Made by a program: the position numbers and the translations under genes | From: a virus | Virus record (IMG/VR): IMGVR_UViG_3300021085_002380 | Direction: 5' to 3' (one strand) | Length of the DNA stretch: 64,000 nucleotides | The notes under the pieces: model-generated | What the model was told of the DNA's origin: nothing | Database searches by the model: none | What the model saw: only the letters and a program-made list of their open reading frames with translations | In this document: piece by piece, positions 1 through 64,000 of the stretch | Layout: each line of letters begins with the position of its first letter | Numbering within the stretch: position 1 is the first letter of the stretch

Positions 1-2862
1 ATAGTAGGTTATAAAGAGTTCGACTCTACTAAATACATTGATATTGAACCTACTATTGATGAAGCTAAAAAGAATGGCGGAACTGTAGTTATTGCATGGG
101 GTCGTATGAATCCTATGTCTGCAGGTCACGAAATGCTCGTTAAGAAAGTTATTGATGTGGCTAAGACCGAAAAAGGTACTCCGCAAATTTACTTATCACA
201 TACCCAAGGAGCAAAAACTAAAACCGGCAAAGGGGCGGTTAATAAAGATCCATTATCATATGATGATAAAATCAAATTTGCTCAAAAAGCTTTTGGTCCA
301 ATTGTTAAGAAATCTCCAGCAAAAACTATCATACAATTACTTAAACTCCTTGATAAGCAGTTTGATAGAGTTGTATTGGTAGCTGGATCTGATAGAGTCA
401 AAGAGTTTAACAATACACTAAATAAGTACAATGGAAAAGAATATAAATTCAGTGAACTTAAAATCGTATCAGCTGGCCAAAGAGATGCGGATGCCGATGA
501 TGTATCAGGAATCTCAGGTACTAAAATGCGTGGATACGCTAAGACAGACATGAAAAAATTTACTGCAAACTTACCGAAAAAATTAAAAGGTGACGCCAAG
601 GAAATTGCAGCGTTAGTAAATAAGGGCACTCAAATGACAGAAGAAAACGATGTAGAAATGGATGAAGCTCTGAATAGAGTTCAACGATTTAAAAAGGCCC
701 GCGCTATGAGAAAGGCTCGTGCTAAAATCAAACGTGGCCAAGAACGCGCTAAGCGTAAAAAGGCTGATATGAAAAAGATTAAACAAAGAGCGCAAAAGTC
801 TGCAAGGAATATGATTAAAGATAGACTTGCAAAACCTAAAAAGTATGCAAGCTTATCATATGCCGAAAAAGAACGTATTGATAAACGTATGGAAAAAATT
901 CCACCAGCAAGGATTGATAGACTTGCCCGTAAAATGATACCGATGGTTAAAAAGAAAGAACAGGAAAGACTTAAGTCTGCGCGGTCAAAATCAGAAGAAG
1001 TTGATCTCGACGAACAGTTTACAATGTTCATGGAAAAAATGACAAAGCCACAAGATAGTGACGTGGCAGATCGCCCAGGTTCTCAACCAAAAGGTTATTA
1101 TAAAGGTGTAGATAAAGATAAGAAAGATGCTCGCGCTGCTCATTTTGAAAAAGGTGCAAAGATGTCTGACGATAACCCTGCGGCATACAAACCAGCTCCT
1201 GGTGATAAAGAAGCAAAGACTAAAGAGTCGAAGTTTACTAAAAAAGCAAGAGCTATGGGATTTACAGAAGATTTAGTTTGGGAAGAATTAGTTGAAGGTC
1301 TCGACGAAGGTTTGTGGGGACAGCGAATTTCAAAAAGACCGCATATGCTATATGCTGCAAACGGAAAAGTAAAATTTGATAAACGCTTTAAAATGTATAG
1401 ACCAAAAGATGTTAAAGAGTCAAACGAGTTTGTCATTGAAGACATTGCAGAACTATACGAAGCGACCGAAGGTTATATGTCTGAAGATAAAGCTGGAAAA
1501 TCTTTAAAAGATAAAGCAGCGAAATCAGGTATGCCTGCCGGTATTTTACGTAAGGTTTATAACCGTGGCGTGGCGGCATGGCGTACAGGTCACCGCCCAG
1601 GTACAACTCCTGAGCAATGGGGACATGCTCGAGTAAATTCATTTATTACAAAATCATCAGGTACATGGGGTAAGGCAGATAAAGACCTTGCTGATAAAGT
1701 TCGCAAAGAAGGAATAGAAGAAATGAATGAAGCACCTCGTCGTAAAGGCGCGCCAAAAATGAAAGGTGACTCTGTTGCAATTCAACGTGCAAAAGACGCA
1801 GAACATGCAAAGGCAATGGGGCGTTCAGTAAAAACTGGCCGCAAGTTACCTAAGAAAACAATGACTTCAACTCAAAGATCATTAGCTTCATTACGTGGAG
1901 AAGATGTTCAAGAAGCTGCTACTCCTCAAATGAAACAGGCCGCGGCAAGTATTGAAGCATATGCAAAAAAACATGGTGGTATTGATAAAGCAGACTTTAT
2001 GAAAGCAGCAAAGATGCTATCATCTGGTAATGCTGGTACAAAATTCATTAAGTTCGTAGACGATCTTGATACAGATCCACGTGAATGGTTAATTACTAAT
2101 CTTGCTAAAACTATGGGTAAACAAACAGTTGAAAAAATGTTTAAAGTTAAAATCCGTGAAGAAGTAGAACAGCTTGATGAATTAACCGCGGCAGAAAAGA
2201 AACTTGTTAATCAAATGTATGATAAGAAAGGTAACCTTACTCCATTAGGCAAAAAGGTTATGAACCACGGTAAAAAGCCTGGTGATAAAGGTTACGTAGA
2301 ATCAAATCTTGATGAGCAAGCTATAGAGTTTTTAGAAAAGTATAAACCAGCAACACCTGAAGAAATCAAAAAGGATAAAGAACGTGAGCGTAAAGCAAGC
2401 GGCAAACAACGTCCTTCAATGAACGCTAAATCTGCCACAAAGAAAACATATGGTGGTATGATGGGTGGTCTTAAAGCTGGTTACGGTTATGGAGAAAGCT
2501 CAAAAAAATCTGTTGATACTAAACCAACTATTGACGAAGATGAAAAAGAAAACCTAGCTAAATATGCAGCAGCGGCAATTGCGCGTAAAAAAGAAGCGGG
2601 TGAAATGGATGATAAGCCAAAACCAAAATATAAAGACAAAGTCAAACGCAAAGAGGTTGATGAAGCGTGTGGAGCTGGTGAGCAAGGTACTAATGAGCTT
2701 ACTAAAAAATACAAAAAAGATACACCAATGGAAAGTATTCCACCTGAAGTTGTAGGGGCAGCATTAGCCGCTCCTATGGTCGCCCAAGGAGCAAAGGCTG
2801 CAGCTAAAGGCGCGTATAAAATGGCTAAAAAAATTGTGGCAAAAAAGAAAGCTAAAAAGTGA
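1..2862 (+). CDS. Large modular protein: N-terminal HxGH nucleotidyltransferase (cytidylyltransferase-like) domain followed by many basic modules separated by acidic linkers; 5'-truncated by the window
   Basis: Frame is open from base 1 (IVGYKEF...VVIAWGRMNPMSAGH). GRxNPxxxGH and LVAGSDRV...SAGQRD...ISGTKMR motifs match the T4-like phage cytidylyltransferase family; many (L/I/V/M)-x-E sites lie between modules. Confidence 0.75.
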   Translation: MVGYKEFDSTKYIDIEPTIDEAKKNGGTVVIAWGRMNPMSAGHEMLVKKVIDVAKTEKGTPQIYLSHTQGAKTKTGKGAVNKDPLSYDDKIKFAQKAFGPIVKKSPAKTIIQLLKLLDKQFDRVVLVAGSDRVKEFNNTLNKYNGKEYKFSELKIVSAGQRDADADDVSGISGTKMRGYAKTDMKKFTANLPKKLKGDAKEIAALVNKGTQMTEENDVEMDEALNRVQRFKKARAMRKARAKIKRGQERAKRKKADMKKIKQRAQKSARNMIKDRLAKPKKYASLSYAEKERIDKRMEKIPPARIDRLARKMIPMVKKKEQERLKSARSKSEEVDLDEQFTMFMEKMTKPQDSDVADRPGSQPKGYYKGVDKDKKDARAAHFEKGAKMSDDNPAAYKPAPGDKEAKTKESKFTKKARAMGFTEDLVWEELVEGLDEGLWGQRISKRPHMLYAANGKVKFDKRFKMYRPKDVKESNEFVIEDIAELYEATEGYMSEDKAGKSLKDKAAKSGMPAGILRKVYNRGVAAWRTGHRPGTTPEQWGHARVNSFITKSSGTWGKADKDLADKVRKEGIEEMNEAPRRKGAPKMKGDSVAIQRAKDAEHAKAMGRSVKTGRKLPKKTMTSTQRSLASLRGEDVQEAATPQMKQAAASIEAYAKKHGGIDKADFMKAAKMLSSGNAGTKFIKFVDDLDTDPREWLITNLAKTMGKQTVEKMFKVKIREEVEQLDELTAAEKKLVNQMYDKKGNLTPLGKKVMNHGKKPGDKGYVESNLDEQAIEFLEKYKPATPEEIKKDKERERKASGKQRPSMNAKSATKKTYGGMMGGLKAGYGYGESSKKSVDTKPTIDEDEKENLAKYAAAAIARKKEAGEMDDKPKPKYKDKVKRKEVDEACGAGEQGTNELTKKYKKDTPMESIPPEVVGAALAAPMVAQGAKAAAKGAYKMAKKIVAKKKAKK

Positions 2863-3428
2863 TATCTTTTAAACAATATATTTCAGAAGACTTTTCGTCT
2901 GATTTAAATGAAAGCGCATTGACCGCACTTAGAGTTGCAACTAAAGCCCATTCAGGGCAAACTCGCAAAAGTGGTGGTAAATACATTGAGCATCCAAAAG
3001 AAGTTGCTCGGTTCGTAAAGCAATTTAAAAAGTCAAATAATCTTTCGGCGTTAGTACAGGCAGCTTATTTGCATGATACTATTGAAGATACTGATACAAC
3101 TTATGCTGATTTGGTTAAACAGTTTGGTGCTCTTGTAGCTGATATGGTTCAAGAATTAACAACAGATAAAGCTGCATCTGATGCTATTGGTAAAGGTGAA
3201 TACATTGCTGGTAAGATGGCTAAAATGTCAAGTTGGTCATTAGTTATTAAACTTGCGGATAGATTAGCAAACGTACAAGACATTGATACCCGGCCTGCAG
3301 ATTTTCAAAAGAAATATGCTGCACAGACTGCGCTTGCTATTAAACGTCTTCGTAGTGATAGATATTTGAGTAAAACACATAATAAGATTATATCGGCAAT
3401 TGAGAAAAAGATTAAAGAGTATGTATAG
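2859..3428 (+). CDS. RelA/SpoT-type HD hydrolase (Mesh1-like small alarmone hydrolase) with N-terminal capsid-targeting-like peptide
   Basis: AHSGQTRKSGGKYIEHP..VA, AAYLHDTIEDT, FGALVADMVQELT and KLADRLAN motifs; no synthetase domain; starts MISFKQYISE (GTG start). Confidence 0.85.
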   Translation: MISFKQYISEDFSSDLNESALTALRVATKAHSGQTRKSGGKYIEHPKEVARFVKQFKKSNNLSALVQAAYLHDTIEDTDTTYADLVKQFGALVADMVQELTTDKAASDAIGKGEYIAGKMAKMSSWSLVIKLADRLANVQDIDTRPADFQKKYAAQTALAIKRLRSDRYLSKTHNKIISAIEKKIKEYV

Positions 3429-3714
3429 TTTTAAACAATATATATCAGAAGGTCTTAAGATCAAACTCATTAGAGGTAAGACCGAAGACGTATTAAAGAT
3501 ACAAGATTCTAAGGAAAAGTCTTGGGTTGAAGTGCGTGGCAAATCTAACTTTGAAACTAAGTTTGACCCAAAAGATCCTTTACACAAAGCAATTGCATCT
3601 TTACGTAAATCGGTTAATGTATCTGAACTCGTGAATGGAGAGCCTGTAGGCATTAATCCAAACCACCCACACGGCAAAAAAGCCCTGGCAGCAATAAAGA
3701 AGTTAATGAAATGA
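3421..3714 (+). CDS. Putative internal head protein (CTS-like N-terminus)
   Basis: ATG at 3421 gives MYSFKQYISE, nearly identical in DNA to the start of the preceding gene. Confidence 0.6.
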   Translation: MYSFKQYISEGLKIKLIRGKTEDVLKIQDSKEKSWVEVRGKSNFETKFDPKDPLHKAIASLRKSVNVSELVNGEPVGINPNHPHGKKALAAIKKLMK

Positions 3715-4031
3715 AAAACTTTAAATCTTTTTTAGAATCAAAAGACGAATACGATAATGAAGGTAGTATGGCAAAAGGCCAATTAAAAACCATGATTGAT
3801 GCAGCGCAACAATTGCATGATATGTTATCTGATGACGAAAACATGCCAGAGTGGGTACAAAGTAAAATCACTAAAGCTACAGATTATATTGACACTGCAA
3901 GAGATTATATGAAGTCTCAAGACGGTGATGAAGCTAGCCAACAAGAAGCGTGTTGGGATACTCATAAGCAAGTTGGTATGAAAAAGAAGGGCAATAAGAT
4001 GGTCCCTAATTGCGTTCCAAAGGAAACATAA
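3711..4031 (+). CDS. Putative internal head protein (CTS-like N-terminus)
   Basis: Starts MKNFKSFLE; contains an EGSMAKGQL...PEWVQSKITKA module and a C-terminal ACWDTHKQVGMKKKGNKMVPNCVP module. Confidence 0.65.
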   Translation: MKNFKSFLESKDEYDNEGSMAKGQLKTMIDAAQQLHDMLSDDENMPEWVQSKITKATDYIDTARDYMKSQDGDEASQQEACWDTHKQVGMKKKGNKMVPNCVPKET

Positions 4032-4033
4032 CA

Positions 4034-4261
4034 ATGAAAAGTTTTAAACAGTTTTGCGAAGGTTCAGAAACATGGGAAGCTGGTTATAAGCGCCGTGTTG
4101 TCAAAACTACTAAACCTGAGCATAAAGACGACGGAAAAAATTGGAGAATTAAAGGTAAAGATAGACCTGAGATTTCAATTAAACTATATAAAGAAAAGCC
4201 ATCACAGGCAGAATTTAATAAACAAATGCGCAGAGTCGCAGGTCACGAGTTTGGAGGATAA
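4034..4261 (+). CDS. Putative internal head protein (CTS-like N-terminus)
   Basis: ATG at 4034 follows an AGGA RBS and gives MKSFKQFCE; basic protein. Confidence 0.6.
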   Translation: MKSFKQFCEGSETWEAGYKRRVVKTTKPEHKDDGKNWRIKGKDRPEISIKLYKEKPSQAEFNKQMRRVAGHEFGG

Positions 4262-4264
4262 CTG

Positions 4265-4522
4265 ATGAATAAGGGACCAAAGACAGAACAACATTTAGCA
4301 GTTATTGCCGAATGGATGAAATCTGAAAATCGAGAACAAGTTACAATACATAGCAGCAGAAAACATGGTGCTATTAAATGGTTAGAATATCATCTTGAAG
4401 ATTACAGATGGAAATTTCAAAAATGGACTGATTTTCATGAACATTCCATATATTTCCAAACAGCTCGAGATGCAGCATTATTTAGAACAAGATTTTTAGA
4501 TAGTAAGGAAGACAGAGTATGA
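4265..4522 (+). CDS. Hypothetical protein
   Basis: GGAGG RBS; tightly packed ORF. Confidence 0.6.
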   Translation: MNKGPKTEQHLAVIAEWMKSENREQVTIHSSRKHGAIKWLEYHLEDYRWKFQKWTDFHEHSIYFQTARDAALFRTRFLDSKEDRV

Positions 4523-5049
4523 AAACCTTTGCAAAGCATAACTTACACGAAGGTATTGCGTATCATTTAGAAAACGACATTCCGTTAGCAGAGTGTGTAT
4601 ATAGACCACACAGCAAATCGTTTTACGAATTTTTTATTGAAGCGCGTAAGTTATTCAAAGAAGGAATCATAAACCCATCTAATTATTTCGATAGAGACCT
4701 ATTAGAAACAGATATAGGTGAACACGATATTTACGAAGAACGGCGAGTTCCACTTGACATTCCCATGATGGAGGATGAAAAGGACGTTGAGCTCAACAAG
4801 CCACAAAGAGGTGGTCCCAAAAAGTTCTATGTGTATGTGAAAGATGGGGATAAAGTCAAAAAAGTAACCTTCGGGGATACGTCCGGTTTGGCCGTAAACT
4901 TTGATGATAAAGAGGCACGCAAGTCTTTCGCAGCTCGCCACCAATGTCATTTAAAAAACGATAAGACTAAAGCTGGGTATTGGTCTTGCCGTTTACCTCG
5001 ATATGCAAATGAATTAGGATTAAAAAATGGAGGTTCGTTCTTTTGGTAA
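4519..5049 (+). CDS. Putative internal head protein with conserved T4-like basic module
   Basis: Starts MKTFAKHNLHE; C-terminal KKFYVYVK..KVKKVTFGD...RKSFAARHQC...AGYWSCR module. Confidence 0.65.
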   Translation: MKTFAKHNLHEGIAYHLENDIPLAECVYRPHSKSFYEFFIEARKLFKEGIINPSNYFDRDLLETDIGEHDIYEERRVPLDIPMMEDEKDVELNKPQRGGPKKFYVYVKDGDKVKKVTFGDTSGLAVNFDDKEARKSFAARHQCHLKNDKTKAGYWSCRLPRYANELGLKNGGSFFW

Positions 5050-5318
5050 AACCATATTATGATGAACATTTGACAGATAACCAATGGATACGAATATTTA
5101 ACCCTTATAACACAACCGCTGATGATTATGTTTGGCATAGGGATAAAAACGATAGAGTATTTACAGTATTAGATGGCGATGGTTGGAAAATACAATTTGA
5201 TGATGAACTGCCTACTGTTATAAATAAACGTGATACGATAGAAATACCTAAAATGGTTTATCACAGGATAATACCTGGAAAAAGCAAATTAAGGATAATA
5301 ATAAATGAAGACGTTTAA
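5043..5318 (+). CDS. Small cupin-like protein
   Basis: WHRD...IEIPKMVYHRI cupin-type pattern. Confidence 0.55.
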   Translation: MVKPYYDEHLTDNQWIRIFNPYNTTADDYVWHRDKNDRVFTVLDGDGWKIQFDDELPTVINKRDTIEIPKMVYHRIIPGKSKLRIIINEDV

Positions 5319-5682
5319 ATCACATATGACTGAGCATGAAATGCAGCTTGCGCTCGTGTGGGAACACATGCATGAAGAAAATATCAACCCCGATGATTTA
5401 ACCGAAGAAGAGTTAAATGAAATCATTGGTAAGGTGATTGGTGGAGCAGCAAAGCTCGCAGCCAAAGGTATACGCCGAGGTCTTGTTAATAAACAAGGTA
5501 ATCTTAGAGTTTCTCGTGCTGGACGTAACGACGCAAGACAAGCAAAAATTGATAATATTGAAAGAAAGAAAAAAGAATTGAAACGAGCCACAGATACTCG
5601 TAAAAAGCTTCAGACTGCTAGAGCCGGTTTAAGAACTGCTCGCAAAGATTTTAGAAAAGCTAGACAACAAACTAACCCTTAA
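5305..5682 (+). CDS. Putative internal head protein (CTS-like N-terminus), basic helical C-terminus
   Basis: Starts MKTFKSHMTE; LNE/IIG junction followed by an Arg/Lys-rich tail. Confidence 0.6.
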   Translation: MKTFKSHMTEHEMQLALVWEHMHEENINPDDLTEEELNEIIGKVIGGAAKLAAKGIRRGLVNKQGNLRVSRAGRNDARQAKIDNIERKKKELKRATDTRKKLQTARAGLRTARKDFRKARQQTNP

Positions 5683-5703
5683 TTAATAATAGAGGAATAA
5701 AAA

Positions 5704-5913
5704 ATGGATTTTGCATCATCATTTAAATCAAAGATCTTAGAAACTTTAGAAGATCTCGAAGAAAAGAAAATGGATCCGGTTGGACAAGCCGACGATGATA
5801 TTGATAACGACGGAGACGTTGACGATTCAGACGAGTATCTTCACAAACGCCGCAAAGCTATCAAAAAGGCTATGAAAGAAGAACAAGAAGCTCGCTTATC
5901 AGAAGATAAATAA
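5704..5913 (+). CDS. Small protein with DxDNDGDVD (EF-hand-like) module
   Basis: GAGGA RBS; MDPVGQADDDIDNDGDVDDSDEYLHKRRKAI. Confidence 0.6.
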   Translation: MDFASSFKSKILETLEDLEEKKMDPVGQADDDIDNDGDVDDSDEYLHKRRKAIKKAMKEEQEARLSEDK

Positions 5914-5945
5914 ATCAAGAAACCCAAATAAGGAGATATAAAAAA

Positions 5946-6248
5946 ATGGCACTTTGGGGAAAAACAGATGCATTGGCTTCCGTACCAAAATGGTTGGAAG
6001 ATGCTGCGTCAAACACAAACAAATCAAACGATAGAGATAACGCAATCTTTGTTGACCTTACAGAGGCTGGAATTGCATCTAACCGTGCAAAAGGCATTAC
6101 TGGTCCAGGCTGGTGGTTATACCATACAGATGGCGGACGTCACCACGCTGAATGTCTAGTACCAATGAAAGTAACCGCGGTTGCTGCTGGTGACTTGGGT
6201 GTAACAGGCGACACCGCTGTTGAAGATGCTATCGTAGCTGACTCATAA
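5946..6248 (+). CDS. Putative virion structural protein (MALWG-type, marine T4-like phages)
   Basis: AGGAG RBS; MALWG N-terminus and IFVDxxEA...GITGPGWW motif. Confidence 0.5.
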   Translation: MALWGKTDALASVPKWLEDAASNTNKSNDRDNAIFVDLTEAGIASNRAKGITGPGWWLYHTDGGRHHAECLVPMKVTAVAAGDLGVTGDTAVEDAIVADS

Positions 6249-6266
6249 AAGTAAAGAAAATATAAT

Positions 6267-6641
6267 ATGAAATTGACAGAATCAACCTTTCTGTTATTTG
6301 CATCTAAATATTACGACAATCCTCAATGTTCCGACGTATCAGAATTTGAGGAAGACCTGAAAAGGTTTCAATATTTACGCAAATTATTTGGAAGATACAG
6401 ACAAGATAATGAATTAAAAGAAAGGTTGATTCTGAACCACTTGATAATTATCTATAATATGTTTGGGCCAGAAGCGACACATATGTTATTCATGAAACTT
6501 GAAGAATACCATGAATACATTAAGCCGTTTGTTGAATACTTAAACTATATGCCTATAGAAATAATGTATGAAGATCGTATAATAGGTAAAGAAAATATTA
6601 TAGCTGATCCAGTTATAGAAGAAAAACTTAAAGGAATATGA
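6267..6641 (+). CDS. Conserved T4-like hypothetical protein
   Basis: YDNPQC...EFEEDLKRFQYLRKLF...LKERLILNHLIIIYNMFG pattern. Confidence 0.65.
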   Translation: MKLTESTFLLFASKYYDNPQCSDVSEFEEDLKRFQYLRKLFGRYRQDNELKERLILNHLIIIYNMFGPEATHMLFMKLEEYHEYIKPFVEYLNYMPIEIMYEDRIIGKENIIADPVIEEKLKGI

Positions 6642-6645
6642 TCTT

Positions 6646-7575
6646 ATGATCGTTGATCTATTTTTAGTATACCAATTTATCCGCAGGCTCGCAACTCCTT
6701 TTAATAAATGGGAAGCGTTTAAGCTTGGTGTTATTGATAAAGACGGTAAAGTACTAATCAAATCAAAAGATTTTACTAAAGCTGCTCAGCGTAAATCATG
6801 GGGAGTTTTTGATAGAATGGTAGCCAACCTTAAAAAGTTGTTAGCTAAAGTTCCTGGCGGTAGTTCTCGATTTGCATCATACGCTGCTGCGTTATTTCTC
6901 ATTAAAGAATATAAACATTTTACTGATGAAACTACTCTTACAGAAGAATTAACTGATAAACAATTAGATGAATCAATACAATTATTTTATAGTAGATATA
7001 CTCATTATACCACACTTGCAGAAGATGTCAATAGTTTAAACGAAAAGGCTGAACTTTTTTTAGAAAAGCTAAAAGCATCTGATGATATGGGCGATTGGAT
7101 TGACGACTTTTACAAATCAGACGCACCACAGTTTAAAGGCAAGTCAAAAGAAAAACGCCGTAAAATGGCAATTGCTGCTAAGCTTGCAGTTGACGAGTCA
7201 TTAGAAGAAGCCGCTGTTCCACGTTGGAAACGAGCAGGTACTGATGGCGAAATAGAAGCTACTATCGGTGGTAAAAAATACAAAATAGAAAAAGCTTTAG
7301 ATAGTAACGAACGCCATAAAGGCGAATGGAAAGTTATGGTTTGGGATAAACGTGACTGGGAGTGGGAGACAACCGAATATGGCAAAGCAAACGCTAAAGC
7401 TTGGATCATGGATAGGTTAAAAGAAGATACACCGGTTAATAACGTTGGTGATGGAAATATTGCAGGAATGGATGGAACTGCAATGTCAAAAGCAGCTCAA
7501 AAGAAATGGACATCCAAGAATAAAACTAAAAAGCGTAAAACACTGAGAAATATTATTAATGGAGAAACCTTATGA
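6646..7575 (+). CDS. Conserved T4-like protein with appended protease-site-delimited modules
   Basis: N-terminal DLFLVYQFIRRLATPFNKWEAFKLGVIDKDG domain, then FLE/KLKASDDMGDWIDDF.., LEE/AAVPRW.. and LKE/DTPVNNVG modules. Confidence 0.6.
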   Translation: MIVDLFLVYQFIRRLATPFNKWEAFKLGVIDKDGKVLIKSKDFTKAAQRKSWGVFDRMVANLKKLLAKVPGGSSRFASYAAALFLIKEYKHFTDETTLTEELTDKQLDESIQLFYSRYTHYTTLAEDVNSLNEKAELFLEKLKASDDMGDWIDDFYKSDAPQFKGKSKEKRRKMAIAAKLAVDESLEEAAVPRWKRAGTDGEIEATIGGKKYKIEKALDSNERHKGEWKVMVWDKRDWEWETTEYGKANAKAWIMDRLKEDTPVNNVGDGNIAGMDGTAMSKAAQKKWTSKNKTKKRKTLRNIINGETL

Positions 7576-8429
7576 TTACATTAGAACAATTTAGCGCAAT
7601 GATCCCAAAAAATAAGGACGCTGAGTCTTGGTACGATGCCGCGGTTCCTATGTTTGAAAAATACGAAATTAATACAACAAACCGGTTAGCCGGTTTCATG
7701 GCTCAATGCGCGCATGAGTCTTTAGACTTTACAAGACTTGAAGAAAACCTTAACTATTCAGAAAAAGCGTTAAACGGAGTGTTTGGTCGTTATTTCGGAA
7801 AGGGTAAAAGAAATGCTAAAGAATACGCTCGCAAACCTGAAAAAATTGCAAACTATGTTTATCAAGATGAATACCGCAGCAAACGAGGCGCTATGGGCAA
7901 CACCACTGCCGGTGATGGGTGGAGATTTAGGGGCCGTGGCATTAAGCAACTTACAGGTAGAAACAATTATACAGCGTTTGGAAAGTCAGTCGGAATGTCA
8001 GCGGAAGAAGCAGCAGACTACGTTGCAACCGAACGAGGAGCTTTAGAGTCAGCCTGCTGGTTCTGGGCAACAAATAAACTTGACAAGTGGGCTGATAAAG
8101 GCGACATTAAAGGATTGACAAAAAAGATAAATGGTGGTACAATTGGTTTAGAAGATCGTACACGTCGTTGGGAAGAAGCATTAGCTATTCTTGGTGGTAA
8201 AGTACCCGCGCCAAAAGCAGCAAAGAAATCTGCACCAGCAAAATCTCGTACTTTACGCAAAGGTATGAAAGGTGACGATGTCGCTAAAATGCAAAAAGCT
8301 TTAGGTATTACAGCGGACGGAGACTTTGGTTTCGGAACGCAAACATCAGTTAAAAAATGGCAAAAACTTAACGGTTTAGTGGCAGACGGCATTGTAGGCC
8401 CAGCAACACAAGCCAAAATGTTTAAATAA
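7572..8429 (+). CDS. Endolysin: GH19 chitinase-like domain plus C-terminal peptidoglycan-binding domain
   Basis: FMAQCAHES, EENLNYS, GDGWRFRGRGIKQLTGRNNY and INGGTIGLEDR; PG_binding_1-like LRKGMKGDDV..ADGIVGPAT. Confidence 0.9.
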   Translation: MITLEQFSAMIPKNKDAESWYDAAVPMFEKYEINTTNRLAGFMAQCAHESLDFTRLEENLNYSEKALNGVFGRYFGKGKRNAKEYARKPEKIANYVYQDEYRSKRGAMGNTTAGDGWRFRGRGIKQLTGRNNYTAFGKSVGMSAEEAADYVATERGALESACWFWATNKLDKWADKGDIKGLTKKINGGTIGLEDRTRRWEEALAILGGKVPAPKAAKKSAPAKSRTLRKGMKGDDVAKMQKALGITADGDFGFGTQTSVKKWQKLNGLVADGIVGPATQAKMFK

Positions 8430-8435
8430 TAAATA
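8428..8435 (+). promoter_or_regulatory. T4-type late promoter variant (AATAAATA)
   Basis: One mismatch to TATAAATA, about 30 nt upstream of the 8466 ATG. Confidence 0.5.
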
Positions 8436-8465
8436 ATACACAGTTAACATAACAAGGAGAACAAC

Positions 8466-8690
8466 ATGTCTTTAGAAAAGATTGTCCAGGAAGCCGTCGA
8501 GGCACGTCCACTTGGTTTGAAAGAAGCGTTTGAAGCAGAAATGGAAAAACGTATTTTAGCAGCCCTCGAAGAAAAAGCAACAGCTAGCATGATGGAAGCA
8601 GCTGCTGATGAAGACGAGGACGAAGATGACGAAGATCAAGACGACGACGAAGATGACGAAGATGAAGATGAGGACAAAGAAGAGGACTAA
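8466..8690 (+). CDS. gp67: Prohead core protein, gp67-like
   Basis: 74 aa with a helical N-terminus and a long Asp/Glu tail, the architecture of T4 gp67; AGGAG RBS. Confidence 0.55.
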   Translation: MSLEKIVQEAVEARPLGLKEAFEAEMEKRILAALEEKATASMMEAAADEDEDEDDEDQDDDEDDEDEDEDKEED

Positions 8691-8692
8691 GA

Positions 8693-9142
8693 TTGGCTAG
8701 ACTCTATCTTATAATCATTATACTAAGTATTTTAGGTGGTGGTGGTTTCGCGGCAAAATCGTACTTTGATTGGTCGCAGGAAACTATCACCACTTTACGT
8801 ACTAATAATGTGAAACTTCAGGACGCTGCGGAAACTCTGCAAAACACTGTTGACCAAATGGTTGCGGATGCAGCACGAAACGAAGAATTGAATAATAACC
8901 TAACTAAGCAATTACAACAATCTCAAGCACATCTTGACAAATTGCGCGGCGTATTTGCTAGAATAGATTTGACTATGGAAGCGCTCACTGACGCGCAAAA
9001 TTTGGAGGAAAGGGTAAACAATGCAGTTGCAGAACTTATTGGAAAAATTGCCGATGAAACTGATCCTAATCCTAGTACCGCTGACGATGCTGACAGCGTG
9101 CCTGGGCAGGACGCCGGAACCGACGGTAGTAACGCAGACTGA
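8693..9142 (+). CDS. i-spanin (Rz-like)
   Basis: N-terminal TM segment then coiled coil; downstream of the endolysin and overlapped by a lipoprotein ORF. Confidence 0.7.
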   Translation: MARLYLIIIILSILGGGGFAAKSYFDWSQETITTLRTNNVKLQDAAETLQNTVDQMVADAARNEELNNNLTKQLQQSQAHLDKLRGVFARIDLTMEALTDAQNLEERVNNAVAELIGKIADETDPNPSTADDADSVPGQDAGTDGSNAD

Positions 9143-9398
9143 ATATGTAAGTCAAAATATTCCAACACAGGAACGGCCTAAAAAGGTGGAGATGCCACCA
9201 GTTGAATGGTACGTTGTGACTGAGGAAAATCTTGACCAAAAAATTGAAGAATTAAAAACATCAACTGGCAATGTTGTGTTCTTTGCTATTTCTGCAAAAG
9301 GATATGAAAATCTTGCAATTGGAATTGGCGATCTTAGACGATACATAAAAGAGCAAAACGCTATAATTGGCTACTATGAGGGTGCACTTTCTGAATAA
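9054..9398 (+). CDS. o-spanin (Rz1-like lipoprotein)
   Basis: Start at 9054 gives MKLILILVPLTMLTAC (lipobox LTAC); Pro-rich; overlaps the i-spanin 3' end. Confidence 0.7.
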   Translation: MKLILILVPLTMLTACLGRTPEPTVVTQTEYVSQNIPTQERPKKVEMPPVEWYVVTEENLDQKIEELKTSTGNVVFFAISAKGYENLAIGIGDLRRYIKEQNAIIGYYEGALSE

Positions 9399-9404
9399 AT
9401 AGTA

Positions 9405-9433
9405 TTGACATAATTAGTTATCAGTGATATATT
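9405..9433 (+). promoter_or_regulatory. sigma70-type promoter (no GANTC)
   Basis: TTGACA-N17-TATATT. Confidence 0.6.
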
Positions 9434-9434
9434 G

Positions 9435-9464
9435 AGGGGTACATAGTAATGATGCCCCTTTTTT
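9435..9464 (+). terminator. Rho-independent terminator after the lysis genes
   Basis: AGGGGTA...TGCCCCT stem followed by a T-run. Confidence 0.6.
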
Positions 9465-9528
9465 ACTCTTAATACCGGAGTTCGCCACCCAGCCTCCGTA
9501 ATCAAAAGGCATAAAAGGAAAAAAGAAA

Positions 9529-10029
9529 TTGGCAAATACAAAGTCAAATTGGGAAACAGATATCGCCCTAATTAAGTCAGATATCAAACAGATACAAAAA
9601 TTCTTCAACAAAGTTGAGGACTCAATGGACATGATGGTTGACTTGTCCAAAAACGTTGCTGTGCAAAATGAAGTCTTAGAGTTTACTAAAGAAAAGCTTG
9701 ACGACGTAGAAAAGCTATGCGAAGAAACAAAACGTACTGACGAATTACGTATGAATGTTTTAAGTGATAGACTTGAAGAATATAGAAGATCTTCTAGGGC
9801 TGACCACGAAAAGCTAGCTAATCACAATGCCGAAAAGCGAGCTACGAGTAATAAAGAAGTACTTGAAAAGTTAGAAGCGGTAGAACAATCATTACATATG
9901 AGACTGAATGAACAGACTAAAAAAGTAAACGTACTTGAAAATTGGCGTTGGTATTTTATGGGCATGGGCCTAGTGTTAGCAATAGTTGTTGCGGAAATTA
10001 ATTGGCCTACATTATTTGGTGGAAATTAA
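9529..10029 (+). CDS. Coiled-coil protein with C-terminal TM helix; holin/lysis-associated candidate
   Basis: Long coiled coil then LENWRWYFMGMGLVLAIVVA; lies next to the spanins. Confidence 0.45.
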   Translation: MANTKSNWETDIALIKSDIKQIQKFFNKVEDSMDMMVDLSKNVAVQNEVLEFTKEKLDDVEKLCEETKRTDELRMNVLSDRLEEYRRSSRADHEKLANHNAEKRATSNKEVLEKLEAVEQSLHMRLNEQTKKVNVLENWRWYFMGMGLVLAIVVAEINWPTLFGGN

Positions 10030-10048
10030 TTGGACTACATTATTTGGT
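9993..10048 (+). repeat. 28-bp tandem duplication (1 mismatch)
   Basis: ggaaattaattggcctacattatttggt followed by ggaaattaattggactacattatttggt. Confidence 0.9.
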
Positions 10049-10094
10049 TGACATTTGGGCCTGATCCAATTATAATCTAATATATACAGAATCA
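10048..10094 (+). promoter_or_regulatory. Consensus sigma70 promoter for primase, with downstream GAATCA
   Basis: TTGACA-N17-TATAAT; AGAATCA at 10088-10094. Confidence 0.8.
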
Positions 10095-10110
10095 GATTGA
10101 GCTTTTTATT

Positions 10111-11115
10111 ATGGTAGATTTTACAGAACTAAAGTATGCACAAATGCTATCCGGGCGTTTGGAAAACTTTAGAATACGTAACACAAATCCTTACAAAATT
10201 AACTTTCGGTGCCCAGTTTGTGGGGACTCCCAAAAGTCACGGTCTAAAAGCCGTGGTTGGCTCCTAGAGTCAAAGAACGTGTTCCATTATTACTGCCACA
10301 ACTGTGGAGCTAGCCAAGGCTTCTCGTTCTTTTTAAAGAGCATAGACCAATTATTGTATAATGATTATGTGGCGGAAAAGTTTATGGCTAATACTGCTGT
10401 AAAAGACTCGGAACCTGATGAGAATCAATTTAAGACAAAAGCTCCAGTCTTTAATAAGAAGAACCCGCTATTAAAAATTAAGAAGATAAGTCAACTTAAA
10501 TCTGACCATCCTATTAAAAGATATATTGAAAAACGTAAAATACCAACTAAGCATCATTATCGTTTATACTTTGCAAAAAAGTTTAAGACTTGGATTAATG
10601 AAATTATTCCTAATAAATTTGAAAACATAGGTAAAGATGAACCGCGGTTGGTAATACCTTTCTTAGATCAAAACGGCAATTGCTTTGGTGTATCTGCTCG
10701 TGGGTTTGATCCTAAAGGAATTAGATATATAACTATAATGTTTGAAGAAAGACCAAAAATATTTGGCCTTGATAAAGTTGACTTTTCACAACCATATTAT
10801 ATTGTCGAAGGCGCTATTGATAGTTTCTTTATTGAAAACGCTATTGCAATGAATGGTGCTGAAGGCAACGGCAACGCTGCAGGAGACAACGCAATATATG
10901 TCTTTGATGCCGAGCCAAGAAACAAAGAAATACACAAAAGAATGGAAAAGGTTATTAAAGCAGGCTACAAGGTTTGTATATGGCCATCCGACGTCCCAGG
11001 TAAAGATATTAACGAAATCTATTTAGCAGGACTTGATCCTGAAAAGTTAATTGAAGATAATACTTATCAAGGATTACAAGCAGAATTGAAACTCAGCGCA
11101 TGGCGCAAATCATAA
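10111..11115 (+). CDS. gp61: DNA primase (T4 gp61-like)
   Basis: NFRCPVCGDSQKSRSKSRG...CHNCG zinc finger; TOPRIM motifs VEGAIDS, FDAEPRN and KDINE. Confidence 0.93.
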   Translation: MVDFTELKYAQMLSGRLENFRIRNTNPYKINFRCPVCGDSQKSRSKSRGWLLESKNVFHYYCHNCGASQGFSFFLKSIDQLLYNDYVAEKFMANTAVKDSEPDENQFKTKAPVFNKKNPLLKIKKISQLKSDHPIKRYIEKRKIPTKHHYRLYFAKKFKTWINEIIPNKFENIGKDEPRLVIPFLDQNGNCFGVSARGFDPKGIRYITIMFEERPKIFGLDKVDFSQPYYIVEGAIDSFFIENAIAMNGAEGNGNAAGDNAIYVFDAEPRNKEIHKRMEKVIKAGYKVCIWPSDVPGKDINEIYLAGLDPEKLIEDNTYQGLQAELKLSAWRKS

Positions 11116-11124
11116 GGATACAAA

Positions 11125-11793
11125 ATGCAAGTTAGATTAATTGGTTATACTCAACCAGCTGAAGGAGAAATTATTGGGCTCGACGATGTGCAAGATATGA
11201 TTGCATATTGCGCAAGAGTGTCAAATCCTACTAATCAATTGAACCAAGAAACAGCGCCGAAGCTATTAAGTTACTTAGCAAAACATGCTCATTGGTCACC
11301 ATTTGAAATGGCTAATGCAACAATGGAAATTGAAACTACTCGTGATATTGCTCGCCAAATGTTACGACATCGCTCCTTTGCTTTTCAGGAGTTTAGTCAA
11401 CGATATGCTGACCCTGCGCTTATGGGTAATCAGTTTGTAACGCGTGAAGCACGTTTACAAGATACTAAAAACCGTCAAAATAGTATTGCTAACTCTGACG
11501 AACGTTTGCAGATGATGTGGGACTCAAAACAGGGTGAAGTTATTCGTGCGGCGGAAGATGCATACAAGTGGGCTATTGAAAATGGTATTGCTAAAGAGCA
11601 GGCTCGTGCGGTTTTGCCTGAAGGTAATACTATTAGCCGTTTGTATATGCAAGGCTCTATCCGATCTTGGATCCATTATATTGAGCTGCGTGCTTCAAAT
11701 GGAACACAACAAGAACACATGGATATTGCAGCTGAATGTGCAAAAGCCATATCCAAAATATTTCCGTTAATTGATACTTATGTTCAAAAATAA
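11125..11793 (+). CDS. thyX: Flavin-dependent thymidylate synthase
   Basis: HWSPFE, RHRSFAFQEFSQRY and AKEQARAVLP. Confidence 0.95.
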   Translation: MQVRLIGYTQPAEGEIIGLDDVQDMIAYCARVSNPTNQLNQETAPKLLSYLAKHAHWSPFEMANATMEIETTRDIARQMLRHRSFAFQEFSQRYADPALMGNQFVTREARLQDTKNRQNSIANSDERLQMMWDSKQGEVIRAAEDAYKWAIENGIAKEQARAVLPEGNTISRLYMQGSIRSWIHYIELRASNGTQQEHMDIAAECAKAISKIFPLIDTYVQK

Positions 11794-11886
11794 AAATAAA
11801 AAAGTTCAAATATCGCCCAAAAACGGAAACCTAAATGAATAAATATCCCTACAATTTGACATCTATAGTTAAAGAATATCCCTTAG

Positions 11887-11902
11887 CCACAATATATTGA
11901 TC
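11887..11902 (+). promoter_or_regulatory. Candidate NrdR box upstream of the RNR operon
   Basis: CCACAATATATTGATC matches the core of the NrdR consensus acaCwAtATaTwGtg; no clear second box. Confidence 0.45.
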
Positions 11903-11960
11903 CGATTAAGTCGGGAGGTATATCTTTGGCTTTATCACAAACACATAAGAAAGAGGACCG

Positions 11961-13244
11961 ATGATGCTACAATCAACTCCACCAGAAATTCTAAGACGAG
12001 TTAATTACGTTACTAAACGCGATGGTACTACTGAATCTTATGATGAGAATAAAATTAGTACTGCCGTATCTAAAGCTATGAAAACCGTTGGTATGCGAAG
12101 TAGAATGCTTCCTGGTGAAGTTGCGTTAGAAGTTACAGATTTGTTGAACCGAGATGATGAAGCAGACATTCAAGTTGATGTTGATGCCGTGCACCAAAAG
12201 GTAGAAAATGTAATTATGGATATGGGATTACACGATCTTGCTCGTGAATATATTTTATTCCGTTATAATAACCAACCAAACATTTTTCGTAAAAGAACAA
12301 GTTTAAAACCATACGAGTATCCACAGGTAGTTGAATTTACTGACGCTATTCGCCATTCGTATTGGGTACATACTGAGTTTAATTATTCCTCAGATATTCA
12401 AGATATGAAAGTACGTATGACACCCGAGGAAGTTGATATTGTAAAGAAAGCAATGTTGGCTATTTCTCAAATTGAAGTTGCGGTTAAAACGTTTTGGTCA
12501 AAAATCGGTGATAAGTTTCCAAAGCCAGAAGTACAGGCAGTTGGTGTAACCTTTGGCGAGTCTGAAGTACGTCACGCCGACGCTTATTCAAATCTTATTG
12601 AGATTATGGGACTTAACGAAGAGTTTGCAAAGATTGTAGAAGTACCTGCCATGAAAAAGCGTATTGCTTATCTTGAGCAGTCAATTGCTGCACCGGTTGA
12701 TGATAAAGATTATTTCCATAAAATTATTCTATTCTCTATGTTTGTTGAAAACGTATCACTGTTTAGTCAGTTCCTAATTATGATGGCATTTAATAAACAC
12801 AAGAATGTATTAAAAGGTATTTCCAACGCCGTAGAGGCAACATCAAAAGAAGAAGATATCCATGCTCGTTTCGGATTTGAGCTTGTAAACATTATCCGTG
12901 AAGAAAACCCAGAGTGGTTTGATAAAGAAAGTATTAACGAAGTGAATAGACTTTGCCGCGATGCCTTCAAGGCTGAGTCTGCTATCGTCGATTGGATCTA
13001 TGGTGAATCTGACCTAGACTTTTTGCCGAAAGCAACTGTTAAAGAATTCCTAAAACATCGTTTCAATCAATCATTAACAGCTATAGATATGAAGCCTTTA
13101 TATGAGGTAGATCAAGAGGCGGTAAAAAGTACCGACTGGTTCGTTGAAGAAATTTTGAGTACAAAGAATGTTGACTTCTTTGTTAAACGTAGTACAGCAT
13201 ATTCTAAAAAGACCAAAGCATTCACCGAAGACGATCTATTTTAA
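11961..13244 (+). CDS. nrdB: Ribonucleotide reductase beta subunit with N-terminal ATP-cone (class Id/NrdBi-like)
   Basis: VTKRDG...KISTAVSKA...VENVIM..AREYILFR ATP-cone; ferritin-like core with SQIEVAVKTFW, ESEVRHADAY, VENVSLFSQF and EEDIH. Confidence 0.9.
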   Translation: MMLQSTPPEILRRVNYVTKRDGTTESYDENKISTAVSKAMKTVGMRSRMLPGEVALEVTDLLNRDDEADIQVDVDAVHQKVENVIMDMGLHDLAREYILFRYNNQPNIFRKRTSLKPYEYPQVVEFTDAIRHSYWVHTEFNYSSDIQDMKVRMTPEEVDIVKKAMLAISQIEVAVKTFWSKIGDKFPKPEVQAVGVTFGESEVRHADAYSNLIEIMGLNEEFAKIVEVPAMKKRIAYLEQSIAAPVDDKDYFHKIILFSMFVENVSLFSQFLIMMAFNKHKNVLKGISNAVEATSKEEDIHARFGFELVNIIREENPEWFDKESINEVNRLCRDAFKAESAIVDWIYGESDLDFLPKATVKEFLKHRFNQSLTAIDMKPLYEVDQEAVKSTDWFVEEILSTKNVDFFVKRSTAYSKKTKAFTEDDLF

Positions 13245-13256
13245 TAAGGAAAAAAC

Positions 13257-14915
13257 ATGAAAGATTTTTATTGGTTAAACGAGGACTCTCGTACATTTTT
13301 GTCGCGCGGCTATCTTAGCGAAGGTGAAACCCCTGAAAGCCGTATCCGTGATATTGCAAACAAAGCAGAAGAATATTTAAACGAGCCAGGATTTGCGGAC
13401 AAGTTTTATGAGTATATGGCTCGTGGCTTTTATTCGTTAGCATCTCCTGTTTGGGCTAATTACGGTAAAGAACGAGGTTTACCTGTATCTTGCTTTGGTT
13501 CATACATTGATGATAGCATGCAAGCTATCTTGTTTGGTCATGCTGAAAACGGTATGCTAATGAAAAACGGTGGTGGTACGTCAGGTTACTTTGGTAATAT
13601 CCGTCATCGTGGCGCTCCTATTCGAGACTCAGGCGAGTCCTCAGGCTCAGTACACTTTATGCAAATGTATGATACACTTGCGTCTGTTGTATCACAAGGT
13701 TCTGTTCGCCGCGGTTTCTTTGCTGCATATCAAGACATTGAACATCCTGATGCTGATGAGTTTTTGGACATTGGTACAGAAGGCAATCCTATTCAAGGTC
13801 TAACAACTGGTATTACTGTTAGTGATAAATTCATTGAAGAAATGAAAGCAGGGGATCCTGAAAAGCGCCGCTTGTGGGCAAAGGTTCTACAACGTCGTTC
13901 TGAAGTTGGGTTTCCTTATATCCTATATTCCGATAATGTAAATAACGGAAGACCGCAAGTCTATAAAGACAAAGATATGAGAGTTTATGCTTCAAACATG
14001 TGTGCTGAAATTGCGTTACCATCCAGCCACGAAGAAACATTTACATGTGTACTTTCTTCTATTAACGTATTGCATTGGGATCAAATTAAAGATACTGACG
14101 CGATTGAAACAATGACAAAATTCCTTGATACTGTTTGTGAAGAATTTATTATTAAAACAGAAGGCCAAATCTATTTAAAACGAGCGCGTGACTTTGCTAT
14201 GAACCACCGCGCCCTTGGTGTTGGTATTCTTGGATGGCATTCGTTACTTCAATCAAAAATGATGGCCTTTGAAGGTTCAGCTGCGTCAAAATTGAATTTA
14301 GAAATTGCACAAACATTACGTGAAAGATCCCACGCGGCGTCTGCTGAGTTAGCAAAAACTTTAGGCGAGCCACCTTTACTAAAAGGTTATGGAATGCGTA
14401 ATACTACAACGATGGCAATTGCTCCTACTAAATCATCGAGCTTTATTCTTGGGCAAGTATCACAATCAATTGAGCCTGAGTTCAGCAACTGTTATGTTAA
14501 AGATCTGGCCAAAATGAAAGTTACAATCAAAAATCCATATCTACAAAAACTCCTTGAAGATAAAGGTGCAGATACCGTAGAAACGTGGGATAGTATTAAA
14601 GCAAGAGATGGATCTGTGCAACACCTTGTAGAATTGCTGGATGAAAATGAACGAGCCGTATTCAAAACGTTTTCAGAAATTAATCCAAACGCAATTATTG
14701 ACCAAGCCGCAATTCGTCAAGAATACATTGACCAATCGCAAAGTCTAAACCTAATGTTAGATCCTGATATGTCAGTTAAAGAAATCAATCAAATGTATCT
14801 ATATGCGTGGGAAATGGGTGTAAAGAGTTTGTACTACAGTTATTCAATGTCTGCAGCGCAATCACTTACTCGAAAGCGTGTAATGTTAGAAGGTTGTGCA
14901 GCCTGCGAAGCTTAA
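13257..14915 (+). CDS. nrdA: Ribonucleotide reductase alpha subunit (short, no ATP-cone)
   Basis: [38 protein letters not shown] and C-terminal CAACEA. Confidence 0.93.
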
Positions 14916-14916
14916 T

Positions 14917-16110
14917 ATGAAACATTTGCACTATTTTAAAAATACAGTCGATAGTTATAGAGAAGATGGTCGTTATAGAGTTTTTAATGATATCATAAGA
15001 GAACGTGGTAACTTTCCAAAAGCAATTTGGTATGGCAAATACGCTCCTAAGAATATTGTTAATTGGTGCTCAAACGACTATCTTGGTATGGGTCAAAACG
15101 AATATGTTATTGACGCTATGCACACGGCTTTAGACCAAACAGGATCAGGATCCGGCGGTACACGCAATATTGGCGGAACCTCGCAATACCATGTTACATT
15201 AGAAAGAGAACTTGCGTCGCTTCATAAAAAGGAGTCAGCACTTCTTTTCTCGTCCGCATATGTTGCAAACGAATGGGCTATTATTTCTTTAAGTAGAATT
15301 ATACCAAACATATGTTTTATTTCTGACAACAAAAATCATGCGTCTATTATTATGGGCGTTAAGCACAGCCGTGCTGATAAAATGATTTTTCATCATAACG
15401 ATATGGCAGATCTCGAGGAAGCATTAACTATTGCAACAGAAAGTGGACAAGTACCTTGTATACTATTTGAGTCTGTGTATTCTATGGATGGCGATGTTGC
15501 TCTTATTGAACAGATATTGGACTTAGCGGATAAATATAACGCAATTACGTATATTGACGAAGTACATGCCGTTGGTTTATACGGCGAACAAGGTGGAGGT
15601 TATTGCGAGCACCTTGGTTTAGAAGACAGGGTAGATATTATTAATGGTACACTTGGAAAAGCATTCGGAGTTCAAGGCGGGTATATTAGTGGGAATCGTA
15701 CTGTCATTGACGCTATTAGGTCCGTGGCTTCTGGGTTCATCTTTACAACAAGTATATCGCCCGCCGTGTGCGCCGGAGCAATTGCCTCAATCAAATTTCT
15801 CAAAGATCATACAGGCTTGCGATCCAAACATCAACAACGAGCAACAAAACTGAAACAATTGTTGAGCGAAGCTAATATACCAGTTCATGACTCGTGTTGC
15901 ACGCATATCGTTCCTGTAATGGTTAATGATGCGTTTAAGTGCAAAGACGCCAGTGATCGTTTGTTGAATGAGTATGGAATTTATATTCAAGCAATTAATT
16001 CGCCAACCGTTAATGCTGGTACTGAAAGATTACGAATTGCGCCAACGCCGTATCACAATGACGTGATGATGGTAGAGTTGGTAGAAGCATTGAAAGAAGT
16101 GCTTAAATGA
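14917..16110 (+). CDS. hemA: 5-aminolevulinate synthase (C4/Shemin pathway)
   Basis: [48 protein letters not shown] (PLP lysine) and GTERLRIAP. Confidence 0.92.
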
Positions 16111-16205
16111 ACAATAATATGTTAACAGTCAAACTGATGTTATTTCTATGCGTGTTTTTACACGTTGTAGTAATACCAGTATGGATGTGGAGTTTAGGAT
16201 TATGA
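16107..16205 (+). CDS. Small hydrophobic peptide (32 aa, not in ORF track)
   Basis: ATGA overlap with the hemA stop; [32 protein letters not shown]. Confidence 0.4.
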
Positions 16206-16255
16206 ATCAACTTGAGTCTGCATTCTTTGGAAAACGACTGTGGAAGGAAAATAAA

Positions 16256-16675
16256 ATGAGTAAGATTAAAAAAGCCTTTTGGTTTTGTCTAGGAATTATT
16301 TTAGTAGGAGTAGCGTATCTCGGCGTATTACTACCTGGTCTACCTTGGTCAACACCAATTCTTGGCGCAACGTTTTGTTTCGCTAAATCAAGTGATAGAT
16401 TGCATGCATGGATTATGAACCACCCAAGGTTTGGTCCATTTGTTAAAAACTGGTCAAAGTACCGTGTATATCCAACCGCCGCTAAATGGCTGATGGTTGC
16501 AGTTATGTCCACGTCTTTGGCATTTATGTATTTTGGTACAGGTAATGAAAAAGCAACGCTTTACTTGTTTATTACATTCGCATTAATTGTTACATGGGCA
16601 TGGCGTTATCCTGGCTCACAGGCTATTGCTGAAGATCGCATTGCTAAAGGCAAAAAGATCGGTTGGCTAAAGTAA
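16256..16675 (+). CDS. ybaN: YbaN/DUF454 family inner-membrane protein
   Basis: LGVLLPGLPWSTPILGATFCFAKSSDRLHAWIMNHPRFGPFV; ATG at 16256 follows AAGGA. Confidence 0.8.
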   Translation: MSKIKKAFWFCLGIILVGVAYLGVLLPGLPWSTPILGATFCFAKSSDRLHAWIMNHPRFGPFVKNWSKYRVYPTAAKWLMVAVMSTSLAFMYFGTGNEKATLYLFITFALIVTWAWRYPGSQAIAEDRIAKGKKIGWLK

Positions 16676-16717
16676 ATAAATAAACTTATATAATATGAAT
16701 ATGATGAAAGGTATATT

Positions 16718-17743
16718 ATGGCAAAACGTATTCTAATTACTGGTGGCGGTGGTTTTATTGCTCACCATTTAATTAATCAGGTACTCCTCCGAACAGACTG
16801 GGAAATTGTAACGCTTGATCGTTTAGATTATAGCGGTAATCTCAATCGCCTCCATGATTTACTTCAGGAACGAACTCCTGCTGAGCGTAAACGTGTACGA
16901 ACAATCTTCCACGACTTAAAGGCAGAAATCAACCCAATGCTCGAAGCAGACATTGGTCCTGTTGATATTATTGCTCACCTGGCAGCTGGTTCCCACGTAG
17001 ATCGTTCTATTGAGCGTCCTATGGAATTTGTTATGGATAACGTAGTGGGTACGGCTAATCTTTTAGATTATGGTCGTCGGCAAGACAATCTTGAAAGGTT
17101 CTTATACTTTTCAACAGACGAAGTATTTGGACCTGCTCCGGATGGAATTAAGTATGACGAATATGATCGTTATAATTGTACTAATCCATATTCAGCATCT
17201 AAGGCTGGAGCTGAGGAATTGGCTGTTGCATATCAAAATACTTATAATATGCCAATTTATATTACTCACACTATGAATGTGTTTGGCCAACGTCAACATC
17301 CTGAAAAGTTTATTCCTATGACTATTCGGAATGTAAGAGATGGCGGTACTGTTACAATTCATAGCGATGCAAGCAAAACAATACCAGGATCTCGTCATTA
17401 CATTCACGCTGAAGATGTAGCTGACGCAACAATGTTTTTGCTAGAACACAATCGTACTTTAGATATGTCAAATAATAGTGGTATTAAATGTCCTAAGTTT
17501 AACATCTGCGGAGCAACCGAGCTTAACAATTTAGAACTCGCAAATCTTATTGCTGACGCACAAGGAAAGGAACTTAAATATGAGTTTATGGATTTCCATT
17601 CTAGCCGTCCTGGCCATGATCTTCGTTATGCTCTTAGTGGTGATCGTATGGCGAATATGGGTTGGCGTCCGCAACCTGTTAGAGAAAGAATTGCTGAAGT
17701 GGTCCAGTGGACTTTAGATAACAGAAGGTGGCTTGACATATGA
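16718..17743 (+). CDS. rmlB: dTDP-glucose 4,6-dehydratase-like SDR
   Basis: ITGGGGFI, HLAAGSHVDRSI, STDEVFG, PYSASKA, QHPEKFIP and RPGHDLRYAL. Confidence 0.85.
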   Translation: MAKRILITGGGGFIAHHLINQVLLRTDWEIVTLDRLDYSGNLNRLHDLLQERTPAERKRVRTIFHDLKAEINPMLEADIGPVDIIAHLAAGSHVDRSIERPMEFVMDNVVGTANLLDYGRRQDNLERFLYFSTDEVFGPAPDGIKYDEYDRYNCTNPYSASKAGAEELAVAYQNTYNMPIYITHTMNVFGQRQHPEKFIPMTIRNVRDGGTVTIHSDASKTIPGSRHYIHAEDVADATMFLLEHNRTLDMSNNSGIKCPKFNICGATELNNLELANLIADAQGKELKYEFMDFHSSRPGHDLRYALSGDRMANMGWRPQPVRERIAEVVQWTLDNRRWLDI

Positions 17744-18315
17744 ACTTTCAAACAATTATAAACCAAACATACAATGAGTGGTCCGCTAAGCCCACTGATA
17801 TTAATGAGCATCTTCCGATTTTAAAAGACTATGCTGAACACTGTAAACACGTAACTGAAATGGGAGTTCGCCGTGGCGCGAGCTCTCGAGCATTCCTAAC
17901 TTGCGATGTAGTGTTGCGGTCATATGACATTTACGAAGAACCAAGTGTTACTGAATTATTTGAAATGGCTCGTAAAGCAGGTAAGGATGTTGACTATATT
18001 ATCAAAGATGTACTGCAAGTTAAAATTGAACCGACTGATATGCTGTTTATTGATACGTGGCATTCACAGGCTCAACTAAGACAAGAACTTGCTATGCATG
18101 GTAATGTACCAACAAGATTCTTAGCATTTCATGATACTCATACATATGGTACTGTTGACGAAAGTATGGAGTGGGCGTCAAATCCAAACCGTAAAGCAAT
18201 CAAAGGTCAAGGATTGCTTCCAGCCATTATTGAATTTATTATGGCAAATCCTCATTGGAAATTTAGAGACCATAGAACAAACAATAACGGACTGACAGTA
18301 TTAGAAAGATCATAA
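17740..18315 (+). CDS. Class I SAM methyltransferase (Methyltransf_24-like)
   Basis: DINEHLP, EMGVRRGAS, DMLFIDTWH, AFHDT and NNNGLTVL. Confidence 0.7.
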   Translation: MNFQTIINQTYNEWSAKPTDINEHLPILKDYAEHCKHVTEMGVRRGASSRAFLTCDVVLRSYDIYEEPSVTELFEMARKAGKDVDYIIKDVLQVKIEPTDMLFIDTWHSQAQLRQELAMHGNVPTRFLAFHDTHTYGTVDESMEWASNPNRKAIKGQGLLPAIIEFIMANPHWKFRDHRTNNNGLTVLERS

Positions 18316-19884
18316 ATGAAAATTGTAGATTGCTTTCCATTTTTTGCTCCGACTAACGAAGAAATTCTGCAGCTTCGGGTTAATATGCTAAAAGATGTGG
18401 TTGATAACTTTATCATCGTTGAGTCTAATAAGACACACAGCGGTGCGCCTGTTGAAAGAAAGTTTCTTGAAATTGCAAGGAACCTTGGACTTCCTATGGA
18501 AAAAATCATTTACATTGAGCATGATATTCCTGACGATAATGATTTGGTTGTAATGCCAATTGACCAGCAAAATGCCGGTAAAAATAGTAGCATAGAATCT
18601 ATACTGTGCCGTGTACGTGAGCGTCTGCAAAAAGATGCTGTTATGGAAGGTATGAAAGATTTTGACTCGGATGATGTTTTTATATATGGCGATGCAGACG
18701 AAATCGTAGATCCTAAAAACGTAAAGTGGTTAGCTGAACTCGTTCAACAAAATAGTAATCACTCCATTCTTAAAATACCTTTAGTTTATTTACAAGGCAG
18801 AGCTGATTTAAGAGTATATCATAAATCGACAGGTGCCTTTAGAATTTGGCAACGAGCTATGTTTATGGCAACTAAACACCAGGTTAACAGGTCAGGTGGT
18901 ATGTTAAACATTCGCTGTGGCAATATGCCATTTAAGCTACAGTTTGCAATGCACGGCGGACAAATGATACAAGATCTTGGTTGGCATTTTGCATGGATGG
19001 GAACAAACTCTCAGCGTGAAACGAAAGCCAAATCTTTTGCACATGCTTTTGATAAACTTCAATGGATGAAAACGCTAGATGGTTATAACGATGGAGCATA
19101 TAAGAAATTTGTAAAGGATACACAACCAGTTGAAGGTGGACCTGCTCCTGACGGATTTGCAGACCACGTGTTGAAAAGATATCCACTTGCCAAACTTCCA
19201 TCTATGCTTTTGCAAAATCAAAAGTTAAGAGATTTCTTTTTACCTGAAACAGACTTGTTTAAAGAATTCAAGTTTTCACCTTGCGAATGTTTTTGGTGCA
19301 ATAAACTTTCATGGCCTTTATTATATGATCTTGACGGAAAACAAACTTGGTTTGAAGTGCCAAGAAGTTGTTCGGTTACAATTAAGGAAACGCATCCTGA
19401 CCGAAAGCAAATCTTTAGAGATACAAAAGAATATAAAGCAGTCATAAAAAACAAAAAGGATAAAGGTACACCTATAGTCGTATTCACAGATCCCGTTGAA
19501 AGGTTCGTTTCTTTAATCAATGTATACTTAACTGAAGGTCAAAGATATTACGATTACGGAAAGGATATTTTCAATTCATTTGGTAAAAACCTTGCTGAGT
19601 GTACTAAGCAAGAAAAGATAGACTTGTTCTTTAAAAATCTCCATAAAATATCAGGTGCGCATCAAGTACATCATTTCCATCCTCAATGTATGTTTGTTGA
19701 TACTAAAAACTTTAAAGAGTTTCAAGTTATTAATAAACACGAAGTCAATAACTTTTTTAAAATAAACAAAGTACTAAACTTTACAGTAAAAGAAATCACC
19801 GCAGACGATTTCAGTAAAGACCAAATTGACTTTATTAAATGGATTTACATTTCAGATTACAATTTCTTTGAAAAGCACGGCTGA
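18316..19884 (+). CDS. GT17-like glycosyltransferase fused to a sulfotransferase-like domain
   Basis: IVDCFPFF..EEILQLR..VDNFIIVESNKTHSG, ERLQKD, GDADEI and GWHFAW; C-terminal FEVPRSCS / DPVERFVS / HFHPQ. Confidence 0.65.
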   Translation: MKIVDCFPFFAPTNEEILQLRVNMLKDVVDNFIIVESNKTHSGAPVERKFLEIARNLGLPMEKIIYIEHDIPDDNDLVVMPIDQQNAGKNSSIESILCRVRERLQKDAVMEGMKDFDSDDVFIYGDADEIVDPKNVKWLAELVQQNSNHSILKIPLVYLQGRADLRVYHKSTGAFRIWQRAMFMATKHQVNRSGGMLNIRCGNMPFKLQFAMHGGQMIQDLGWHFAWMGTNSQRETKAKSFAHAFDKLQWMKTLDGYNDGAYKKFVKDTQPVEGGPAPDGFADHVLKRYPLAKLPSMLLQNQKLRDFFLPETDLFKEFKFSPCECFWCNKLSWPLLYDLDGKQTWFEVPRSCSVTIKETHPDRKQIFRDTKEYKAVIKNKKDKGTPIVVFTDPVERFVSLINVYLTEGQRYYDYGKDIFNSFGKNLAECTKQEKIDLFFKNLHKISGAHQVHHFHPQCMFVDTKNFKEFQVINKHEVNNFFKINKVLNFTVKEITADDFSKDQIDFIKWIYISDYNFFEKHG

Positions 19885-20126
19885 TGCGAGTCAAACCAAA
19901 CGAAGCTGGAGTACATTACTTACAGCAAGAAATCAAACAACACAAAGTTGAAAAGGCAATGTTACGTAGCGATATTGACGGTTTGCGTGGACAAAACATG
20001 ATGCTTATGGATACTCTTGATGCTTTGACTGAAGATGAAAGTTATTGGTCCAAAGAAGCATTGCAAACCGGAATTGTGTTTAAACTTAAAAATGTTTTGA
20101 ACCAAATAAGGCAAGATAGAAAATAA
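19884..20126 (+). CDS. Hypothetical coiled-coil protein
   Basis: Stop/start overlap with the previous gene. Confidence 0.55.
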   Translation: MRVKPNEAGVHYLQQEIKQHKVEKAMLRSDIDGLRGQNMMLMDTLDALTEDESYWSKEALQTGIVFKLKNVLNQIRQDRK

Positions 20127-20129
20127 CCA

Positions 20130-20172
20130 TTGACATACTCAATAGAATCAGTTATATTAGTAACTATAAATA
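20130..20172 (+). promoter_or_regulatory. sigma70 promoter with GAATCA in the spacer, plus a TATAAATA late promoter
   Basis: TTGACA(20130)-N17-TATATT; AGAATCAG in the spacer; TATAAATA at 20165-20172. Confidence 0.75.
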
Positions 20173-20188
20173 TAAATTGAGGCACACA

Positions 20189-20716
20189 ATGAAACTGAAA
20201 CAAATTATCGCAGCAACAGTATCCGCAGCTTTGACAGGAACAGTAGTTATAGGATCTCTTACACTACCTGTAATTGCGGCCGAACAAGAAAGACTATGGT
20301 CAGAACAAGAAGCTAACTGCTTGGCTTTAAACATATACTATGAATCACGTGGCAGCAACCTTGCGGATAAAGCTGGAGTTGCAGATGTAGTTTTAAATAG
20401 AAAGTACGATACACGTTATCCTAACACAATATGCGAAGTTGTCCAGCAAGGCATTAAAAATGCAGACGGTTCAATGAAGCGTAATATGTGCCAGTTTAGC
20501 TGGTACTGCGACGGAAAATCTGATAACCCACAAGATCAGGATCGTTGGAATGAAGCTCAAATGATTGCGTCACAATTACTTGAGTGGGGAAAATACCGTG
20601 GCATTACCGAAGGAGCCACTCATTATCATGCAACTTATGTAAGTCCGCGTTGGGCTAAAGACCTTCAGCAGGTTGGCCGTCTTGGTGCTCATATCTTTTA
20701 TCGTTGGGATCAGTAA
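20189..20716 (+). CDS. Cell wall hydrolase (SleB/Hydrolase_2) with signal peptide
   Basis: CLALNIYYESRG, VVLNR...YPNTICEVV, CQFSWYCDG, GATHYHATYVSPRW and HIFYR. Confidence 0.88.
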   Translation: MKLKQIIAATVSAALTGTVVIGSLTLPVIAAEQERLWSEQEANCLALNIYYESRGSNLADKAGVADVVLNRKYDTRYPNTICEVVQQGIKNADGSMKRNMCQFSWYCDGKSDNPQDQDRWNEAQMIASQLLEWGKYRGITEGATHYHATYVSPRWAKDLQQVGRLGAHIFYRWDQ

Positions 20717-21019
20717 ATGTTGTTAGATACTAAAGCACAAGGTTTTTTTGATAAAAATATTAATCTTATGGTTCCTTGGTATCTTATGGCTGCGTATGCA
20801 TACTATAAAGAAGATGATCCAATATTGTCAGATCAGTTCTTTGATAATATGGCAAAAGTAATGTATGACAAATGGAATGAAATAGAACATTTTCATAAAC
20901 ATTTAATCGGTCCTATGGATCTAATAGCGGGTACTTATCTCGGTGAATACCCTAATCGTGTGATAGACGGTTTGCACCACTTGCGACCGATAAATAAAAG
21001 AAGGAAACGTAAAAGATGA
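20717..21019 (+). CDS. Stand-alone protein resembling NAD-dependent DNA ligase subdomain Ia
   Basis: YLMAAYAYYKEDDPILSDQFFD resembles the ligase YY..D.P.ISD.EYD motif. Confidence 0.55.
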   Translation: MLLDTKAQGFFDKNINLMVPWYLMAAYAYYKEDDPILSDQFFDNMAKVMYDKWNEIEHFHKHLIGPMDLIAGTYLGEYPNRVIDGLHHLRPINKRRKRKR

Positions 21020-21348
21020 GTGATGAACGATTTGCAATGGTAACCGTGGTTTCAACACACCGCATGAGATATGCAGTACCGATTTCTGACTTGCAAAAAT
21101 TAAACCCAAATACAAAACTCGAAGGAAACGATAAAGAAGCTTTAACGTGGGTTGAAGAGTTGGTGATGGAAGAACGCGTTAAAGAATTCTCTCAAAAATG
21201 GTTGGGAGAACAAACCGTTGACAAAGTCGTGTTAACTCAAGAAGAAGTACTAAAGCTGTTTGATTCAGATAACGAATATTTAGCGGATTGGACAGTGGAA
21301 CAAAAACTCAAGTCCCTCAATCGTTGGGAAGATGAAAGCGTAATGTAA
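21016..21348 (+). CDS. Hypothetical protein
   Basis: Packed ORF containing RMRYAV and EFSQKWLGE. Confidence 0.6.
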   Translation: MSDERFAMVTVVSTHRMRYAVPISDLQKLNPNTKLEGNDKEALTWVEELVMEERVKEFSQKWLGEQTVDKVVLTQEEVLKLFDSDNEYLADWTVEQKLKSLNRWEDESVM

Positions 21349-21587
21349 TGCAACATACTATTGAAGATTTAATTAGACGTATAGAAGTTATGAAAGACAA
21401 AGCTGTTATGGTTCACCGTCTTAGAAATCAATATAGTGACTTGGCAGAGCAAACATATGATGCGCATACGTGCCGAGTTTTGATTGAAGACATACAATCA
21501 CTTGCTCTGGGAATTGCCTACGATAAAGAAGGGACAGAAATAAAAACAGAAATGGAATACAAAAATGTTAAAGCAATGGAACCCTAG
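21348..21587 (+). CDS. Hypothetical protein
   Basis: Packed ORF. Confidence 0.55.
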   Translation: MQHTIEDLIRRIEVMKDKAVMVHRLRNQYSDLAEQTYDAHTCRVLIEDIQSLALGIAYDKEGTEIKTEMEYKNVKAMEP

Positions 21588-21912
21588 CAGCTGGGTAATA
21601 TTTAAAGTAAAAAACCACGAAACACCACACTATCGGTTATTATGTGGTTGGAACGAAGGTTATGAGGCCGCAAAGGCAAAGACTGAATGGAAAATATCTG
21701 GAGGAATTTTGGAGTGTAGGGAATCAGAAGATGGATTGTCTTGGATATTTATGACAGCTAAATCTGAATATGTGTGCGACAAATCATCTTATCAAGTTGA
21801 AAACCACGTTTACCATGTATGGCAAACAATGATAGACGATCCGGATAAAGATGTAGAACAAATTGCTTATCGTGATTTGCAGGTTGAAAAAATGGAATGG
21901 CTTAAATTATGA
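21565..21912 (+). CDS. Hypothetical protein
   Basis: Packed ORF with a P..WV...YRLLCGW..GY....W..SG pattern seen in myophage proteins. Confidence 0.55.
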   Translation: MLKQWNPSSWVIFKVKNHETPHYRLLCGWNEGYEAAKAKTEWKISGGILECRESEDGLSWIFMTAKSEYVCDKSSYQVENHVYHVWQTMIDDPDKDVEQIAYRDLQVEKMEWLKL

Positions 21913-22688
21913 AAATTCAAATAGCAGGATACGGGTTTGTTGGAAAGGCTCACGCGTTTGCTCTTGCAGGTAAAAACGATAATGTAACTGTTTACGATCC
22001 TGCATTAGGATATACAAATTGGGATGAAAATACTGACTGCGTTATTATTGCAGTCAGTACACCACAGCATGAAGATGATGGATCTTGTGATATGCGTAAT
22101 GTGTATGGAGTTCTTGAAACATGCCCTGATGTTCCAATTTTAATTAAATCAACTATTAGTCTAGAAGGATGGGTCTCAATTGAAAATAATTTCCCTGATA
22201 AACAAATTACGTTTTCGCCAGAATACCTCAGAGCTAAGTATGCTGTTGAAGATTTTAAAAAGCAACAAGTAATACAGCTCGGCGGTGGTGACGTTGCATT
22301 CTGGGTAGATATATTAGGAAAAAGATTAGGCTGCAAATTAGAAGTAGCAGATCCTAAAGAATTAATTTTAGCTAAATACTTTATCAATTCATTCCTGGCG
22401 ACCAAGGTTTCGTTCTTTAATCAGATTTATGATTTGTGCGAAGCCGCAGGAGTTGATTATGCATTAGTATCTCACTTTGTAACGCAAGACCGCAGAATAG
22501 GAAAAAGCCATACGACTATTACGCGTGAACGTGGATTTGGTGGACATTGCTTTCCAAAAGATACGAGCGCTATATGTAGGACAGGTGAGCGTTACGGAGA
22601 AAATATGTCTATTATTGAAGCTGCAAGAAAATACAATGAAAACCTAAAAGTGGATACATCAAACGTGATTAGTATTGTTAGGTCATAA
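21909..22688 (+). CDS. ugd: UDP-glucose/GDP-mannose dehydrogenase family (short form)
   Basis: GYGFVG, IKSTI, FSPEYL, KYFINSFLATKVSFFN and GFGGHCFPKD. Confidence 0.85.
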   Translation: MKIQIAGYGFVGKAHAFALAGKNDNVTVYDPALGYTNWDENTDCVIIAVSTPQHEDDGSCDMRNVYGVLETCPDVPILIKSTISLEGWVSIENNFPDKQITFSPEYLRAKYAVEDFKKQQVIQLGGGDVAFWVDILGKRLGCKLEVADPKELILAKYFINSFLATKVSFFNQIYDLCEAAGVDYALVSHFVTQDRRIGKSHTTITRERGFGGHCFPKDTSAICRTGERYGENMSIIEAARKYNENLKVDTSNVISIVRS

Positions 22689-22689
22689 A

Positions 22690-23097
22690 ATGAAGGTTGG
22701 GTTTACAGCATCAGCGTTTGATTTACTGCATGCAGGACATGTACAAATGTTAAGAGACGCAAAAGAACAGTGCGATTATTTAATTTGTGGTTTACAAATC
22801 AATCCAACTTTAGATCGCCCTGATAAGAACGCTCCCGTGCAAACTGTGGTTGAGCGCTATACGCAATTAAAAGCTATAAGTTACGTTGATGAGATCATTC
22901 CGTATTTGACAGAAGGTGATCTTTGTGATATATTATCAATGTACCATATAGATATTCGTATCCTCGGAGTTGAGTATAAGGAAAAAGATTTTACAGGTAA
23001 AGACATTTGCCGTAAACGTGGTATAGATTTATATTTTAATAAACGGGATCACCGTTTTAGTACAAGTGATTTAAGAAAGAGAGTTTGTAATGACTGA
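22690..23097 (+). CDS. tagD: Glycerol-3-phosphate cytidylyltransferase-like
   Basis: FDLLHAGH, CDYLICGL, ER...YVDEI and RDHRFSTSDLR. Confidence 0.8.
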   Translation: MKVGFTASAFDLLHAGHVQMLRDAKEQCDYLICGLQINPTLDRPDKNAPVQTVVERYTQLKAISYVDEIIPYLTEGDLCDILSMYHIDIRILGVEYKEKDFTGKDICRKRGIDLYFNKRDHRFSTSDLRKRVCND

Positions 23098-23269
23098 TGG
23101 ACCATTTAAGAACGCGTTTGATGCTGATACTGACGGCGTAATCAGACGTGAAATTATTACATATCGTATGCGTAACGGCAGTATGATTAAAGAAGAAGCA
23201 AGCCGAGACTATTATACGTCAGGCGACTATCATGATAACCAAAACGTTAAACCGTTGGTGCAACGATGA
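23090..23269 (+). CDS. Hypothetical protein (59 aa, not in ORF track)
   Basis: MTDGPFKNAF...PLVQR; overlaps both neighbours and fills the gap. Confidence 0.55.
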   Translation: MTDGPFKNAFDADTDGVIRREIITYRMRNGSMIKEEASRDYYTSGDYHDNQNVKPLVQR

Positions 23270-23448
23270 GTGACGAGCAATGGGAAATGGATTCAGAAAT
23301 GCTGAACCAACTACATAACACTGCGCGTATTATGGAACAACATGATAATAACGCTGGTCCTGAAGTTAGACGAATTGCAGACCGCTTTAGTGAACTAATT
23401 AAAAACGCTCATAATAGGAGACATTGGTGTAATGGAAACGAAAGATAG
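23266..23448 (+). CDS. Hypothetical protein
   Basis: ATGA overlap with the previous ORF. Confidence 0.55.
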   Translation: MSDEQWEMDSEMLNQLHNTARIMEQHDNNAGPEVRRIADRFSELIKNAHNRRHWCNGNER

Positions 23449-23548
23449 TAAACATCTAATTTTTGAACGCGTAGGTAATATTGTTTACGCTCGCTATTTT
23501 GGCGACCCTCCCCTAAGTCGTTGGGTCTATAAGGAGTTGGAAGAATAA
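23432..23548 (+). CDS. Hypothetical protein (38 aa, not in ORF track)
   Basis: AGGAG RBS; METKDSKHLIFERVGNIVYAR... Confidence 0.45.
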   Translation: METKDSKHLIFERVGNIVYARYFGDPPLSRWVYKELEE

Positions 23549-23709
23549 TGTGGATATTATTTGTCATATCGTTTATTCCAGAATATAATGATTATAAAGT
23601 TGTAGAGTTTAACCGTTATAATACACGGCAGCAGTGTGATATTAACCAAGCAGTGTTACGGGCAACTTTTGAGGATAATGAATTAACGGCGTGCGCATGG
23701 CAAAACTAA
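23548..23709 (+). CDS. Hypothetical protein (53 aa, not in ORF track)
   Basis: AAGGAG RBS and TAATG overlap; MWILFVISF...QQC...AC. Confidence 0.5.
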   Translation: MWILFVISFIPEYNDYKVVEFNRYNTRQQCDINQAVLRATFEDNELTACAWQN

Positions 23710-24419
23710 GAAAATTTATATTTGACGTTGACGGAACTCTTACTCCTAGTCGTGCAAAAATAGACTTCCATTTTGAAAAATGGTTTTGGGGTTTTATCCA
23801 AACAAACAAAACATGGCTTGTTACTGGCAGTGATTATCCAAAAACATTAGAACAGCTCGGCAAAAACATTTGCGAAGAAGTTGTTACTGTTTATAATTGC
23901 AGCGGAAACGAAACAAGATTTAAAGGCAAGATTGCCAACGCATCAAGTTGGACATTGCCAGACACCGCTCGTCATTGGTTAGAAATGGAACTCATTCGTT
24001 CACCATTCCAACCACAAACTGGTAATCATATTGAAGAACGCCGCGGTTGTGTTAACTTTAGCATTGTAGGACGTAACGCAACGCCAGAACAAAGAGAGCA
24101 ATATGTTAAGTATGACAAAATAAACAATGAACGCCTGCATATTTCTAGAACTTTCAATTATGTGTTTGGTTCTGAAAGTACTTGTCTTACCGCTCAAATT
24201 GGTGGCGAAACTGGTTTAGACATTTATCCTATTGGTAGAGATAAAGCTCAAATCGTTCAGGATTTCAGTATGGATGATGAAATTTATTTCTTTGGAGATA
24301 AGATGGAAATTGGTGGAAATGATTGGCCTCTCGCCAACACTCTTAAAGACTATCCTAATGCTAAATGCTTTCAAGTTAAGGATTGGCAAGATACGTGGGA
24401 AATTTTGAAAGGACTTTAA
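23697..24419 (+). CDS. HAD-IIB phosphomannomutase (eukaryotic PMM-like)
   Basis: FDVDGTLTPSR, VTGSDYPK, IEERRGCVNFSIVGRNA, GGETGLDI and FFGDKMEIGGND. Confidence 0.85.
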   Translation: MAKLRKFIFDVDGTLTPSRAKIDFHFEKWFWGFIQTNKTWLVTGSDYPKTLEQLGKNICEEVVTVYNCSGNETRFKGKIANASSWTLPDTARHWLEMELIRSPFQPQTGNHIEERRGCVNFSIVGRNATPEQREQYVKYDKINNERLHISRTFNYVFGSESTCLTAQIGGETGLDIYPIGRDKAQIVQDFSMDDEIYFFGDKMEIGGNDWPLANTLKDYPNAKCFQVKDWQDTWEILKGL

Positions 24420-24420
24420 T

Positions 24421-24594
24421 ATGTGGTTTAAAAAGAAAAATGATGTGTACGAAATTGACTTTGATAAAGATGTAGCTCCGGTTAACTTACCTAAACCTGA
24501 TATGACGATGGAACAGATGGTGGCGGAAGTACTCAAAAAAATAGACAGTATTGAAAAAAAGATTGACAAAATTCTCGCTAAATCTCCTAAATAA
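24421..24594 (+). CDS. Hypothetical protein (57 aa, not in ORF track)
   Basis: AAGGA RBS; MWFKKKND... with C-terminal coiled coil. Confidence 0.5.
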   Translation: MWFKKKNDVYEIDFDKDVAPVNLPKPDMTMEQMVAEVLKKIDSIEKKIDKILAKSPK

Positions 24595-24614
24595 CAAATA
24601 AAGGAGGTGGCCGC

Positions 24615-24860
24615 ATGTTTACAATAGAAATGGACATGGAAGAAACGTTAATCACTCTACTTGATCCTGAAGGAAAAGAAGAAGACGTTCAATTTATTTT
24701 ATACGAAGACATTACATATATTCGACAATGGTGTGAAGAGACGCAAAGGTTTTCCGTGATAGCATTAACTGCAACTCAGTTTAACCAGCTTATGCATTCT
24801 TTTGACTTACCTGAAGGCACATACATGTTACAAAAGAAAGGATGGAACTCAGAATGGTAA
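24615..24860 (+). CDS. Hypothetical protein
   Basis: AAGGAGG RBS. Confidence 0.65.
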   Translation: MFTIEMDMEETLITLLDPEGKEEDVQFILYEDITYIRQWCEETQRFSVIALTATQFNQLMHSFDLPEGTYMLQKKGWNSEW

Positions 24861-25102
24861 TAATATACGGTAAAAGCGCTTGCGGCTTCTGTTTACGTGC
24901 TAAGAAGCTCGCCGAACGGCATGGCCTAGAATATGAATATAAGAGTGTTGACTTCGACCAATACAGAACAGAAATGTATGATTTAAAACCTGATGCTGAA
25001 ACAGTTCCACAAATTTGGTGGAATGATAAGTATCTTGGTGGATACAACGAGTTTGCGATGGAAATTGAAAACACTCGTAATTTTGGTCAAGACGCATTTT
25101 AA
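24854..25102 (+). CDS. Glutaredoxin
   Basis: CGFC, TVPQIW and LGGY. Confidence 0.9.
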   Translation: MVIIYGKSACGFCLRAKKLAERHGLEYEYKSVDFDQYRTEMYDLKPDAETVPQIWWNDKYLGGYNEFAMEIENTRNFGQDAF

Positions 25103-25105
25103 CTA

Positions 25106-25140
25106 TTGACATTTTCTTTCAACTATGGTAGATTGATTCT
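25106..25140 (+). promoter_or_regulatory. sigma70 early promoter with TGATTC abutting the -10
   Basis: TTGACA-N17-TAGATT-GATTCT. Confidence 0.75.
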
Positions 25141-25162
25141 ATCAAATGAAAAGGAATACATT

Positions 25163-25405
25163 ATGACATACACAGTTGAACTTGATATCTCCCACGAAGC
25201 AACACATGAAGAAGTTGTTCAATTTGCAACTGAACATGGTTGCCGCGTAATGATGAGGATTGAAGAAGGTCCTGCAGGAGGAAATCCTCTTTACACATTT
25301 GCATCTGAAACTTTTGATATGCTCCAAGAATTGACCGAACAAGTACTTGGCTCAGGCCGCGGGCTTGATGAGGAACAAATTAAAACTATGATCGTGGAGG
25401 TATAA
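25163..25405 (+). CDS. Hypothetical early protein
   Basis: True start is probably ATG 25163 after AAGGA; contains GPAGGNP. Confidence 0.6.
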   Translation: MTYTVELDISHEATHEEVVQFATEHGCRVMMRIEEGPAGGNPLYTFASETFDMLQELTEQVLGSGRGLDEEQIKTMIVEV

Positions 25406-25407
25406 GA

Positions 25408-25752
25408 TTGTCTATGCATATGATACGTGGTGTTCAAATCCACGGAAATACTAAAAAACGTAAAAACAAAAGCAAACGGTTGCTAGCCGCAGAGGCTGAA
25501 CACGAGGCTTTTTTAGCACGCGTAGGGTACACTGGTAAGAAAGCTGATTACCGTTATGAGCTACCCAATTATAATACTGGACCTCGCGTAACCTCTGATA
25601 AGGTTGCTGGCAACGGTTCTAAAAAAGAAACTGTAAAATATACTGGCAACGAAATCGCAGGTATTGTAACAACTCACAAATCTAATCTGATGCCAGTACG
25701 TAAAGATAACAAGCAGTCAATTATAGATGCTGCTCAAATGAGGAGAAGTTAA
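25408..25752 (+). CDS. Conserved T4-like hypothetical protein
   Basis: YTGNEIAGIVTTHKSNLMPV...MRR motif. Confidence 0.65.
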   Translation: MSMHMIRGVQIHGNTKKRKNKSKRLLAAEAEHEAFLARVGYTGKKADYRYELPNYNTGPRVTSDKVAGNGSKKETVKYTGNEIAGIVTTHKSNLMPVRKDNKQSIIDAAQMRRS

Positions 25753-25908
25753 TTGTGGGCAATAATTCAGAAACTTATTTGGGGTCATATTTGCAGTTAC
25801 AAAATTCTCTGCACTGATATCATCAAAGGACCTAATAAAAAATTGCTACGTAAGTATACTTTGCAATGCAAAGAGTGCGGTAACATTAAAACAAAGGTCG
25901 CAAAGTAA
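25753..25908 (+). CDS. Small Cys-containing protein (51 aa, not in ORF track)
   Basis: AGGAG RBS, TTG start; HIC...QCKECG. Confidence 0.4.
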   Translation: MWAIIQKLIWGHICSYKILCTDIIKGPNKKLLRKYTLQCKECGNIKTKVAK

Positions 25909-25910
25909 CA

Positions 25911-25918
25911 TATAAATA
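25911..25918 (+). promoter_or_regulatory. T4-type late promoter
   Basis: Exact TATAAATA, 25 nt before the next ATG. Confidence 0.6.
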
Positions 25919-25942
25919 ATCCTATTACTATGGGGTTATTCT

Positions 25943-26377
25943 ATGTGGCATTACAAAGGTGAGGAGTTTACCTCAGAGATGATTGGTGATTATATTGGCT
26001 TTGTTTATATAATCACAGATAACTCTAACGATAAAAAATATATCGGTAAAAAGATTTTCAAATCAAAAAGAAGACTTAAACCTTTGAAGGGCAAGACCCG
26101 CCGAAGAACTAAGATAGTAGAGTCTGATTGGCAAAAGTACTATGGCTCGTCAGAAGAAGTCAAACTTATGGTAGAAGAAAAAGGCCCTGATAACTTTTAC
26201 CGAGAAATTATACACCTTTGCGATAAGAAAGGTGAAATGGGCTATCTCGAACTTTACGAACAAATTACTCGTCACGCATTGCTAGACGATTCATACTACA
26301 ACGGCATATGCCAAGCTAAAATCCATAGAAGTCATGTTAAAGGATTAAAATGGCTCATGGACGATAGTAATGGTTGA
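25943..26377 (+). CDS. GIY-YIG endonuclease (T4 endonuclease II-like)
   Basis: GFVYIIT...KKYIGKK, ESDWQKYYGSS, FYREII and YYN. Confidence 0.75.
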   Translation: MWHYKGEEFTSEMIGDYIGFVYIITDNSNDKKYIGKKIFKSKRRLKPLKGKTRRRTKIVESDWQKYYGSSEEVKLMVEEKGPDNFYREIIHLCDKKGEMGYLELYEQITRHALLDDSYYNGICQAKIHRSHVKGLKWLMDDSNG

Positions 26378-26414
26378 CATTTCTATTAAAATAGATTATA
26401 TTAATCTAGAATCA
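26374..26414 (+). promoter_or_regulatory. sigma70 promoter with downstream GAATCA
   Basis: TTGACA-N17-TATATT; AGAATCA at 26408-26414. Confidence 0.75.
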
Positions 26415-26430
26415 GTTAATGGAGAATGTT

Positions 26431-26661
26431 ATGATTATCAAAAGAAAAAGCGCCTTTTCAGGAATCGTTCGCTCAAAGGATATCCCTGTTGATCCTAAAG
26501 ACTTCGCTCAGTTTGAAGCTGGGTATGGAAGTATGGAAGACTTACTCCCTTATTTGTCAGACGAAGATCGTGAATTCATTCTTTCAGGTATGACTCCTCA
26601 AGAATGGAAAAACGCGTTCTCTGAAGAAATTATGAATATCGTTGAGGACCAATTTGCATGA
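26431..26661 (+). CDS. Conserved phage hypothetical protein
   Basis: GGAG RBS; PYLSDEDREFILSGMTPQEW motif. Confidence 0.6.
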   Translation: MIIKRKSAFSGIVRSKDIPVDPKDFAQFEAGYGSMEDLLPYLSDEDREFILSGMTPQEWKNAFSEEIMNIVEDQFA

Positions 26662-27332
26662 TCATGTTATTTAATGGTCCTCCTCGGTCAGGCAAAGATG
26701 TTGCAGCTGATTATTTCAAAAAGCAAAAAGGTTGGAAACACCTTTCATTTAAATACCAACTCTATAAAGAAACTGCAAAATACTTTGGCATTAATTATGA
26801 TTGGTTTATGGAACGCTATGATGATCGCTCTGTAAAAGAGGTTCCTCATATGGATCTAGGCCATATGTCTTGCCGTGAGGCAATGATTTATGTTTCAGAA
26901 AAAGTAATTAAACCTAAACGTGGTTTGGATTACTTTGGCTTGCAAGTTGCAAACGAAATAGATGTTACTAAGGATTATGCAATTTCTGATGGTGGTTTTA
27001 TTGATGAACTCATTCCTGTTATAAATAGAGTTGGATCCAACAATTTCGTATTAGTGCAGCTTACACGTGAAGGCTGCGATTATTCAACGGACTCTAGGCG
27101 TTATTTTGACGGTAACGTTATTCAAGAGTTCACTAACGAAAAACAGACCGCAATCAATAAAAAATATGTATTGCCTTATAAGTTTGAAGTTGACACTTAC
27201 AGAATCCATAACAATGGAAATCTTGAAGACCTTCATAATGTTTTAGAAGCAATATATAAAAAGGAAGGACAACGTGGACAAATCAGCAAACAGAACAGAG
27301 ACTCAGCGTTATCTGAAGAGTGTTTTCAATGA
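26658..27332 (+). CDS. Deoxynucleoside monophosphate kinase-like P-loop protein
   Basis: NGPPRSGKD, REAMIYVSE..KP..G, ISDGGF..E and HNNGNL. Confidence 0.7.
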   Translation: MIMLFNGPPRSGKDVAADYFKKQKGWKHLSFKYQLYKETAKYFGINYDWFMERYDDRSVKEVPHMDLGHMSCREAMIYVSEKVIKPKRGLDYFGLQVANEIDVTKDYAISDGGFIDELIPVINRVGSNNFVLVQLTREGCDYSTDSRRYFDGNVIQEFTNEKQTAINKKYVLPYKFEVDTYRIHNNGNLEDLHNVLEAIYKKEGQRGQISKQNRDSALSEECFQ

Positions 27333-27513
27333 AAATCCTTATGATATTGAAACCTTTTTTGAAGGCCTTGAAATCATGGCAGATAATGGAAAAGAACTAT
27401 TCTTTGTAGACAGGGTTTTATCAAGAATAAGAAAAGACCCTACTATTGATTTAGCTACGGCCACCTTTGAAGTATTAAGAGATTACGAAACGGTAAAGTT
27501 GGTATTTAAATAA
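27274..27513 (+). CDS. Hypothetical protein
   Basis: AAGGA RBS; GTG start. Confidence 0.5.
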   Translation: MDKSANRTETQRYLKSVFNENPYDIETFFEGLEIMADNGKELFFVDRVLSRIRKDPTIDLATATFEVLRDYETVKLVFK

Positions 27514-27535
27514 CATATATAAAGTGAGATAGATT

Positions 27536-27793
27536 ATGACAAATGATGAAATGAAAGATAGCCTGCACCAAGGCATGTGTAAAGTTGTTTTTACAAAAAA
27601 GAATGGTGACGAACGCATTATGCATTGTACCCTTCAAGAATCAATGTTACCAGAGCAAATGGACATTGAAGAAGAAATTCAAAAAAAGAAACCAAACCCT
27701 GATGTCCTAGCAGTATGGGATGTTGAAGCCAAAGGTTGGCGTTCATTCCGTTGGGACTCAATTAAAGATTTTAGTACGGAGTTTAATCTATGA
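27536..27793 (+). CDS. WYL_2/DUF2693-like SH3 beta-barrel protein
   Basis: VVFTKKNGDERIMHCTL...VWDVEAKGWRSFR. Confidence 0.7.
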   Translation: MTNDEMKDSLHQGMCKVVFTKKNGDERIMHCTLQESMLPEQMDIEEEIQKKKPNPDVLAVWDVEAKGWRSFRWDSIKDFSTEFNL

Positions 27794-28752
27794 GCTGTAT
27801 TTACCAAGGTAAAATTATTGAAACAGAACAGTCCAAAAATTCATTAGGTGGAACTGAAATGATGCGTCAGCGCGTTATTGATAATGTGCAAAGTGATATC
27901 TTGCAGGATTTTGCTATTCACTTCTCACGCCCTCGTGAAATGTACACTAACGTAAAAAACATTATGTACTGCCACGACTTGGCTGAAGATCCTGAAAACA
28001 AAGTTCTTACAAATAACGGATGGAAAGAATTTGACCATTTTGTTTTCGTAACAGCGTGGCAACGAGACATGTACATTGCTTATTATAACATTCCGTACTC
28101 AATGTGTTCAGTAATTCCTAATGCTGTTGAAAAGCCTTATAATCCAAAACTTGATAAAGATGCAAATGAAATCCGTTTGATTTATCATACCACTCCGCAT
28201 CGTGGTCTTGAGCTCTTATATCCAATCGTAGACGCATTGTCTAAAGATTATCCAAACATTCATCTTGATGTATATTCTTCCTTTGCAATTTATGGGTGGG
28301 TTGAACGCGATGATCCGTATGTTGAATTGTTTACGAAAATCCATGCTCACCCTAATATGACATATCACGGCTCAGTTTCTAACGAAAAAGTACTCTCCGC
28401 ATTGGATAAATCTCATATCTTCCTATACCCAAACATTTGGAAAGAAACATCTTGCATTGCGTTGATTGAAGCAATTAAGAGTGGCTTGCTTTGTATCCAT
28501 CCAAATTATGGTGGACTAACTGAAACCGCAGCTAACGCAACAATTACATATGATTGGCATGAGGATCCTAACGTCCATGCTAATCGAGCTTTTTCAGTTG
28601 TAAAGCAGGTATTGGATATTCAAAAGCAAGATCCAAACTTCATTCCAAAGTTTACAACGTCAGACCGCTTTAATTTAGCACGGAACAGTATAAATAGTTT
28701 TGCGAATAGTTGGAACAGACTGCTCCAAGATTTAAATAACGATGGAAAATAA
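27790..28752 (+). CDS. GT-B glycosyltransferase (GT4-like)
   Basis: GGTE, VIPNAV, TTPHRGLELL and YPNIWKETSCIALIEA. Confidence 0.8.
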   Translation: MSCIYQGKIIETEQSKNSLGGTEMMRQRVIDNVQSDILQDFAIHFSRPREMYTNVKNIMYCHDLAEDPENKVLTNNGWKEFDHFVFVTAWQRDMYIAYYNIPYSMCSVIPNAVEKPYNPKLDKDANEIRLIYHTTPHRGLELLYPIVDALSKDYPNIHLDVYSSFAIYGWVERDDPYVELFTKIHAHPNMTYHGSVSNEKVLSALDKSHIFLYPNIWKETSCIALIEAIKSGLLCIHPNYGGLTETAANATITYDWHEDPNVHANRAFSVVKQVLDIQKQDPNFIPKFTTSDRFNLARNSINSFANSWNRLLQDLNNDGK

Positions 28753-28755
28753 GTT

Positions 28756-29118
28756 ATGTCTAATGTTATAGAATTTCCTATAAAGGATAAAGTTAACGCG
28801 TCTGCAAAAACACGCGAAGAACTTCAGCAAACTATTGTTGACTATAAAGAAGAAATAGCTGAAGAAGCGTCTGAATATTTGTGGAGAAATCTCCTTGGTG
28901 AAATGTCACGGATGGGATGTGATTTTGATAAAGAAATCAAAGTGCATTTTCCATCCATGGTATTAGTACTTGAATCAATTAGGTCCTTACACCTACAAGC
29001 TCATGGTGTCCACCATCCACTGCAAGATTTTGCAACAGAATTTGTTGATGTTGAAGAAATAGAAAATTTTGAGGCAGAAGCTAAAAAAATGGTTGACATT
29101 GACGAAGAGTTAGATTAG
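28756..29118 (+). CDS. Conserved hypothetical protein
   Basis: Starts MSNVIEFP; contains ESIRSL...HPLQ. Confidence 0.6.
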   Translation: MSNVIEFPIKDKVNASAKTREELQQTIVDYKEEIAEEASEYLWRNLLGEMSRMGCDFDKEIKVHFPSMVLVLESIRSLHLQAHGVHHPLQDFATEFVDVEEIENFEAEAKKMVDIDEELD

Positions 29119-29121
29119 AAT
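29093..29121 (+). promoter_or_regulatory. sigma70 promoter for rnh (no GANTC)
   Basis: TTGACA-N17-TAGAAT. Confidence 0.6.
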
Positions 29122-29158
29122 AGTAAGTATTAGATAAAATTGAAACAGAGAAAATAAA

Positions 29159-30019
29159 ATGGCAATTCTAGTAGATTACAACCAAGTTATCCTTGCTTCG
29201 CTATTCGCAAGCATCGGTAACCATCATAATGTGGACATTGACGAAAATCTTATCCGTCATATGTTCCTAAATTCAATCCGGTCTAACCGTAAAAAGTTTA
29301 CCGAACAATATGGAGAAATCGTAATATGTGCTGATGGCAAAAATACATGGCGTCGTGAGCTATATCCTTATTACAAAGCTAATCGTAAAAAGTCTCGTGA
29401 TGAGTCTGAACTTGATTGGACTCAGCTATTTGGTATTATGAATACCATCCGAGATGAGCTTAAGGAATTCTTTCCATACAAAGTTATTCATATGGACCAT
29501 CTTGAGGCTGATGATATCATTGGTACCATCATCCATGAAAACGGTGCTATCTTAAACGGCGGTGCAGAACCTTTCTTGGTTCTATCCGGTGATAAAGATT
29601 ACATCCAATTACATACGTATGCTAATGTGGATCAGTTTGACCCAGTTCGTAAACGTTGGATCCGTAATGACAATCCTGACCAATATTTGGTTGAGCACGT
29701 CTTAAAAGGTGACACTGGTGATGGTGTTCCGAATATTCTTTCACCAGACAATTGTTTAGCTGTTGGCCAACGCCAAAAACCTATGACCAAAAAACGCCTT
29801 GAGCAATTCCGCAATGGCACGGATGGTATGGATGAAGAAACATTACGACGCTATCACCGTAATAAAACCATGATTGATTTGTCTCAAATTCCGGCAAATT
29901 ACCAAACAGCAATTCTTGAAGAGTACAGCATTGACAAAGAAGTTGGTCGTTCAGAACTCTTTAACTTTTTTGTTAATCGCAAACTCAAAAACCTAATTTC
30001 AGACATACAGGATTTTTAA
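29159..30019 (+). CDS. rnh: T4 RNase H (5'-3' exonuclease)
   Basis: WRR..YPYYKANRK, EADDIIG, SGDKDY.QL and KGDTGDGVPN. Confidence 0.93.
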   Translation: MAILVDYNQVILASLFASIGNHHNVDIDENLIRHMFLNSIRSNRKKFTEQYGEIVICADGKNTWRRELYPYYKANRKKSRDESELDWTQLFGIMNTIRDELKEFFPYKVIHMDHLEADDIIGTIIHENGAILNGGAEPFLVLSGDKDYIQLHTYANVDQFDPVRKRWIRNDNPDQYLVEHVLKGDTGDGVPNILSPDNCLAVGQRQKPMTKKRLEQFRNGTDGMDEETLRRYHRNKTMIDLSQIPANYQTAILEEYSIDKEVGRSELFNFFVNRKLKNLISDIQDF

Positions 30020-30460
30020 ATGGCAGTTAGAAGATCAATTTCAGAAATCATAAATAAAGCAATAGAAATACCAGTTAAAAAAGATAAAGCAGCGTGGCTT
30101 CAGGAAAACGAATCCGCTCCGCTAAAAACTATCCTCAAATATTGGTTTGACGAATCTATTGAGTTTTTGATTCCTGATACACCACCACCTTGGAAAAAGA
30201 ACGAATACGAAGACGAAGCTAAAAGTTTGTTATACCATGAAGCACGTCGACTTAAGATCTTTGTCAAAGGTGGAGGGTATGATAATCTTAACCAAATCAA
30301 GCGTGAAAGTTTATTCATTAGCTTGTTAGAAGATGTTGATAATGATGACGCTGAAATGCTATGCAAAATGATTACTAGAAAATCGCCAAAAGGATTGTCC
30401 TTAAAGACAGTCATGACGGCATTTCCTGACTTAATTGAAATTAAAGAAACAGTATCATAG
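30020..30460 (+). CDS. Conserved T4-like hypothetical protein
   Basis: Follows rnh; L..E.RRL..F.KGG...KRESLFI.LLE pattern. Confidence 0.65.
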   Translation: MAVRRSISEIINKAIEIPVKKDKAAWLQENESAPLKTILKYWFDESIEFLIPDTPPPWKKNEYEDEAKSLLYHEARRLKIFVKGGGYDNLNQIKRESLFISLLEDVDNDDAEMLCKMITRKSPKGLSLKTVMTAFPDLIEIKETVS

Positions 30461-30469
30461 GAAAGACTA

Positions 30470-30643
30470 ATGGCTAAAAGTTTTAAAGAGTTCCGCGAAG
30501 ATTGGGAACACGACGAATGGGGTCACAACGAAGAACGGAGCGTACGCAGTAAGGAAAAGCGTATGAAAAACCGTCGTGATAAAAAGAAACTGAAACGGCA
30601 AGAAAGAAATTCCCATCTTGATACTGAAGAACAAAAAAGGTAA
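30470..30643 (+). CDS. Small basic protein with CTS-like start (57 aa, not in ORF track)
   Basis: AGGA RBS; MAKSFKEFREDW...KRMKNRRDKKKLKR. Confidence 0.55.
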   Translation: MAKSFKEFREDWEHDEWGHNEERSVRSKEKRMKNRRDKKKLKRQERNSHLDTEEQKR

Positions 30644-30662
30644 TTCTTTTTCATATTAACTA

Positions 30663-30721
30663 TTGACATTTGAGTACAAATAGGTTATATTGATTCTATA
30701 AGGTAAAACAAAAGGAATCAA
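30663..30721 (+). promoter_or_regulatory. sigma70 early promoter/leader cassette with TGATTC
   Basis: TTGACA-N17-TATATT-GATTCT; 37 nt identical to 34208-34244. Confidence 0.8.
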
Positions 30722-30725
30722 TCTT

Positions 30726-31118
30726 ATGGGTACTTCATCAATGATCGCAAACTACAACGAAGACGGCACAGTTACAGCAACATATTGCCATTACGATGGT
30801 TATCTTGCTTACAACGGCCGTCTTCTTTTTGAAGCCTATAACACACCTGAGAAGGCTAAAGCAGTAGCAAATGCTGGTTATATCTCAGGTCTGAAAGAAG
30901 ACCTACAAACATCTTTAGATGAGTCGGTCCATTCAAACCAATCCCCTGTTACATACAATTCAGTTGAAGACTTCCTGGCAAACGGCCGTGAGTTTGCTTG
31001 TGCTGATTATCTTTACCTGTTTGACGGAGACGCATGGTTCTATGCTTCAACGCCTGCCCAGGAAGGTACATGGTTAATGGAAGAAGTTGAAATGAATTTA
31101 AATGAGGTAGCTGCATAA
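30726..31118 (+). CDS. Conserved phage early protein
   Basis: MGT.S.I...YCHYDGY...G motif. Confidence 0.7.
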   Translation: MGTSSMIANYNEDGTVTATYCHYDGYLAYNGRLLFEAYNTPEKAKAVANAGYISGLKEDLQTSLDESVHSNQSPVTYNSVEDFLANGREFACADYLYLFDGDAWFYASTPAQEGTWLMEEVEMNLNEVAA

Positions 31119-31124
31119 TAACTA

Positions 31125-31153
31125 TTGACATTTGCTCGCGAATCAGATAGATT
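31125..31153 (+). promoter_or_regulatory. sigma70 early promoter with CGAATCA in the spacer
   Basis: TTGACA-N17-TAGATT; the spacer site reads TGATTCG on the - strand. Confidence 0.75.
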
Positions 31154-31179
31154 GTATATATCAACAAAGGAAAATGAAA

Positions 31180-31452
31180 ATGAAAAAGTTAAACCAAACA
31201 ACACTGAAAACAATCCGCAACGCTGACAAGGATACACTTGACGCAATTATCGCGGAAGTCAAAAACCGTCAACGCCAAATGCAGCGTGAAATCGGAAATG
31301 CGTTCAACGTCGGAGATAAAGTTTGGTTTGACGCAAATCGTCGTGGTCGCATTGAAGGTATGATTTCAAAAATCAACCAAAAGACTATCGTCGTTAAAAC
31401 ACCTACCGTAACTTGGAAAGTTACACCATCACTATTAAAGAAAGTAGCCTAA
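31180..31452 (+). CDS. Small early protein with SH3/KOW-like C-terminus
   Basis: FNVGDKVWF...G.I.KINQKT..V...WKV.PSLL; start re-placed after the AAGGA RBS. Confidence 0.6.
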   Translation: MKKLNQTTLKTIRNADKDTLDAIIAEVKNRQRQMQREIGNAFNVGDKVWFDANRRGRIEGMISKINQKTIVVKTPTVTWKVTPSLLKKVA

Positions 31453-31453
31453 T

Positions 31454-32065
31454 ATGTATAACCGTTCTAATGAAACAATTGCTGATAAAGTCATCCTAGT
31501 TGACGTTGACGGTGTACTCCTTGACTGGGAGTATGCCTTCACAGGTTGGATGCAAAAGCATAACTATGAAATCCAAGAAGGTATGGAAGATCAATATGAT
31601 ATGACCCTTCGTTATGGACTCAAAGTTGAAGATAAAGAACGGATTGTTCGTATGTTCAACGAGTCTGCTTGGATCCGTAAACTTCCACCTTTGCGTGATG
31701 CAATCAAATATGTTCGGAAACTCCATGAAGAACATGGATATGTGTTCCGAGTAATCAGTTCATTGAGTGACTGCTATTACTCTCAACATCTTCGGACTAA
31801 AAACTTGATTGAAATGTTTGGTCCTAGTGTCTTTGAAAACTTTGTCTATCTTGACACAGGTGCCGATAAAGATGATGCTCTTGAGCAGTATCGTGGAACC
31901 GGTTGCTTTTGGGTTGAAGATAAACCACAGAATGCCGACCTTGGCTCTGAGCTTGGTTTGGAAGCAATCCTAGTTAATCACCATCATAATGAAAATGTTG
32001 AGATTAACCCTGCAACCACTCGTGTAAATAATTGGAAAGAAATTTATGAATTAATCGCTGGATAA
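31454..32065 (+). CDS. HAD-family 5'(3')-deoxyribonucleotidase-like (T4 gp30.2-like)
   Basis: ILVDVDGVLLDW and WVEDKPQNA. Confidence 0.75.
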   Translation: MYNRSNETIADKVILVDVDGVLLDWEYAFTGWMQKHNYEIQEGMEDQYDMTLRYGLKVEDKERIVRMFNESAWIRKLPPLRDAIKYVRKLHEEHGYVFRVISSLSDCYYSQHLRTKNLIEMFGPSVFENFVYLDTGADKDDALEQYRGTGCFWVEDKPQNADLGSELGLEAILVNHHHNENVEINPATTRVNNWKEIYELIAG

Positions 32066-32076
32066 CTATTTTGAAT

Positions 32077-32084
32077 TATAAATA
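32077..32084 (+). promoter_or_regulatory. T4-type late promoter
   Basis: Exact intergenic TATAAATA. Confidence 0.6.
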
Positions 32085-32134
32085 GTTTTAACAATGAAAT
32101 AGATTATGAAATAATTTGAAATAGAGGAGACTTC

Positions 32135-32371
32135 ATGCCGACTTATACGTTTGAAGATACAAACACTGGTGAAATATTTGACAAAGTTATGAAGATTTCA
32201 GATAGAGATCTTTTCCTCGAAGAAAACCCTAATATAACTCAAAGAATTGGACGGCCACCGTCAATAGGTGATGCCGTGCGTCTCGGGCGATTGAAGCCTG
32301 ACGACGGTTTTCGTGATGTGCTTCGTAATGTTCAACATCATCATAAAAAGGATAACATAAACACTTGGTAA
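32135..32371 (+). CDS. FmdB-like small protein
   Basis: Starts MPTYTF...TGE; GAGGAG RBS; precedes phoH. Confidence 0.6.
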   Translation: MPTYTFEDTNTGEIFDKVMKISDRDLFLEENPNITQRIGRPPSIGDAVRLGRLKPDDGFRDVLRNVQHHHKKDNINTW

Positions 32372-32406
32372 ACCGTTGTGTTATTCGGATATAACAAGGA
32401 GGTTTC

Positions 32407-33156
32407 ATGGCTAGACAGCGAAGACTATCCAGGAAAGAACGACGTAGACAAGAACGAGAAGAGGAAAACATGATGCGTGTTTTAAACACCAAGTTTTCAA
32501 TGCGGGCAGTTAAACCGCTAACACCATCTCAATCTGATTTATTTAATTCTTACGAAAGAGGGTATAATCTCGCAGCCATAGGAACAGCAGGTACAGGAAA
32601 AACAATGTGTGCTACATACTTGGCACTCAATGATGTACTACAGAAAGGAGAGTATGAAAAGGTCGTCATAATTAGATCTGCAGTTCAAACACGCGAGCAA
32701 GGCTTTATGCCTGGGTCAAAGGCCCAAAAGGAGGCGGTATTCGAAGGTCCGTATACCGACATCGTTAACGATCTATTTAGCAGAGGAGATGCTTATCAAG
32801 TTTTAAAACAAAAAGGTATGATTGAATTTATGAGTTCATCGTTTGTAAGAGGACTCACGTTTGATAATTCAGTCATTATAGTAGACGAATGTCAATCTAT
32901 GACGTACCATGAACTTGATACTATTATCACACGTGTAGGAGAGTCCTCAAAGATTATCTTCTGCGGTGATACAAAGCAAGACGATCTTCAACAATCTCGA
33001 AACAGAGCAGATATCTCAGGTCTTTACGATTTTGTAAAGGTTCTAAATGCTATCCCATCTTTTGGTGTGGTAAGATTTGGAGTTGAAGATATTGTTCGTT
33101 CAGGATTAGTTAAAGAATATATAATTGCAAAAGAAAAACTTTTAGAGGCTGCATAA
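32407..33156 (+). CDS. phoH: PhoH-family ATPase
   Basis: GTAGTGKT, RSAV...GFMPG, FVRGLTF, IVDECQ, TRVG, GDTKQ.D and DIVRSGLV. Confidence 0.93.
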   Translation: MARQRRLSRKERRRQEREEENMMRVLNTKFSMRAVKPLTPSQSDLFNSYERGYNLAAIGTAGTGKTMCATYLALNDVLQKGEYEKVVIIRSAVQTREQGFMPGSKAQKEAVFEGPYTDIVNDLFSRGDAYQVLKQKGMIEFMSSSFVRGLTFDNSVIIVDECQSMTYHELDTIITRVGESSKIIFCGDTKQDDLQQSRNRADISGLYDFVKVLNAIPSFGVVRFGVEDIVRSGLVKEYIIAKEKLLEAA

Positions 33157-33509
33157 TGGCGTTAGCTGCACGCGGAGACACAATAGAAACAGTAGATACA
33201 GTTCATCCAGCATCAGGAGATGCGGTGGCAAACGATGGATCTAATTGTGACGTAAATTCAATAAACACTTCAACAGACGCGTGTAGCGGAAAAGTTTTTG
33301 CACAAGGTATCGGCGTTGTCAGATTTGGCGATGCCGTTACCAATCATATACAAGGCGGTGTTTGTACTAATCATGCAATCGCGCCTACTCTTAACACAGG
33401 TTCATCTAAGGTGAAAATTGAAGGAAAGAAAGCAGGGCGCAAAGGTGATACATATTCTTGCTCTGCTGAAATCAAAACAGGAGCGCCTAAAGTAGATATA
33501 GGCGGCTAA
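33156..33509 (+). CDS. PAAR-like baseplate spike tip protein (gp5.4-like)
   Basis: LAARGD, VVRFGD..H, GSSKV.IEGKKAGRKGD and TGAPKVDIG repeats. Confidence 0.7.
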   Translation: MALAARGDTIETVDTVHPASGDAVANDGSNCDVNSINTSTDACSGKVFAQGIGVVRFGDAVTNHIQGGVCTNHAIAPTLNTGSSKVKIEGKKAGRKGDTYSCSAEIKTGAPKVDIGG

Positions 33510-33517
33510 TTTATATT

Positions 33518-34189
33518 ATGTTTAATCATGTAGAGCACGGCGTGGTGCTTCCCAAATTAACACGTGAAACAACTACAACTGGTAGAAAATACTTTACACC
33601 AGAAGGAAACGCATATCCGTCAATCACAACGGTTCTTGGCGTATTAAATAAAGAAGGAATTCTTGCGTGGCGTCAAAGAGTTGGCGAAGCGGAAGCAAAT
33701 AGAATATCACAGCAAGCCGCCACTCGTGGTACGGCGGTACACAAACTTGCAGAAGATTATTTAGATAATAAAGAGGATTGGAACAAAGGTGCAATGCCTT
33801 CAAATCTCCAATCCTTTAATGATTTAAAATCTATACTTGACCAACGTTTAAACAATGTTTGGTTTCAAGAAGAGTTCTTATACTCTGATAGACTAAAATG
33901 CGCAGGACAGGTTGACTGCATCGCTGAGTTTGACGGTCAACTTTCTATTGTTGATTTTAAAACATCAAGGAAACCAAAGAAAGAGGAATGGATTACTAAT
34001 TACTTTATTCAAGCATCTTTTTACGCCGCTGCATTTTATGAAAGAACCTCCATACCAATTAAACAAGGCGTGATCTTGATAACCGTAGACGGTTCAGAAC
34101 CACAAGTCTTTAAAGTTAACACTTACGATTATTTAGAACATTTTATTGCAGTACGAAAAAAGTACAAAGAAATGAAAGAACGCCATTGA
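33518..34189 (+). CDS. PD-(D/E)XK exonuclease
   Basis: YPSITTVL, RGTAVH, AGQVDCIAE...IVDFKTS and YFIQ..Y. Confidence 0.85.
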   Translation: MFNHVEHGVVLPKLTRETTTTGRKYFTPEGNAYPSITTVLGVLNKEGILAWRQRVGEAEANRISQQAATRGTAVHKLAEDYLDNKEDWNKGAMPSNLQSFNDLKSILDQRLNNVWFQEEFLYSDRLKCAGQVDCIAEFDGQLSIVDFKTSRKPKKEEWITNYFIQASFYAAAFYERTSIPIKQGVILITVDGSEPQVFKVNTYDYLEHFIAVRKKYKEMKERH

Positions 34190-34244
34190 CATTCATTATG
34201 AAATGGTTTATATTGATTCTATAAGGTAAAACAAAAGGAATCAA
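34186..34244 (+). promoter_or_regulatory. sigma70 early promoter/leader cassette with TGATTC
   Basis: TTGACA-N17-TATATT-GATTCT; 37 nt identical to 30685-30721. Confidence 0.8.
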
Positions 34245-34245
34245 A

Positions 34246-34545
34246 ATGACAAAGTTCAACAAAACAGACTTCAGCTACCACGGTGGATATCTTATGTACA
34301 CAGGTTCGTATGAAGGCCAACCAGTATATGAAGACAGTGAAAGAGTTCACCCTTCAAATGTTGGTCGTGGCATTGACCTTTTCATTGCTCGGTTCAAGTA
34401 CCGTGGAAGTCCTATCAAAATGGGAGCTTTCAAAAAGTTCCTTATCAACAACTTCACCGTTGAAGAATATGCTGCAGCTCGTAAGGTTGAAGGAATTGAA
34501 AGTTCACCTCTTAAAATCTTAGAATCGAAAGGATTTGCTGTATGA
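34246..34545 (+). CDS. Conserved phage early protein
   Basis: F.YHGGYL.Y...FIARFKY...FLINNFTVEEY. Confidence 0.65.
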   Translation: MTKFNKTDFSYHGGYLMYTGSYEGQPVYEDSERVHPSNVGRGIDLFIARFKYRGSPIKMGAFKKFLINNFTVEEYAAARKVEGIESSPLKILESKGFAV

Positions 34546-35111
34546 ATATATTTGTATTATCAGAAGAGCCGCGAGAAGCGGCTCAGATGGTCTGCGACAA
34601 ACACTGTAGTAAAATGATTATTGAGTCTGGACAAATGCTGTCCACTGCACATCGTATGCTTGACGGATATATGGAAAAGCGTCCTTCAAAGTCAGGTAAG
34701 GTCATGGTTAAGTACTTTGTCCATCCTAATAATAATCTTGAAGAAACGCTTTACAAAGCAGTACATCACGGACATCCATGCACAGTATGGTCTATGAAAT
34801 CAAAGGCCAATTATCTATGGCATTATGAGCACTTTCTCGGGCTTATAGATGAGTTTCTGGTACGCTACAAAAAGCTTCATATGACTGCAAACAAGTTGAC
34901 TGAAGTTCTTGCTAATCCGCCGGAAAATATACCAGACATAGGTCTAACCGAATTTCCACAAGCAATGAATAACTTTCCGTTATGCAAGGTTGAAGGCAAT
35001 CCAGTTGCAGCATATCGTAAATATTATCATATGACTAAAGACTTTGCTGTATGGAATAAAGGGCGTTCTGCTCCTGATTGGTGGCAAGGTTTTCAAGGAT
35101 ATCCAGCTTGA
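34542..35111 (+). CDS. Pyrimidine-dimer DNA glycosylase family protein
   Basis: MNIFVL...A....CDKH..KM..E..QMLSTAH, HPCTVW and V.AYR.YY. Confidence 0.75.
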   Translation: MNIFVLSEEPREAAQMVCDKHCSKMIIESGQMLSTAHRMLDGYMEKRPSKSGKVMVKYFVHPNNNLEETLYKAVHHGHPCTVWSMKSKANYLWHYEHFLGLIDEFLVRYKKLHMTANKLTEVLANPPENIPDIGLTEFPQAMNNFPLCKVEGNPVAAYRKYYHMTKDFAVWNKGRSAPDWWQGFQGYPA

Positions 35112-35440
35112 GATACATAATAATTGACCAAGAGATGGGTGTGTTTCTCGGCACTCATCGAATGCCACTTCAAGGAGCTGGCGGTCCTATAAACATTATG
35201 AGAATATTTTCAAAAAACGATATGTTTGGTATCAGCAGAGCATATTCTTTTGATACTAAAAAAGATGCGTTTAAATATATGCAAGCATTCTTAATAGAGG
35301 ACTATCCTCTTTGTAAAATTGTGGAAGTAGAATCAAGTGGTCAATATGTTGATGTTATAGATTTAATTAAGTCAGGATACACTCAATACACACATGACAT
35401 GGTTGACGCGTTGCCGATGGACAACGAAACTATCCACTAA
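35108..35440 (+). CDS. Hypothetical protein (start uncertain)
   Basis: ORF fills the gap; a TTG at 35108 follows AAGGA. Confidence 0.5.
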   Translation: MRYIIIDQEMGVFLGTHRMPLQGAGGPINIMRIFSKNDMFGISRAYSFDTKKDAFKYMQAFLIEDYPLCKIVEVESSGQYVDVIDLIKSGYTQYTHDMVDALPMDNETIH

Positions 35441-35468
35441 TTTTTTTCAATTTAATTTCATTTTATTG

Positions 35469-35497
35469 TTGACATTTCGTTTAGAATCAGTTATATT
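35469..35497 (+). promoter_or_regulatory. sigma70 early promoter with GAATCA in the spacer
   Basis: TTGACA-N17-TATATT; AGAATCAG in the spacer. Confidence 0.8.
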
Positions 35498-35527
35498 ATT
35501 AATATAACAAATGAAAAGGAATCAGTC

Positions 35528-35875
35528 ATGACAAGTCAAACTCAACTTTTTTGGAAAGAAACACCACTTGCAAACGTAGCTGCGTTAGTTGCGAAATTTC
35601 GTGGTTATGCACAAGATGAAGAAGCAATTGAAAACGACATGGCTGATATGTATAACGAAGACGCTGACGATTTTCACAAAGCAATCGTTTTGTTTCGTCA
35701 GTCAGATTGCGAAGGTTTAGCTGAACATATTAATCGTATGGATACATCTCCTCGTGAAGACTTGGTTGAAGCTTTTTGGTTTGACTGCGGCAATGAATTC
35801 GTTGAAAAAAACCTTGGGTTTGAAATGAGTCAATCTTGGATTGATTTTCAAAATGAATTAAAAGTTGCAGTTTAA
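35528..35875 (+). CDS. Hypothetical acidic early protein
   Basis: Has its own promoter and RBS. Confidence 0.65.
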   Translation: MTSQTQLFWKETPLANVAALVAKFRGYAQDEEAIENDMADMYNEDADDFHKAIVLFRQSDCEGLAEHINRMDTSPREDLVEAFWFDCGNEFVEKNLGFEMSQSWIDFQNELKVAV

Positions 35876-35878
35876 CTA

Positions 35879-35907
35879 TTGACATTATGATGGAATCAGT
35901 ATATACT
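35879..35907 (+). promoter_or_regulatory. sigma70 early promoter with GAATCA in the spacer
   Basis: TTGACA-N17-TATACT; GGAATCAG in the spacer. Confidence 0.8.
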
Positions 35908-35938
35908 AGTTATATACAAAATGAAAAGGAAATAACAA

Positions 35939-36895
35939 ATGGCACATGAATTGGAAATGATTAACGGCGAAGCTCAAATGGCATACCGTGAAAGCAAAGG
36001 CCTCCCTTGGCATGGTCTAGGAGTTCCTGTTGGCGACGACATGTCACCGCAGCAAATGATGGAAGCAGCAGGCCTTGATTGGTCAGTTGAAAAAGTCAAC
36101 ACATTCATCAATTATAACGGTGAACAAAAAGAAACTGGCCAACAAGCATTGGTTCGTTCATCAGACGGAAAAATCCTTACGCAAGTTGGCACTGGTTGGA
36201 ACCCAGTACAAAACTCTGAAGCATTTGAGTTTTTCAACGACTTCGTTTCAAATGGCGATATGGCTATGGATACAGCCGGTTCGTTGAAAGATGGCCGTTT
36301 GGTTTGGGCTTTGGCGGATGTCCGCGATGGCTTTGAGCTTTTTGGTGGTGATGCTGTTAAAGGTTACCTTTTGTTTTCTAACCCACACGTTTATGGCAAA
36401 AGCATTGACATCAAGTTCGTAATGGAACGTGTTGTATGCAATAACACATTGGCTGTAGCTCTTAACGAAAAGAACCAACCATCTGTACGTGTAAATCACC
36501 GCTCAGTATTTGACCCTGAAAGCGTTAAAGAAATCCTTGGCTTGTCGCACAATAAAGTTGAAAAGTTCAAAGAAGCTGCGGAGTTTCTTGGTTCTAAAAA
36601 CTATGACAAAGAAGTACTTAACCGCTTTATGGCAAAGATCTTTGGAGAGTCAACTCGTGAAGATCGTGTTTTGTCACGCACAGCTGAACGCGCTGTTGAA
36701 GTTGTTGAAAACCAACCAGGAGATAACTTCCGTCCTGGAACTTGGTGGAACGCATACAACGCAGTTACCTATATGGCTGACCACGAATTAGGTCGTTCTG
36801 CAGATACTCGTATGGCATCCGCTTGGTTTGGAACAAATGCAAAGCGCAAAGTTGACGCGTTGGATCTTGCATTGGAGATGGCTAATGCGTCGTAA
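35939..36895 (+). CDS. DUF932/DUF945 family protein
   Basis: PWHGLG, AGLDW.V, VQN.EAF, TAGSL..GR, RVVCNNTL and GT.W.AYNAVT...DH. Confidence 0.85.
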   Translation: MAHELEMINGEAQMAYRESKGLPWHGLGVPVGDDMSPQQMMEAAGLDWSVEKVNTFINYNGEQKETGQQALVRSSDGKILTQVGTGWNPVQNSEAFEFFNDFVSNGDMAMDTAGSLKDGRLVWALADVRDGFELFGGDAVKGYLLFSNPHVYGKSIDIKFVMERVVCNNTLAVALNEKNQPSVRVNHRSVFDPESVKEILGLSHNKVEKFKEAAEFLGSKNYDKEVLNRFMAKIFGESTREDRVLSRTAERAVEVVENQPGDNFRPGTWWNAYNAVTYMADHELGRSADTRMASAWFGTNAKRKVDALDLALEMANAS

Positions 36896-36998
36896 ATTAA
36901 AAAACCTAAAACCAATTGAAGTAGTCCTTTATGGACTATTTCTAGGTTTAATTTGCATATGGGTTGACATGAATTTTATTCCAGGAGGTATGTATTAA
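36885..36998 (+). CDS. Small membrane peptide (37 aa, not in ORF track)
   Basis: GGAG RBS; MRRKLKNLKPIEVVLYGLFLGLICIWVDM...; ends 1 nt before the next ATG. Confidence 0.45.
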   Translation: MRRKLKNLKPIEVVLYGLFLGLICIWVDMNFIPGGMY

Positions 36999-37364
36999 AT
37001 GCTTACTATTTACGGAATTGTTTTAACTCATATCGTAGGTGGAGCTAGTTATCATTACACAGGTGGTAACGAATACTTTTTAATTCCAGGAGTATTGCTA
37101 ATTCTTTATAACATGTATAATTATACAAAAGTTTCCGTGCTAGTACTAAGTCCGCATTGGAACATTGAGTTGGAATATGATGAAGATTCAACGTGGAAAG
37201 AAAAGTTCCTGGTTCAAAGCTCATCTATAATTACTCTTGCGTATATCTACCAATCAGGCTATATGTTTGCTGCAGGGTTAATGTCTTTTTATGCAATTGT
37301 TGTTCTACTTTCGTTAATTATTACTGTGGCAAATATTGACATGTCTGAAGGAGGAGATGAATGA
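36999..37364 (+). CDS. Membrane protein
   Basis: About four hydrophobic segments; AGGAGG RBS. Confidence 0.6.
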   Translation: MLTIYGIVLTHIVGGASYHYTGGNEYFLIPGVLLILYNMYNYTKVSVLVLSPHWNIELEYDEDSTWKEKFLVQSSSIITLAYIYQSGYMFAAGLMSFYAIVVLLSLIITVANIDMSEGGDE

Positions 37365-37789
37365 AAATACTAATCTTTGGTCTGCCAGGATCAGGTAAAA
37401 CTTGGCTCGCTGAACGGCTACAACAACGCTTAAATTGCGCTTGGTTTAATGCTGATAAAATCCGTGAAATGGCAAACGACTGGGAATTCAGTGAAGCTGC
37501 TCGTTTACGTCAAGCTTATCGTATGAAAGGTATTGCTGATTACGAAAAAGAAATGAGACGAATGGTTATCTGCGATTTCGTTTGTCCGCTTGAGGAAACA
37601 CGAGAAATTTTTAATGCTGATTACACTGTATGGATGGATACTATCCAAGAAGGTCGTTTTGGCGATACTAATAAAATGTTCCAAAAACCTTCAAAAGTTA
37701 ATTACCATGTAACTGAATGGTTTGATAATACAGATGAAACTTTAGCCGATGCAGTTGAAAGACATATAAGGATTTACGAAAATGTTTGA
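37361..37789 (+). CDS. cysC: Adenylylsulfate kinase-like P-loop kinase
   Basis: GLPGSGKT, FNADKIR, FSEAARLRQ and CDFVCP. Confidence 0.65.
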   Translation: MKILIFGLPGSGKTWLAERLQQRLNCAWFNADKIREMANDWEFSEAARLRQAYRMKGIADYEKEMRRMVICDFVCPLEETREIFNADYTVWMDTIQEGRFGDTNKMFQKPSKVNYHVTEWFDNTDETLADAVERHIRIYENV

Positions 37790-38189
37790 CTATAAGAAAC
37801 CGACAGTACAAATGCTAGGCCGATGGCAACCTTGGCACGATGGTCATACTGAGTTATTTAAACGTGCACATGCAGTTACAGGTCAGGTTGTTATTATGAT
37901 CCGTGATGTATATAACTTTGACGGCGATGCAGGTGCTGGTCGTACTGTGGCACAAGACGATAATCCTTTTGGTATTATTGATGTAATCGCAAATATTGAA
38001 AAAGGATTGGCTGAACATGGTTTTCAAAATGGATATGAATATCTAATTCTAGAAGTACCTAATATTGTTGATATTAGTTATGGGCGCGGAGTAGGTTATA
38101 CCTTTACAGAACACGATCTAGGTAAAGATATCCATGATATCAGCGCAACTAAAATTCGCAAACAAATGCGTGAAGAAGGTAAACTATAA
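37782..38189 (+). CDS. HxGH nucleotidyltransferase-like protein
   Basis: GRWQPWHDGH, DNPF, VPNI..I.YGR.VGY and ISATKIR. Confidence 0.7.
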   Translation: MFDYKKPTVQMLGRWQPWHDGHTELFKRAHAVTGQVVIMIRDVYNFDGDAGAGRTVAQDDNPFGIIDVIANIEKGLAEHGFQNGYEYLILEVPNIVDISYGRGVGYTFTEHDLGKDIHDISATKIRKQMREEGKL

Positions 38190-38281
38190 TGGAAGCACCA
38201 GTTTATGAAAAAGGCTACCCAAGCTATGAAGCCGTTAACGGCATGGGAGATTTGAAATTTACAACAGCAGGAGATTATTTA

Positions 38282-38527
38282 ATGGCACAAGATACAGCAA
38301 CAGTAACCGCAGACGAACTACGTGCATTCATTGAACGCATTGAGCGTTTGGAACAAGAGAAAAAAGATATCATGGACTCTATTAAGGAAGTTTATGCCGA
38401 AGCAAAAGGCGGAGGATATGACGCAAAGGTAATGCGTAAAATTGTTTCAATTCGTAAACGTAATCGTGATGATATTGATAATGAAAACGCGATGACTGAA
38501 ATGTATATGGACGCCTTAGGAATGTAA
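38282..38527 (+). CDS. gapR: GapR/DUF2312 DNA-binding protein
   Basis: ADELRAFIERIERLEQEKKDI...IKEVYAEAKG.GYD.KVMRKIV..RK...Y..ALGM; AGGAG RBS before ATG 38282. Confidence 0.88.
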   Translation: MAQDTATVTADELRAFIERIERLEQEKKDIMDSIKEVYAEAKGGGYDAKVMRKIVSIRKRNRDDIDNENAMTEMYMDALGM

Positions 38528-38559
38528 ATTCTGTCTCAATTAACATTACATATTTAAAC

Positions 38560-38587
38560 AAAAAAAGGGGAGCAATTAAGCTCCCCT
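38560..38587 (-). terminator. Rho-independent terminator of the capsid operon, at the convergence point
   Basis: AGGGGAGC-AATTAA-GCTCCCCT perfect stem with an A-run (U-run on the - strand). Confidence 0.85.
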
Positions 38588-38616
38588 AGTTTGTATCGTT
38601 AACCGATATCTTGTTA

Positions 38617-39924
38617 TTAGAACAAGTTAGATACAGTCACACGACGGTAGTAAACGTTAGAGTCTACAGTCAATGCGCCGTTTCCTTGTGAAGCACCAGC
38701 TGAGAACGGGTTAGAGACCATGCCGTAGCGAGTCTTAAATCCGATTTTTGGCTGGAAGCTGTTTTCACCAACTGCGCGAACCATCTGCAATGGTACGTAT
38801 GGGCAATAGAAGATACCAGCATCAAAAGATGAAGAACCTTTATAACCTACAACCATGTAGTTAGCTCCGGCATATGGATCGATGTATACTCTGTAACGAC
38901 CGTTCAGAACACCGGCGAATGTATTGCCTGTATCGTCTACGTCGAGGGCGTTGCTGTTCAACGCTGGAGTATAATCAAGAACACCTGCCATTTGCAATGC
39001 GGATGCAACATCGGAGGAACAGATAACCATGTTACCTTTACCACGACGTGTACCTTTTGCAATTGCGTTTGCTTCTTGTTCGATTTGGAACATCAGGCCT
39101 TTGAATTTCTCAACTGACCAACGACCATTTGCATCAACGTCCAGATCAAAAGTACCTGGTGTTGCTGTACCGGCTGCGCCGAGTACCGCGTTTGTGTAAA
39201 TGGTACGAACCAATTCGCGGTTGATTTCAACCAAGATTTCTGATTGCAGAATGTTTGCCAATTCTGTTTCAGCATCCAAACCGTGTACGGCTTTAAGATC
39301 CTGAGCAAGCTCAGCAGTGTATTCGGCTTTCAGCTGACGAGATTTCGCTGTTACGGAAACTTTCTCGATTGAGAATGCCATCTCAGCAAAGTTAGCATCT
39401 GATTCAGCATCGGCTGTTGCCATGCCTGTACCAGTTGTAGTAACTGTTGAGTTAGCAGAACCCAATGCTTGTGCATGAGTACCTGTACCAGAGAAGTCTG
39501 TATCGGCTTCGTTATAGAATACTTCGTTAGCCGCAGCTTGCGTAGTATGTGTTGAACGCATTGCGAAGATCAAGCCTGTTGGGCCAGTCATCGGCTGAAC
39601 ACCAGCGATGTCATATGCGATCAAGTTTGGCATTGCACGACGTACCAATGAAATTAGGATTGGGTCGTAACCTGCAGTTGGACCGGTTGCAGTTGAGTCT
39701 GCGCCGAAGCCACCTGTGCCTGCGTCGTTTACATGAGTTGCTTCAGACAAAAGCGATGTCATGTTTGCACTAAGATCACCTTCAGATACTAGAGCTTTTT
39801 GAGTATTCTCTAGAACAGTTGCAGTGACCGATTTACGGTGCTGATCTTTAATGTTTGTAAAAGAGTCGTGCTCCAGAACTGGGCCCCACTTTTCTACAAG
39901 CGCTTGATAGTTTGACTGAGTCAT
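38617..39924 (-). CDS. gp23: Major capsid protein
   Basis: LISLVRRAMPNLIAYDIAGVQPMTGPTGLIFAMR, KAEYT.ELAQDLKAVHGLDAE and FQPKIGFKTRYG. Confidence 0.98.
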   Translation of the reverse strand: MTQSNYQALVEKWGPVLEHDSFTNIKDQHRKSVTATVLENTQKALVSEGDLSANMTSLLSEATHVNDAGTGGFGADSTATGPTAGYDPILISLVRRAMPNLIAYDIAGVQPMTGPTGLIFAMRSTHTTQAAANEVFYNEADTDFSGTGTHAQALGSANSTVTTTGTGMATADAESDANFAEMAFSIEKVSVTAKSRQLKAEYTAELAQDLKAVHGLDAETELANILQSEILVEINRELVRTIYTNAVLGAAGTATPGTFDLDVDANGRWSVEKFKGLMFQIEQEANAIAKGTRRGKGNMVICSSDVASALQMAGVLDYTPALNSNALDVDDTGNTFAGVLNGRYRVYIDPYAGANYMVVGYKGSSSFDAGIFYCPYVPLQMVRAVGENSFQPKIGFKTRYGMVSNPFSAGASQGNGALTVDSNVYYRRVTVSNLF

Positions 39925-39964
39925 ATCTTTCTATCTCCTTGTTTATTGTTTGTTCGTCTAGGAT

Positions 39965-39972
39965 TATTTATA
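39965..39972 (-). promoter_or_regulatory. Late promoter for gp23
   Basis: TATAAATA on the - strand. Confidence 0.8.
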
Positions 39973-39989
39973 AAGTTAAGGTTTTCAAA

Positions 39990-40970
39990 TTATTTCTTCG
40001 CAAAAGCTGCGAGAAGAGCATTGATTGACGGATCTTCAGAAGCTGGTTTAGCAACAACTGTTTCCTCAGTCAAGATTTCTTCTTCGTCGTCTTGAGCTTC
40101 CTCTGCAACAACCGGTTTGGTATCTGCAAAGAATGATTCTTTAAGAGTATTTAGATTAGCTGTATACTCATCAACGTTTTCGAAGTCAAGCTTTTCGGAA
40201 AGTACTTTCAGACGCTCGGCTTGAGTCAGCGTAAGTCCTTCAGTCATTTCGTTAAAAACTTTCTCTGCCTTAAGGCCCGAGATTTCTTTTGCAAGCGCGA
40301 GATTTTCATCGATGCGTTTGTTTGCGTCGTCGGTCATTACTTCAACTTTCTCTTCAAGTCCTGCAACCACATCAACAACTTCGTCGTCTACTGTAATGTT
40401 GTGCTCAGTGAAAAGATCCTTAAGGCCGTCCATTAACGATTCTGCCATATCAACCTTGATACCGGATTCGATGGCAAGTTCGTTTTCTTTCATCCACTCT
40501 TCTACAACGTAGTCGAGATATGAATCAAGATTCTCAATAATAGTGCTTACAGTTGAGTCGACTGATTCTTGCATTTCTGCGTCAACTTTAGCTGCATATT
40601 CTTCTGTCATAGCTTCAGCTTTTTTCGTGGCCGATTCATTAACAGCTGCTTCAAAAACTAGAGTAACTTTATTTGTGAACTCTTCAGAAAGGTCCATGCC
40701 TTCAAACATTTTTGCAATTGATTCGTCGATAGAAATTACTTCTTCTTCAACGATTTCAACAGCATCAGCATCGGCCGCTTCTTCTTCGTTCATTCCTGGT
40801 GTTGGTGTGTCAAGTTTGCCAGCTTTTGGATCAGCCGCCTTTTTGACATCTGCTTTTTTCTTTTTAGTTGCGCCGCCGGCTGGTGCTGCTGGATCTTCTA
40901 CTGAAGATGCAGGAACAGTCGAACCGCCGTCGTCAACAGTGAACTTTTCGTCTAGGTCATGTTCTGACAT
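39990..40970 (-). CDS. gp22: Prohead core scaffold protein
   Basis: LSEEF..K...FEAAV and LDSYLDYVVEEWMKENELAIESG; canonical position. Confidence 0.93.
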   Translation of the reverse strand: MSEHDLDEKFTVDDGGSTVPASSVEDPAAPAGGATKKKKADVKKAADPKAGKLDTPTPGMNEEEAADADAVEIVEEEVISIDESIAKMFEGMDLSEEFTNKVTLVFEAAVNESATKKAEAMTEEYAAKVDAEMQESVDSTVSTIIENLDSYLDYVVEEWMKENELAIESGIKVDMAESLMDGLKDLFTEHNITVDDEVVDVVAGLEEKVEVMTDDANKRIDENLALAKEISGLKAEKVFNEMTEGLTLTQAERLKVLSEKLDFENVDEYTANLNTLKESFFADTKPVVAEEAQDDEEEILTEETVVAKPASEDPSINALLAAFAKK

Positions 40971-41013
40971 ATGTACTACTCCTCTATTATGGATTCGTTC
41001 TTCTTGGTAATCA

Positions 41014-41021
41014 TATTTATA
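41014..41021 (-). promoter_or_regulatory. Late promoter for gp22
   Basis: TATAAATA on the - strand. Confidence 0.75.
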
Positions 41022-41027
41022 TTAATT

Positions 41028-41726
41028 TTATTTTCTCAGCGATGATAGGAACTTTTCAAACATTCTACCTGCCAAATTTTCATCAATTTGACGAACAGTA
41101 CGTTTATAAGCTACCTTTACTTCTTTTTGGATTTCTTCAATTACTTCTTCAACCTCGGCTTGAGCTGCTGCTGGCAACCAAGAATTAGAAGCAATATCAT
41201 AGTAGTATTCGACGTTTTCCATTACGCCGTTTACAAAACAATTAGGACCAGAAGGATCTGTTACAATATCAACAGTCGACAAATGGAAATCGTTTTGTAC
41301 TTCCATGATGCCTTCTTTAGTTGGTTTAACAGAACCAAGGCCGCGTGTCGAAACTCCAAAAAGCACGCCTTCGTCCATAAATGTTTTAACAATCTCACCC
41401 ATTGGCGTACTAAGAATTTTAGCTTTACCAATAAAGTTTGATCCGTCTCTTTTCATTTCGGTGATAAGGTGTGATACTCTATCTCCGTTAATGGTTGGTC
41501 CTTCAGGATGTCCTAATTCGCCTAGAGCACGTTTCGTATCAATAAAATCTTTCTGATAACGAACCATTTCTTTTTCAAGAACTGCAGAAGGATATATTCT
41601 ACCATTACGATTTTTAAGGTCGCCTTGCATAAAAATGCCTTCAATGAAGTGTGACTTTTTACCAGTCTCTTCATTGATTTCTGTGGTTAAACTAACCTCT
41701 TCTACTACTTCAGTAATCAGTTTCAT
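41028..41726 (-). CDS. gp21: Prohead protease
   Basis: IEGIFMQ...NRNGRIYP, ALGELGHP, GVSTRGLGS and DIVTDPS. Confidence 0.96.
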   Translation of the reverse strand: MKLITEVVEEVSLTTEINEETGKKSHFIEGIFMQGDLKNRNGRIYPSAVLEKEMVRYQKDFIDTKRALGELGHPEGPTINGDRVSHLITEMKRDGSNFIGKAKILSTPMGEIVKTFMDEGVLFGVSTRGLGSVKPTKEGIMEVQNDFHLSTVDIVTDPSGPNCFVNGVMENVEYYYDIASNSWLPAAAQAEVEEVIEEIQKEVKVAYKRTVRQIDENLAGRMFEKFLSSLRK

Positions 41727-41751
41727 TTTATTATTCCTTTTGAATTATGTT

Positions 41752-41759
41752 TATTTATA
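41752..41759 (-). promoter_or_regulatory. Late promoter for gp21
   Basis: TATAAATA on the - strand. Confidence 0.75.
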
Positions 41760-41767
41760 ACTTTATA

Positions 41768-42013
41768 CTAAGGTATACCATTAGCATTTTTATTGTCATA
41801 AAAGTTTTTATTCAATTCGCCTCGTATAATTGTTTCGCCTGCTTTCCTACATTTGATATACGTATATTGCGCATTACCACCTGGAGGAGTGTAGGCACGA
41901 ACGCCTGCTGTGACGGTCCCGTTAGCATCATTATATGTGTCGGAGTCCGCAGCCGTGGCAGCATTATCATACTCCCAAATACTATTTGAGCCTAGGACCG
42001 TCACAAAAGCCAT
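41768..42013 (-). CDS. Hypothetical virion-associated protein
   Basis: TAATG overlap with the upstream gene; within the head operon. Confidence 0.55.
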   Translation of the reverse strand: MAFVTVLGSNSIWEYDNAATAADSDTYNDANGTVTAGVRAYTPPGGNAQYTYIKCRKAGETIIRGELNKNFYDNKNANGIP

Positions 42014-42894
42014 TACATGGCTTCCCTCGCAAATCCAACGATTTCGTTAAATCCGCTTTTATCTGTCATCATAACTTTTTCCATTTGTTTACGGTTTTGA
42101 CTATTCAATCCTTTAAACATTTGGTTCAAAAGTTTTGCATCTTCTTTTGTAACCTTCATTGAAGATCCATCTTTTAATTTCATATTGCCTACTTTAACTG
42201 CTTCGTCAATATGTTCTTTCTTTTCCCAAGGAGCTTTTTTCAACGATACGGCTTCTTTACCTTTTTTCGTTGTTGCGGCAGTCTTGGCTAATTTTTTCAT
42301 TAGATCGGCTTTTTTGTTTTCAGCCATCTTTTCTTGACCGTGGTCATCAACTTTAACGTCTTTTGCTCTTTTCAATACAGTACGAACTTTACCGTCCGGT
42401 CCTGTAATGTTCATAGGCTTTTTTATTGCTGACTGAGTAACCTCGTTAACGGATTCTTTCCTGTGAGCATCTTTATATAAACCTACGGCTTGAGCAATAT
42501 TTTTATTTTTCATCATGCGCTTTGATTCGCCGGCATCTGGATTATCCATTATCATACGAACTGTAGGCTCATCTACGTTATTCTTTTTGACAAATTTCTT
42601 ATATGCATCAAACTTTTTAGGAATAACAGATCCACCAAATTTATTTCTCATTGGTGTCATACTACGAGAAATCTCATCAATTTGCTCTGAATTTTCTGTA
42701 GTATATGCTTTGTCGTAATTAGCGTCGCCTTCTTGGTCAGCTTTACGTTTTGCCTTTGGCTTCTCAGCTTTATGCTGAGTTGGCTCTGCTACTGGATGAG
42801 GTTTAACCTCAGCATTGTGCAGATCTTTGAACTTCTTTTCCTCTGAGGATTTTGGTTCTGCTACTTCAGCCATATGATTTTTAAAGGACTTCAT
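42013..42894 (-). CDS. Putative prohead core/internal protein with CTS-like start, in the gp67/gp68 position
   Basis: Starts MKSFKNHMAE; internal IDE/I, VNE/V, MAE/N and IDE/A junctions; AATAAATA at 42926-42933. Confidence 0.65.
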   Translation of the reverse strand: MKSFKNHMAEVAEPKSSEEKKFKDLHNAEVKPHPVAEPTQHKAEKPKAKRKADQEGDANYDKAYTTENSEQIDEISRSMTPMRNKFGGSVIPKKFDAYKKFVKKNNVDEPTVRMIMDNPDAGESKRMMKNKNIAQAVGLYKDAHRKESVNEVTQSAIKKPMNITGPDGKVRTVLKRAKDVKVDDHGQEKMAENKKADLMKKLAKTAATTKKGKEAVSLKKAPWEKKEHIDEAVKVGNMKLKDGSSMKVTKEDAKLLNQMFKGLNSQNRKQMEKVMMTDKSGFNEIVGFAREAM

Positions 42895-42932
42895 TGTAGA
42901 TCTCCTGGTTTAATCTCATTTTGTTTATTTAT

Positions 42933-44456
42933 TTAATTCTGCTGTTCTTGGTCATTCGGATCGCCAAATTCTTCTTTTTCAGCTTCCATTTGCGTTTTCA
43001 TTTCCTCGGAGTCGTCTTCACTCAACTGAAGGATATTACGAATAACCCATTCTCTTGAATAATATACTCCGACGTGATCTTCGACGTCACGCAGTGTTGC
43101 CATTCTTTCACGGAGTATTTCTGCTTCTTTTAATTCGTTAAAATAGTTATCTTGCATAAAGTCATAACGAATTGCATTTCTAATTTCTTTAAATTCTTCA
43201 GGTGTCATAATACCTTTAAGAACAACTTGCTTCTCTAAAATTGTTGTAAAGATTGAAGAAAATCTAGATCTTACACGGCGAATAAATTTACTAAACTTTA
43301 GCTCGTCACGAGTAATTTCAGAAGTACGACCAAAGGTTGCCATTGTTTCAGGCTCAAGCCTTGTTAGCGGAACCTTTAACGCTTTAAACAATTTACGCTG
43401 AAAGTATTGCATATTTTCATCAGACGATAGCGCTTGTGAAGAACCACCAACTAATGTATCAACTTCAGTGGATCTTTCACCACCTCGGCGTGGAAACCAA
43501 AAGTCTTCAGTCATAGTCATCATTTTACGGCTATCAGTAATATCGCCGGTTGATGAATTATACTGTAACTTGTTTTTATGGCGAACCATCATATCTCTTA
43601 TATATTGTTCAGCTTTCGACTTAGGTAAGTTCCCAACGTCAATATAAAAAATTCGTCTTTCAGGAGCTCTTGTAAGAGTATAAATAACTGTTGCATCTTC
43701 AAGCATCCTTAATTGATTTAAAGGTTTAATAGCGGGGTGCAAATATGAAAGAACCAAAGAATTGTTTTCGTTCATTAATCCTGAAGTAACACGGGCAACA
43801 GAGTCTTTGGAAATTCTATATCCCTGTGTACCAGTACTTTGGTTGCCACCTGCATTGTCACCAGTAAAACCATTTTCTGAATACATATAATATTCACTTT
43901 TTAGTTTTTTAACTGGGATGCCAGAATGCGGATCTTTTTGTCTTTTATCAACTTCACGTATAAGTTTTAACTTACGCGGATCTACATATCGTAGTTCTCT
44001 GATACCGTCTTTTATGTTTTCGTTGTCAATAATGACATGATAATTTAATCTGCCATCAACGTAAAACTTTTGAAAAATATCGTAAGCTGCATTTGAAAAA
44101 TCTAATAACGATAATACGTTATCAAACTCTTCGCTCAATCTCTTTTTGACTTTGTCAGGAAGATTAGTATCATCGAGCACTAGCTCAACAACTTTATCGT
44201 CAGTTCCTATAGAAATTGCTTCGTTAATAACTTCGTCTACAGCTGATACAATTTCAGGCTGTAGAGCCATGCCACGGTATTTTGTAACTAATTCAGACTC
44301 AGTCTTTGCTGTGCCTTCCATATCGAGAAGAGTCCCGTAGAATCCGCCTTGGGCGTTTCCTACAGTGATTGCGCCGTCTTCATTAGACGGTTCAGCGAAT
44401 GAGACTACTGGAGTCTCATCCTCTTCTCTTTTGATTTCGTAACCGAATATCTTCAA
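42933..44456 (-). CDS. gp20: Portal protein
   Basis: YVDGRL, LRYVDPRK, RAPERRIFYIDVGNLPK and EDFWFPRR. Confidence 0.97.
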   Translation of the reverse strand: MKIFGYEIKREEDETPVVSFAEPSNEDGAITVGNAQGGFYGTLLDMEGTAKTESELVTKYRGMALQPEIVSAVDEVINEAISIGTDDKVVELVLDDTNLPDKVKKRLSEEFDNVLSLLDFSNAAYDIFQKFYVDGRLNYHVIIDNENIKDGIRELRYVDPRKLKLIREVDKRQKDPHSGIPVKKLKSEYYMYSENGFTGDNAGGNQSTGTQGYRISKDSVARVTSGLMNENNSLVLSYLHPAIKPLNQLRMLEDATVIYTLTRAPERRIFYIDVGNLPKSKAEQYIRDMMVRHKNKLQYNSSTGDITDSRKMMTMTEDFWFPRRGGERSTEVDTLVGGSSQALSSDENMQYFQRKLFKALKVPLTRLEPETMATFGRTSEITRDELKFSKFIRRVRSRFSSIFTTILEKQVVLKGIMTPEEFKEIRNAIRYDFMQDNYFNELKEAEILRERMATLRDVEDHVGVYYSREWVIRNILQLSEDDSEEMKTQMEAEKEEFGDPNDQEQQN

Positions 44457-44480
44457 AACTTCATATCCTCATAATAAAAA

Positions 44481-45014
44481 TTAGGTTGTCGGTACGCCGG
44501 TAATTCCTTCAACTCTCCATAAATCATATTGGAACGTGACGCCGAATTCTTCAATAGTGTCCTGCTGAGACCAATCTAAGGCAATACCGTCAATAGTAGT
44601 TGGGAACAATCCTTCGAAAATATATGTACGAAGTGGTGATCCATCTTTACTATATTGAGTAACCGAGGCAGTAGATTTGTACTGCTGTGGTAATCCTCTT
44701 GAGTTGGAGTCGTGGGAATTAATGAAGTTTGACCATGCTTCCATCGCGTTGCGAATAGCAAAGTCTTCATCGTTGATAACAGTGACTGCCCAGTCCGCAA
44801 ACGTTCTATCACCCGCATACTTTACTTCACGTCCGAAGTAAGGTACGACGTACTGACCAACGACTGACTCAGGAATTCCTGCAGAACGAACCATAAATGG
44901 TACTTTAAAATCTGCTCCTGTGTCAATCGGGTTAGTAATTTGAACTTGGAATAGCGTAGGACGTGCACCGCCACCGACGAGTTCTGATTTGAACTGGTTG
45001 ATGTTAAATGCCAT
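44481..45014 (-). CDS. gp19: Tail tube protein
   Basis: GGARPTLF, GR.VKYAGDRTF.DW..TVINDEDF and IEEF.VTF.Y; AATAAATA at 45038-45045. Confidence 0.95.
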   Translation of the reverse strand: MAFNINQFKSELVGGGARPTLFQVQITNPIDTGADFKVPFMVRSAGIPESVVGQYVVPYFGREVKYAGDRTFADWAVTVINDEDFAIRNAMEAWSNFINSHDSNSRGLPQQYKSTASVTQYSKDGSPLRTYIFEGLFPTTIDGIALDWSQQDTIEEFGVTFQYDLWRVEGITGVPTT

Positions 45015-45043
45015 TTCTATTCTCCTTTATTTAAATCTATTTA

Positions 45044-46918
45044 TTATACGAGCTGACCAACGATTTCATCAAACTCAATTCCTGTTCTTGTTGCTACGAA
45101 CGTAAGTTCTATAACGTTAATTGAACGGGCTGGTTTAACAAAAATGTTAGCTCGGAATTTGTTTTGATCTACGATTTCAGGAGTATTCACAGTCGCATCT
45201 GAAACGACTCTAAAATCAGTAATGCCACGTCTTCCTTGAATATCGCGTAGGAACGGGTCAACGATGTTCTTAAACTGTGTTTGAGTAAATTCATCGTTCA
45301 GCTCGAACAAGAATGACTCAGCCGCAGTCGCAATTGATTTCTCAATAGCAATAAACAATCTTCGAACATTGAGACGATCAAACGCGCTTGGTAGTCCGTA
45401 ACCTGTTTTGTCTCCAAATAGTACAATACCTTGACCTACTTGAGACATAACTGGGTTAACGTCTGAAGTATATAGTTGATCTCTTTGCGATTTGTTTGGA
45501 TTAAACGCCAATTTCACTACGTTCTTAATAACACCTTTTCTGTAACCTGCTGGAGATTCCCACGGCTCAACTCTTGCGGCCAAACCTGCCATGTCACCGT
45601 TTAAAGGTGTGTAACGATAAGTGTCGTTGTATTTGTCGTAACGATATTTATATCCGCTATCCATAAACCAATAAGATGAGCTTTGAAGAGCATTACGATA
45701 TGCAATTACGTTTTTAAGTTGTGTATTCGATTTAACTTCGCTGACAACATCACTTGCTGACGGAGAAACAAATGCAACACAATCTTTTCTGCTATCAACG
45801 ATATTAGAAATGATATAATTTGCACGGTTTGCGCTATCATCGCCTTTACCTTGTAGACAGAACGAGATGTCAATTTCGTTTCCGCTTTTGAATAGATCCC
45901 AACCTTTACCAATTGCAGCTAAAGTTGCATTGCTTTCAGTTTGAGCATCACCACCGCCTGCCATTACTTCGTATGAAGTTACTGCGGTTGCGGCTGTTCC
46001 TACAACTGCCGAGTTGGCAACTTTGACCCAGCTTGACTGGTTAGTAATAACATCTACCCAGTAGTTTTGCGAACCATCTTGTAGTTGAGCTCCTGCTGTG
46101 GTTGAAACATCTTCAAACAACTCAAGTACTTGTCCTGCTGTTCCTGAAATATTTCCGCCACGGTCAACAACCGCAACGTGGATTGATCCAGCACTTGGTG
46201 CAGAAGCAAAGAAATTGTTTTGTCCCCATTTTTTCGTAATGGTAAGGACGGTCATATCTTCTTCGGCAAGTGTATAATTGCCTACAAATGTAACTGCGTA
46301 TTCGTATCCTGTTACATTCGGTGTTGGCGATGCGCCATCGTTAAGTTCTGTTTCTGCAATAGTTGCAACTGTAACGTTTACGTAGCCTGAGCTATCGTTA
46401 CCAATTACAAGTACATCTCCTGCTCCAATTGCAGTAATTCTGTCTGCAGGAGCAACTTCAAAAGTTACAGCAGAGGAATTGAATGGAATTGTCTGCGGGA
46501 CTGCAGCATTGGAAATTTTGTTCGCTGGGATATCACCGGCAGCAATTACTGCGTTTTCGTATCCTGTTGAAGTAACCCAATGTACGTCAATGTTATCTCC
46601 TAAAGCACCAGGATGCTTCGCCGAAAAGGCGCCGCTTGCTGCAATAGCTGTGTTTGAATTATTGTCTGCGCGAACCACCCACAATGCATTTGCATATGCA
46701 AGATAGTCTGCTGCAGTAAAAAATGTTTCGTATGTATCCGCTGAAGGCTTGCCAAAACGATCCACTAGCTCATCTTCGGATGAAACTAGAATAGGTTCGT
46801 CAACTGGTCCCCATTGAAATACACCAACAATGGCAGCTGGCGATGTCGCAACGGCTGGCACGGCTTGTGATGCATCCACTTCACGAACAATGACGGAAGG
46901 ACTTACAGAAAAAGCCAT
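45044..46918 (-). CDS. gp18: Tail sheath protein
   Basis: SPSVIVREVD, F.WGP, SPAGY.KG, AFDRLNVRRLF and KPARSIN.I.L.F.ATRTG. Confidence 0.97.
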   Translation of the reverse strand: MAFSVSPSVIVREVDASQAVPAVATSPAAIVGVFQWGPVDEPILVSSEDELVDRFGKPSADTYETFFTAADYLAYANALWVVRADNNSNTAIAASGAFSAKHPGALGDNIDVHWVTSTGYENAVIAAGDIPANKISNAAVPQTIPFNSSAVTFEVAPADRITAIGAGDVLVIGNDSSGYVNVTVATIAETELNDGASPTPNVTGYEYAVTFVGNYTLAEEDMTVLTITKKWGQNNFFASAPSAGSIHVAVVDRGGNISGTAGQVLELFEDVSTTAGAQLQDGSQNYWVDVITNQSSWVKVANSAVVGTAATAVTSYEVMAGGGDAQTESNATLAAIGKGWDLFKSGNEIDISFCLQGKGDDSANRANYIISNIVDSRKDCVAFVSPSASDVVSEVKSNTQLKNVIAYRNALQSSSYWFMDSGYKYRYDKYNDTYRYTPLNGDMAGLAARVEPWESPAGYRKGVIKNVVKLAFNPNKSQRDQLYTSDVNPVMSQVGQGIVLFGDKTGYGLPSAFDRLNVRRLFIAIEKSIATAAESFLFELNDEFTQTQFKNIVDPFLRDIQGRRGITDFRVVSDATVNTPEIVDQNKFRANIFVKPARSINVIELTFVATRTGIEFDEIVGQLV

Positions 46919-46967
46919 ATTTTTCTCCTTTATGTATTTAAACGCGTTTAGTTCATATCACTGTTTC

Positions 46968-46975
46968 TATTTATA
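46968..46975 (-). promoter_or_regulatory. Late promoter for gp18
   Basis: TATAAATA on the - strand. Confidence 0.75.
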
Positions 46976-47001
46976 AATTATTTGATTTACAGAAATATAG
47001 T

Positions 47002-48600
47002 TTAGAACCTGATGTTTTCGTCTTCCCACAATTCCCCGCCGTCATCTATAAATCCGAAGGGGAGTAATTCTTCATCAATTTGCGCATCAGTCTTTTCACG
47101 CAATGCTTGAAGAGTATTAATATCAGTTAATTCTTTAAAATAATCTTGGTCAGATAACCAAGCAAATAAAACCAAATTCATTACTAAATCATCATGTGCT
47201 CCGGGCTCAGCTTCATAAGATGGACCCTTTTTGGAAAAACGTGATAATTCCTGCAAAGTATTATAATCTCTTAGTATAAGTTGATCTTGCTCAATGAGCA
47301 TTTTCAACATAGAACAACCTTGAGCTTTTACAGTCTTGGTAGTTCGTATTCCATTATCAAGTTTTCTTCCTCCAAATCCAGACGAAATTCGTTTGCCTTT
47401 TGCGCCTGCGCTTTCGGAATAAAGTAAGTTTTCGTATCCATAATCCATTAATAAAACATCTGAAACTTGTTCGCCTATATCATTAATTTCTATAAGAACA
47501 GCAGCTTCGTTATATAGATTACCTATTCTATATATAAATGAAGCGAAATCAATTGGGCTAATATAGTTGTCGCGAAATGTGCATACTTGTTGATATGGCA
47601 TTTTGCTAATGTCTATAATGTTAAAGGTTGAATAGTCTAAACCTTTTCCTCGAGATACATCACAAGTCATAACATAACTGTGGTCTTTTTCAGGTTTAAA
47701 ATATTGAAATGTGTTTTCTTGTTCGTGTATAGGTCTATCGTACGCTAATTGTTTTAGCTTGGATCCATCAATCAATGTTCCTGAGGAGCCTAAGAATTCG
47801 CAACAGTATTCTTGCCTAAATTTTTGTTCATCGTAATCTAGTGCTGCGAGTGTTTCTTCTTTCCACTTTTCGTCTCGGCCAGGAACATCTTGCCACATAA
47901 CTTCTTCGTATTCATAACCGTTAGTCTTTTCTCTTGCACCTTTACAAGTTTTCCAAAAATGATTTAGGCCATTAGGAGTCGACGTCATAAGAAGTTTTGT
48001 TGACTCGCCAGACGAGATAGTAGGATAAACAGATGCGAAAAAATCGTCGTATCCTTCGATGAATGCAACCTCATCGAGATATAGAAAATTAACTGACTTA
48101 CCACGAATTGCTGATGACGATGTTGTTCCTGCCAAAACCTGACAACCGTTTTCAAGTGCGATGTTTCCTTTGTTCCATTCTTCAACTCCTTGCTGCAACC
48201 ACTTAGGTAAAGCTTCAAAAGCCAACTTGACTCGTGACATAACTTCTCTTGCAGCATCTCCTTTGTTAGCTAGAATAGCAACTGTTTTAAACTCGTTAAA
48301 CAATACATAATGTAAAATGATTGCCATTGCGGTGGTTGTTTTACCAGACTGACGCGCCGTCAAAACAGCTAAGCGTCTATTTTCTGTAATCTTTTTTGTG
48401 ATGTTTTCTTGATAGGGATACATTTGAAAAGGAACTAATCCTCTGTCAACATGGACAATTTTTATATATTCCTTAGCAAAATATATTGGATCTTCAGCAC
48501 ATTTCATGTACTCCTTTAGCATATCAGGAGTCCATTCTAATTGTTCACCAACTCTTTTAAGATTATTATTGCCGAGATAACCTTTCATCATCTCAAACAT
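47002..48600 (-). CDS. gp17: Terminase large subunit (start approximate)
   Basis: ARQSGKT, LYLDEVAF, STPNGLNHF, DVSRGKGLDYS and HDDLVM. Confidence 0.97.
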   Translation of the reverse strand: MFEMMKGYLGNNNLKRVGEQLEWTPDMLKEYMKCAEDPIYFAKEYIKIVHVDRGLVPFQMYPYQENITKKITENRRLAVLTARQSGKTTTAMAIILHYVLFNEFKTVAILANKGDAAREVMSRVKLAFEALPKWLQQGVEEWNKGNIALENGCQVLAGTTSSSAIRGKSVNFLYLDEVAFIEGYDDFFASVYPTISSGESTKLLMTSTPNGLNHFWKTCKGAREKTNGYEYEEVMWQDVPGRDEKWKEETLAALDYDEQKFRQEYCCEFLGSSGTLIDGSKLKQLAYDRPIHEQENTFQYFKPEKDHSYVMTCDVSRGKGLDYSTFNIIDISKMPYQQVCTFRDNYISPIDFASFIYRIGNLYNEAAVLIEINDIGEQVSDVLLMDYGYENLLYSESAGAKGKRISSGFGGRKLDNGIRTTKTVKAQGCSMLKMLIEQDQLILRDYNTLQELSRFSKKGPSYEAEPGAHDDLVMNLVLFAWLSDQDYFKELTDINTLQALREKTDAQIDEELLPFGFIDDGGELWEDENIRF

Positions 48601-49039
48601 TATCATCACCTTTAATCATTTTAAGTAAATCTGCAGTTGAGACTATCAAGTTATTATTCGTGACATTTGTTTCCTTTTCAGGTTTATCATCCTGCGCAAA
48701 TTTCTTTTTAGTAGAAATATCAACATAGTCTTTGTTTGCATCAAGTAATGTTTTCATTAAAGTCGACACAACTTCAAAGGCTCGAGGAGACTCTGATTGC
48801 TTGGCTATTTCAACCATTTCTTTAACTGCATCGTCTCCAAGTTCAATAATGTTTTTAACATTCTGGCGTGCAAGTTCCATATCATTAAGGTTTTCGTCAT
48901 TACCTTCAGTAGGTAATACTTCAAACTTTTCTATATTTTGCACCTCTGTTGACTGTACTTCTTGTACACCTTTTATTTCATCATTCAATTCTGAAAGCGG
49001 TGTTAAACCTAATGCTTTAGAAATATGTTCATCACTCAT
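48593..49039 (-). CDS. gp16: Terminase small subunit
   Basis: AR.N...IE.G...ESPRAFEV...STADLLK; directly upstream of gp17. Confidence 0.9.
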   Translation of the reverse strand: MSDEHISKALGLTPLSELNDEIKGVQEVQSTEVQNIEKFEVLPTEGNDENLNDMELARQNVKNIIELGDDAVKEMVEIAKQSESPRAFEVVSTLMKTLLDANKDYVDISTKKKFAQDDKPEKETNVTNNNLIVSTADLLKMIKGDDNV

Positions 49040-49083
49040 GTTTCATCCTACTTTATATTATATATTAGTTTGCTGACACGTTA

Positions 49084-49332
49084 TTATTCAGCAGCTGCTA
49101 AATGAGCTGCCCACGCATCCTTAATTGCTTGTGTATGAACTGCATTACAAACAGCTTGAACCTCTGTGCTTTCACCCGTGATGTCTGCATCAGGTGCAAC
49201 GACATGGCGTGAATACCCACGGCTAATCTCTACTCCGTCACGTTTAATTACTGTAGCAGTGCGTACCTGAACGTGCTTGAAGTCGCCTATGATTTCGATT
49301 TTATCTTGTACTGTTTCTTCTGTTAGTGCCAT
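49084..49332 (-). CDS. Tail-fibre-associated small protein (assembly chaperone candidate)
   Basis: DKIEI...HVQVRTATVI.RDG.EISR...RHV; follows the fibre gene; AGGAG RBS. Confidence 0.6.
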   Translation of the reverse strand: MALTEETVQDKIEIIGDFKHVQVRTATVIKRDGVEISRGYSRHVVAPDADITGESTEVQAVCNAVHTQAIKDAWAAHLAAAE

Positions 49333-49380
49333 CGTTTATCTCCTATGATGGTTGGACTGTCCGACCCTTATGGTGTGGGG

Positions 49381-52239
49381 TTATTGAGTGTGATAAGTTA
49401 TTGTAAAGTAAATGCTGGTTGTGCTGCTTGTATCAACATAGCGTAAATTTGAAAAACCTCCAGATGTTTGGGCGAAAAATCTCATGTCTGTTGAGTTATC
49501 AGAAATATAAGGAAAATACGGACCGCCAGAAATATAATCACCCATCATACTACCCATTGATGTGTGGCTTGTGTTTTTACTAGTAAATGGTAATCCGTTG
49601 ACGTAAAATGCGCCACCGTCACTGTTATCAGTAGGAGCATCAAGTTTTGCAGATACTGTAACGAGTTTTCCTACTTTTATATACCAAGCGTGTTCTGCAG
49701 TAATTGTTCCTTCACTTACAGTAGGTGTCCAAGTTCCTTCTTCATAGTCATCCAACAAATTGGCCGAGGCATCTTCGCCGCCAAGGTATACGCCGCCATC
49801 CAAATATAAGTCTTTAAATCCAGCAGTCGAGGAACCTAAGTTTAGGTATCCAGACGCGCCAGAGGCAACCGACCCGGCAGGAAGTGTAGGCTCAATCGCC
49901 GCTTGAGACGTTTCACCATCAAATCTTATTCTTGGATCTGAACTACTACCTTCTGATCCCATGTACATTCTTAAACCTGATTGAATTCCAATCAGTGCCT
50001 TATTGCCTGAATTTGCAAACCTAAGTCTATTACTATTATCGATTATGACATCACCATCAACATCAATTCCAGCTGAAAAGGATCCTCCGCTTTGCGGCAT
50101 AAAGGTATTATCTACATATACTTTTACTGCTGCTTCAGTTGGAACTGCTGAATTACTAGAGCCACTAAGTAAATTATCATTGCTAAATTCGTTAATGGAA
50201 ACGCCTTGTGAAAACCCTAAACTAGTAGGATTACCTGTTAGAGACCCATATGTTCCGTCAAATGCGTCAGTAATACCATAACCTGATAATGTAGTTGGAG
50301 TACTAGTAAGTGATGCAAATGCTCCGTCAAATGCATCAGTAATACCATAACCTGCTAATGTAGTTGCCGCATTGGCCAATTCAACCCAGCTACCGCTATG
50401 TGCAAAATAACCTTTACCTGTTCCATGAACGTGTGCAAACATACCGTGATATGTTGACGCGCTTGGCAAATCACCAGTTGTTGAATACACATTAGCAAAA
50501 AGTACCTTATTTCCAGCACCGTCAATATCGCCTGACATTGTACCGCCAGCAAGTGGAAGTTTAGTTGCAATACTGGTTGTCACAGTTGTTGAAAAGTTTT
50601 CGTCATCGCCTAATGCGTTTGCTAATTCATTTAAAGTATCTAATGTTGCTGGGGCGCTATCAGAAAGGCCTGCAATTTCTGCATCAACATATGCCTTTGT
50701 GGCTGCATGTTGCGCTGCGGTTGGATCTGTAACATTAGTAATTTTACCATCAACATAAACCCCAGTGGACGTAGTTCTTAGTTTAAGTGAACCGTCGTGA
50801 TGTAAATCTACTCCACCTGTAGCGTGATCTGCTTTGACATAATCAACTAAAGCATCATCACCAGAATTGCGAGCTCTTATAATGACGTCGCCTGCGTCTG
50901 AACCGCTGCCAGTGTTATTTAAATAGAAAGTACCTTTTTGAGTTAATATACCAAATCCGTTACCTGTTGTAAACATTTTTGCGTCAACACCTGCAGTGTT
51001 TGCACCAAATTGTAAATAAGCATCAGCATCAAACGTCATGTATGCTCTTGTGCCATAATCAACTTTAATCCAGTTATTTCCTGTAGACCATTGATGTTCG
51101 CCAGTCCAATTAAGATTATCGCTTTCAGTAATAGAATTTGCAGCTTCGGTTCCTTGTAAACCAGTTAATCCTTGAACTCCTGGATCGCCTTGAGCTCCTG
51201 TTGTACCCTGCAACCCAGCTGAACCTGTAAGACCTTGAACTCCAGCGCCAGTTGTACCTTGTAAACCAATTACACCTTGAGCGCCATCTGCGCCATCAGA
51301 AGGTCCTTGAATACCGGCAGGTCCATCGTTCCCAGTTAGTCCAGTTAATCCTTGAACACCTGCACCGCCAGCTGGCCCAGTTTCTCCAGTTAAGCCAGTT
51401 GATCCTTGAATACCAGTTGAACCTGTTGTACCTTGTGCACCGTCTGCGCCATCAGAAGGTCCTTGAATACCTGCGCTTCCTGCTGGGCCAGTTGTACCTT
51501 GAATACCTTGTGCACCGTCTGCACCATCAGAAGGTCCTTGAACACCAGTAGCGCCGGTTAATCCTGTTGTACCTTGAATGCCAGTTCCAGTTACACCTTG
51601 CAAACCAGTTGTGCCTGTAGAGCCAGTTAATCCTTGAATACCCGTTGAACCTATTGTACCTTGAGCCCCAGTCCCGGTTACACCTTGCAAACCAACTGCT
51701 CCTGTAACACCTTGAACACCTATAGACCCTGTAGATCCTGACACACCCTGCGCGCCAACTGCTCCTGTTACTCCAGTTGCACCTTGAATACCTGTTGGGC
51801 CAATACCGCCATTAGCACCACCAAATCCTTGAACGCCTTGAGCACCAAATGTACCTTGTAAACCATTAGTTCCTTGTGTACCTTGTATAAATTCGCCAGC
51901 AGTACCTTGAGCACCTTCAGTACCTTGCGGTCCAGGGATTGGCGCAGGAATATTCGATAAAGAATTATAGTCGCCATCAAATAAAGAAGGTAAGTTAGTT
52001 AAATCATTATAATTACCAGAAAAAGTTCCAGCCGCAGTGATAAATCCAGCATCATTTGTAAATGCACTTATGTTTGTTGGGATGTCGTCAAATCTTGCTA
52101 ACGGATAACCGCCGTTTTGAACACCGTCCATCGAAACCACAGTCTTCTTTGTGGTATCAATGAAAATTTCTCCTTCAATACCGGCTTCAGATGAAAGCTC
52201 TGCGGTTGTGCCTCTTCTAAATCGTAATGTTTGTGCCAT
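49381..52239 (-). CDS. Collagen-like fibre protein
   Basis: Mtd_N-like N-terminus (RFRRGTT..GEIFIDT..GGYPLA), about 260 aa of G-X-Y, APATLDTLNELANALGDD and LLDDYEEGTWTP. Confidence 0.85.
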   Translation of the reverse strand: MAQTLRFRRGTTAELSSEAGIEGEIFIDTTKKTVVSMDGVQNGGYPLARFDDIPTNISAFTNDAGFITAAGTFSGNYNDLTNLPSLFDGDYNSLSNIPAPIPGPQGTEGAQGTAGEFIQGTQGTNGLQGTFGAQGVQGFGGANGGIGPTGIQGATGVTGAVGAQGVSGSTGSIGVQGVTGAVGLQGVTGTGAQGTIGSTGIQGLTGSTGTTGLQGVTGTGIQGTTGLTGATGVQGPSDGADGAQGIQGTTGPAGSAGIQGPSDGADGAQGTTGSTGIQGSTGLTGETGPAGGAGVQGLTGLTGNDGPAGIQGPSDGADGAQGVIGLQGTTGAGVQGLTGSAGLQGTTGAQGDPGVQGLTGLQGTEAANSITESDNLNWTGEHQWSTGNNWIKVDYGTRAYMTFDADAYLQFGANTAGVDAKMFTTGNGFGILTQKGTFYLNNTGSGSDAGDVIIRARNSGDDALVDYVKADHATGGVDLHHDGSLKLRTTSTGVYVDGKITNVTDPTAAQHAATKAYVDAEIAGLSDSAPATLDTLNELANALGDDENFSTTVTTSIATKLPLAGGTMSGDIDGAGNKVLFANVYSTTGDLPSASTYHGMFAHVHGTGKGYFAHSGSWVELANAATTLAGYGITDAFDGAFASLTSTPTTLSGYGITDAFDGTYGSLTGNPTSLGFSQGVSINEFSNDNLLSGSSNSAVPTEAAVKVYVDNTFMPQSGGSFSAGIDVDGDVIIDNSNRLRFANSGNKALIGIQSGLRMYMGSEGSSSDPRIRFDGETSQAAIEPTLPAGSVASGASGYLNLGSSTAGFKDLYLDGGVYLGGEDASANLLDDYEEGTWTPTVSEGTITAEHAWYIKVGKLVTVSAKLDAPTDNSDGGAFYVNGLPFTSKNTSHTSMGSMMGDYISGGPYFPYISDNSTDMRFFAQTSGGFSNLRYVDTSSTTSIYFTITYHTQ
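51150..51935 (-). repeat. Gly-X-Y (mostly GxQGxT) coding repeat with three GPSDGADGAQG units
   Basis: Periodic CCTTG in the DNA; repeated ccatcagaaggtccttgaa. Confidence 0.9.
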
Positions 52240-52267
52240 TTGAGTTTTTTCCTATTATCTGTATTGA

Positions 52268-53173
52268 TTAATCTAAGTCATCAATTGCAATACCGCCTGA
52301 GTCTAAATCAATGCTGGTGTTGCCGCTATCAAGATCTACGGACGTATTAGATGTAAAGATGTCAAGTTCAACTGGAGCGCTATTCCCATATAGGCCACTA
52401 CCTTGGAATACAGTATTGGCAGCCCAATTATCAGTATACTCAACATCTGCCCAACCTACTGCGCTATTTGCAAGGTCAACAACAAATGTTTCAGTACTTT
52501 CTTCAAACGGAGAATCATCTGCGGTGTTTGTTGCGTATTGAGTATCAATAAACTTAATAACCTTTTTCGTTCTTTCAGGTCCATAAAACATTCCTTTTAA
52601 CGTAAAGTTAAGAGTGTACATTACTGTTCGTCTTTCAGTAAAATCACCTTCGTATAGTTCTTCATTTATTACGCTATTTAAAATAATAGGTACATCTAAA
52701 GGTGGAAGGTTTTCAATCAGCTTTGCGCTTACTGTAAAATCAGGTTGAAAGAATGGTAAGATTTGCTCAACTATTTTAGTTGCATCTTCTTGATATTTTG
52801 CCATAATATATAATGAAAATTCTAAATTGTATGGAGCTCCTGCGTAAACATAATTCAGTGAGGAGTCGCTTTCTCTTAATGTTTTCGGTATCTTATGTCT
52901 TACTGATATTCTACGTTCGCCATCGTATTGCATAGATGTAATTTCAAATGACATCCGTGGTAACGTAATAGCCGACTGACGATTAAGATTTGCGTCTTGC
53001 TCAACTCTTGCAAGTATTTTTTGAAAAGGAGCATATGATAGTGGAACAATTGCAGTTTGAAAAGTTGTTCCTTGTCCGTTCACGCGCTGAATAGACAACT
53101 GATTAAATAGTGTACCAAAGATGGCAACATATTTTCTTGTTGTTTGATTGTAAAAGTAATTTGCTATTGCCAT
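52268..53173 (-). CDS. gp15: Tail sheath stabilizer/terminator
   Basis: YFY....RK....FGTLFN, VPLSYAP, TLPRMSFE and QILPFFQP. Confidence 0.93.
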   Translation of the reverse strand: MAIANYFYNQTTRKYVAIFGTLFNQLSIQRVNGQGTTFQTAIVPLSYAPFQKILARVEQDANLNRQSAITLPRMSFEITSMQYDGERRISVRHKIPKTLRESDSSLNYVYAGAPYNLEFSLYIMAKYQEDATKIVEQILPFFQPDFTVSAKLIENLPPLDVPIILNSVINEELYEGDFTERRTVMYTLNFTLKGMFYGPERTKKVIKFIDTQYATNTADDSPFEESTETFVVDLANSAVGWADVEYTDNWAANTVFQGSGLYGNSAPVELDIFTSNTSVDLDSGNTSIDLDSGGIAIDDLD

Positions 53174-53178
53174 TTATA

Positions 53179-53886
53179 TTAATCCGGTATACTAATGTTT
53201 TCACTGAATGGATCTATTTCTGAAAAGTCAAGAACACTATCAGCTTCAGCTTCAAAGTAAACGTTTTTCGCAACTGGGTCTGTATTTGCCAATTGTGTTA
53301 AAGTAGTTGCCTGTGTAATATCAACGTCATCAAAGTGATGGTCAATTTCGTAACGGCCTGTTTGGAAACGCTCTCCAGAGTATTCAAATAATTCGCAACG
53401 CAAATCATATACTTGTAATGATCCATGTTGATAAAATACTGACTCATGTTCAACAAACATAACTTTAAATATTTTATCGTTAAGTGGAAAGTAAATTACA
53501 TCGCCTTCGTTTGGCCTTGTTTGTTCTGGATCTAAACGAGTAGCAAAACGTTCAAATGTTCTATACGCAACAGTAAATGTTACTTGGTCACGTATTTGTA
53601 AACCAAACCTGCTTAAGAAATCTCCTTCACCTTCAAATCCGTCAACACTCTTAACATACATTTCCATATCGTAAATGATACTGTAGTTATTACCACCTTG
53701 TGTTGTTAAGTCACCGCCGAAGGTTGAAGTATCATCTTCGTTTAGGATATTATCAATAGAGTCGAAGTTTCTTGGTATGTATGCAACGTCAACACCATAC
53801 ATCTTAATTGACTCGATAACTAAATCGTCAATTAAGTTTTGCTCGTTGAAGTTACCGTAATTTCTGAAATAAGGGTTCGTTGCCAT
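53179..53886 (-). CDS. gp14: Neck protein
   Basis: EQNLI.DL..ESI.MYG, RPNEGD.IYFPL and L.CELFEYS.E. Confidence 0.93.
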   Translation of the reverse strand: MATNPYFRNYGNFNEQNLIDDLVIESIKMYGVDVAYIPRNFDSIDNILNEDDTSTFGGDLTTQGGNNYSIIYDMEMYVKSVDGFEGEGDFLSRFGLQIRDQVTFTVAYRTFERFATRLDPEQTRPNEGDVIYFPLNDKIFKVMFVEHESVFYQHGSLQVYDLRCELFEYSGERFQTGRYEIDHHFDDVDITQATTLTQLANTDPVAKNVYFEAEADSVLDFSEIDPFSENISIPD

Positions 53887-53889
53887 AAC

Positions 53890-54633
53890 TTATCCAATAA
53901 AATTATACGTAAGTGGTTGGAGTGAATTAACAGCTTCTTCTTCCATCCGTTGGCGTTCTTCTCTTGCTTCTTGTAAAATTTGTTCGCCATTAAATGTTAC
54001 ACCGCCGACCAATTGCATTCCAACAAACTTGGTAAGGTTTGCACCCCAATTTTCTTTTACTAAAGCGGCAGTATAATTTTGCAGCCAACGATCTGTCCAA
54101 ACTTCAGCATATTCCGCTGGGTCAATAATATCGTAAGCTTCAATAATAATGTAATCGCCGACGGTCCAAATCTTTTGGTCAACATCAACGTATAGCTTAT
54201 TCACATGTTTATTAAATCTGATTAAAGGTTTCCCTACAAGCATTTCTTGTAAGAACTCAATATAAGACATAGTCATATAATAGTTTTGAATATTATATCC
54301 AGTAATATCTCTTATATTGTTTAAAGTATATTGGTACTGAACATTAAACATTCCAACGCCTGCACTAATGGAAGTCTGTAAATCAAATACTTTTGATATA
54401 CCTAAAAGACGCGTAGGAAGTGTAATGTAGCCATTATCAATATCATCTTGCGTGATAGCATGTTTTAAATAAACAAGCTGACTCCCGTTATAATGATAGT
54501 CTCTCCAAAAAGAAACAGCCTCATCTACACGATCGTCTATTTGCTCTTCAGACACGTTTATTTCAATAACAGGTGCACCTAATTTTCTAAGGACATAGTC
54601 TTTGAATTCTTCTTTGGTGGTAGGCTGAGCCAT
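53890..54633 (-). CDS. gp13: Neck protein
   Basis: LRKLGAPVIEINV, WLQNYT.AL.K..WG.NLTKF and GGVTFNG. Confidence 0.94.
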   Translation of the reverse strand: MAQPTTKEEFKDYVLRKLGAPVIEINVSEEQIDDRVDEAVSFWRDYHYNGSQLVYLKHAITQDDIDNGYITLPTRLLGISKVFDLQTSISAGVGMFNVQYQYTLNNIRDITGYNIQNYYMTMSYIEFLQEMLVGKPLIRFNKHVNKLYVDVDQKIWTVGDYIIIEAYDIIDPAEYAEVWTDRWLQNYTAALVKENWGANLTKFVGMQLVGGVTFNGEQILQEAREERQRMEEEAVNSLQPLTYNFIG

Positions 54634-54666
54634 AGTAAACCTCTAAGATACTTTTGCTTTATAGTC

Positions 54667-54674
54667 TATTTATA
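54667..54674 (-). promoter_or_regulatory. Late promoter for gp13
   Basis: TATAAATA on the - strand. Confidence 0.75.
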
Positions 54675-54696
54675 ATATGTAGAGGTAGGGCGAAAT

Positions 54697-55470
54697 TTAA
54701 TCTCGCCTTTCTATGTCATCCTCTGATAAAACGTCACCCATCCATACTTCAATTACCTTTACTGGGCGTTTACCAACGTTTGTTGCCCTGTGCCAAGTTT
54801 GAGGTGGAATGTCAATACTATCACCTGATGAGTAAACCTTAGATGTTTTATATCCATTTTGAAACTCAAGGTTCATTTCAAGTTTACCATCAACAATATG
54901 CCAATGCTCTGAGCGAACAAAATGTTTTTGGTCTGATAGTGATTTTTTAACATCAATAGATAGTTCTTTAACTTTCCAATGTCCGTTATTATCAAGATTT
55001 CTATATTTACCCCACAGTCTTTGGACTTCAGGCTTGTCCCAATTTTCAAGTAGCCAAGATGAGCTATTCTTTTTATCGTTTCCACCAACGCCAAACGCAA
55101 AAATGATTTTGCCTTCTTCAATTAATTCTTTTGCGTATTCAACTTCAGGGGTTGTACCTTTTTGACGATCCCCGCCGTTTGCAAATATAATTTCAGCGTC
55201 AGGAAATTCTTCTCGTATTTGTCTTATAGCTCCAACGGCAGTATCATCGCTATCATCAAATTCAAACACGCTATCAACAACTGCTAAGGCGTCTAAGATT
55301 GCAGTGCGTTCTTCTATAGGCATAAACGGTCTACCTTTTTTACGTGACAGCCATTCATCGCTGTTAACACCAACGAAAAGACTATCTCCTAATTTAGCCG
55401 CCGCTTTAAAATATTCAATATGGCCTGAGTGAACTGGGTCAAACCCGCCAGTAACAATAACAATTCTCAT
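54697..55470 (-). CDS. Cytidylyltransferase fused to a mannose-6-phosphate-isomerase-type cupin
   Basis: TGGFDPVHSGH, NSDEWL.RKKG and FANGGDR; R.WG.Y...LS.Q.H..RSEHW...EDDIER. Confidence 0.8.
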   Translation of the reverse strand: MRIVIVTGGFDPVHSGHIEYFKAAAKLGDSLFVGVNSDEWLSRKKGRPFMPIEERTAILDALAVVDSVFEFDDSDDTAVGAIRQIREEFPDAEIIFANGGDRQKGTTPEVEYAKELIEEGKIIFAFGVGGNDKKNSSSWLLENWDKPEVQRLWGKYRNLDNNGHWKVKELSIDVKKSLSDQKHFVRSEHWHIVDGKLEMNLEFQNGYKTSKVYSSGDSIDIPPQTWHRATNVGKRPVKVIEVWMGDVLSEDDIERRD

Positions 55471-55473
55471 AAT

Positions 55474-56712
55474 TTACTCCTTCATTACATAATCATATAT
55501 AAAGTTTTTCTTATCAGGATGACCGGTTACAACCATGTTTGGTTTTTGTTGTGCTATTTGTGGATGCAGCCACCAATCTTCATAATTAGAAGAAGGATCC
55601 ATAGACACGTCGTTTACAGCTAACACATATCCTATTCCTTTGAGGTATGCTCTTGATTCTTCTCTAAACTCAGGGCCCCACCAACATGCATTATGCTGAA
55701 ATTGGATTACCCCATATTCGTATTGGCCAAAAGGTATTTTCTTTAATACATCAAGCGATACTTGCTCTGCATTAATTCTTAAAAAGTCAATCCAATCTGT
55801 CATGCAACTTTGTTTAAACATTGAAGCATAATGAATATCCTTACCGTCTGCCATAACTATAGTGCTTTTTCTTTCCTCGGAATAATTATAACAAGCTCTT
55901 TCTGAATTGTCAATAGACAATCCTTTCCAATTAAACGTGTCCTCAAGTAATGCAGTGTTGTTTGCTTTATATGGTAACCCGGATCCAACTTCTACCCATA
56001 GACCGTTTTCTTTTCCATCCAATGCAGATAACACAAACATATCTTGATAATGTCTTGCATAATTATTTGTGATCTTTTCAATACCAGGAAATGGAAACTT
56101 ATATTTTTCTACGTCTCCTTCGTATGGAATATAGCTTGGGTAACCTATGTTATTTAGCCATCCTATAGCTTTATTTTTCCATTCAGTTTCTACATTATTA
56201 TCATAGGCCATATTAAAAAGTAAACGTTTTGATTCATCAGTACCATTATCTTTCCAGCTTCCTGACGCATTGTGATATATCAATCCTTGTTTTCCTGGGT
56301 AATTAATATCACTATCACCTATACTTAACTCTATGTCAGCAAATAATAATCCGATTGTTGAATGAACTAAAGATTCACGCCATTCCCCGTTTTCCTCGCA
56401 ATAATCACACATAAAATAATAAGCTTCAGGTCTGTTCGGTAGAACCGTGATTGCCATTTTTAATAAACTGTAAACTGTTACTTGTCTATTTTTTTGATCT
56501 GCAAAGCACTTTGCTCCCATAATCAAAGCTCTATATTGAAGTAGTTTTTCATTGTATGTTTTGCCATCACAAAACTCAGCGGCTCTTAAATAATAAGTAA
56601 GGGCAGCGGCGTCTTGATCTAATTTATCATATTCTTTTGCAAGTTCATACATTTTAAATGGATTTTTGTAATCCATAACAAAGTCATTTAAGAGTTGTTG
56701 AATATTACTCAT
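55474..56712 (-). CDS. TPR-like domain plus methyltransferase-fold protein
   Basis: Helical N-terminus (AALTYYLRAAE, P.RPEAYY); C-terminal QDMFVL...G..VEVGS...NNTALLE...WKGLSID...YEDWW. Confidence 0.6.
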   Translation of the reverse strand: MSNIQQLLNDFVMDYKNPFKMYELAKEYDKLDQDAAALTYYLRAAEFCDGKTYNEKLLQYRALIMGAKCFADQKNRQVTVYSLLKMAITVLPNRPEAYYFMCDYCEENGEWRESLVHSTIGLLFADIELSIGDSDINYPGKQGLIYHNASGSWKDNGTDESKRLLFNMAYDNNVETEWKNKAIGWLNNIGYPSYIPYEGDVEKYKFPFPGIEKITNNYARHYQDMFVLSALDGKENGLWVEVGSGLPYKANNTALLEDTFNWKGLSIDNSERACYNYSEERKSTIVMADGKDIHYASMFKQSCMTDWIDFLRINAEQVSLDVLKKIPFGQYEYGVIQFQHNACWWGPEFREESRAYLKGIGYVLAVNDVSMDPSSNYEDWWLHPQIAQQKPNMVVTGHPDKKNFIYDYVMKE

Positions 56713-56715
56713 TTA

Positions 56716-57756
56716 TCATCCTTTAGATACAAAATCAAAAAACACACCTGTTGGAATTTTTAGTATGTAAGACACATTATCTGATAAACCAAAAGATATT
56801 AACAAATCATCACCAACAGCCGCAACACCAGTACAAAATTCAATATTATAATCTTGGCCTTTTACGTGATCATAATAAGTACCTAAGAAATGGAACTCAC
56901 GCGAAACATTTGTAATATTCCAATCGTTATCATATATTACAACACGGTGAGCGTAATTTCCGTCTTTTCTGTTAAATGGATCTTTTAGCAAATTTGTTTC
57001 ATGGGCTAAACACATCCGACGGTTTTCATTTATACGAATAACTTGAGACCCGCCACGAAGGTCTTTGTCTAATGGAAACCTTTCTTCCATTGTTTTAAGA
57101 GTTACATCAGTAGTAACTTTATTTTCAATGTCAAAATGTACTACCTGTGTTGGATTTGACCACTTAACAAAATGATAAGGCATATCATTAATTGGCATCC
57201 AATTCTTTTCACAATAGCTGCTATCGTCTCCTGGGGCTGGAATTGGATTACGAGATACTTCTTTCCATTCATTGTTGTGAAATTCTATTTCAGCCATTTC
57301 CATCCGGCCTTTACCTTTATCATCATAGCAATCTCTACGTACACCACAAAGATAAAGCTTGTCATCCCAACTGAATAAACGAGCATCTTCTAAACCGATA
57401 AAGTTCCAGGTTGGTTTAGTATCAAAGTCAGAAGTATTGACTCTGCCAGCAGCCACCAAATTTAAATTTAAATCAAACTCACACATAACATTATACGTAG
57501 TTAATGTCACGTCGTTTTGTGGATGTACATATACCAAAGGACCCCACGTATGAGGAAACTTTTTACCTTCGCTATGATATAAAATATAATTGATATGCCG
57601 CAAGTTCATAAGAATTTTATCTTTATGAACAAAGATAGATGGATTCATTGTCCCAGTTTGGTTACCTAAAACCGACTCCGGGACAATGACTGGATGAATA
57701 GATCCGCCTCTACGTAATGCGTATTTAACTAGGCCACCTGTATGCAGTTCGTGCAT
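56716..57756 (-). CDS. Five-bladed beta-propeller glycosidase/glycosyltransferase-like protein (GH130/GH43 clan-like)
   Basis: NPSI, GLEDARLF, EKNWMP, LRGGS, IEFCTG and ISFGLSD. Confidence 0.6.
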   Translation of the reverse strand: MHELHTGGLVKYALRRGGSIHPVIVPESVLGNQTGTMNPSIFVHKDKILMNLRHINYILYHSEGKKFPHTWGPLVYVHPQNDVTLTTYNVMCEFDLNLNLVAAGRVNTSDFDTKPTWNFIGLEDARLFSWDDKLYLCGVRRDCYDDKGKGRMEMAEIEFHNNEWKEVSRNPIPAPGDDSSYCEKNWMPINDMPYHFVKWSNPTQVVHFDIENKVTTDVTLKTMEERFPLDKDLRGGSQVIRINENRRMCLAHETNLLKDPFNRKDGNYAHRVVIYDNDWNITNVSREFHFLGTYYDHVKGQDYNIEFCTGVAAVGDDLLISFGLSDNVSYILKIPTGVFFDFVSKG

Positions 57757-57786
57757 AGTACCTCCATAATATAGATTTTAATTTAT

Positions 57787-58119
57787 TTAGCTAAAAGCCG
57801 CGTTGCGTTTTACGTCGTTTTTCTTTGTAATTTTTTTAGCTAAAGTTTCATTTATTACATTTTCTTCATCGGCGGATAAAGCACCTTTAACCCACTCAAT
57901 TAAATTATCTTCAGTAATATCCGACAAGGAAACAAAATCGGCTGCAGTTGTATTAGCAGCCGAAATGTCAGTTGTCCCTAAATATCGTGAAGACACGCCG
58001 TTGAGTGCAGTACCGGTTTTTTTCCAATCTACTGACACCACAGAATCTGAAAGAGTAATGCCGTCAGCATTTACCTCGTCCCTAGTCCTATACTTTATTA
58101 TTTTCCAAGTATATTCCAT
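57787..58119 (-). CDS. Tail-fibre-associated small protein (paralog 2)
   Basis: YTWKI...VVSVDWKKTG...F....ITE.....WV. Confidence 0.6.
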   Translation of the reverse strand: MEYTWKIIKYRTRDEVNADGITLSDSVVSVDWKKTGTALNGVSSRYLGTTDISAANTTAADFVSLSDITEDNLIEWVKGALSADEENVINETLAKKITKKNDVKRNAAFS

Positions 58120-58136
58120 GGATTAAGTACCTCTTC

Positions 58137-58517
58137 TTATTCTGGAGCTTCGGCGTCGCCACCAGCAGCCCACGGAAGCGAATCTTCTTCAATCTCAGTT
58201 ACAAGATCTTTATCAATTTCAAATTGAATTCGTTCGTCAATATGCGCTTTATATCCTGCGTCGCTATTTACCACATTTTGGATCCAAGCTAAAACATCTG
58301 CTTCTGTCAGATCTGCAAATGCTGTAAATGTACCGGCCGGTACGTTTTCTGCGGTAAATGGTGTTGCACCTGAAAAGGAAGCGGAATTACCATTTTCGTC
58401 AGTTCCAGTTACTTTCCAATGAGTTTGGACAACTGCGTTTTGAAGTGTAGCACCTTCTGAGTTAACTTGATCCTTAACCTTCAGGTTGGTCACCGACCAT
58501 TCGTATGTAAAAGCCAT
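58137..58517 (-). CDS. Tail-fibre-associated small protein (paralog 1)
   Basis: YEWSV...VVQTHWKVTG...FADLTEADVLAWI...LPW; GGAG RBS. Confidence 0.6.
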   Translation of the reverse strand: MAFTYEWSVTNLKVKDQVNSEGATLQNAVVQTHWKVTGTDENGNSASFSGATPFTAENVPAGTFTAFADLTEADVLAWIQNVVNSDAGYKAHIDERIQFEIDKDLVTEIEEDSLPWAAGGDAEAPE

Positions 58518-58546
58518 TTTTATTTTCTCCGTTGTTAATTATAAGT

Positions 58547-61500
58547 TTATTTATCTAACTTGTCCATTAGACTATATACCAATTCTTTTAATTTGTCAAT
58601 CTCTTCTTGCTGATTTTCTATAGTTTTTTGTTGCTCTTTTGTGGCTTCAATCAATAAGCCAACCATATTACCGTAACGAACACCTTTACGTTCTTTACCA
58701 GTTTTCATATCTTCGGTGTCATATACGACTCCAGGAAGAACCTTTTCAACTTGCTGCGCAATTACACCAGTGTATTCGCCTTCGCGGTCAATATAGTTAT
58801 ATGTAATACCATCAAGTTGCTTAACTTTATCGACAGCATTATCAATAATTTTGACATTTTCTTTCCAACGAATATCAGAATAATCGTAATAAGCAATAAT
58901 GTTTTCATCTGAACGAATTTCACCATAGGCGTTGATAGCATTCATTCGTGAAGTTGATGCAGGGTTAGTATAGTAGAATGTGTTGTTTTGGTCATAGAAT
59001 AATGGTCCACGGAACGAACCGCGAGCTTCAAAGTAACCAGATCTTGTACGACCTTCCCAAGTACCATTATAATAAATGTATGTAATATAATCTTGGTCAG
59101 CGTAAAGAATTGCTTCGCCATTATCATGATACAATGCAAAAATAGAACCATCATCGTCAGCTCTAATTCTACCACCTTGCCCGCCAGATTCTGTAAAATA
59201 GAAACTGCCGTTGTCACCATCACTACAATAGAAATTCAACCTATTATCGTCACCTGCATCATCAATGTATGGGCCAGAAACAAATGTTAAACGATCTAAC
59301 TGGCTAATCCTATACATTTGCGAAGTACCAGCTGGGTTAGTGTATTTGGCCGTATCGTTTGAGTCATAGAAAATAGGTGCTCTTGACGACCCGGGTGAAT
59401 ATGTATAACTAGTGTGAATTTGGAATTCGTTATTGGTATCAACATAGAACAGCATAGAGTCTGTTCCAGTCCGAATTCGAACTGCCCAGTTTTCATCATT
59501 ATCTAAGAAGCCATGCTCACCGGAACCGTTACCGTACCAATAACCTTGAAGGTCATCATTGCTATCATATAGACGAATACCTCCACCACCGGTTGCGCCG
59601 TATGCAATATCTAAATACGTATCATCAGTATAAATGTGACCGCCTGTTCCGCCGTCATCAACGCGAAGGCGATTTGCGTATACCACGTTAAGGTTTGATA
59701 TACTATTAGGATCACAATAATAACCAGTGTTATTGTTATCATAAAACAATGTACCACGAAGATCGTATGCCCAGTTATCTCTGTTATTTAAGGTATAAAC
59801 TAAAGATGCGATTCTGGTTGTGCGGACTGTATCAAACGATGTTACAAAATCAACGATCCAATCTTGTCCCCAGTTTGTTGAAAAACCAGAATAACCCACG
59901 TCAACCCACTGAACGTGAACCTGCGGATAAGACCAAGTGCTGTTGGTTTCACCAATCCAAACAATGTTATCAGTTCCATTACCGCCCCAACGAATATTGT
60001 AGGCGCCTCGGTTGTCGTCCGTTAACTGAGTTGCAGCTACGTTGTACCATTGTTGGTTTGCGTTGTTGTTATTATAGCCAGAGATCAAAAATTCGTGAGT
60101 TCTACCTGTTGAGTATTCATAAACAGAAACTTTAAACTTCATCATTGTATTAGATTTAAACCGATTGGTCGGCAGTCTAATACGAATTGCACCAGTTACA
60201 GAGCTCGTCGTTGTAGTATATGTACCACCATTAGGGGCGGTGTATCTACGTTCTTGTGAGTCATATAGGTTGTTAATTCTGTGGTAGTTCGAGCGTGAAG
60301 TTGATGCGCCATTAAAATAATAACCCGTGTTATCACGATCATAAAAGATTTTAGCACGAACACTTGACCCAGCAGCGTCAATCCAATCACCGGCAACAAC
60401 TCTTAATCGCCAACCACCTTGAGATCCTAATAGACCAAAATCGTTATCAGATTCGGCATAAAGATAACCGCGAATTGTACCGTCATAAGTACCTCTTAAT
60501 CGAATACCAATTGATGCGTTATCGTCGTTATGAGAAAGATCCCAATAGTTATCATCGGTTGCATACCAATGCATTGCGTGTGCTGTGCTGTAAAGACCAC
60601 GGCCGCCTGTATCGTTACGGAACCAACCATCATTATACACTTCGCCACGAACATCAAGCGTGTTCATTACTGATGTGCTAGCCGGATTTGTATAATAAGT
60701 TGTGTCGTTACTATCATAGAAGATTGGTGAACGGAAACTATAAGCACTGTAAGCATACAACGAGTCACCGTAAACATCAAATAAACCGGTTTGAACAATG
60801 TCGCCAGTCGCGCCGCCGTGCCGGCCAATTCTAAAATCAGCGCCTGAAGTATTATTGTTGTTTGAATCTAAGTTAATCCATAAGCTTCCGTATGTGTTAA
60901 TACGAATATCGTCAGATGCGTCACCAGCATTGTTACGAGATGAAATAGAGTGGTTTGTACTATCATCACCATAGAAAGTAATAAAGTCGCCACGATCACG
61001 CATATCAAAACGATCAGCTCGTATAGTACCCATTTCAGAAGTACCAGCTGGATTTACGTAGCGAGCCGAGTCGTTACGATCATAAAATGCCTGAGCATAA
61101 TGGTTTCTGTTTGTAAGAACGTCACCATCTCCGCGAATGATCATATTCCATTGACCACCTATTCCACCATCTCTAAACGAAATGTCTTCGCCGCCTGATG
61201 TAGCAATAATTAAATGTGCATCGTTGGTTTCAGTTGCCTCAATGTATCCACGAGTAGTACCACTTGATGTGTCAAGTCGTATTTCATTGCCGTTGTCTAT
61301 GCGGAGATTGCCAAACAGATCAAGACTAGTTAAATGAGAGTTACCAGTTAACTCTAAGTATCTTGAAGTATTGTTTTGAGCTTGCACTTTTCCACTAACA
61401 TAAACTCCATTTGCGTGAAGATAACCAAACCCTCCATAACTATATGGCCCACCTGCAAAATCAGCTGACGCATTATCAACACCCACATTCCAGTGAATGC

Positions 61501-64000
61501 CTGGGCCAATTGGTCCTGCGTTTGCGAGGGTGGTGCCGTTCGTTTGTGTAATTGCAGAATTTTGAAAATGGTTACCGAAATAAAATCCTTCTTCAAAACC
61601 AGCCTTTTGTACATATCTAAAATATATTTTTGCATCAGCGTCTGCGCCATATGGCATACCAACCCAAACGTAATTAGAATTATCAACATATACTTCAGGA
61701 GCATTTGCTAAATTACTTCCGGCTGTAGTATGATACATATTAACTTCATTAGGAACGTGGGTGATACCCATTTTGTTAGTTCCAGAACCTCGTCTAACAT
61801 AAATTTTACCACCAACTTGCCCAAAACCATTCCAGTTTTGAGTGAAATAATATTCAATGATTGTAGTTCTATCAGAATTTTGCTGACGCCCTAAGCGAGT
61901 ATAGAGTTGATTATAGCCACTACCATAGCTTGACGCATATTCATACCAAATACCAACTTCTGGGTTTGTGAATGTTAAACCATTAAATTGTAACGTGTTG
62001 AGGTTAACAGCATTAAATCTAGATAGACTTGCAAAGTCGCCATAATAAGAAGTATTGTTTGAGTCATAAAAGATCGGTGAACGCATTTGGTTTCTTGCGT
62101 ATCCAAATCCGTTTTCAGTTTCAAGCTGAACCGCCCCGTTATAATATAAGTCAACACCCGCGTTTCTTATACCATATAACATCCATTCATTATCGTAATC
62201 GTTATAGAGGCCCATGTTTGTAATGCTAGACGACATAAAGACATAGCGATTGTTAATAGAATATCCTGAATACCCGCTTCTACCAGAACCATAAACTGCA
62301 ACAGAACCGTAGGTGCCATATGAAGATGGATAATCAAAGTAAACACTAGAATTATTATCGTAAGCAGGATATAATCTGTTGGTACGCAGTGTATTAAGAC
62401 GTGAGGTTGACGCAGGGTCTACATAATAACTTGTGCTACTGTAGTCGTACATAATTGCAGCATCAAGTCGGTTTTGAAATGATCCGTATCTTGATTTAAG
62501 GCCAGAAGCAACAATACCTGCTGAGTTAGAGTCTGTGGCTGAAATCTTATCACCAATAAATTCAAACCATGCGCCCATTTGCTGTCCTGCTACAGTGTGT
62601 GCGCTGTTAGTATCACTGTGCTGAATATAATTGTCATCACCAGTGCCATCGTTTAAGAATACAACTCTTGGTGTTACAATTTTAGATGTAGCTTGAATTA
62701 TACTAGTTGAAATATCTGGATCAGTGCCATCGCCTAAGTTTGATGTTGAGCCAATGTGAAGTTTACTGAATACAGAAGTACTTGCAGGATTTGCAGAAAA
62801 GTTAGTGTCGTTTGAGTCAATGAATGCTGTGGCAAACATTCTGTTTCCAGCGTGTACATCACCATCAGTTTCAACACGCATACGCATTGTACCTGCGCCA
62901 GTTCCTAACGAAGAAGAAGTAAACTGTAGGTTACCGCCTGCATTTGTAGTTAGATCGTTTGGTGATTCGTAAATTTGCCAGGTCTCACCACCTTTCCACT
63001 TAATACCTTCTTGTGGACCTGGATCGTTAAATGAAAGGTTGTTTAGATTTTCAATTGAACCGTTTGACCAATCCCAAGGTCCTGAAACCCTACCACCAGT
63101 TTGAGGATTCATAAAGTAAGCAGTGTTATCTCTATCTCTAAAGTTACTTGCATCAACAACGTTCATCTTAGATGTTGCGTTTGGATCTACATAATAATTG
63201 TTATCATCGGCATCATACATAATCGGAGCATAAATATTTGAGCTACGAAGTCTACTATGAACCTGTGTTCTTTTTAGAATTGGAGGACCAAATTCACGAA
63301 GAGCACCGGTTGTTTGATAGTTCATTAATAGGCGAATACGAACGTATTTAACACCTGATCCATCAGAGCCGCTAAAAGCTGTATGACTTGTTGGAATTGT
63401 CGTATGACCCGAATATGTTGTCCAACTTGTTGAACTAACGTTAACATTACTTGCAACGAAATATGTTGTGCCAGTGTTAGCGGCAATTGGGTTTTTATCT
63501 TTATCAAAACGCTCAATACCATAATACAAGGTTGATCCACTGCCTGATACATATCTTGCAGCAATTTCGCCATAAAGTTCTTCACCCGGCTCAACCTCAA
63601 TATAGTCAGATACAAATGTACGATAGCCGCTTGTTCTGATTATATAACTTGATGCAACTGGAGCTGTACCTGATTTAACAAAGTCAGCTGTAGAAGTTGT
63701 TGCACTGTCTTCAGAACCTTGCATAGCTTGAATAACTCGCTTTTCCCAATACATCGTTCCATCGAATAGAACTGTATCAGCAAGACCTGAGCCATATGAT
63801 TTGAGAAGTGGAAGATCTTCGTTACCGCCACTAATTCTGATATTTGAGAATGTACCTTCGCCTTTGGCGTAGAAGTTACCGTTATCCAAATCAATAGATG
63901 CTTTAATATCGCCATTACCTACGAATGTAAGTTCGTTTGGATTAGCAGATCCAAAATGAGCGAGTGACGATGTTGTTGTAGCCCAGAAAATACCCCAATT
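58547..64000 (-). CDS. Long tail fibre with repeated FYD.N.T.YY.NPASTS linkers and a C-terminal peptidase S74 chaperone; 5'-truncated
   Basis: Frame is open to base 64000; SDIRWKENV...GVIAQQVEKVLP...VRYGNMVGLLIEATKE at the C-terminus. Confidence 0.88.
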   Translation of the reverse strand, partial: NWGIFWATTTSSLAHFGSANPNELTFVGNGDIKASIDLDNGNFYAKGEGTFSNIRISGGNEDLPLLKSYGSGLADTVLFDGTMYWEKRVIQAMQGSEDSATTSTADFVKSGTAPVASSYIIRTSGYRTFVSDYIEVEPGEELYGEIAARYVSGSGSTLYYGIERFDKDKNPIAANTGTTYFVASNVNVSSTSWTTYSGHTTIPTSHTAFSGSDGSGVKYVRIRLLMNYQTTGALREFGPPILKRTQVHSRLRSSNIYAPIMYDADDNNYYVDPNATSKMNVVDASNFRDRDNTAYFMNPQTGGRVSGPWDWSNGSIENLNNLSFNDPGPQEGIKWKGGETWQIYESPNDLTTNAGGNLQFTSSSLGTGAGTMRMRVETDGDVHAGNRMFATAFIDSNDTNFSANPASTSVFSKLHIGSTSNLGDGTDPDISTSIIQATSKIVTPRVVFLNDGTGDDNYIQHSDTNSAHTVAGQQMGAWFEFIGDKISATDSNSAGIVASGLKSRYGSFQNRLDAAIMYDYSSTSYYVDPASTSRLNTLRTNRLYPAYDNNSSVYFDYPSSYGTYGSVAVYGSGRSGYSGYSINNRYVFMSSSITNMGLYNDYDNEWMLYGIRNAGVDLYYNGAVQLETENGFGYARNQMRSPIFYDSNNTSYYGDFASLSRFNAVNLNTLQFNGLTFTNPEVGIWYEYASSYGSGYNQLYTRLGRQQNSDRTTIIEYYFTQNWNGFGQVGGKIYVRRGSGTNKMGITHVPNEVNMYHTTAGSNLANAPEVYVDNSNYVWVGMPYGADADAKIYFRYVQKAGFEEGFYFGNHFQNSAITQTNGTTLANAGPIGPGIHWNVGVDNASADFAGGPYSYGGFGYLHANGVYVSGKVQAQNNTSRYLELTGNSHLTSLDLFGNLRIDNGNEIRLDTSSGTTRGYIEATETNDAHLIIATSGGEDISFRDGGIGGQWNMIIRGDGDVLTNRNHYAQAFYDRNDSARYVNPAGTSEMGTIRADRFDMRDRGDFITFYGDDSTNHSISSRNNAGDASDDIRINTYGSLWINLDSNNNNTSGADFRIGRHGGATGDIVQTGLFDVYGDSLYAYSAYSFRSPIFYDSNDTTYYTNPASTSVMNTLDVRGEVYNDGWFRNDTGGRGLYSTAHAMHWYATDDNYWDLSHNDDNASIGIRLRGTYDGTIRGYLYAESDNDFGLLGSQGGWRLRVVAGDWIDAAGSSVRAKIFYDRDNTGYYFNGASTSRSNYHRINNLYDSQERRYTAPNGGTYTTTTSSVTGAIRIRLPTNRFKSNTMMKFKVSVYEYSTGRTHEFLISGYNNNNANQQWYNVAATQLTDDNRGAYNIRWGGNGTDNIVWIGETNSTWSYPQVHVQWVDVGYSGFSTNWGQDWIVDFVTSFDTVRTTRIASLVYTLNNRDNWAYDLRGTLFYDNNNTGYYCDPNSISNLNVVYANRLRVDDGGTGGHIYTDDTYLDIAYGATGGGGIRLYDSNDDLQGYWYGNGSGEHGFLDNDENWAVRIRTGTDSMLFYVDTNNEFQIHTSYTYSPGSSRAPIFYDSNDTAKYTNPAGTSQMYRISQLDRLTFVSGPYIDDAGDDNRLNFYCSDGDNGSFYFTESGGQGGRIRADDDGSIFALYHDNGEAILYADQDYITYIYYNGTWEGRTRSGYFEARGSFRGPLFYDQNNTFYYTNPASTSRMNAINAYGEIRSDENIIAYYDYSDIRWKENVKIIDNAVDKVKQLDGITYNYIDREGEYTGVIAQQVEKVLPGVVYDTEDMKTGKERKGVRYGNMVGLLIEATKEQQKTIENQQEEIDKLKELVYSLMDKLDK

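Follow-up and report, generated by a model that had tools for sequence, protein, structure and literature searches.

A shared N-terminal peptide resembling the T4 capsid-targeting sequence on a variable gene cassette of a marine T4-like phage

Introduction

Why should a run of otherwise unrelated phage genes begin with nearly the same ten residues? The question is raised by a stretch of 64,000 nucleotides from a marine T4-like phage (hereafter the window). The capsid-targeting sequence (CTS) of T4 is textbook knowledge and serves biotechnology as a tool; to our knowledge it has been described for T-even coliphages only. The principle is known from T4, while the lineage and the cargo presented here are new.

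The tag in the window

The N-terminal pattern M-x-[STN]-F-[KA]-x-[FYH]-(1-3 residues)-E occurs in six ORFs within 2859-5682 and in one at 42894(-), and weaker tag-like starts are found at 5704 and 30470. Every start listed in the preliminary description of this DNA (2859, 3421, 3711, 4034, 4519, 5305, 5704, 30470 and 42894(-)) lies where it had been placed and is plausible as a gene start; that of ORF 2859 is a GTG overlapping the upstream stop codon. A regular expression for the motif matches only these sites among 1,488 candidate starts, a circular test, since the expression was written from the motif itself. The independent test was an HMM trained only on distant metagenomic relatives (loci L014-L080). 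In the window it found eight starts with at least 12 bits, those of six ORFs plus two alternative ones further upstream; 20 shuffles gave 0.00. The scan of the window and related genomes with a motif profile, as the same description had suggested, recovered the window tags at 14-25 bits (Table 1). Owing to a tag longer by one residue, ORF 4519 reaches just 8.3 bits; the close ones among its 4,195 homologues carry canonical tags, starting MKSFKQH..NLHE.

Of the two recurrences of the motif reported outside the cassette, the one at 42894(-) is firm and the one at 30470 is doubtful. The start at 5704, already described as the weaker member, is likewise doubtful: its putative P1 Glu is Asp in the related loci L009 (98% identical) and L138, and the same Asp-rich module bears canonical tags in other relatives. 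The earlier estimate was of at least six to eight different tagged proteins; seven are strong and otherwise unrelated, with 5704 and 30470 as weak additions. All seven have Phe at position 4 and Phe, Tyr or His at position 7, and the conserved tag positions are F4, [FYH]7, [ILMV]8 and E10. As read from the sequence, their tags end in ISE, ISE, FLE, FCE, LHE, MTE and MAE.

Table 1. Features of the window bearing on the tagged proteins.
Position	Strand	Feature	Support
1..2862	+	Large operon-heading gene, 3' part; cytidyltransferase-like domain and DUF5824	phrog_3041 6e-84; Pfam DUF5824 1.8e-15
2859..3428	+	Cargo 1, predicted small alarmone hydrolase (Mesh1/SpoT-type HD domain); tag residues 1-10 MISFKQYISE	Pfam HD_4 6.3e-16; HMM 24.5 bits
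3421..3714	+	Cargo 2, 97 aa, basic; tag MYSFKQYISE	HMM 24.7 bits
3711..4031	+	Cargo 3, 106 aa, acidic; tag MKNFKSFLE	HMM 14.1 bits
4034..4261	+	Cargo 4, 75 aa, basic; tag MKSFKQFCE	HMM 22.7 bits
4265..4522	+	Untagged 85-aa cassette ORF; internal negative control	Motif absent
4519..5049	+	Cargo 5, 176 aa; 11-residue tag MKTFAKHNLHE	Very common marine phage family
5043..5318	+	Untagged 91-aa cassette ORF, weakly cupin-like	Melnitz homologue likewise untagged
5219..5226	+	T4-type late-promoter-like box TATAAATA	About 80 nt upstream of 5305
5305..5682	+	Cargo 6, 125 aa, very basic helical C-terminus; tag MKTFKSHMTE	HMM 19.5 bits; mature pI 10.5
5704..5913	+	Doubtful cargo 7, 69 aa, acidic, Asp-rich module; degenerate tag	HMM: no score
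5946..6248	+	'Head protein' homologue flanking the cassette	phrog_613 7.7e-16
6267..6641	+	Conserved anchor gene, DUF7207 / phrog_407	Served to collect relatives
30470..30643	+	Doubtful 57-aa charged protein, replication module; N-terminus MAKSFKEFRE	HMM 7.5 bits
38617..39924	-	Major capsid protein (MCP), gp23 homologue	phrog_138 1e-159
39990..40970	-	Scaffold, gp22 homologue	phrog_237 1.5e-73
41028..41726	-	Prohead protease, gp21 homologue	phrog_207 8.4e-71; 38% identity to T4 gp21, 1e-29
42013..42894	-	Tagged Lys-rich 293-aa protein; tag MKSFKNHMAE	HMM 20.9 bits
42933..44456	-	Portal, gp20 homologue	phrog_213 1.2e-182

Portability of the tag and selection on the peptide

In 80 related loci, 250 ORFs score at least 12 bits; 248 of them share one strand and fall within the 8 kb that precede the anchor gene, the remaining two being just beyond that distance. 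Each locus has 2-9 tagged ORFs, and about 39 cargo families with unrelated mature parts can be distinguished. In the complete relative G002 (221 kb), the late cargo block and the head module between them contain all eight strong matches. HTVC008M and P-HM2 gave no significant HMM matches, indicating that the tag is not universal across the wider group. Tagged cargo in relatives includes a Zeta-like kinase, DUF6267 and a weak ADP-ribosyltransferase-like protein, and homologues of the HD and DUF6267 proteins elsewhere begin where the tag ends. In Melnitz the 4519 domain is fused into a tagged 650-aa protein, cargo 5 corresponding to the C-terminal domain of its ORF18. The cargo 4 protein is found in many relatives, and cargo 3 ends in a Cys-x-Cys module, common to other cargo, which matches phrog_9737 and phrog_727. 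In the family alignment of cargo 2, F4, Y7 and E10 are invariant and positions 2, 3, 5, 8 and 9 vary; its AF2 model (pLDDT 76) presents the tag as a separate helix of residues 4-10. Neither this model nor that of cargo 5 (pLDDT 78.7) matched a fold in the PDB.

Such a recurring start might belong to the DNA and leave the peptide without a role: it could be an element for translation initiation or coupling, or a linker that recombination left behind as cassettes were shuffled. The first two tags do share 23 identical nucleotides, as had been noticed earlier, the genes are tightly coupled with stops overlapping starts, and tag-like relics occur at module junctions (residues 471-479 of Melnitz ORF18). 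Against this, Ser3 is written with AGY codons 29 times and with TCN codons nine times, Arg is drawn from both of its codon families, and Y, H and F all occur at position 7; the amino-acid pattern stays constant over 69 distinct N-terminal DNAs. Moreover, the DNA upstream is a generic RBS and nothing more, two genes of the same coupled operon (4265-4522 and 5043-5318) are untagged, and the same peptide pattern appears in T4 on unrelated DNA. We consider a nucleotide-level origin highly improbable. Because codon usage varies while the amino-acid pattern holds, the comparison shows selection acting on the tag peptide and not on the DNA.

Correspondence with the T4 capsid-targeting sequence

Applied to T4, the marine-trained HMM ranked gp61.1, ipI, ipII and ipIII as the four best of 3,030 candidate starts, the three internal-protein genes occupying the second to fourth places (13.5 bits for ipI, 11.1 each for ipII and ipIII). 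For IPIII of T4, residues 4 and 7 are reported to govern targeting, and residues 8 and 10 processing (PMC9026906); tag positions 4, 7, 8 and 10, conserved in the window, coincide with these determinants from mutagenesis.

The head module supplies the presumptive partners of such a peptide. The gp21 homologue is presumed to be the tag-removing enzyme, and the core that the tag is expected to bind would consist mainly of the gp22 homologue. The MCP, 45% identical to that of T4, has a predicted maturation site, LLSE61|A, which aligns with FLTE65|A of T4 gp23 (E65|A66) and resembles the tag ends YISE|, HMTE| and HMAE|. The tagged gene at 42013..42894 lies between the portal and the prohead protease genes, the position of T4 gp67/gp68, and a tagged ORF is found there in 52 of 67 related loci as well as in the cultured phage phiM12. 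Its Lys-rich product may be a conserved core or internal protein of the lineage. Boxes of the form TATAAATA precede the gp21, gp22 and gp23 homologues. The same box stands upstream of the operon in L009 and L138, in L009 together with an RBS ahead of the ATG of the operon-heading gene, and at 5219 in the window, which does not reach the operon start; L138 has a box at the place homologous to 5219. Read as motifs, the boxes may place the cargo among the late genes, like the head genes.

Evidence from cyanophage virions

The gene heading the operon, which extends about 11 codons upstream of the window, has no canonical N-terminal tag in this phage. [quoted passage not shown]

These observations bear on the possibility that the peptide is an address for another target, be it a host factor, a chaperone or some other part of the virion, or simply a pro-peptide that keeps the enzymes inactive and is removed by a protease. 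The product of 30470 resembles T4 gp61.1 (BLASTP 3e-05), its orthologue in G002 keeps synteny, and both 30470 and gp61.1 lie among replication genes, so that a similar N-terminus is possible on small proteins not known in virions. In addition, S-SCSM1 ORF30, the best HMM match of that genome, went undetected in the virion proteome. Nevertheless, the profile pulls out exactly those T4 proteins with demonstrated capsid targeting, the conserved positions are the T4 targeting and processing determinants, most relatives have a tagged gene between portal and protease, and a tagged enzyme is present in S-SCSM1 virions. The peptide itself is hydrophilic and amphipathic, unlike a secretion signal. Such an alternative role is unlikely.

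Taken together, the gp20, gp21, gp22 and gp23 homologues, the matching determinants, the retrieval of ipI, ipII and ipIII, the tag end resembling the MCP maturation site, the hypervariable cargo and the virion-borne homologue support the earlier proposal of a capsid-targeting peptide like that of T4 internal proteins, and no computational test told the two apart. With good, though not full, confidence we infer that the shared decapeptide is a T4-type CTS in a marine T4-like lineage, packaging, cleavage and ejection being predicted from that likeness. The tagged proteins would be made late, and their aromatic residues 4 and 7 would bind the scaffolding core under the assembling prohead shell. 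The gp21-type protease would then cut after the Glu at about position 10, with a hydrophobic residue at P3, and the mature proteins would remain in the head with the DNA until ejected into the cell on infection. The cassette at 2859-5913 can be considered a putative hypervariable internal-protein locus of this lineage, and the phage probably injects a variable protein kit along with its DNA.

The predicted alarmone hydrolase and the role of the cargo

The first tagged cargo of the cassette is, by prediction, a small alarmone hydrolase of the Mesh1/SpoT type. The 189-aa product of 2859 scores 58.9 bits for HD_4 (cut-off 27.2) and lacks a synthetase domain; among solved structures, MESH1 and Rel hydrolase domains match it best. 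The alignment to human MESH1/HDDC3 (3nr1, 2.3e-15) begins at residue 21 and brings out the catalytic motifs (His...His-Pro, His-Asp, Glu-Asp, Asp...Asn) as AHSGQ..EHP, LHDTIEDT and KLADRLAN. On entry, such an enzyme would plausibly break down (p)ppGpp or (p)ppApp, or undo the products of toxSAS-type abortive infection; phage alarmone hydrolases neutralise all toxSAS toxins tested in assays (PMC7229694).

The proposal that the whole cassette is a pool of anti-defence candidates is plausible for this hydrolase alone; the remaining cargo of the window has no recognisable activity. The latter fact also suits another reading, in which the tagged proteins are packaged but mostly serve as structural or DNA-condensing proteins of the core and interior, or help in assembly, and are not injected effectors. 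Six of the nine mature products are basic (pI 9.4-10.5), several are small and of low complexity, like the T4 internal proteins that contact DNA (PMC3012670), and the tagged protein of the head module is Lys-rich and conserved. A cargo turnover as rapid as that seen here (about 39 families) is, however, unusual for structural parts, and the cargo does include enzymes, the hydrolase in the window and the kinase, DUF6267 and ADP-ribosyltransferase-like proteins in relatives; the activity of phage alarmone hydrolases against toxSAS toxins likewise speaks for effectors. A mainly structural role is rather doubtful. A broader and tentative reading is that the T4 tag, nearly unchanged across the marine branch of the T4 superfamily, marks fast-evolving pre-packaged enzymes that disarm alarmone/toxSAS-type and other abortive-infection defences before phage gene expression. 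Just as tentatively, the set would comprise the alarmone hydrolase, the nucleotidyltransferase, DUF6267, the Zeta-like kinase and the ADP-ribosyltransferase-like protein. If this were true, the tag would be a key for reading the injected protein set from ocean viromes and would explain the non-structural enzymes recurring in cyanophage virion proteomes.

What is essentially the peptide of T4 appears to mark cargo in abundant marine T4-like phages, including families very common in ocean metagenomes, one of them with more than 4,000 homologues. The tag offers a simple sequence rule for predicting capsid-travelling proteins among phage genes of no assigned role, and could account for the loading of the nucleotidyltransferases whose presence in cyanophage virions had no explanation. 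The candidate packaged alarmone hydrolase would be a testable "first-minute" counter-defence.

Comparison with known systems

Like the tag, the T4 CTSs are short N-terminal peptides (9-11 residues, 19 in IPI) that open with M-K-[ST]-[FY]. In both, positions 4 and 7 are aromatic, position 8 is hydrophobic and position 10 is Glu, and the phage has a gp21-type protease and a gp22 scaffold. Against the three internal proteins of T4, the window counts at least seven tagged genes, and as many as nine occur in relatives. His is frequent at position 7, the marine cargo has recognisable enzymes, and the head module includes a tagged gene among its conserved members. In T-even phages, the hypervariable internal-protein locus (Repoila et al. 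1994, as cited in PMC3012670 and PMC9026906) similarly shifts in gene content among close relatives, and the targeting peptide alone is conserved. The locus described here belongs to a distant marine branch of the T4 superfamily, its cassette is larger, and its modules are also met fused inside a large nucleotidyltransferase protein. The giant phages phiKZ, 201phi2-1 and SPN3US (PMC5694885) have a related prohead protease cutting after Glu and many cleaved head-internal proteins, but their propeptides are mostly long (>100 residues), with no short portable decapeptide.

The NMNAT/cytidyltransferase-like virion proteins of the cyanomyoviruses S-SCSM1 and S-CBWM1 (PMC9602691) are homologues of the operon-heading gene, encoded in the same gene block beside the 'head protein' and DUF7207. 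That paper places the enzyme in virions and gives no loading mechanism; the S-SCSM1 copy is tagged, in contrast to the homologue in the window. Finally, the stand-alone hydrolases of Salmonella phages PVP-SE1 and SSU5 (PMC7229694) are, like the candidate enzyme of the window, phage-encoded single-domain HD proteins of the Mesh1/SpoT type. The window's enzyme differs in having the putative capsid-targeting tag, so that it would arrive ready-made and not be expressed after entry.

Host phage and genomic setting

The window is part of a marine T4-like myovirus with a G+C content of about 38%. Genes for the portal, the prohead protease, the scaffold, and the major capsid protein are arranged on its minus strand as in T4 (PHROG E-values 8e-71 to 1e-183). 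Compared with its counterparts in Sinorhizobium phages phiN3 and phiM12, the capsid protein shows 68% identity; the figure is 63–65% for Pelagibacter phage HTVC008M and Methylophilales phage Melnitz, and 45% for T4 gp23. A DNA search of cultured phages with the window found no close relative; near-identical genes are present on metagenomic contigs of about 211 kb. The cargo cassette is a tightly coupled operon downstream of a large cytidyltransferase/DUF5824 gene, and is followed by a lysis module. In close relatives, two sulfotransferase and two glycosyltransferase genes, which may serve virion or DNA modification, are located in the same late block, flanked by a DUF6267 gene on one side and by the large nucleotidyltransferase gene on the other.

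Features of the window and of related phages and loci (L, metagenomic locus; L234 is Melnitz)
Feature	Coordinates	Remark
First gene of the operon	window 1-2862	start from L009:1410
Short Cys modules	window 3930-4031	also in cargo of relatives
Untagged cassette genes	window 4265-4522 and 5043-5318	consistently without tag
DUF7207 gene	window 6267-6641	anchor of the census
Lysis module: endolysin (GH19-like and PG_binding_1) and Rz-like spanin	window 7572-9142	downstream of cassette
Small charged protein, CTS-like N-terminus	window 30470-30643	replication module
T4 gp61.1 gene	NC_000866 18966-19130	
Weak ADP-ribosyltransferase-like protein	L023:8065-8970	tagged cargo of relatives
Zeta-toxin/AAA_33-type P-loop kinase	L058:5244-5912	tagged cargo of relatives
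DUF6267 protein	L075:354-1592	tagged cargo of relatives
Melnitz ORF18	L234:3415-5367	tagged, 650 aa
Sulfotransferase and glycosyltransferase genes	L138:1893-4633	upstream of the window's stretch in close relatives

Tagged gene starts in the window

The nine starts named in the preliminary description are all present, and all are sensible gene starts with a ribosome-binding site or a stop/start overlap. The motif M-x-[STN]-F-[KA]-x-[FYH]-(1-3 residues)-E opens six cassette ORFs (2859, 3421, 3711, 4034, 4519, and 5305) as well as the 293-aa ORF at 42894(-). It is missing from two ORFs of the operon, 4265 and 5043, so the peptide is not common to every gene there. The products of these two may function in the cell that makes the virions, not within the virion itself; that of 5043 is weakly cupin-like, and its Melnitz counterpart is also untagged.

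To avoid circularity, the HMM of the N-terminal motif was trained only on relatives (L014-L080) in which the anchor-gene protein is at most 81% identical to that of the window. It is a gapped model, adopted in place of a fixed-length PSSM in which 9- and 11-residue tags scored too low. Six of the seven window ORFs obtained 14–25 bits, and eight starts reached at least 12 bits, versus 0.00 in 20 shuffles. The extra residue in the tag at 4519 lowers its score to 8.3 bits; close homologues of the product open with MKSFKQH..NLHE. The start at 30470 obtained 7.5 bits, and that at 5704 no score at all; in close relatives, Asp stands in place of the putative P1 Glu of 5704. The motif set as first proposed stands for the six cassette starts and 42894(-), while 30470 and 5704 are doubtful members.

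The 30470 product is kept with the same synteny in G002, a complete relative of 221 kb, and resembles T4 gp61.1, whose gene is the top T4 match of the marine HMM. Both are small proteins with a CTS-like N-terminus and belong to replication modules. They may be packaged proteins that have gone unrecognised; alternatively, the motif lacks full specificity or has a second use.

Among 69 distinct N-terminal DNAs, Ser3 is encoded by AGY in 29 and by TCN in nine, and both codon families are used for Arg; position 7 may be Tyr, His, or Phe, and position 8 may be Ile, Met, Leu, or Val. The only signal preceding the tagged starts is a generic purine-rich ribosome-binding site. Given this free codon choice and the merely generic upstream signal, selection acts at the level of the peptide.

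Distribution of the tag in related phages

For the census, the DUF7207 gene served as the anchor of 80 IMG/VR loci, and the threshold was set at 12 bits. At least 12 bits were reached by 250 ORFs, of which 248 lie on the same strand as the anchor and within 8 kb upstream of it, and the other two just beyond that distance; none of the 250 is downstream of the anchor or on the opposite strand. Each locus carries two to nine tagged ORFs, belonging to about 39 families, and in G002 the eight strong matches are confined to the late cargo block and the head module. A tagged ORF is present between the portal and protease genes in 52 of the 67 loci with enough flanking sequence and in the cultured phage phiM12, with a conserved segment VAQPK..EEKAFKDQH after the Glu; the tag is therefore tied to the head-assembly module. 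This ORF, ORF070 in phiM12, is the only HMM match in that phage's genome. HTVC008M and P-HM2 gave no significant matches with the HMM, the tag being absent or unrecognisable in both. Boxes of the sequence TATAAATA are located in the window upstream of the gp21, gp22, and gp23 homologues, with one more at 5219, and the same box precedes the first gene of the operon in L009 and L138.

This first gene is without a canonical N-terminal tag. In L009, a 98% relative, its product begins with an 11-residue Lys-rich leader followed by IVGYKEFDSTKYIDIEPTIDE|A, an arrangement resembling the 19-residue CTS of T4 IPI. Its homologues are tagged from residue 1 in Melnitz (MKKFSEIIE) and in the cyanophage S-SCSM1 (MKSFLQFLKE), which has the same gene block and whose ORF91 is 36% identical to the product of the window's first gene. 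[quoted passage not shown] Of the two tag matches in S-SCSM1, ORF91 and ORF30, one is thus confirmed as a virion protein; ORF30, a strong match between two virion-protein genes, was yet not detected in the virion proteome.

Predicted cargo proteins and their modules

ORF 2859 encodes a single-domain Mesh1/SpoT-type hydrolase with intact catalytic motifs (Pfam HD_4 6e-16; 3nr1 2e-15), and the alignment with MESH1 begins only at residue 21. Phage small alarmone hydrolases neutralise all toxSAS toxins tested, and their use by phages against alarmone-based abortive infection has been proposed (PMC7229694). A pre-packaged copy of the hydrolase would act ahead of phage transcription. No known family was found for the other cargo proteins. 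AF2 models of the 176-aa (4519; pLDDT 79) and 97-aa (3421; pLDDT 76) proteins gave no fold match in the PDB, and an Atlas search returned no more than weak similarity to DUF5824/nucleotidyltransferase proteins. For the 293-aa protein, a feature search of the Atlas yielded no informative match. Tagged families of the relatives include the HD hydrolase, DUF6267, DUF5824, a Zeta-toxin/AAA_33-type kinase, and an ADP-ribosyltransferase-like protein; the last, below the Pfam threshold and with no sequence match in the PDB, is a lead only, possibly an analogue of Alt.

The DUF6267 protein of P-HM2 starts where the tagged version in L075 carries on past its tag. Melnitz ORF18 combines cytidyltransferase and DUF5824 domains with the Cys module of 3711 and a domain 65% identical to that of the window 4519 product. 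Its C-terminal modules are a Cys-rich segment and then the 4519-like domain. At the junction before them (residues 466–480), an internal Met is followed by the tag-like IVSFKEHLD, which may be left over from gene fusion or may serve as an internal start or as a linker within a polyprotein. Many tagged proteins, and the large nucleotidyltransferase proteins too, share short Cys modules (ACW..YKQVGMKKKG..VPNCVP and THCSDKCCG..C.C), a recurrence that points to extensive module shuffling.

Relation to the T4 capsid-targeting sequence

The likeness to the T4 internal protein tag, suggested at the outset, is borne out by the marine-trained HMM: the best four of 3,030 candidate starts in the T4 genome are gp61.1, ipI, ipII, and ipIII. 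In the CTS of T4 IPIII, residues 4 and 7 are the main determinants of targeting and residues 8 and 10 those of processing (PMC9026906, a review of Black's work); the marine tags are conserved at exactly these positions. Within the 97-aa (3421) family, F4, Y7, and E10 are invariant, and positions 2, 3, 5, 8, and 9 vary. In the window capsid protein, the site aligned to T4 gp23 Glu65|Ala66 has the sequence LLSE|A, similar to the way the tags end (ISE|, MTE|, and MAE|). T4 internal proteins are basic, as are six of the nine mature products here. Judging from its sequence, the tag set of the window genuinely belongs to the T4 CTS/internal-protein system. Our literature searches found no earlier description of the system from this marine lineage. 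The case stands out by the near-identity of the tag to T4's own and by its tie to cultured phages with proteome data.

Follow-up and report, generated by a model that had tools for sequence, protein, structure and literature searches.

What is a stand-alone alarmone hydrolase doing in a virus genome, and why does it begin with a peptide that resembles a tag for loading into the phage head? The question is raised by an open reading frame (ORF) at 2859-3428 (+ strand) of virus record IMGVR_UViG_3300021085_002380, a marine T4-like phage, of which a stretch of 64,000 nucleotides, here called the window, was analysed. The ORF starts with GTG and encodes a small alarmone hydrolase (SAH) of 189 aa. 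A first-pass annotation had described it as a complete SpoT/Mesh1-type HD domain without a synthetase, and Pfam, motifs and fold confirmed that description. The protein matches HD_4 (PF13328, residues 23-157, 6.3e-16, 58.9 bits) and HD (PF01966, 1.1e-5, 26.1 bits), passing both gathering cut-offs (27.2 and 22 bits, respectively); it is a single-domain protein with no other Pfam match and no synthetase. It also matches PHROG 990, "metal-dependent phosphohydrolase" (3e-30). The motifs listed by the annotation were all found, namely AHSGQTRK (H31, Q34, R36), YIEHP (H45), LHDTIEDT (H72, D73, E76, D77) and KLADRLAN (D134, N138), and the residues given in brackets are invariant in the 57 sequences of alignment A1. 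The metal-binding H45, H72-D73 and D134 and the catalytic E76-D77, R36 and N138 align with those of MESH1 and Rel. When the PDB was searched with phmmer, the best match was MESH1 (3nr1, 2.3e-15), and the hydrolase domains of Rel and SpoT were also retrieved. The AF2 model (pLDDT 90) has a helical fold spanning residues 18-188, for which human MESH1 and the Pseudomonas aeruginosa SAH (PaSAH) were the top Foldseek matches (probability 1.00, TM 0.75-0.83). Mesh1 and PaSAH (3nr1, 5vxa, 6yvc) are the best matches in both sequence and fold and share the same catalytic residues, but they are cellular, lack an N-terminal leader and are only ~28% identical to the phage protein over the structural alignment. 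By sequence and model, the SAH is a predicted Mesh1/SpoT-type Mn-dependent HD pyrophosphohydrolase.

The SAH sequence does not tell the possible nucleotide substrates of such enzymes apart. Mesh1 also accepts NADPH, a phosphatase role that may or may not hold for the phage SAH, and a Mesh1-PAPS complex (PDB 9chy) is among the Foldseek relatives. The enzyme might thus be packaged and injected and yet have a relevant substrate other than (p)ppGpp: the tRNA 3'-pyrophosphate of CapRel/FaRel2-type toxins, (p)ppApp, NADPH or PAPS-type 3'-phosphorylated cofactors. The nearest solved relatives agree with such a target, being Mesh1 in complex with NADPH or PAPS and a promiscuous SAH from P. aeruginosa, as does the neutralisation by phage SAHs of tRNA-modifying and ppApp-making toxSAS (PMC7229694, PMC11559606); that an NMNAT-like nucleotidyltransferase is often fused to the SAH or lies next to it hints at NAD(P) metabolism. 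We consider this quite unlikely, and it differs from the explanation preferred below in the target only. In a variant, the protein would mainly be a basic internal DNA-binding protein; the pI of 9.7 of the predicted mature domain (2913..3425, + strand; residues 19-189, 171 aa, 19.0 kDa) fits this, but the residues for 3'-pyrophosphate hydrolysis in Rel, SpoT and Mesh1 are all invariant, which makes a purely structural role unlikely. A role as antitoxin of a toxSAS module (ATfaRel type) was ruled out because the ORFs scanned beside the SAH contain no synthetase: Pfam found no RelA_SpoT synthetase in the upstream ORF or in the six ORFs downstream (3400-7572).

The CTS-like peptide (CTS, capsid targeting sequence) noticed by the annotation is indeed present and resembles T4 leaders. 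The first ten residues, M(V)ISFKQYISE (2859..2888, + strand), end in I-S-E, and their counterparts in T4 (NC_000866) are MKTYQEFIAE in ipII and ipIII and MKTFKEF in ipI. The second site that it had pointed out was likewise located, as DLNE|S at residues 15-19: a linker, DFSSDLNE (2889..2912, + strand; residues 11-18), ends in the protease-type site L-N-E|S, which borders the HD fold. The first site, ISE|D, carries Asp at P1', whereas the T4 sites compared have Ala or Ser. In the AF2 model residues 1-17 are of low confidence and lie apart from the fold, with pLDDT <50 at 12-14 and a short low-pLDDT helix at residues 4-11 separate from the domain. M1 and F4 of the leader are at least 90% conserved in alignment A1. 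The codons of the leader vary across relatives at Ser3, F4, K5, the aromatic position 7 and E10 (F4 is written TTT or TTC, and Ser3 AGY or TCN), which points to selection on the peptide; with alternative codons at five positions, the idea that the leader is conserved for its DNA or RNA was rejected.

The annotation had raised the possibility of a true start downstream of the peptide. The sole in-frame alternative ahead of the HD domain is TTG at codon 21, which falls within the conserved helix 1, and an ATG stands exactly at the head of the leader in 34 of 35 unique relatives (GTG in the remaining 1/35). A downstream start is unlikely on these two grounds and was rejected, and the start at the leader is upheld by the relatives' ATG. 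The GTG overlaps the TGA of the upstream ORF (AAG-TGA / GTG-A), which runs from 1 to 2862 (+ strand), has its 5' end beyond the window and encodes at least 953 aa. That ORF has a cytidylyltransferase/NMNAT-like N-domain followed by a Lys-rich middle and DUF5824 (PHROG 3041 "cytidyltransferase", 6e-84; DUF5824, 1.8e-15). With this layout, most of the SAH could arise as the C-terminal portion of the upstream protein, through a -1 ribosomal slip on AAA AAG before the TGA that leaves the GTG unused, and the protease would then free it by cutting at ISE and LNE. The sequence at the joint is GCT AAA AAG TGA, in which the SAH frame opens with the final G of AAG, and 15 nt before it there is a run of A AAA AAG; the GTG start is rare (1/35 unique relatives), and natural in-frame fusions of both proteins occur (L035). 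The layout is, however, not conserved, since L001 has its ATG in a different relative frame and L085 has an extra intervening gene, and an overlapping GTGA is an ordinary junction for translational coupling. We regard such a frameshift as very improbable.

The SAH appears to belong to a large phage-only clade, found on >540 viral contigs. Its counterparts in isolated phages are distant: no relative above 46% identity was found among the isolates of the phage collection, and a megablast of window 1-8000 against isolated phages returned nothing beyond a 46-nt match in cyanophages. Of the SAH gene, the nearest record (G001, a fragment of 23 kb) contains just the final 25 residues. The leader was expected to be kept in phage homologs and to be lacking in bacterial ones, and this was borne out, since phage relatives keep both the leader and the xE site and the SAHs of cells and of non-T4-like phages are without them. 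At a fixed position just ahead of helix 1 (15 to 13 residues N-terminal to the H of AHxGQ), [LIVMF]xE occurs in 37/45 unique viral and 0/62 unique cellular relatives. The leader is retained in >100 metagenomic relatives, down to ~50% identity, and the SAHs of the non-T4-like phages pv27 and BcepSauron begin at helix 1. An S77 protease was found in all four near-complete genomes of relatives with a tagged or fused SAH (4/4) and was absent from the one untagged relative (L084); of five more contigs searched, four had no S77 match, but as 29-41% complete fragments these negatives carry no weight.

The same leader occurs on other genes. A PSSM was built solely from the N-termini of 87 metagenomic SAH relatives and run over the ~128,000 six-frame positions of the window. 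The SAH start ranked first and the next-ranked positions were real gene starts (42894 on the minus strand, 5305 and 30470, and also 3711 and 3421), which argues that the SAH leader is more than a chance resemblance. Over the window and 84 viral loci, a score of at least 10 was reached by 158 of 1516 gene starts and by 6 of 6461 internal Met positions. About 115 non-HD genes in the related phage loci begin with this leader, and the leaders of neighbouring genes are near-identical in DNA (22/23 nt). The second-best match in the window, MKSFKNHMAE, starts a 293-aa protein (42013..42894, - strand) that sits between portal and protease, which by gene order is the position of gp67/gp68.

In other phages the SAH is also found as part of larger proteins. 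The domain stands behind the leader and another module in L016 and L030, is fused to a protein of the upstream-ORF type (cytidylyltransferase/DUF5824) in L035, L069, L077, L064 and L074, and occurs behind proteins that contain DUF6267 or ART-PolyVal; every one of these joints is an xE site. Like the polyvalent proteins of Iyer et al. 2017 (PMC5512222), in which several modules share a chain, the SAH is elsewhere one module of large proteins, with nucleotidyltransferase, DUF5824, DUF6267 and ART-PolyVal as polyvalent-style partners, and two or more effector domains lie on one polypeptide in L035, L049, L064, L069 and L074. The window SAH differs from them in being single-domain, and the parts of that account drawn on here describe a RelA/SpoT synthetase domain, not an HD hydrolase (PMC5512222). 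The large fusion proteins are plausibly packaged and processed.

The reading of the peptide as a CTS gains from the head-assembly genes, since the T4-type protease and scaffold that such a tag needs are encoded in the window. They are a gp21-type prohead protease (41028..41726, - strand; Peptidase_S77, 4.5e-35), the presumed processing enzyme, and a gp22-type scaffolding core protein (39990..40970, - strand; T4_CASP, 2.4e-66), the presumed docking site of the tag. The gp23-type major capsid protein (38617..39924, - strand; Gp23, 1e-142) has the propeptide site LLSE|A, and in a MAFFT alignment its L-S-E61|A62 falls on L-T-E65|A66 of T4 gp23; gp20 is likewise encoded in the window. The box TATAAATA lies at 41752-41759, ahead of the gp21-type protease, and precedes the structural genes of the window. 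In two relatives (L001 and L085) TATAAATA stands ahead of an ORF of the upstream type and heads the SAH operon. It is absent from window 1-5218, and the start of the operon lies beyond the 5' edge of the window. By analogy with this late promoter of the relatives, the SAH would be expressed late in the window genome as well. No strong sigma-70-like promoter was found directly upstream of the SAH, and a scan of 1-9600 for sigma-70 promoters and terminators gave counts not above those in shuffles.

Late expression would also suit an enzyme that is never packaged. It might act in the cytoplasm of the producing cell, where (p)ppGpp would be kept low during the drain on amino acids and nucleotides, and the leader would then serve the translation efficiency, stability or localisation of the late message or product, or a protease-regulated activation. 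The SAH operon is late in relatives and T7 gains from late suppression of (p)ppGpp (PMC13483052), and the authors of cyanophage virion proteome studies caution that strongly expressed proteins may co-purify with virions (PMC10665884). Against this stand several properties of the leader: it agrees with the T4 packaging leader in length, pattern and terminal xE, is under selection at the protein level, and is confined to phage relatives, of which the near-complete genomes examined encode an S77 protease. It is also carried by the core-position protein beside the protease and by many unrelated proteins, and the xE-joined fusions to large proteins fit release by a protease within the head. We judge a purely cytoplasmic SAH unlikely.

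With the fold, the intact active site, the tag, the xE sites, the protease and scaffold and the comparative conservation all observed, we lean, slightly beyond an even chance, towards a tagged precursor that is made late, packaged, cleaved and injected, and that removes alarmones. Synthesis would be late, within a co-oriented gene string at the head of which relatives have a T4-type late promoter. The leader MISFKQYISE would act as a T4 capsid targeting sequence and bring the precursor to the scaffolding core of the prohead, where the gp21-type protease would cleave after Glu10 (I-S-E), after Glu18 (L-N-E) or after both and leave a basic 19-kDa catalytic domain amid the packaged DNA. This domain would be ejected with the DNA at the next infection, ahead of phage gene expression, and would remove 3'-pyrophosphorylated nucleotides: (p)ppGpp, (p)ppApp or both, and possibly also the 3'-pyrophosphate that toxic alarmone synthetases put on tRNA. 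The benefit may be that the stringent state of a starved host is lifted, or that an alarmone-based abortive infection is blunted. Since it starts with a T4-style head-loading tag, the SAH is probably injected with the DNA, as far as can be predicted from its sequence.

Both halves of this proposal have precedents. T4 Alt, an ADP-ribosyltransferase, is a precedent for an injected enzyme, and the predicted mature SAH, at ~19 kDa, is near T4 IPIII* in size. In T4 the CTS drives packaging and is removed by gp21 (PMC10229621, PMC5694885); the leader is the sole part common to Ip1-3, which are injected, and those Ip proteins that have been characterised inhibit GmrSD type IV restriction enzymes stoichiometrically (PMC12373910). 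Like IPI, IPII, IPIII and Alt, the SAH has a 10-residue leader of the same pattern with an (L/I)xE end, in a phage with a gp21-type protease, gp22-type scaffold, gp23 and gp20; as with the IPs, the leader is common to unrelated small genes in a cassette and the mature product is small and basic. Unlike them, the window SAH has a second cleavage-type site beyond an 8-residue spacer, and its packaging is a prediction. On the enzyme side, PbcSpo (Salmonella phage PVP-SE1), PaSpo (SSU5) and the HD-alarmone PDEase of jumbo phages are likewise phage-encoded single HD domains of the RSH superfamily. Stand-alone phage SAHs neutralise every toxSAS tested (PMC7229694) and have been proposed to counter alarmone-based defence (PMC7229694, PMC7824862). 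They differ from the window clade, which is at most ~46% identical to the SAHs of isolated phages, in that no packaging leader has been reported for them and their synthesis is presumed to follow infection. Although phage SAHs and the T4 tag have both been described before, we found no paper that combines the two; our literature search returned no report of a nucleotide-messenger hydrolase as packaged cargo, no packaged or injected alarmone hydrolase and no use of a CTS outside T-even and jumbo phages.

In nutrient-poor seas phages mostly meet starved, slow-growing hosts, whose transcription, translation and nucleotide supply are held back by (p)ppGpp. We tentatively suggest, with a little less than even confidence, that several lineages of marine T4-like phages, cyanophage-like ones included, load SAHs of a phage-only clade into their heads in advance and then inject them, the loading being by a T4-type leader or by fusion to large internal proteins from which the protease releases the SAH module. 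A ready-made hydrolase would act when the phage cannot yet express genes: the stringent response or toxSAS defence would be erased in seconds to minutes, before transcription, and abortive infection of the toxSAS/CapRel type would be pre-empted. If this is true, the SAH would be the first injected enzyme to degrade a nucleotide second messenger, and it would really play the part that had been suggested for cyanophage MazG, a suggestion since refuted; magic-spot nucleotides are not hydrolysed by MazG (PMC6850273). The T4 capsid targeting sequence, characterised so far in T-even coliphages, would then extend to marine T4-like phages, and its cargo would widen from restriction inhibitors to a predicted nucleotide-messenger hydrolase.

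The ORF at 2859-3428 (+) has 189 codons; its GTG start codon and the TGA stop of the large ORF preceding it overlap. Its product matched HD_4 (6.3e-16) and HD in Pfam, with no further domain, and a 'metal-dependent phosphohydrolase' in PHROGs (3e-30). Among solved structures the top sequence match was human MESH1 (3nr1, 2.3e-15), the other best matches being Rel and SpoT hydrolase domains and bacterial small alarmone hydrolases (SAHs). These alignments span R36, H45, H72-D73, E76-D77, D134, and N138, none of which varies across an alignment of 57 relatives. The AlphaFold2 model built on that alignment had a mean pLDDT of 90, and MESH1 and the P. aeruginosa SAH occupied the top Foldseek ranks (TM 0.75-0.83). 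Domain matches, invariant residues, model, and fold comparison together identify the protein as a complete SAH fold with an intact active site, in agreement with the first-pass annotation, which had described a complete Mesh1/SpoT-type HD domain without a synthetase. The protein has all the sequence and fold features of an SAH family member, and its activity is predicted.

The HD domain was also said to be preceded by a peptide like the T4 capsid targeting sequence (CTS) and by a second LNE/S site, and both are present in the window: the protein starts M(V)ISFKQYISE|DFSSDLNE|SAL. In T4 (NC_000866), ipII and ipIII start MKTYQEFIAE and ipI starts MKTFKEF...TITE|A. The model places a short helix at residues 4-11, has pLDDT below 50 at residues 12-14, and begins the HD fold at residue 18, so that a cut after Glu18 would free exactly the folded domain, a predicted product of 171 aa, 19.0 kDa, and pI 9.7. 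T4 gp23 has FLTE65|A66 and the gp24 N-terminus LLRE|S, the cleavage sites of these two proteins; in the capsid protein from the window, LLSE61|A62 falls in the same alignment column as the gp23 site, which fits a protease sharing this (L/I)xE specificity.

A search of 5.8 billion proteins gave 701 SAH relatives, and at least 542 IMG/VR contigs encode one. Nearly all full-length relatives, down to about 50% identity, start M-x-[ST]-F-[KS]-x-[YHF]-x-x-E, with (L/I)xE immediately ahead of helix 1. By script scoring the short tagged form is present in 47 of the 78 viral loci read; five more, the L001 group, start MPKSFKKYIAE, and 16 have long N-terminal extensions. Since alternative codons are used at Ser3 (AGY or TCN), F4 (TTT or TTC), K5, the aromatic position 7, and E10, the leader is under selection as peptide and not as DNA. 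The proposal that phage homologs keep the peptide and bacterial ones lack it was borne out: [LIVMF]xE stands at the exact pre-helix-1 position in 37 of 45 unique viral sequences versus 0 of 62 unique cellular ones, the cellular matches being at most 49% identical and mostly long Rel/SpoT proteins. By this comparison the leader with its pre-helix xE is a phage-specific feature. In Vibrio phage pv27 and Burkholderia phage BcepSauron, helix 1 already stands at the first residues of the SAH. One relative at 55% identity (locus L004, 2781-3909) lies on a 182-kb contig on which heme oxygenase and ferredoxin-dependent bilin reductase genes adjoin gp32, UvsX, and gp41, a gene content that places the tagged SAH also in cyanophage-like T4 relatives.

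The source of the window is a T4-like myophage of 38% G+C, with genes for a gp23-type capsid protein (Pfam Gp23, 1e-142), a scaffold (T4_CASP), a prohead protease (Peptidase_S77), a gp20 portal, and tail tube, sheath, and terminase proteins. Its capsid protein is nearest to its counterparts in Sinorhizobium phages phiN3 and phiM12 (67-68%), Methylophilales phage Melnitz, and Pelagibacter phage HTVC008M. Among near-complete genomes, all four whose SAH is tagged or fused encode the S77 protease, which is absent from the genome of the sole untagged relative, L084. On the contig of locus L079, two in-frame TGA codons lie inside the S77 match (G011:C1:32998-33423), which could reflect recoding of the genome or disruption of the gene.

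A leader PSSM built from SAH N-termini only also selected the window gene starts 42894 (-), 5305, 30470, 3711, and 3421. A score of at least 10 was reached by 158 of 1516 gene starts, versus 6 of 6461 internal Met positions, across the window and 84 viral loci; 115 of the 158 belong to non-HD genes of 72-766 aa. One tagged gene, a 293-aa ORF (42013-42894, -) with the leader MKSFKNHMAE and no Pfam match, is flanked by the portal and protease genes, where T4 has gp67/gp68. A small-gene cassette with the common leader occupies 3421-5682 (+) and 30470-30643 (+) (MYSFKQYISE, MKNFKSFLE, MKSFKQFCE, MKTFAKHNLHE, MKTFKSHMTE, and, farther off, MAKSFKEFRE); its content varies among relatives L001, L013, and L085. 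The SAH leader (2867-2889) and that of the next gene (MYSFKQYISE, 3429-3451) are identical at 22 of 23 bases, recalling the recombination-prone leaders found in the variable ip loci of T-even phages. The C-terminal motif ...KQVGMKKKGNKMVPNCVP (3964-4009) of ORF 3711-4031 is 96% identical over 46 nt to DNA of cyanophages S-IOM18 and S-8S29, and the L035 fusion has a similar motif immediately before its SAH domain (about 9970-10040).

In other phages the SAH domain lies within larger proteins, at the C-terminus or internally. It follows the leader, about 100-130 aa, and ...LNE|SAL... in L016 and L030, and a cytidylyltransferase-like domain, DUF5824, and ...DLDE|SAL... in L035. It is part of other nucleotidyltransferase-headed proteins in L064, L069, L074, and L077, with an ART-PolyVal-like ADP-ribosyltransferase region in L069 (9416-11830). 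It is joined to a DUF6267 protein with an N-terminal KWDG motif in L049 (2338-5613) and, in L073 (48-11423), to a giant ORF exceeding 3790 aa. An xE site stands at the joint in L016, L030, L035, L064, L069, L074, L077, and L049, as would be expected for a module freed by the head protease, and the fusions connect the SAH with 'polyvalent proteins' (PMC5512222). The L035 fusion corresponds to the window's two adjacent genes as one, a point for an improbable rival explanation in which the SAH and the upstream protein are synthesized together by trans-frame fusion. At the junction (2841-2862, GCA AAA AAG AAA GCT AAA AAG TGA, the SAH GTG overlapping AAG|TGA), a ribosome slipping by -1 at ...GCT AAA AAG TGA would enter the SAH frame, joining at least 953 aa of upstream protein to the SAH; however, this slip junction is not kept in L001 or L085. 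In the large cytidylyltransferase/NMNAT-like and DUF5824 protein (window 1-2862; L001 3805-6660; L085 7424-9712; L004 16800-18836), an (I/L/M)-x-E|A is conserved some 30 residues into the chain, immediately ahead of the nucleotidyltransferase fold, which suggests that this protein also may lose a propeptide to the head protease. Its N-domain is the 'cytitidyltransferase' present in 460 cyanophage records of the phage collection, and proteins of the broad NMNAT/cytidylyltransferase-like type were found in virions of several cyanomyoviruses by mass spectrometry (PMC10665884, PMC9602691).

The T4-type late promoter box TATAAATA lies upstream of the window's capsid, scaffold, protease, and sheath genes and, in L001 and L085, just 5' of the large ORF heading the SAH-containing gene string. 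No TATAAATA was found in window 1-5218, the equivalent position falling past the 5' edge, and no convincing early promoter precedes the SAH gene. From these observations we infer late expression. As a rival to packaging, a late SAH could act in the cytoplasm, the peptide having another purpose. With every sequence feature of CTS cargo present, the SAH probably belongs to that class, and packaging is predicted.

In the packaging model, the precursor would be made late and directed by its leader to the scaffolding core, where a gp21-type protease would take off leader and spacer; the basic 19-kDa enzyme would stay with the DNA, be ejected at the next infection, and at once hydrolyze (p)ppGpp, (p)ppApp, or toxSAS products. 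By an order-of-magnitude estimate, the alarmone pool of a very small marine cell could plausibly be cleared fast by tens to hundreds of copies of the enzyme. The sequence does not discriminate among nucleotide substrates, and a packaged SAH might alternatively act on tRNA 3'-pyrophosphate, ppApp, NADPH, or PAPS. Taken singly, each element of the proposed mechanism has support in the literature. The CTS packages foreign proteins too and is cut by gp21 (PMC10229621, PMC5694885); the injected T4 proteins Ip1-3 have the leader as their sole shared part (PMC12373910); the enzyme Alt is likewise injected (PMC5512222); phage SAHs neutralized all toxSAS tested (PMC7229694); and the stringent response restricts some phages (PMC13483052). 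Phage-encoded SAHs were already known (PMC7229694, PMC7824862, PMC12846349), as was the T4 CTS. In full-text literature searches, alarmone hydrolases turned up neither among CTS cargo nor among the modules of packaged polyproteins. What appears new here is the combination of an SAH with a T4-type CTS, each known separately.

Follow-up and report, generated by a model that had tools for sequence, protein, structure and literature searches.

Which factor, if any, reads the GANTC site that recurs in the early promoters of this virus? The DNA analysed here (hereafter the window) is a stretch of 64,000 nucleotides from the IMG/VR record IMGVR_UViG_3300021085_002380. A sequence-only reading had listed 11 promoters of the form TTGACA-N17-TAnnnT, nine of them with TGATTC or GAATCA, and had proposed that the phage might use host CcrM/GcrA control. 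All 11 listed -35 positions proved to be exact matches to the pattern, and the nine sites lie where they had been placed. With four further exact matches, at 8115 and 22906 (+ strand) and at 55885 and 58571 (- strand), the window holds 15, against 1.37 ± 1.17 in shuffled sequences. The matches lie upstream of genes, in consistent orientation, and combine the -35 and -10 elements of sigma70-type promoters. The site is absent from the promoters at 9405, 29093, 8115 and 22906. Given the window's own word frequency, a promoter has a probability of 0.031 of showing GAATCA or TGATTC by chance within 55 nt after its -35, i.e., the few percent per promoter estimated earlier, and the presence of the word in nine of 13 promoters has P ~2e-11. 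Shared ancestry of the cassettes reduces independence, as had been cautioned; with only five independent cassettes, P is still ~3e-5.

In one class of promoters (class A; the four described here are on the + strand) the box lies in the spacer. GAATCAG starts 15 nt past the first base of the -35 in the promoters at 20130, 31125 and 35469, and 14 nt past it at 35879. The promoter at 20130..20158 has its -35 at 20130-20135, AGAATCA at 20144-20150 followed by G at 20151, and the -10 TATATT at 20153-20158; a T4-type late motif, TATAAATA, starts at 20165, and the gene downstream is a cell-wall hydrolase-like ORF. At 31125..31153, CGAATCA (31139-31145) precedes the -10 TAGATT, and the template strand reads TGATTCG, the full GcrA consensus; the gene downstream (31174-31452) matched no family above threshold. 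The promoter at 35469..35525 has AGAATCA at 35483-35489 and a -10 TATATT ending at 35497, and a second GAATCAG (35519-35525) adjoins the ribosome-binding site of the gene at 35528-35875. The last of them (35879..35907), which leads into a DUF932 gene (35939-36895), carries GGAATCA at 35892-35898, one base nearer the -35.

In other early promoters of the + strand the same word lies further downstream. The last T of the -10 is the first base of TGATTCT at 25106, 30663 and 34186. The first of these (25106..25140) lacks a spacer box, and its TGATTCT (25134-25140) covers about -7 to -1. In the second (30663..30720), TGATTCT abuts the -10 at 30691-30697, GAATCA (30715-30720) adjoins the ribosome-binding site of the gene at 30726-31118, and the spacer reads AAATAGG where class A has GAATCAG. 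The third (34186..34243) has TGATTCT against the -10 at 34214-34220 and GAATCA (34238-34243) beside the ribosome-binding site of the gene at 34246-34545; its leader almost repeats that of 30663, hence we regard it as a duplicated cassette. AGAATCAG lies 12 nt past the -10 in the promoter of the primase gene 10111-11115 (10048..10095, box at 10088-10095, centre about +8), and 6 nt past it in the promoter of the gene 26419-26661 (26374..26415, box at 26408-26415, centre about +2). Two sigma70-type promoters without a box are found at 9405..9433, with a TGn-type extended -10, and at 29093..29121, upstream of the RNase H gene 29159-30019.

Near-duplicates such as the cassettes at 30663 and 34186 are what one would expect if the sites were functionless, hitch-hiking in recently duplicated cassettes or arising as a by-product of the ribosome-binding context AAAGGAATCA, of which several downstream copies form part beside the start codon. 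This reading is strongly disfavoured, and we consider it very improbable, given the enrichment of the box at exact offsets, far beyond chance, and its persistence in relatives. Two complete relatives, G002 and G003 (about 75% and 68% DNA identity to the window), carry the same promoter class. In the window and these two genomes together, GAATC has an offset of exactly 15 nt from the first base of the -35 in 27 of 98 strict promoters, against 0.05 expected, and GAWTC starts cluster at offsets 15, 29-30, 34-36 and 50-54. The box is mostly AGAATCAG at -21 to -14; otherwise a copy lies just past the -10. With transcription assumed to start 7 nt past the -10, the centre of the spacer box falls at -18 and those of the downstream copies near +2, +8 and +18, with a further cluster around -4.

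The word itself is narrower than GANTC. The earlier claim of a positioned site in promoters stands, with the word restricted to TGATTC(T/C/G), as GAGTC and GACTC never occur in promoters: 61 of the 64 GANTC sites of the strict promoter zones are of this form. The 12 promoter-zone sites of the window comprise seven TGATTCT, one TGATTCG and four TGATTCC, the last base of TGATTCC being off the GcrA consensus and these sites lying mostly beside ribosome-binding sites. In the comparison of promoters with the rest of the DNA, suggested with the claim, strict promoter zones are denser in GANTC (8-12 per kb versus 2-3 per kb outside). The genome-wide signal, a depletion, is specific to GAWTC and absent for GANTC, which weighs against CcrM/GcrA control.

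The clade comprises about 200 relatives in IMG/VR; a near-identity DNA search of the phage collection gave no match for the window. At the promoter of the DUF932 gene and its orthologues, the box is kept in the window, G002, G003 and L137, the last with 55% amino-acid identity and without similarity at the DNA level. The remaining nine bases of the spacer differ, which points to selection of the box at this promoter. About 20 other relatives also have the box there. More generally, it is kept at orthologous promoters over 55-80% protein identity with the remainder of the spacer randomised, and in a pooled set that includes loci picked by the box pattern itself, the same box is combined with 62 different 9-mers in the upstream part of the spacer. 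In L137, six of six promoter sites are YGATTCG. At the G002 orthologue of promoter 25106, AGAATC replaces GATTCT in the same spot, i.e., the same six bases inverted. The box is a promoter element with a fixed place, conserved across deep divergence.

Such an element could be an intrinsic feature of the core promoter that is favoured by the host holoenzyme and spread by cassette recombination, with no extra factor involved. In class A the repeated unit is a whole cassette, conserved flanks included: aAtTAaCta precedes the promoter, TTt..TtTA lies in the spacer and a common leader contains AAAGGA. Box-less promoters of the same genomes have related spacers, e.g., AAATAGAT and AAATGGTT. Class A has A at -15 and an invariant G at -14, where an extended -10 (TGn) has T and G; other box-less promoters do show the extended -10 (TGn) and share the G at -14, and a second promoter class in G002 has TGTGn. 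Decayed boxes (GAATAGA, GAACCGG) also occur within otherwise intact promoters. This explanation leaves unexplained the copies downstream of the -10, found in either orientation and at several distances, as well as the exact match of the word to the GcrA consensus. Nor did a scan of 10 Rhodobacterales genomes reveal a host precedent: TTGAC-N8-10-GANTC-N3-5-TANNNT, a pattern that may be too strict to be informative, had four matches versus 11 in the control. We regard a pure core-promoter role as possible but unlikely.

The consensus in question is that of GcrA, whose motif is TGATTCG or YGAKTCK (Haakonsen 2015, PMC4647560) and which contacts all seven bases of its box (Wu 2018, PMC5887438). Apart from TGATTCC, the window sites place GANTC in the YGAKTCK context of GcrA-dependent promoters. 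These appear to be host sigma70 early promoters of a T4-like phage, one class of which carries a GcrA box, and we give about even weight to host GcrA being its reader and to the contrary. The non-template strand of the GcrA-RNA polymerase promoter complex reads TTGACA-N7-GAATC-N5-TATAAT (Wu 2023, PMC9976885), and the phage spacers have the layout TTGACA-N9-GAATC-N3-TAnnnT, which puts the box on that strand too, shifted by 2 bp towards the -10. The positions at which published GcrA boxes are most frequent are -20, -30, +8 and +18 (Haakonsen 2015, PMC4647560; Wu 2018, PMC5887438); in Caulobacter, PcsM has its box at -20 and PmipZ at +4 and +12 (PMC4647560; PMC5887438; PMC9976885). The phage spacer box, centred at -18, falls 1 bp beyond the published -20 ± 1. 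The cluster around -4 is outside all published ranges (-20 ± 1, -30 ± 2 and +5 to +30), and Caulobacter promoters have almost no sites around this stretch next to the -10.

The phage promoters share with the GcrA/CcrM promoters of Caulobacter crescentus the sigma70 core and a single asymmetric TGATTC(G/T) word, which lies either between the -35 and the -10, on the same strand, or among the initial ~20 bases of the transcript, with two boxes in some promoters. They differ by lying in AT-rich DNA, by near-perfect E. coli-like hexamers, by the displaced spacer box and extra cluster described above, and by using only the W-centred form, whereas GcrA also favours TGAGTCG. The phage DNA may in addition be hypermodified, and dependence on methylation and GcrA is putative in the phage.

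Alternatively, the box might be the operator of a DNA-binding protein encoded by the phage or injected with the virion, which would boost early promoters or later shut them, the likeness to GcrA being coincidental. Conserved spacer modules also occur in related T4-like phages, a different one in each. For example, Melnitz (MZ577097), a phage of Methylophilales, is structurally close and has an orthologue of the DUF932 gene, also behind a TTGAC-N17/18-TATAAT promoter with a conserved spacer module. This module is a palindrome, TGTT..AACA, without GANTC, and the host is a betaproteobacterium; as a negative control that favours the GcrA reading, Melnitz showed no GcrA box at the orthologous or at other promoters. 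Many close relatives of the window likewise have a different, palindromic module at the DUF932 promoter, so that a small palindrome with co-varying arms occupies the same place in Melnitz and in these phages. Several G002 promoters have sites on both sides of the -10 (offsets 15 and 30), a classic repressor layout, and the invariance extends through the G at -14, outside the GcrA word. A reader evolved for hypermodified DNA would also more naturally be the phage's own. However, the 7-mer equals the GcrA consensus in all variants seen (T or G in the last place, Y in the first in L137), on the same strand and at almost the position seen in the solved complex; a single asymmetric word, in both orientations downstream, fits a tethered monomer better than a dimeric repressor, and no candidate protein was identified. 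An operator of this kind is thus possible though unlikely, and recognition by host GcrA is the best single explanation, one that we find about as easy to accept as to doubt.

Other regulators were considered and set aside. In three G002 spacers the sequence AATGCTTTA is reminiscent of a MotA box. We rejected T4 MotA/AsiA middle promoters because the spacing does not fit, every promoter retains its -35 TTGACA, and a search of G002 and G003 for the AsiA family, run without a positive control, gave no match. Likenesses to half-sites of IHF, CtrA and Irr, noted by eye, did not extend to a full match. A further point against the GcrA reading is that among cultured alphaproteobacterial phages, phiM12, HTVC008M, Cr30, Atu_ph07, ORM_20 and DSS3-P1 showed no promoter class like that of the window: phiM12 and HTVC008M have other spacer motifs, Cr30, Atu_ph07 and ORM_20 no excess of this promoter type, and the temperate roseophage DSS3-P1 has GANTC near TTGACA promoters in a different layout.

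Control by GcrA would require a host that encodes it. An alphaproteobacterial host, as assumed in the sequence-only reading, is probable: the window and G002 carry a gene for a GapR-like DNA-binding protein (38189..38527, + strand; PF10073 at 1e-31) that nests in Rhodobacterales. The window protein is 74% identical to the GapR of Cognatishimia and falls within the Rhodobacterales clade (support 97/100); among phages, GapR homologues are carried almost only by those that infect Alphaproteobacteria. The most likely host, judging from the sequence, is therefore a marine, roseobacter-type member of the Rhodobacterales. GapR points to the host; it does not itself read the box, since G003 has the box and no GapR. 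MAG contig L012, a candidate for a binned phage, was rejected: it is bacterial, with 51% GC, and the GapR gene is its sole match. No host signal came from the cell-wall hydrolase or DUF932 proteins, whose closest relatives in cultured phages infect alpha-, beta- and gammaproteobacteria. An affinity to Firmicutes phages in a protein search with RNR was discarded as a horizontal signal, the capsid, portal, sheath and terminase being T4-like. GcrA is encoded by 10 of the 10 Rhodobacterales genomes tested. The DNA-binding domain of the Cognatishimia GcrA is identical to that of Caulobacter at M1, W3, W15 and S20-S22, and also at T32-N34, I37-K39, H41 and R42.

The earlier suggestion that the phage might encode its own GcrA or CcrM found no support. 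A scan of 67 early and payload ORFs of the window detected neither gcrA nor an N6-adenine methylase gene, and G002 and G003 yielded neither of them, CcrM-type and Dam-type methylases included, which makes a factor of the phage's own unlikely. Methylation would then depend on the enzyme of the host, which in Caulobacter is limited to part of the cell cycle, a point against the GcrA reading. A divergent gene resembling thymidylate synthase is present in G002 and in G003, and the phage DNA may be hypermodified. Hypermodification could block both CcrM and a reader of the major groove, the latter for instance through bulky groups on the cytosines of the box.

One class of these promoters consists of exchangeable cassettes with the box centred at about -18 in the -35/-10 spacer, where the template strand reads TGATTC(T/G) and the non-template strand AGAATCA; other promoters present the same word just past the -10 or among the initial 20 bases of the transcript. 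If host GcrA is the reader, it would ride on domain 2 of sigma70, and its tethered DNA-binding domain would dock on the box, so that the polymerase binds better and forms more open complexes. Thereby the injected genome would compete well for host polymerase. The host, the binding of GcrA, any dependence on CcrM methylation and the direction of the effect are inferences.

Some features have precedents among phages. The phiCbK-like phages of Caulobacter (Gill 2012, PMC3556154) are also alphaproteobacterial phages that engage the GcrA circuit; they bring a GcrA homologue, whereas here a cis element would be built into the phage promoters instead. Many strong sigma70-type promoters before small early genes in a variable region are also typical of T4-type phages. 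In these phages, PeSL elements, said to have been described by Arbiol, Comeau and Krisch in 2010, are reportedly mobile early-promoter cassettes joined to a stem-loop. The repeated cassettes of the window were likewise apparently exchanged between loci, but they lack an adjacent stem-loop or terminator partner (17 terminator-like hairpins versus 11.9 expected, none beside a cassette). To our knowledge, no conserved spacer heptamer has been described for T4 early promoters. Our literature searches returned no paper linking GcrA to phage early promoters, and none of the titles retrieved on GcrA, GANTC and phages described such a use.

Should a phage protein prove to be the reader, each genome still has a box-defined regulon of about 15-20 early genes. 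If GcrA reads the boxes, this would be the first phage with a cis element for a host cell-cycle cofactor in its early promoters, and the box would provide a sequence-only host marker for an abundant clade of uncultured phages. A more speculative extension, to which we give little credence at present, is that a widespread marine T4-like clade wires its immediate-early promoters to GcrA, so that early transcription would track GANTC methylation of the injected DNA and the host cell cycle, and then fade as replication dilutes the methyl marks, a replication-coupled shut-off with no phage regulator. Roseobacters are major players in marine carbon and sulphur cycling, and if GcrA reads the boxes, phage takeover in them would be tied to DNA methylation and to the stage of the host cell cycle.

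All eleven promoters listed in the sequence-only reading of this phage are exact matches to TTGACA-N17-TAnnnT, and we found four more, for a total of 15 in the window against 1.37 expected. The TGATTC/GAATCA site (hereafter the box) reported in nine promoters was confirmed at the positions given: four promoters have GAATCAG 15 nt (in one case 14 nt) past the first base of the -35, three have TGATTCT beginning at the final base of the -10, and two have AGAATCAG 6 or 12 nt past the -10. The chance rate per promoter, put earlier at a few percent, is 0.031 given the background. Sites in 9 of 13 promoters have a probability of ~2e-11, or ~3e-5 when the promoters are counted as just five independent cassettes. 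The near-identical leaders (gattctataaggtaaaacaaaaggaatcaa) of two early genes, at 30692-30725 and 34215-34245, are a duplicated promoter-leader cassette placed before unrelated ORFs. Directly 3' of the box-less promoter 9405 (promoters are named by the first base of the -35), a GGGG...CCCC hairpin with a T run (9434-9465, + strand) points to either a very short transcript or an attenuator.

From 38.6 kb onward, the - strand of the window (38% GC) carries the genes for a T4-type major head protein, portal, sheath and large terminase; the region before that point has RNR, primase, RNase H, ThyX and PhoH genes and many small ORFs, all on the + strand. Among cultured phages, the closest capsids belong to phiN3 and phiM12 of Sinorhizobium (68%), Melnitz of OM43 (65%) and HTVC008M of Pelagibacter (63%). 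Capsid, sheath and other structural genes are preceded by T4-type late motifs (TATAAATA), which marks the TTGACA promoters as the early class. At 20130-20172 (+ strand) the late motif TATAAATA stands 7 nt after an early promoter with the box in its spacer, so expression of the cell-wall hydrolase-like gene at both early and late times is possible.

We extended the analysis to two complete IMG/VR relatives, G002 (221 kb, DNA ~75% identical to the window) and G003 (201 kb, ~68% identical). GANTC, the element originally proposed, is indeed enriched in strict promoter zones (8-12 per kb vs 2-3 per kb elsewhere), but the true element is narrower: TGATTC(T/C/G) accounts for 61 of the 64 GANTC sites that the three genomes have in such zones, and GAGTC or GACTC for one. 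One cassette family makes up 27 of their 98 strict promoters, with the consensus aAtTAaCta-TTGACA-TTt..TtTA-GAATCAG-T-TATATT followed by a leader with an AAAGGA end. The heptamer is absent from the remaining 71, where a TGn extended -10 is frequent. If the -10 is numbered -12 to -7, the family's AGAATCA 7-mer occupies -21 to -15 (centre -18), and the G at -14 is likewise invariant. Further copies cluster at offsets 29-30 (about -4), 34-36 (+2) and 41 (+8) from the first base of the -35, and others, at 50-54 (+17 to +19), adjoin the ribosome-binding site. Downstream copies use both orientations; the orthologous promoters 25106 of the window and 185909 of G002 carry GATTCT and AGAATC, respectively, at the same six positions. 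That the box is an intrinsic polymerase preference, spread through cassette exchange, seems to us rather unlikely.

The best single explanation is that the element is a GcrA box, a reading to which, from the sequence comparisons, we would give about an even chance. The GcrA motif is TGATTCG, more broadly YGAKTCK, and regulon sites form a narrow group near -20 and a broad one between +2 and +30, few being close to the -10 (Haakonsen 2015, PMC4647560). GcrA contacts all seven bases in the major groove, and its sites peak at -20, -30, +8 and +18 (Wu 2018, PMC5887438). The solved GcrA-polymerase complex has the non-template strand TTGACA-CCCGGGC-GAATC-CCTGC-TATAAT (Wu 2023, PMC9976885); the phage class reads TTGACA-N9-GAATC-AGN-TAnnnT on the same strand, with the box 2 bp closer to the -10. 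This offset and the -4 cluster do not fit the published ranges. A phage-encoded protein reading the box is a rather unlikely alternative, on a par with the intrinsic polymerase preference. Counting further against the GcrA reading, the promoter class has no replicate among the cultured phages of Alphaproteobacteria (phiM12, HTVC008M, Cr30, Atu_ph07, ORM_20, DSS3-P1). In L137, a distant relative sharing the box, YGATTCG is perfect at 6 of 6 promoter sites. At L137:682-745 and 12669-12735 a perfect TGATTCG also stands 2 nt before the start codon, besides the spacer box. A different 160-kb phage, G004 (IMGVR_UViG_3300009512_000010, locus L120), has GCTATAAT-type -10 boxes, which are alphaproteobacterial in style, and GAATC in the spacer of 5 of its 27 strict promoters, the offset varying (6, 11, 13, 14).

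A GcrA box requires a suitable host, and here a GapR-family protein (38189-38527, + strand; PF10073, 1e-31) is informative. It has an N-terminal extension of ~38 residues and is syntenic with, and 72% identical to, GapR of G002; the gene is absent from G003. The PF10073 family occurs in just one of 14 control genomes, that of Caulobacter. The nearest chromosomal homologues are all from Rhodobacterales (up to 74% identical), with Rhizobiales next, and a maximum-likelihood tree places the window and G002 pair within the Rhodobacterales clade (97/100 support), with Rhizobiales separate. We found 154 phage-borne homologues among 50,697 phage records, nearly all in phages infecting Alphaproteobacteria (chiefly Rhizobium, Rhodobacter, Ruegeria, Agrobacterium and Caulobacter), the top matches being roseophages. 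These results point to a probable Rhodobacterales host, although a single short gene is thin evidence. DsbA of T4 has been reported to be distantly homologous to GapR (PMC7824862), and T4-like phages may thus have a gene of this kind in any case; the 74% identity to roseobacter genes nevertheless indicates recent exchange. The GapR and capsid genes converge on an 8-bp-stem hairpin (38566-38587) that looks like a common terminator, with a T run only in the - strand reading (capsid transcript). GcrA is encoded in 10 of the 10 Rhodobacterales genomes with the nearest GapR genes (~1e-46), and the DNA-binding domains of Cognatishimia and Caulobacter GcrA give a gap-free alignment, with every listed contact residue identical. 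The pattern TTGAC-N8-10-GANTC-N3-5-TANNNT, which may be too strict to be informative, had 4 matches in the 10 Rhodobacterales genomes vs 11 in the control.

The methylation part of the original proposal is its weakest link. The phage's own GcrA or CcrM, also suggested, did not turn up: a scan of the window that covered 67 early and payload ORFs, but only part of the - strand structural set, found no GcrA, CcrM-type or Dam-type family, and there is none in the whole of G002 and G003. This result, the GAWTC pattern described next and a possible cytosine modification all weigh against the GcrA reading. Across the whole window, G002 (L201-L212) and G003 (L213-L223), GAWTC ranks last among 32 comparable palindrome classes (O/E 0.63). 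Its coding-region level is 0.52-0.57 of the synonymous-codon-shuffle expectation (z -10 to -14), GASTC is enriched 1.3-1.5 against such shuffles, and the least depleted GAWTC context is the promoter word itself. An effect confined to W-centred sites is predicted by neither CcrM nor GcrA. One idea is a GAWTC-specific host restriction system; another is a modified central cytosine hiding GASTC from GANTC readers. G002 and G003 encode a divergent thymidylate-synthase-like gene, and sugar-modified hydroxymethylcytosine, if present, would leave two or three of the box's base pairs with bulky groups.

Orthologous promoters were gathered through the DUF932 gene (35939-36895), which identifies about 200 IMG/VR relatives; the comparison took in 57 distinct upstream regions. 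All 57 have a TTGACA-type promoter, and about 20 have GAATC at offset 14 or 15, the remaining spacer bases being highly varied. The box keepers include L137, with 55% protein identity and no DNA similarity, a divergence comparable to that of Melnitz or phiM12. Retained across such divergence in a varied spacer, the box is thus as well kept as the hexamers, though it is not universal. In many relatives (76-82% protein identity) a small palindrome with co-varying arms replaces it, as in Melnitz; others show one-base decay, e.g., GAATAGA or GAACCGG. This palindrome is a second exchangeable spacer module of the same promoter, with 5-bp arms (TCGTTctcAAACGA, ATCATcttaaATGAT), found in L270, L238, L280, L258 and others upstream of the match at ~1440-1500, and in L314:30-60 and 133-160; these relatives have it in common with the OM43 phage. 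We conclude that the element is genuine, occupies set positions and is maintained by selection. Being retained in some relatives and swapped or decayed in others, it therefore acts as an exchangeable modulatory element.
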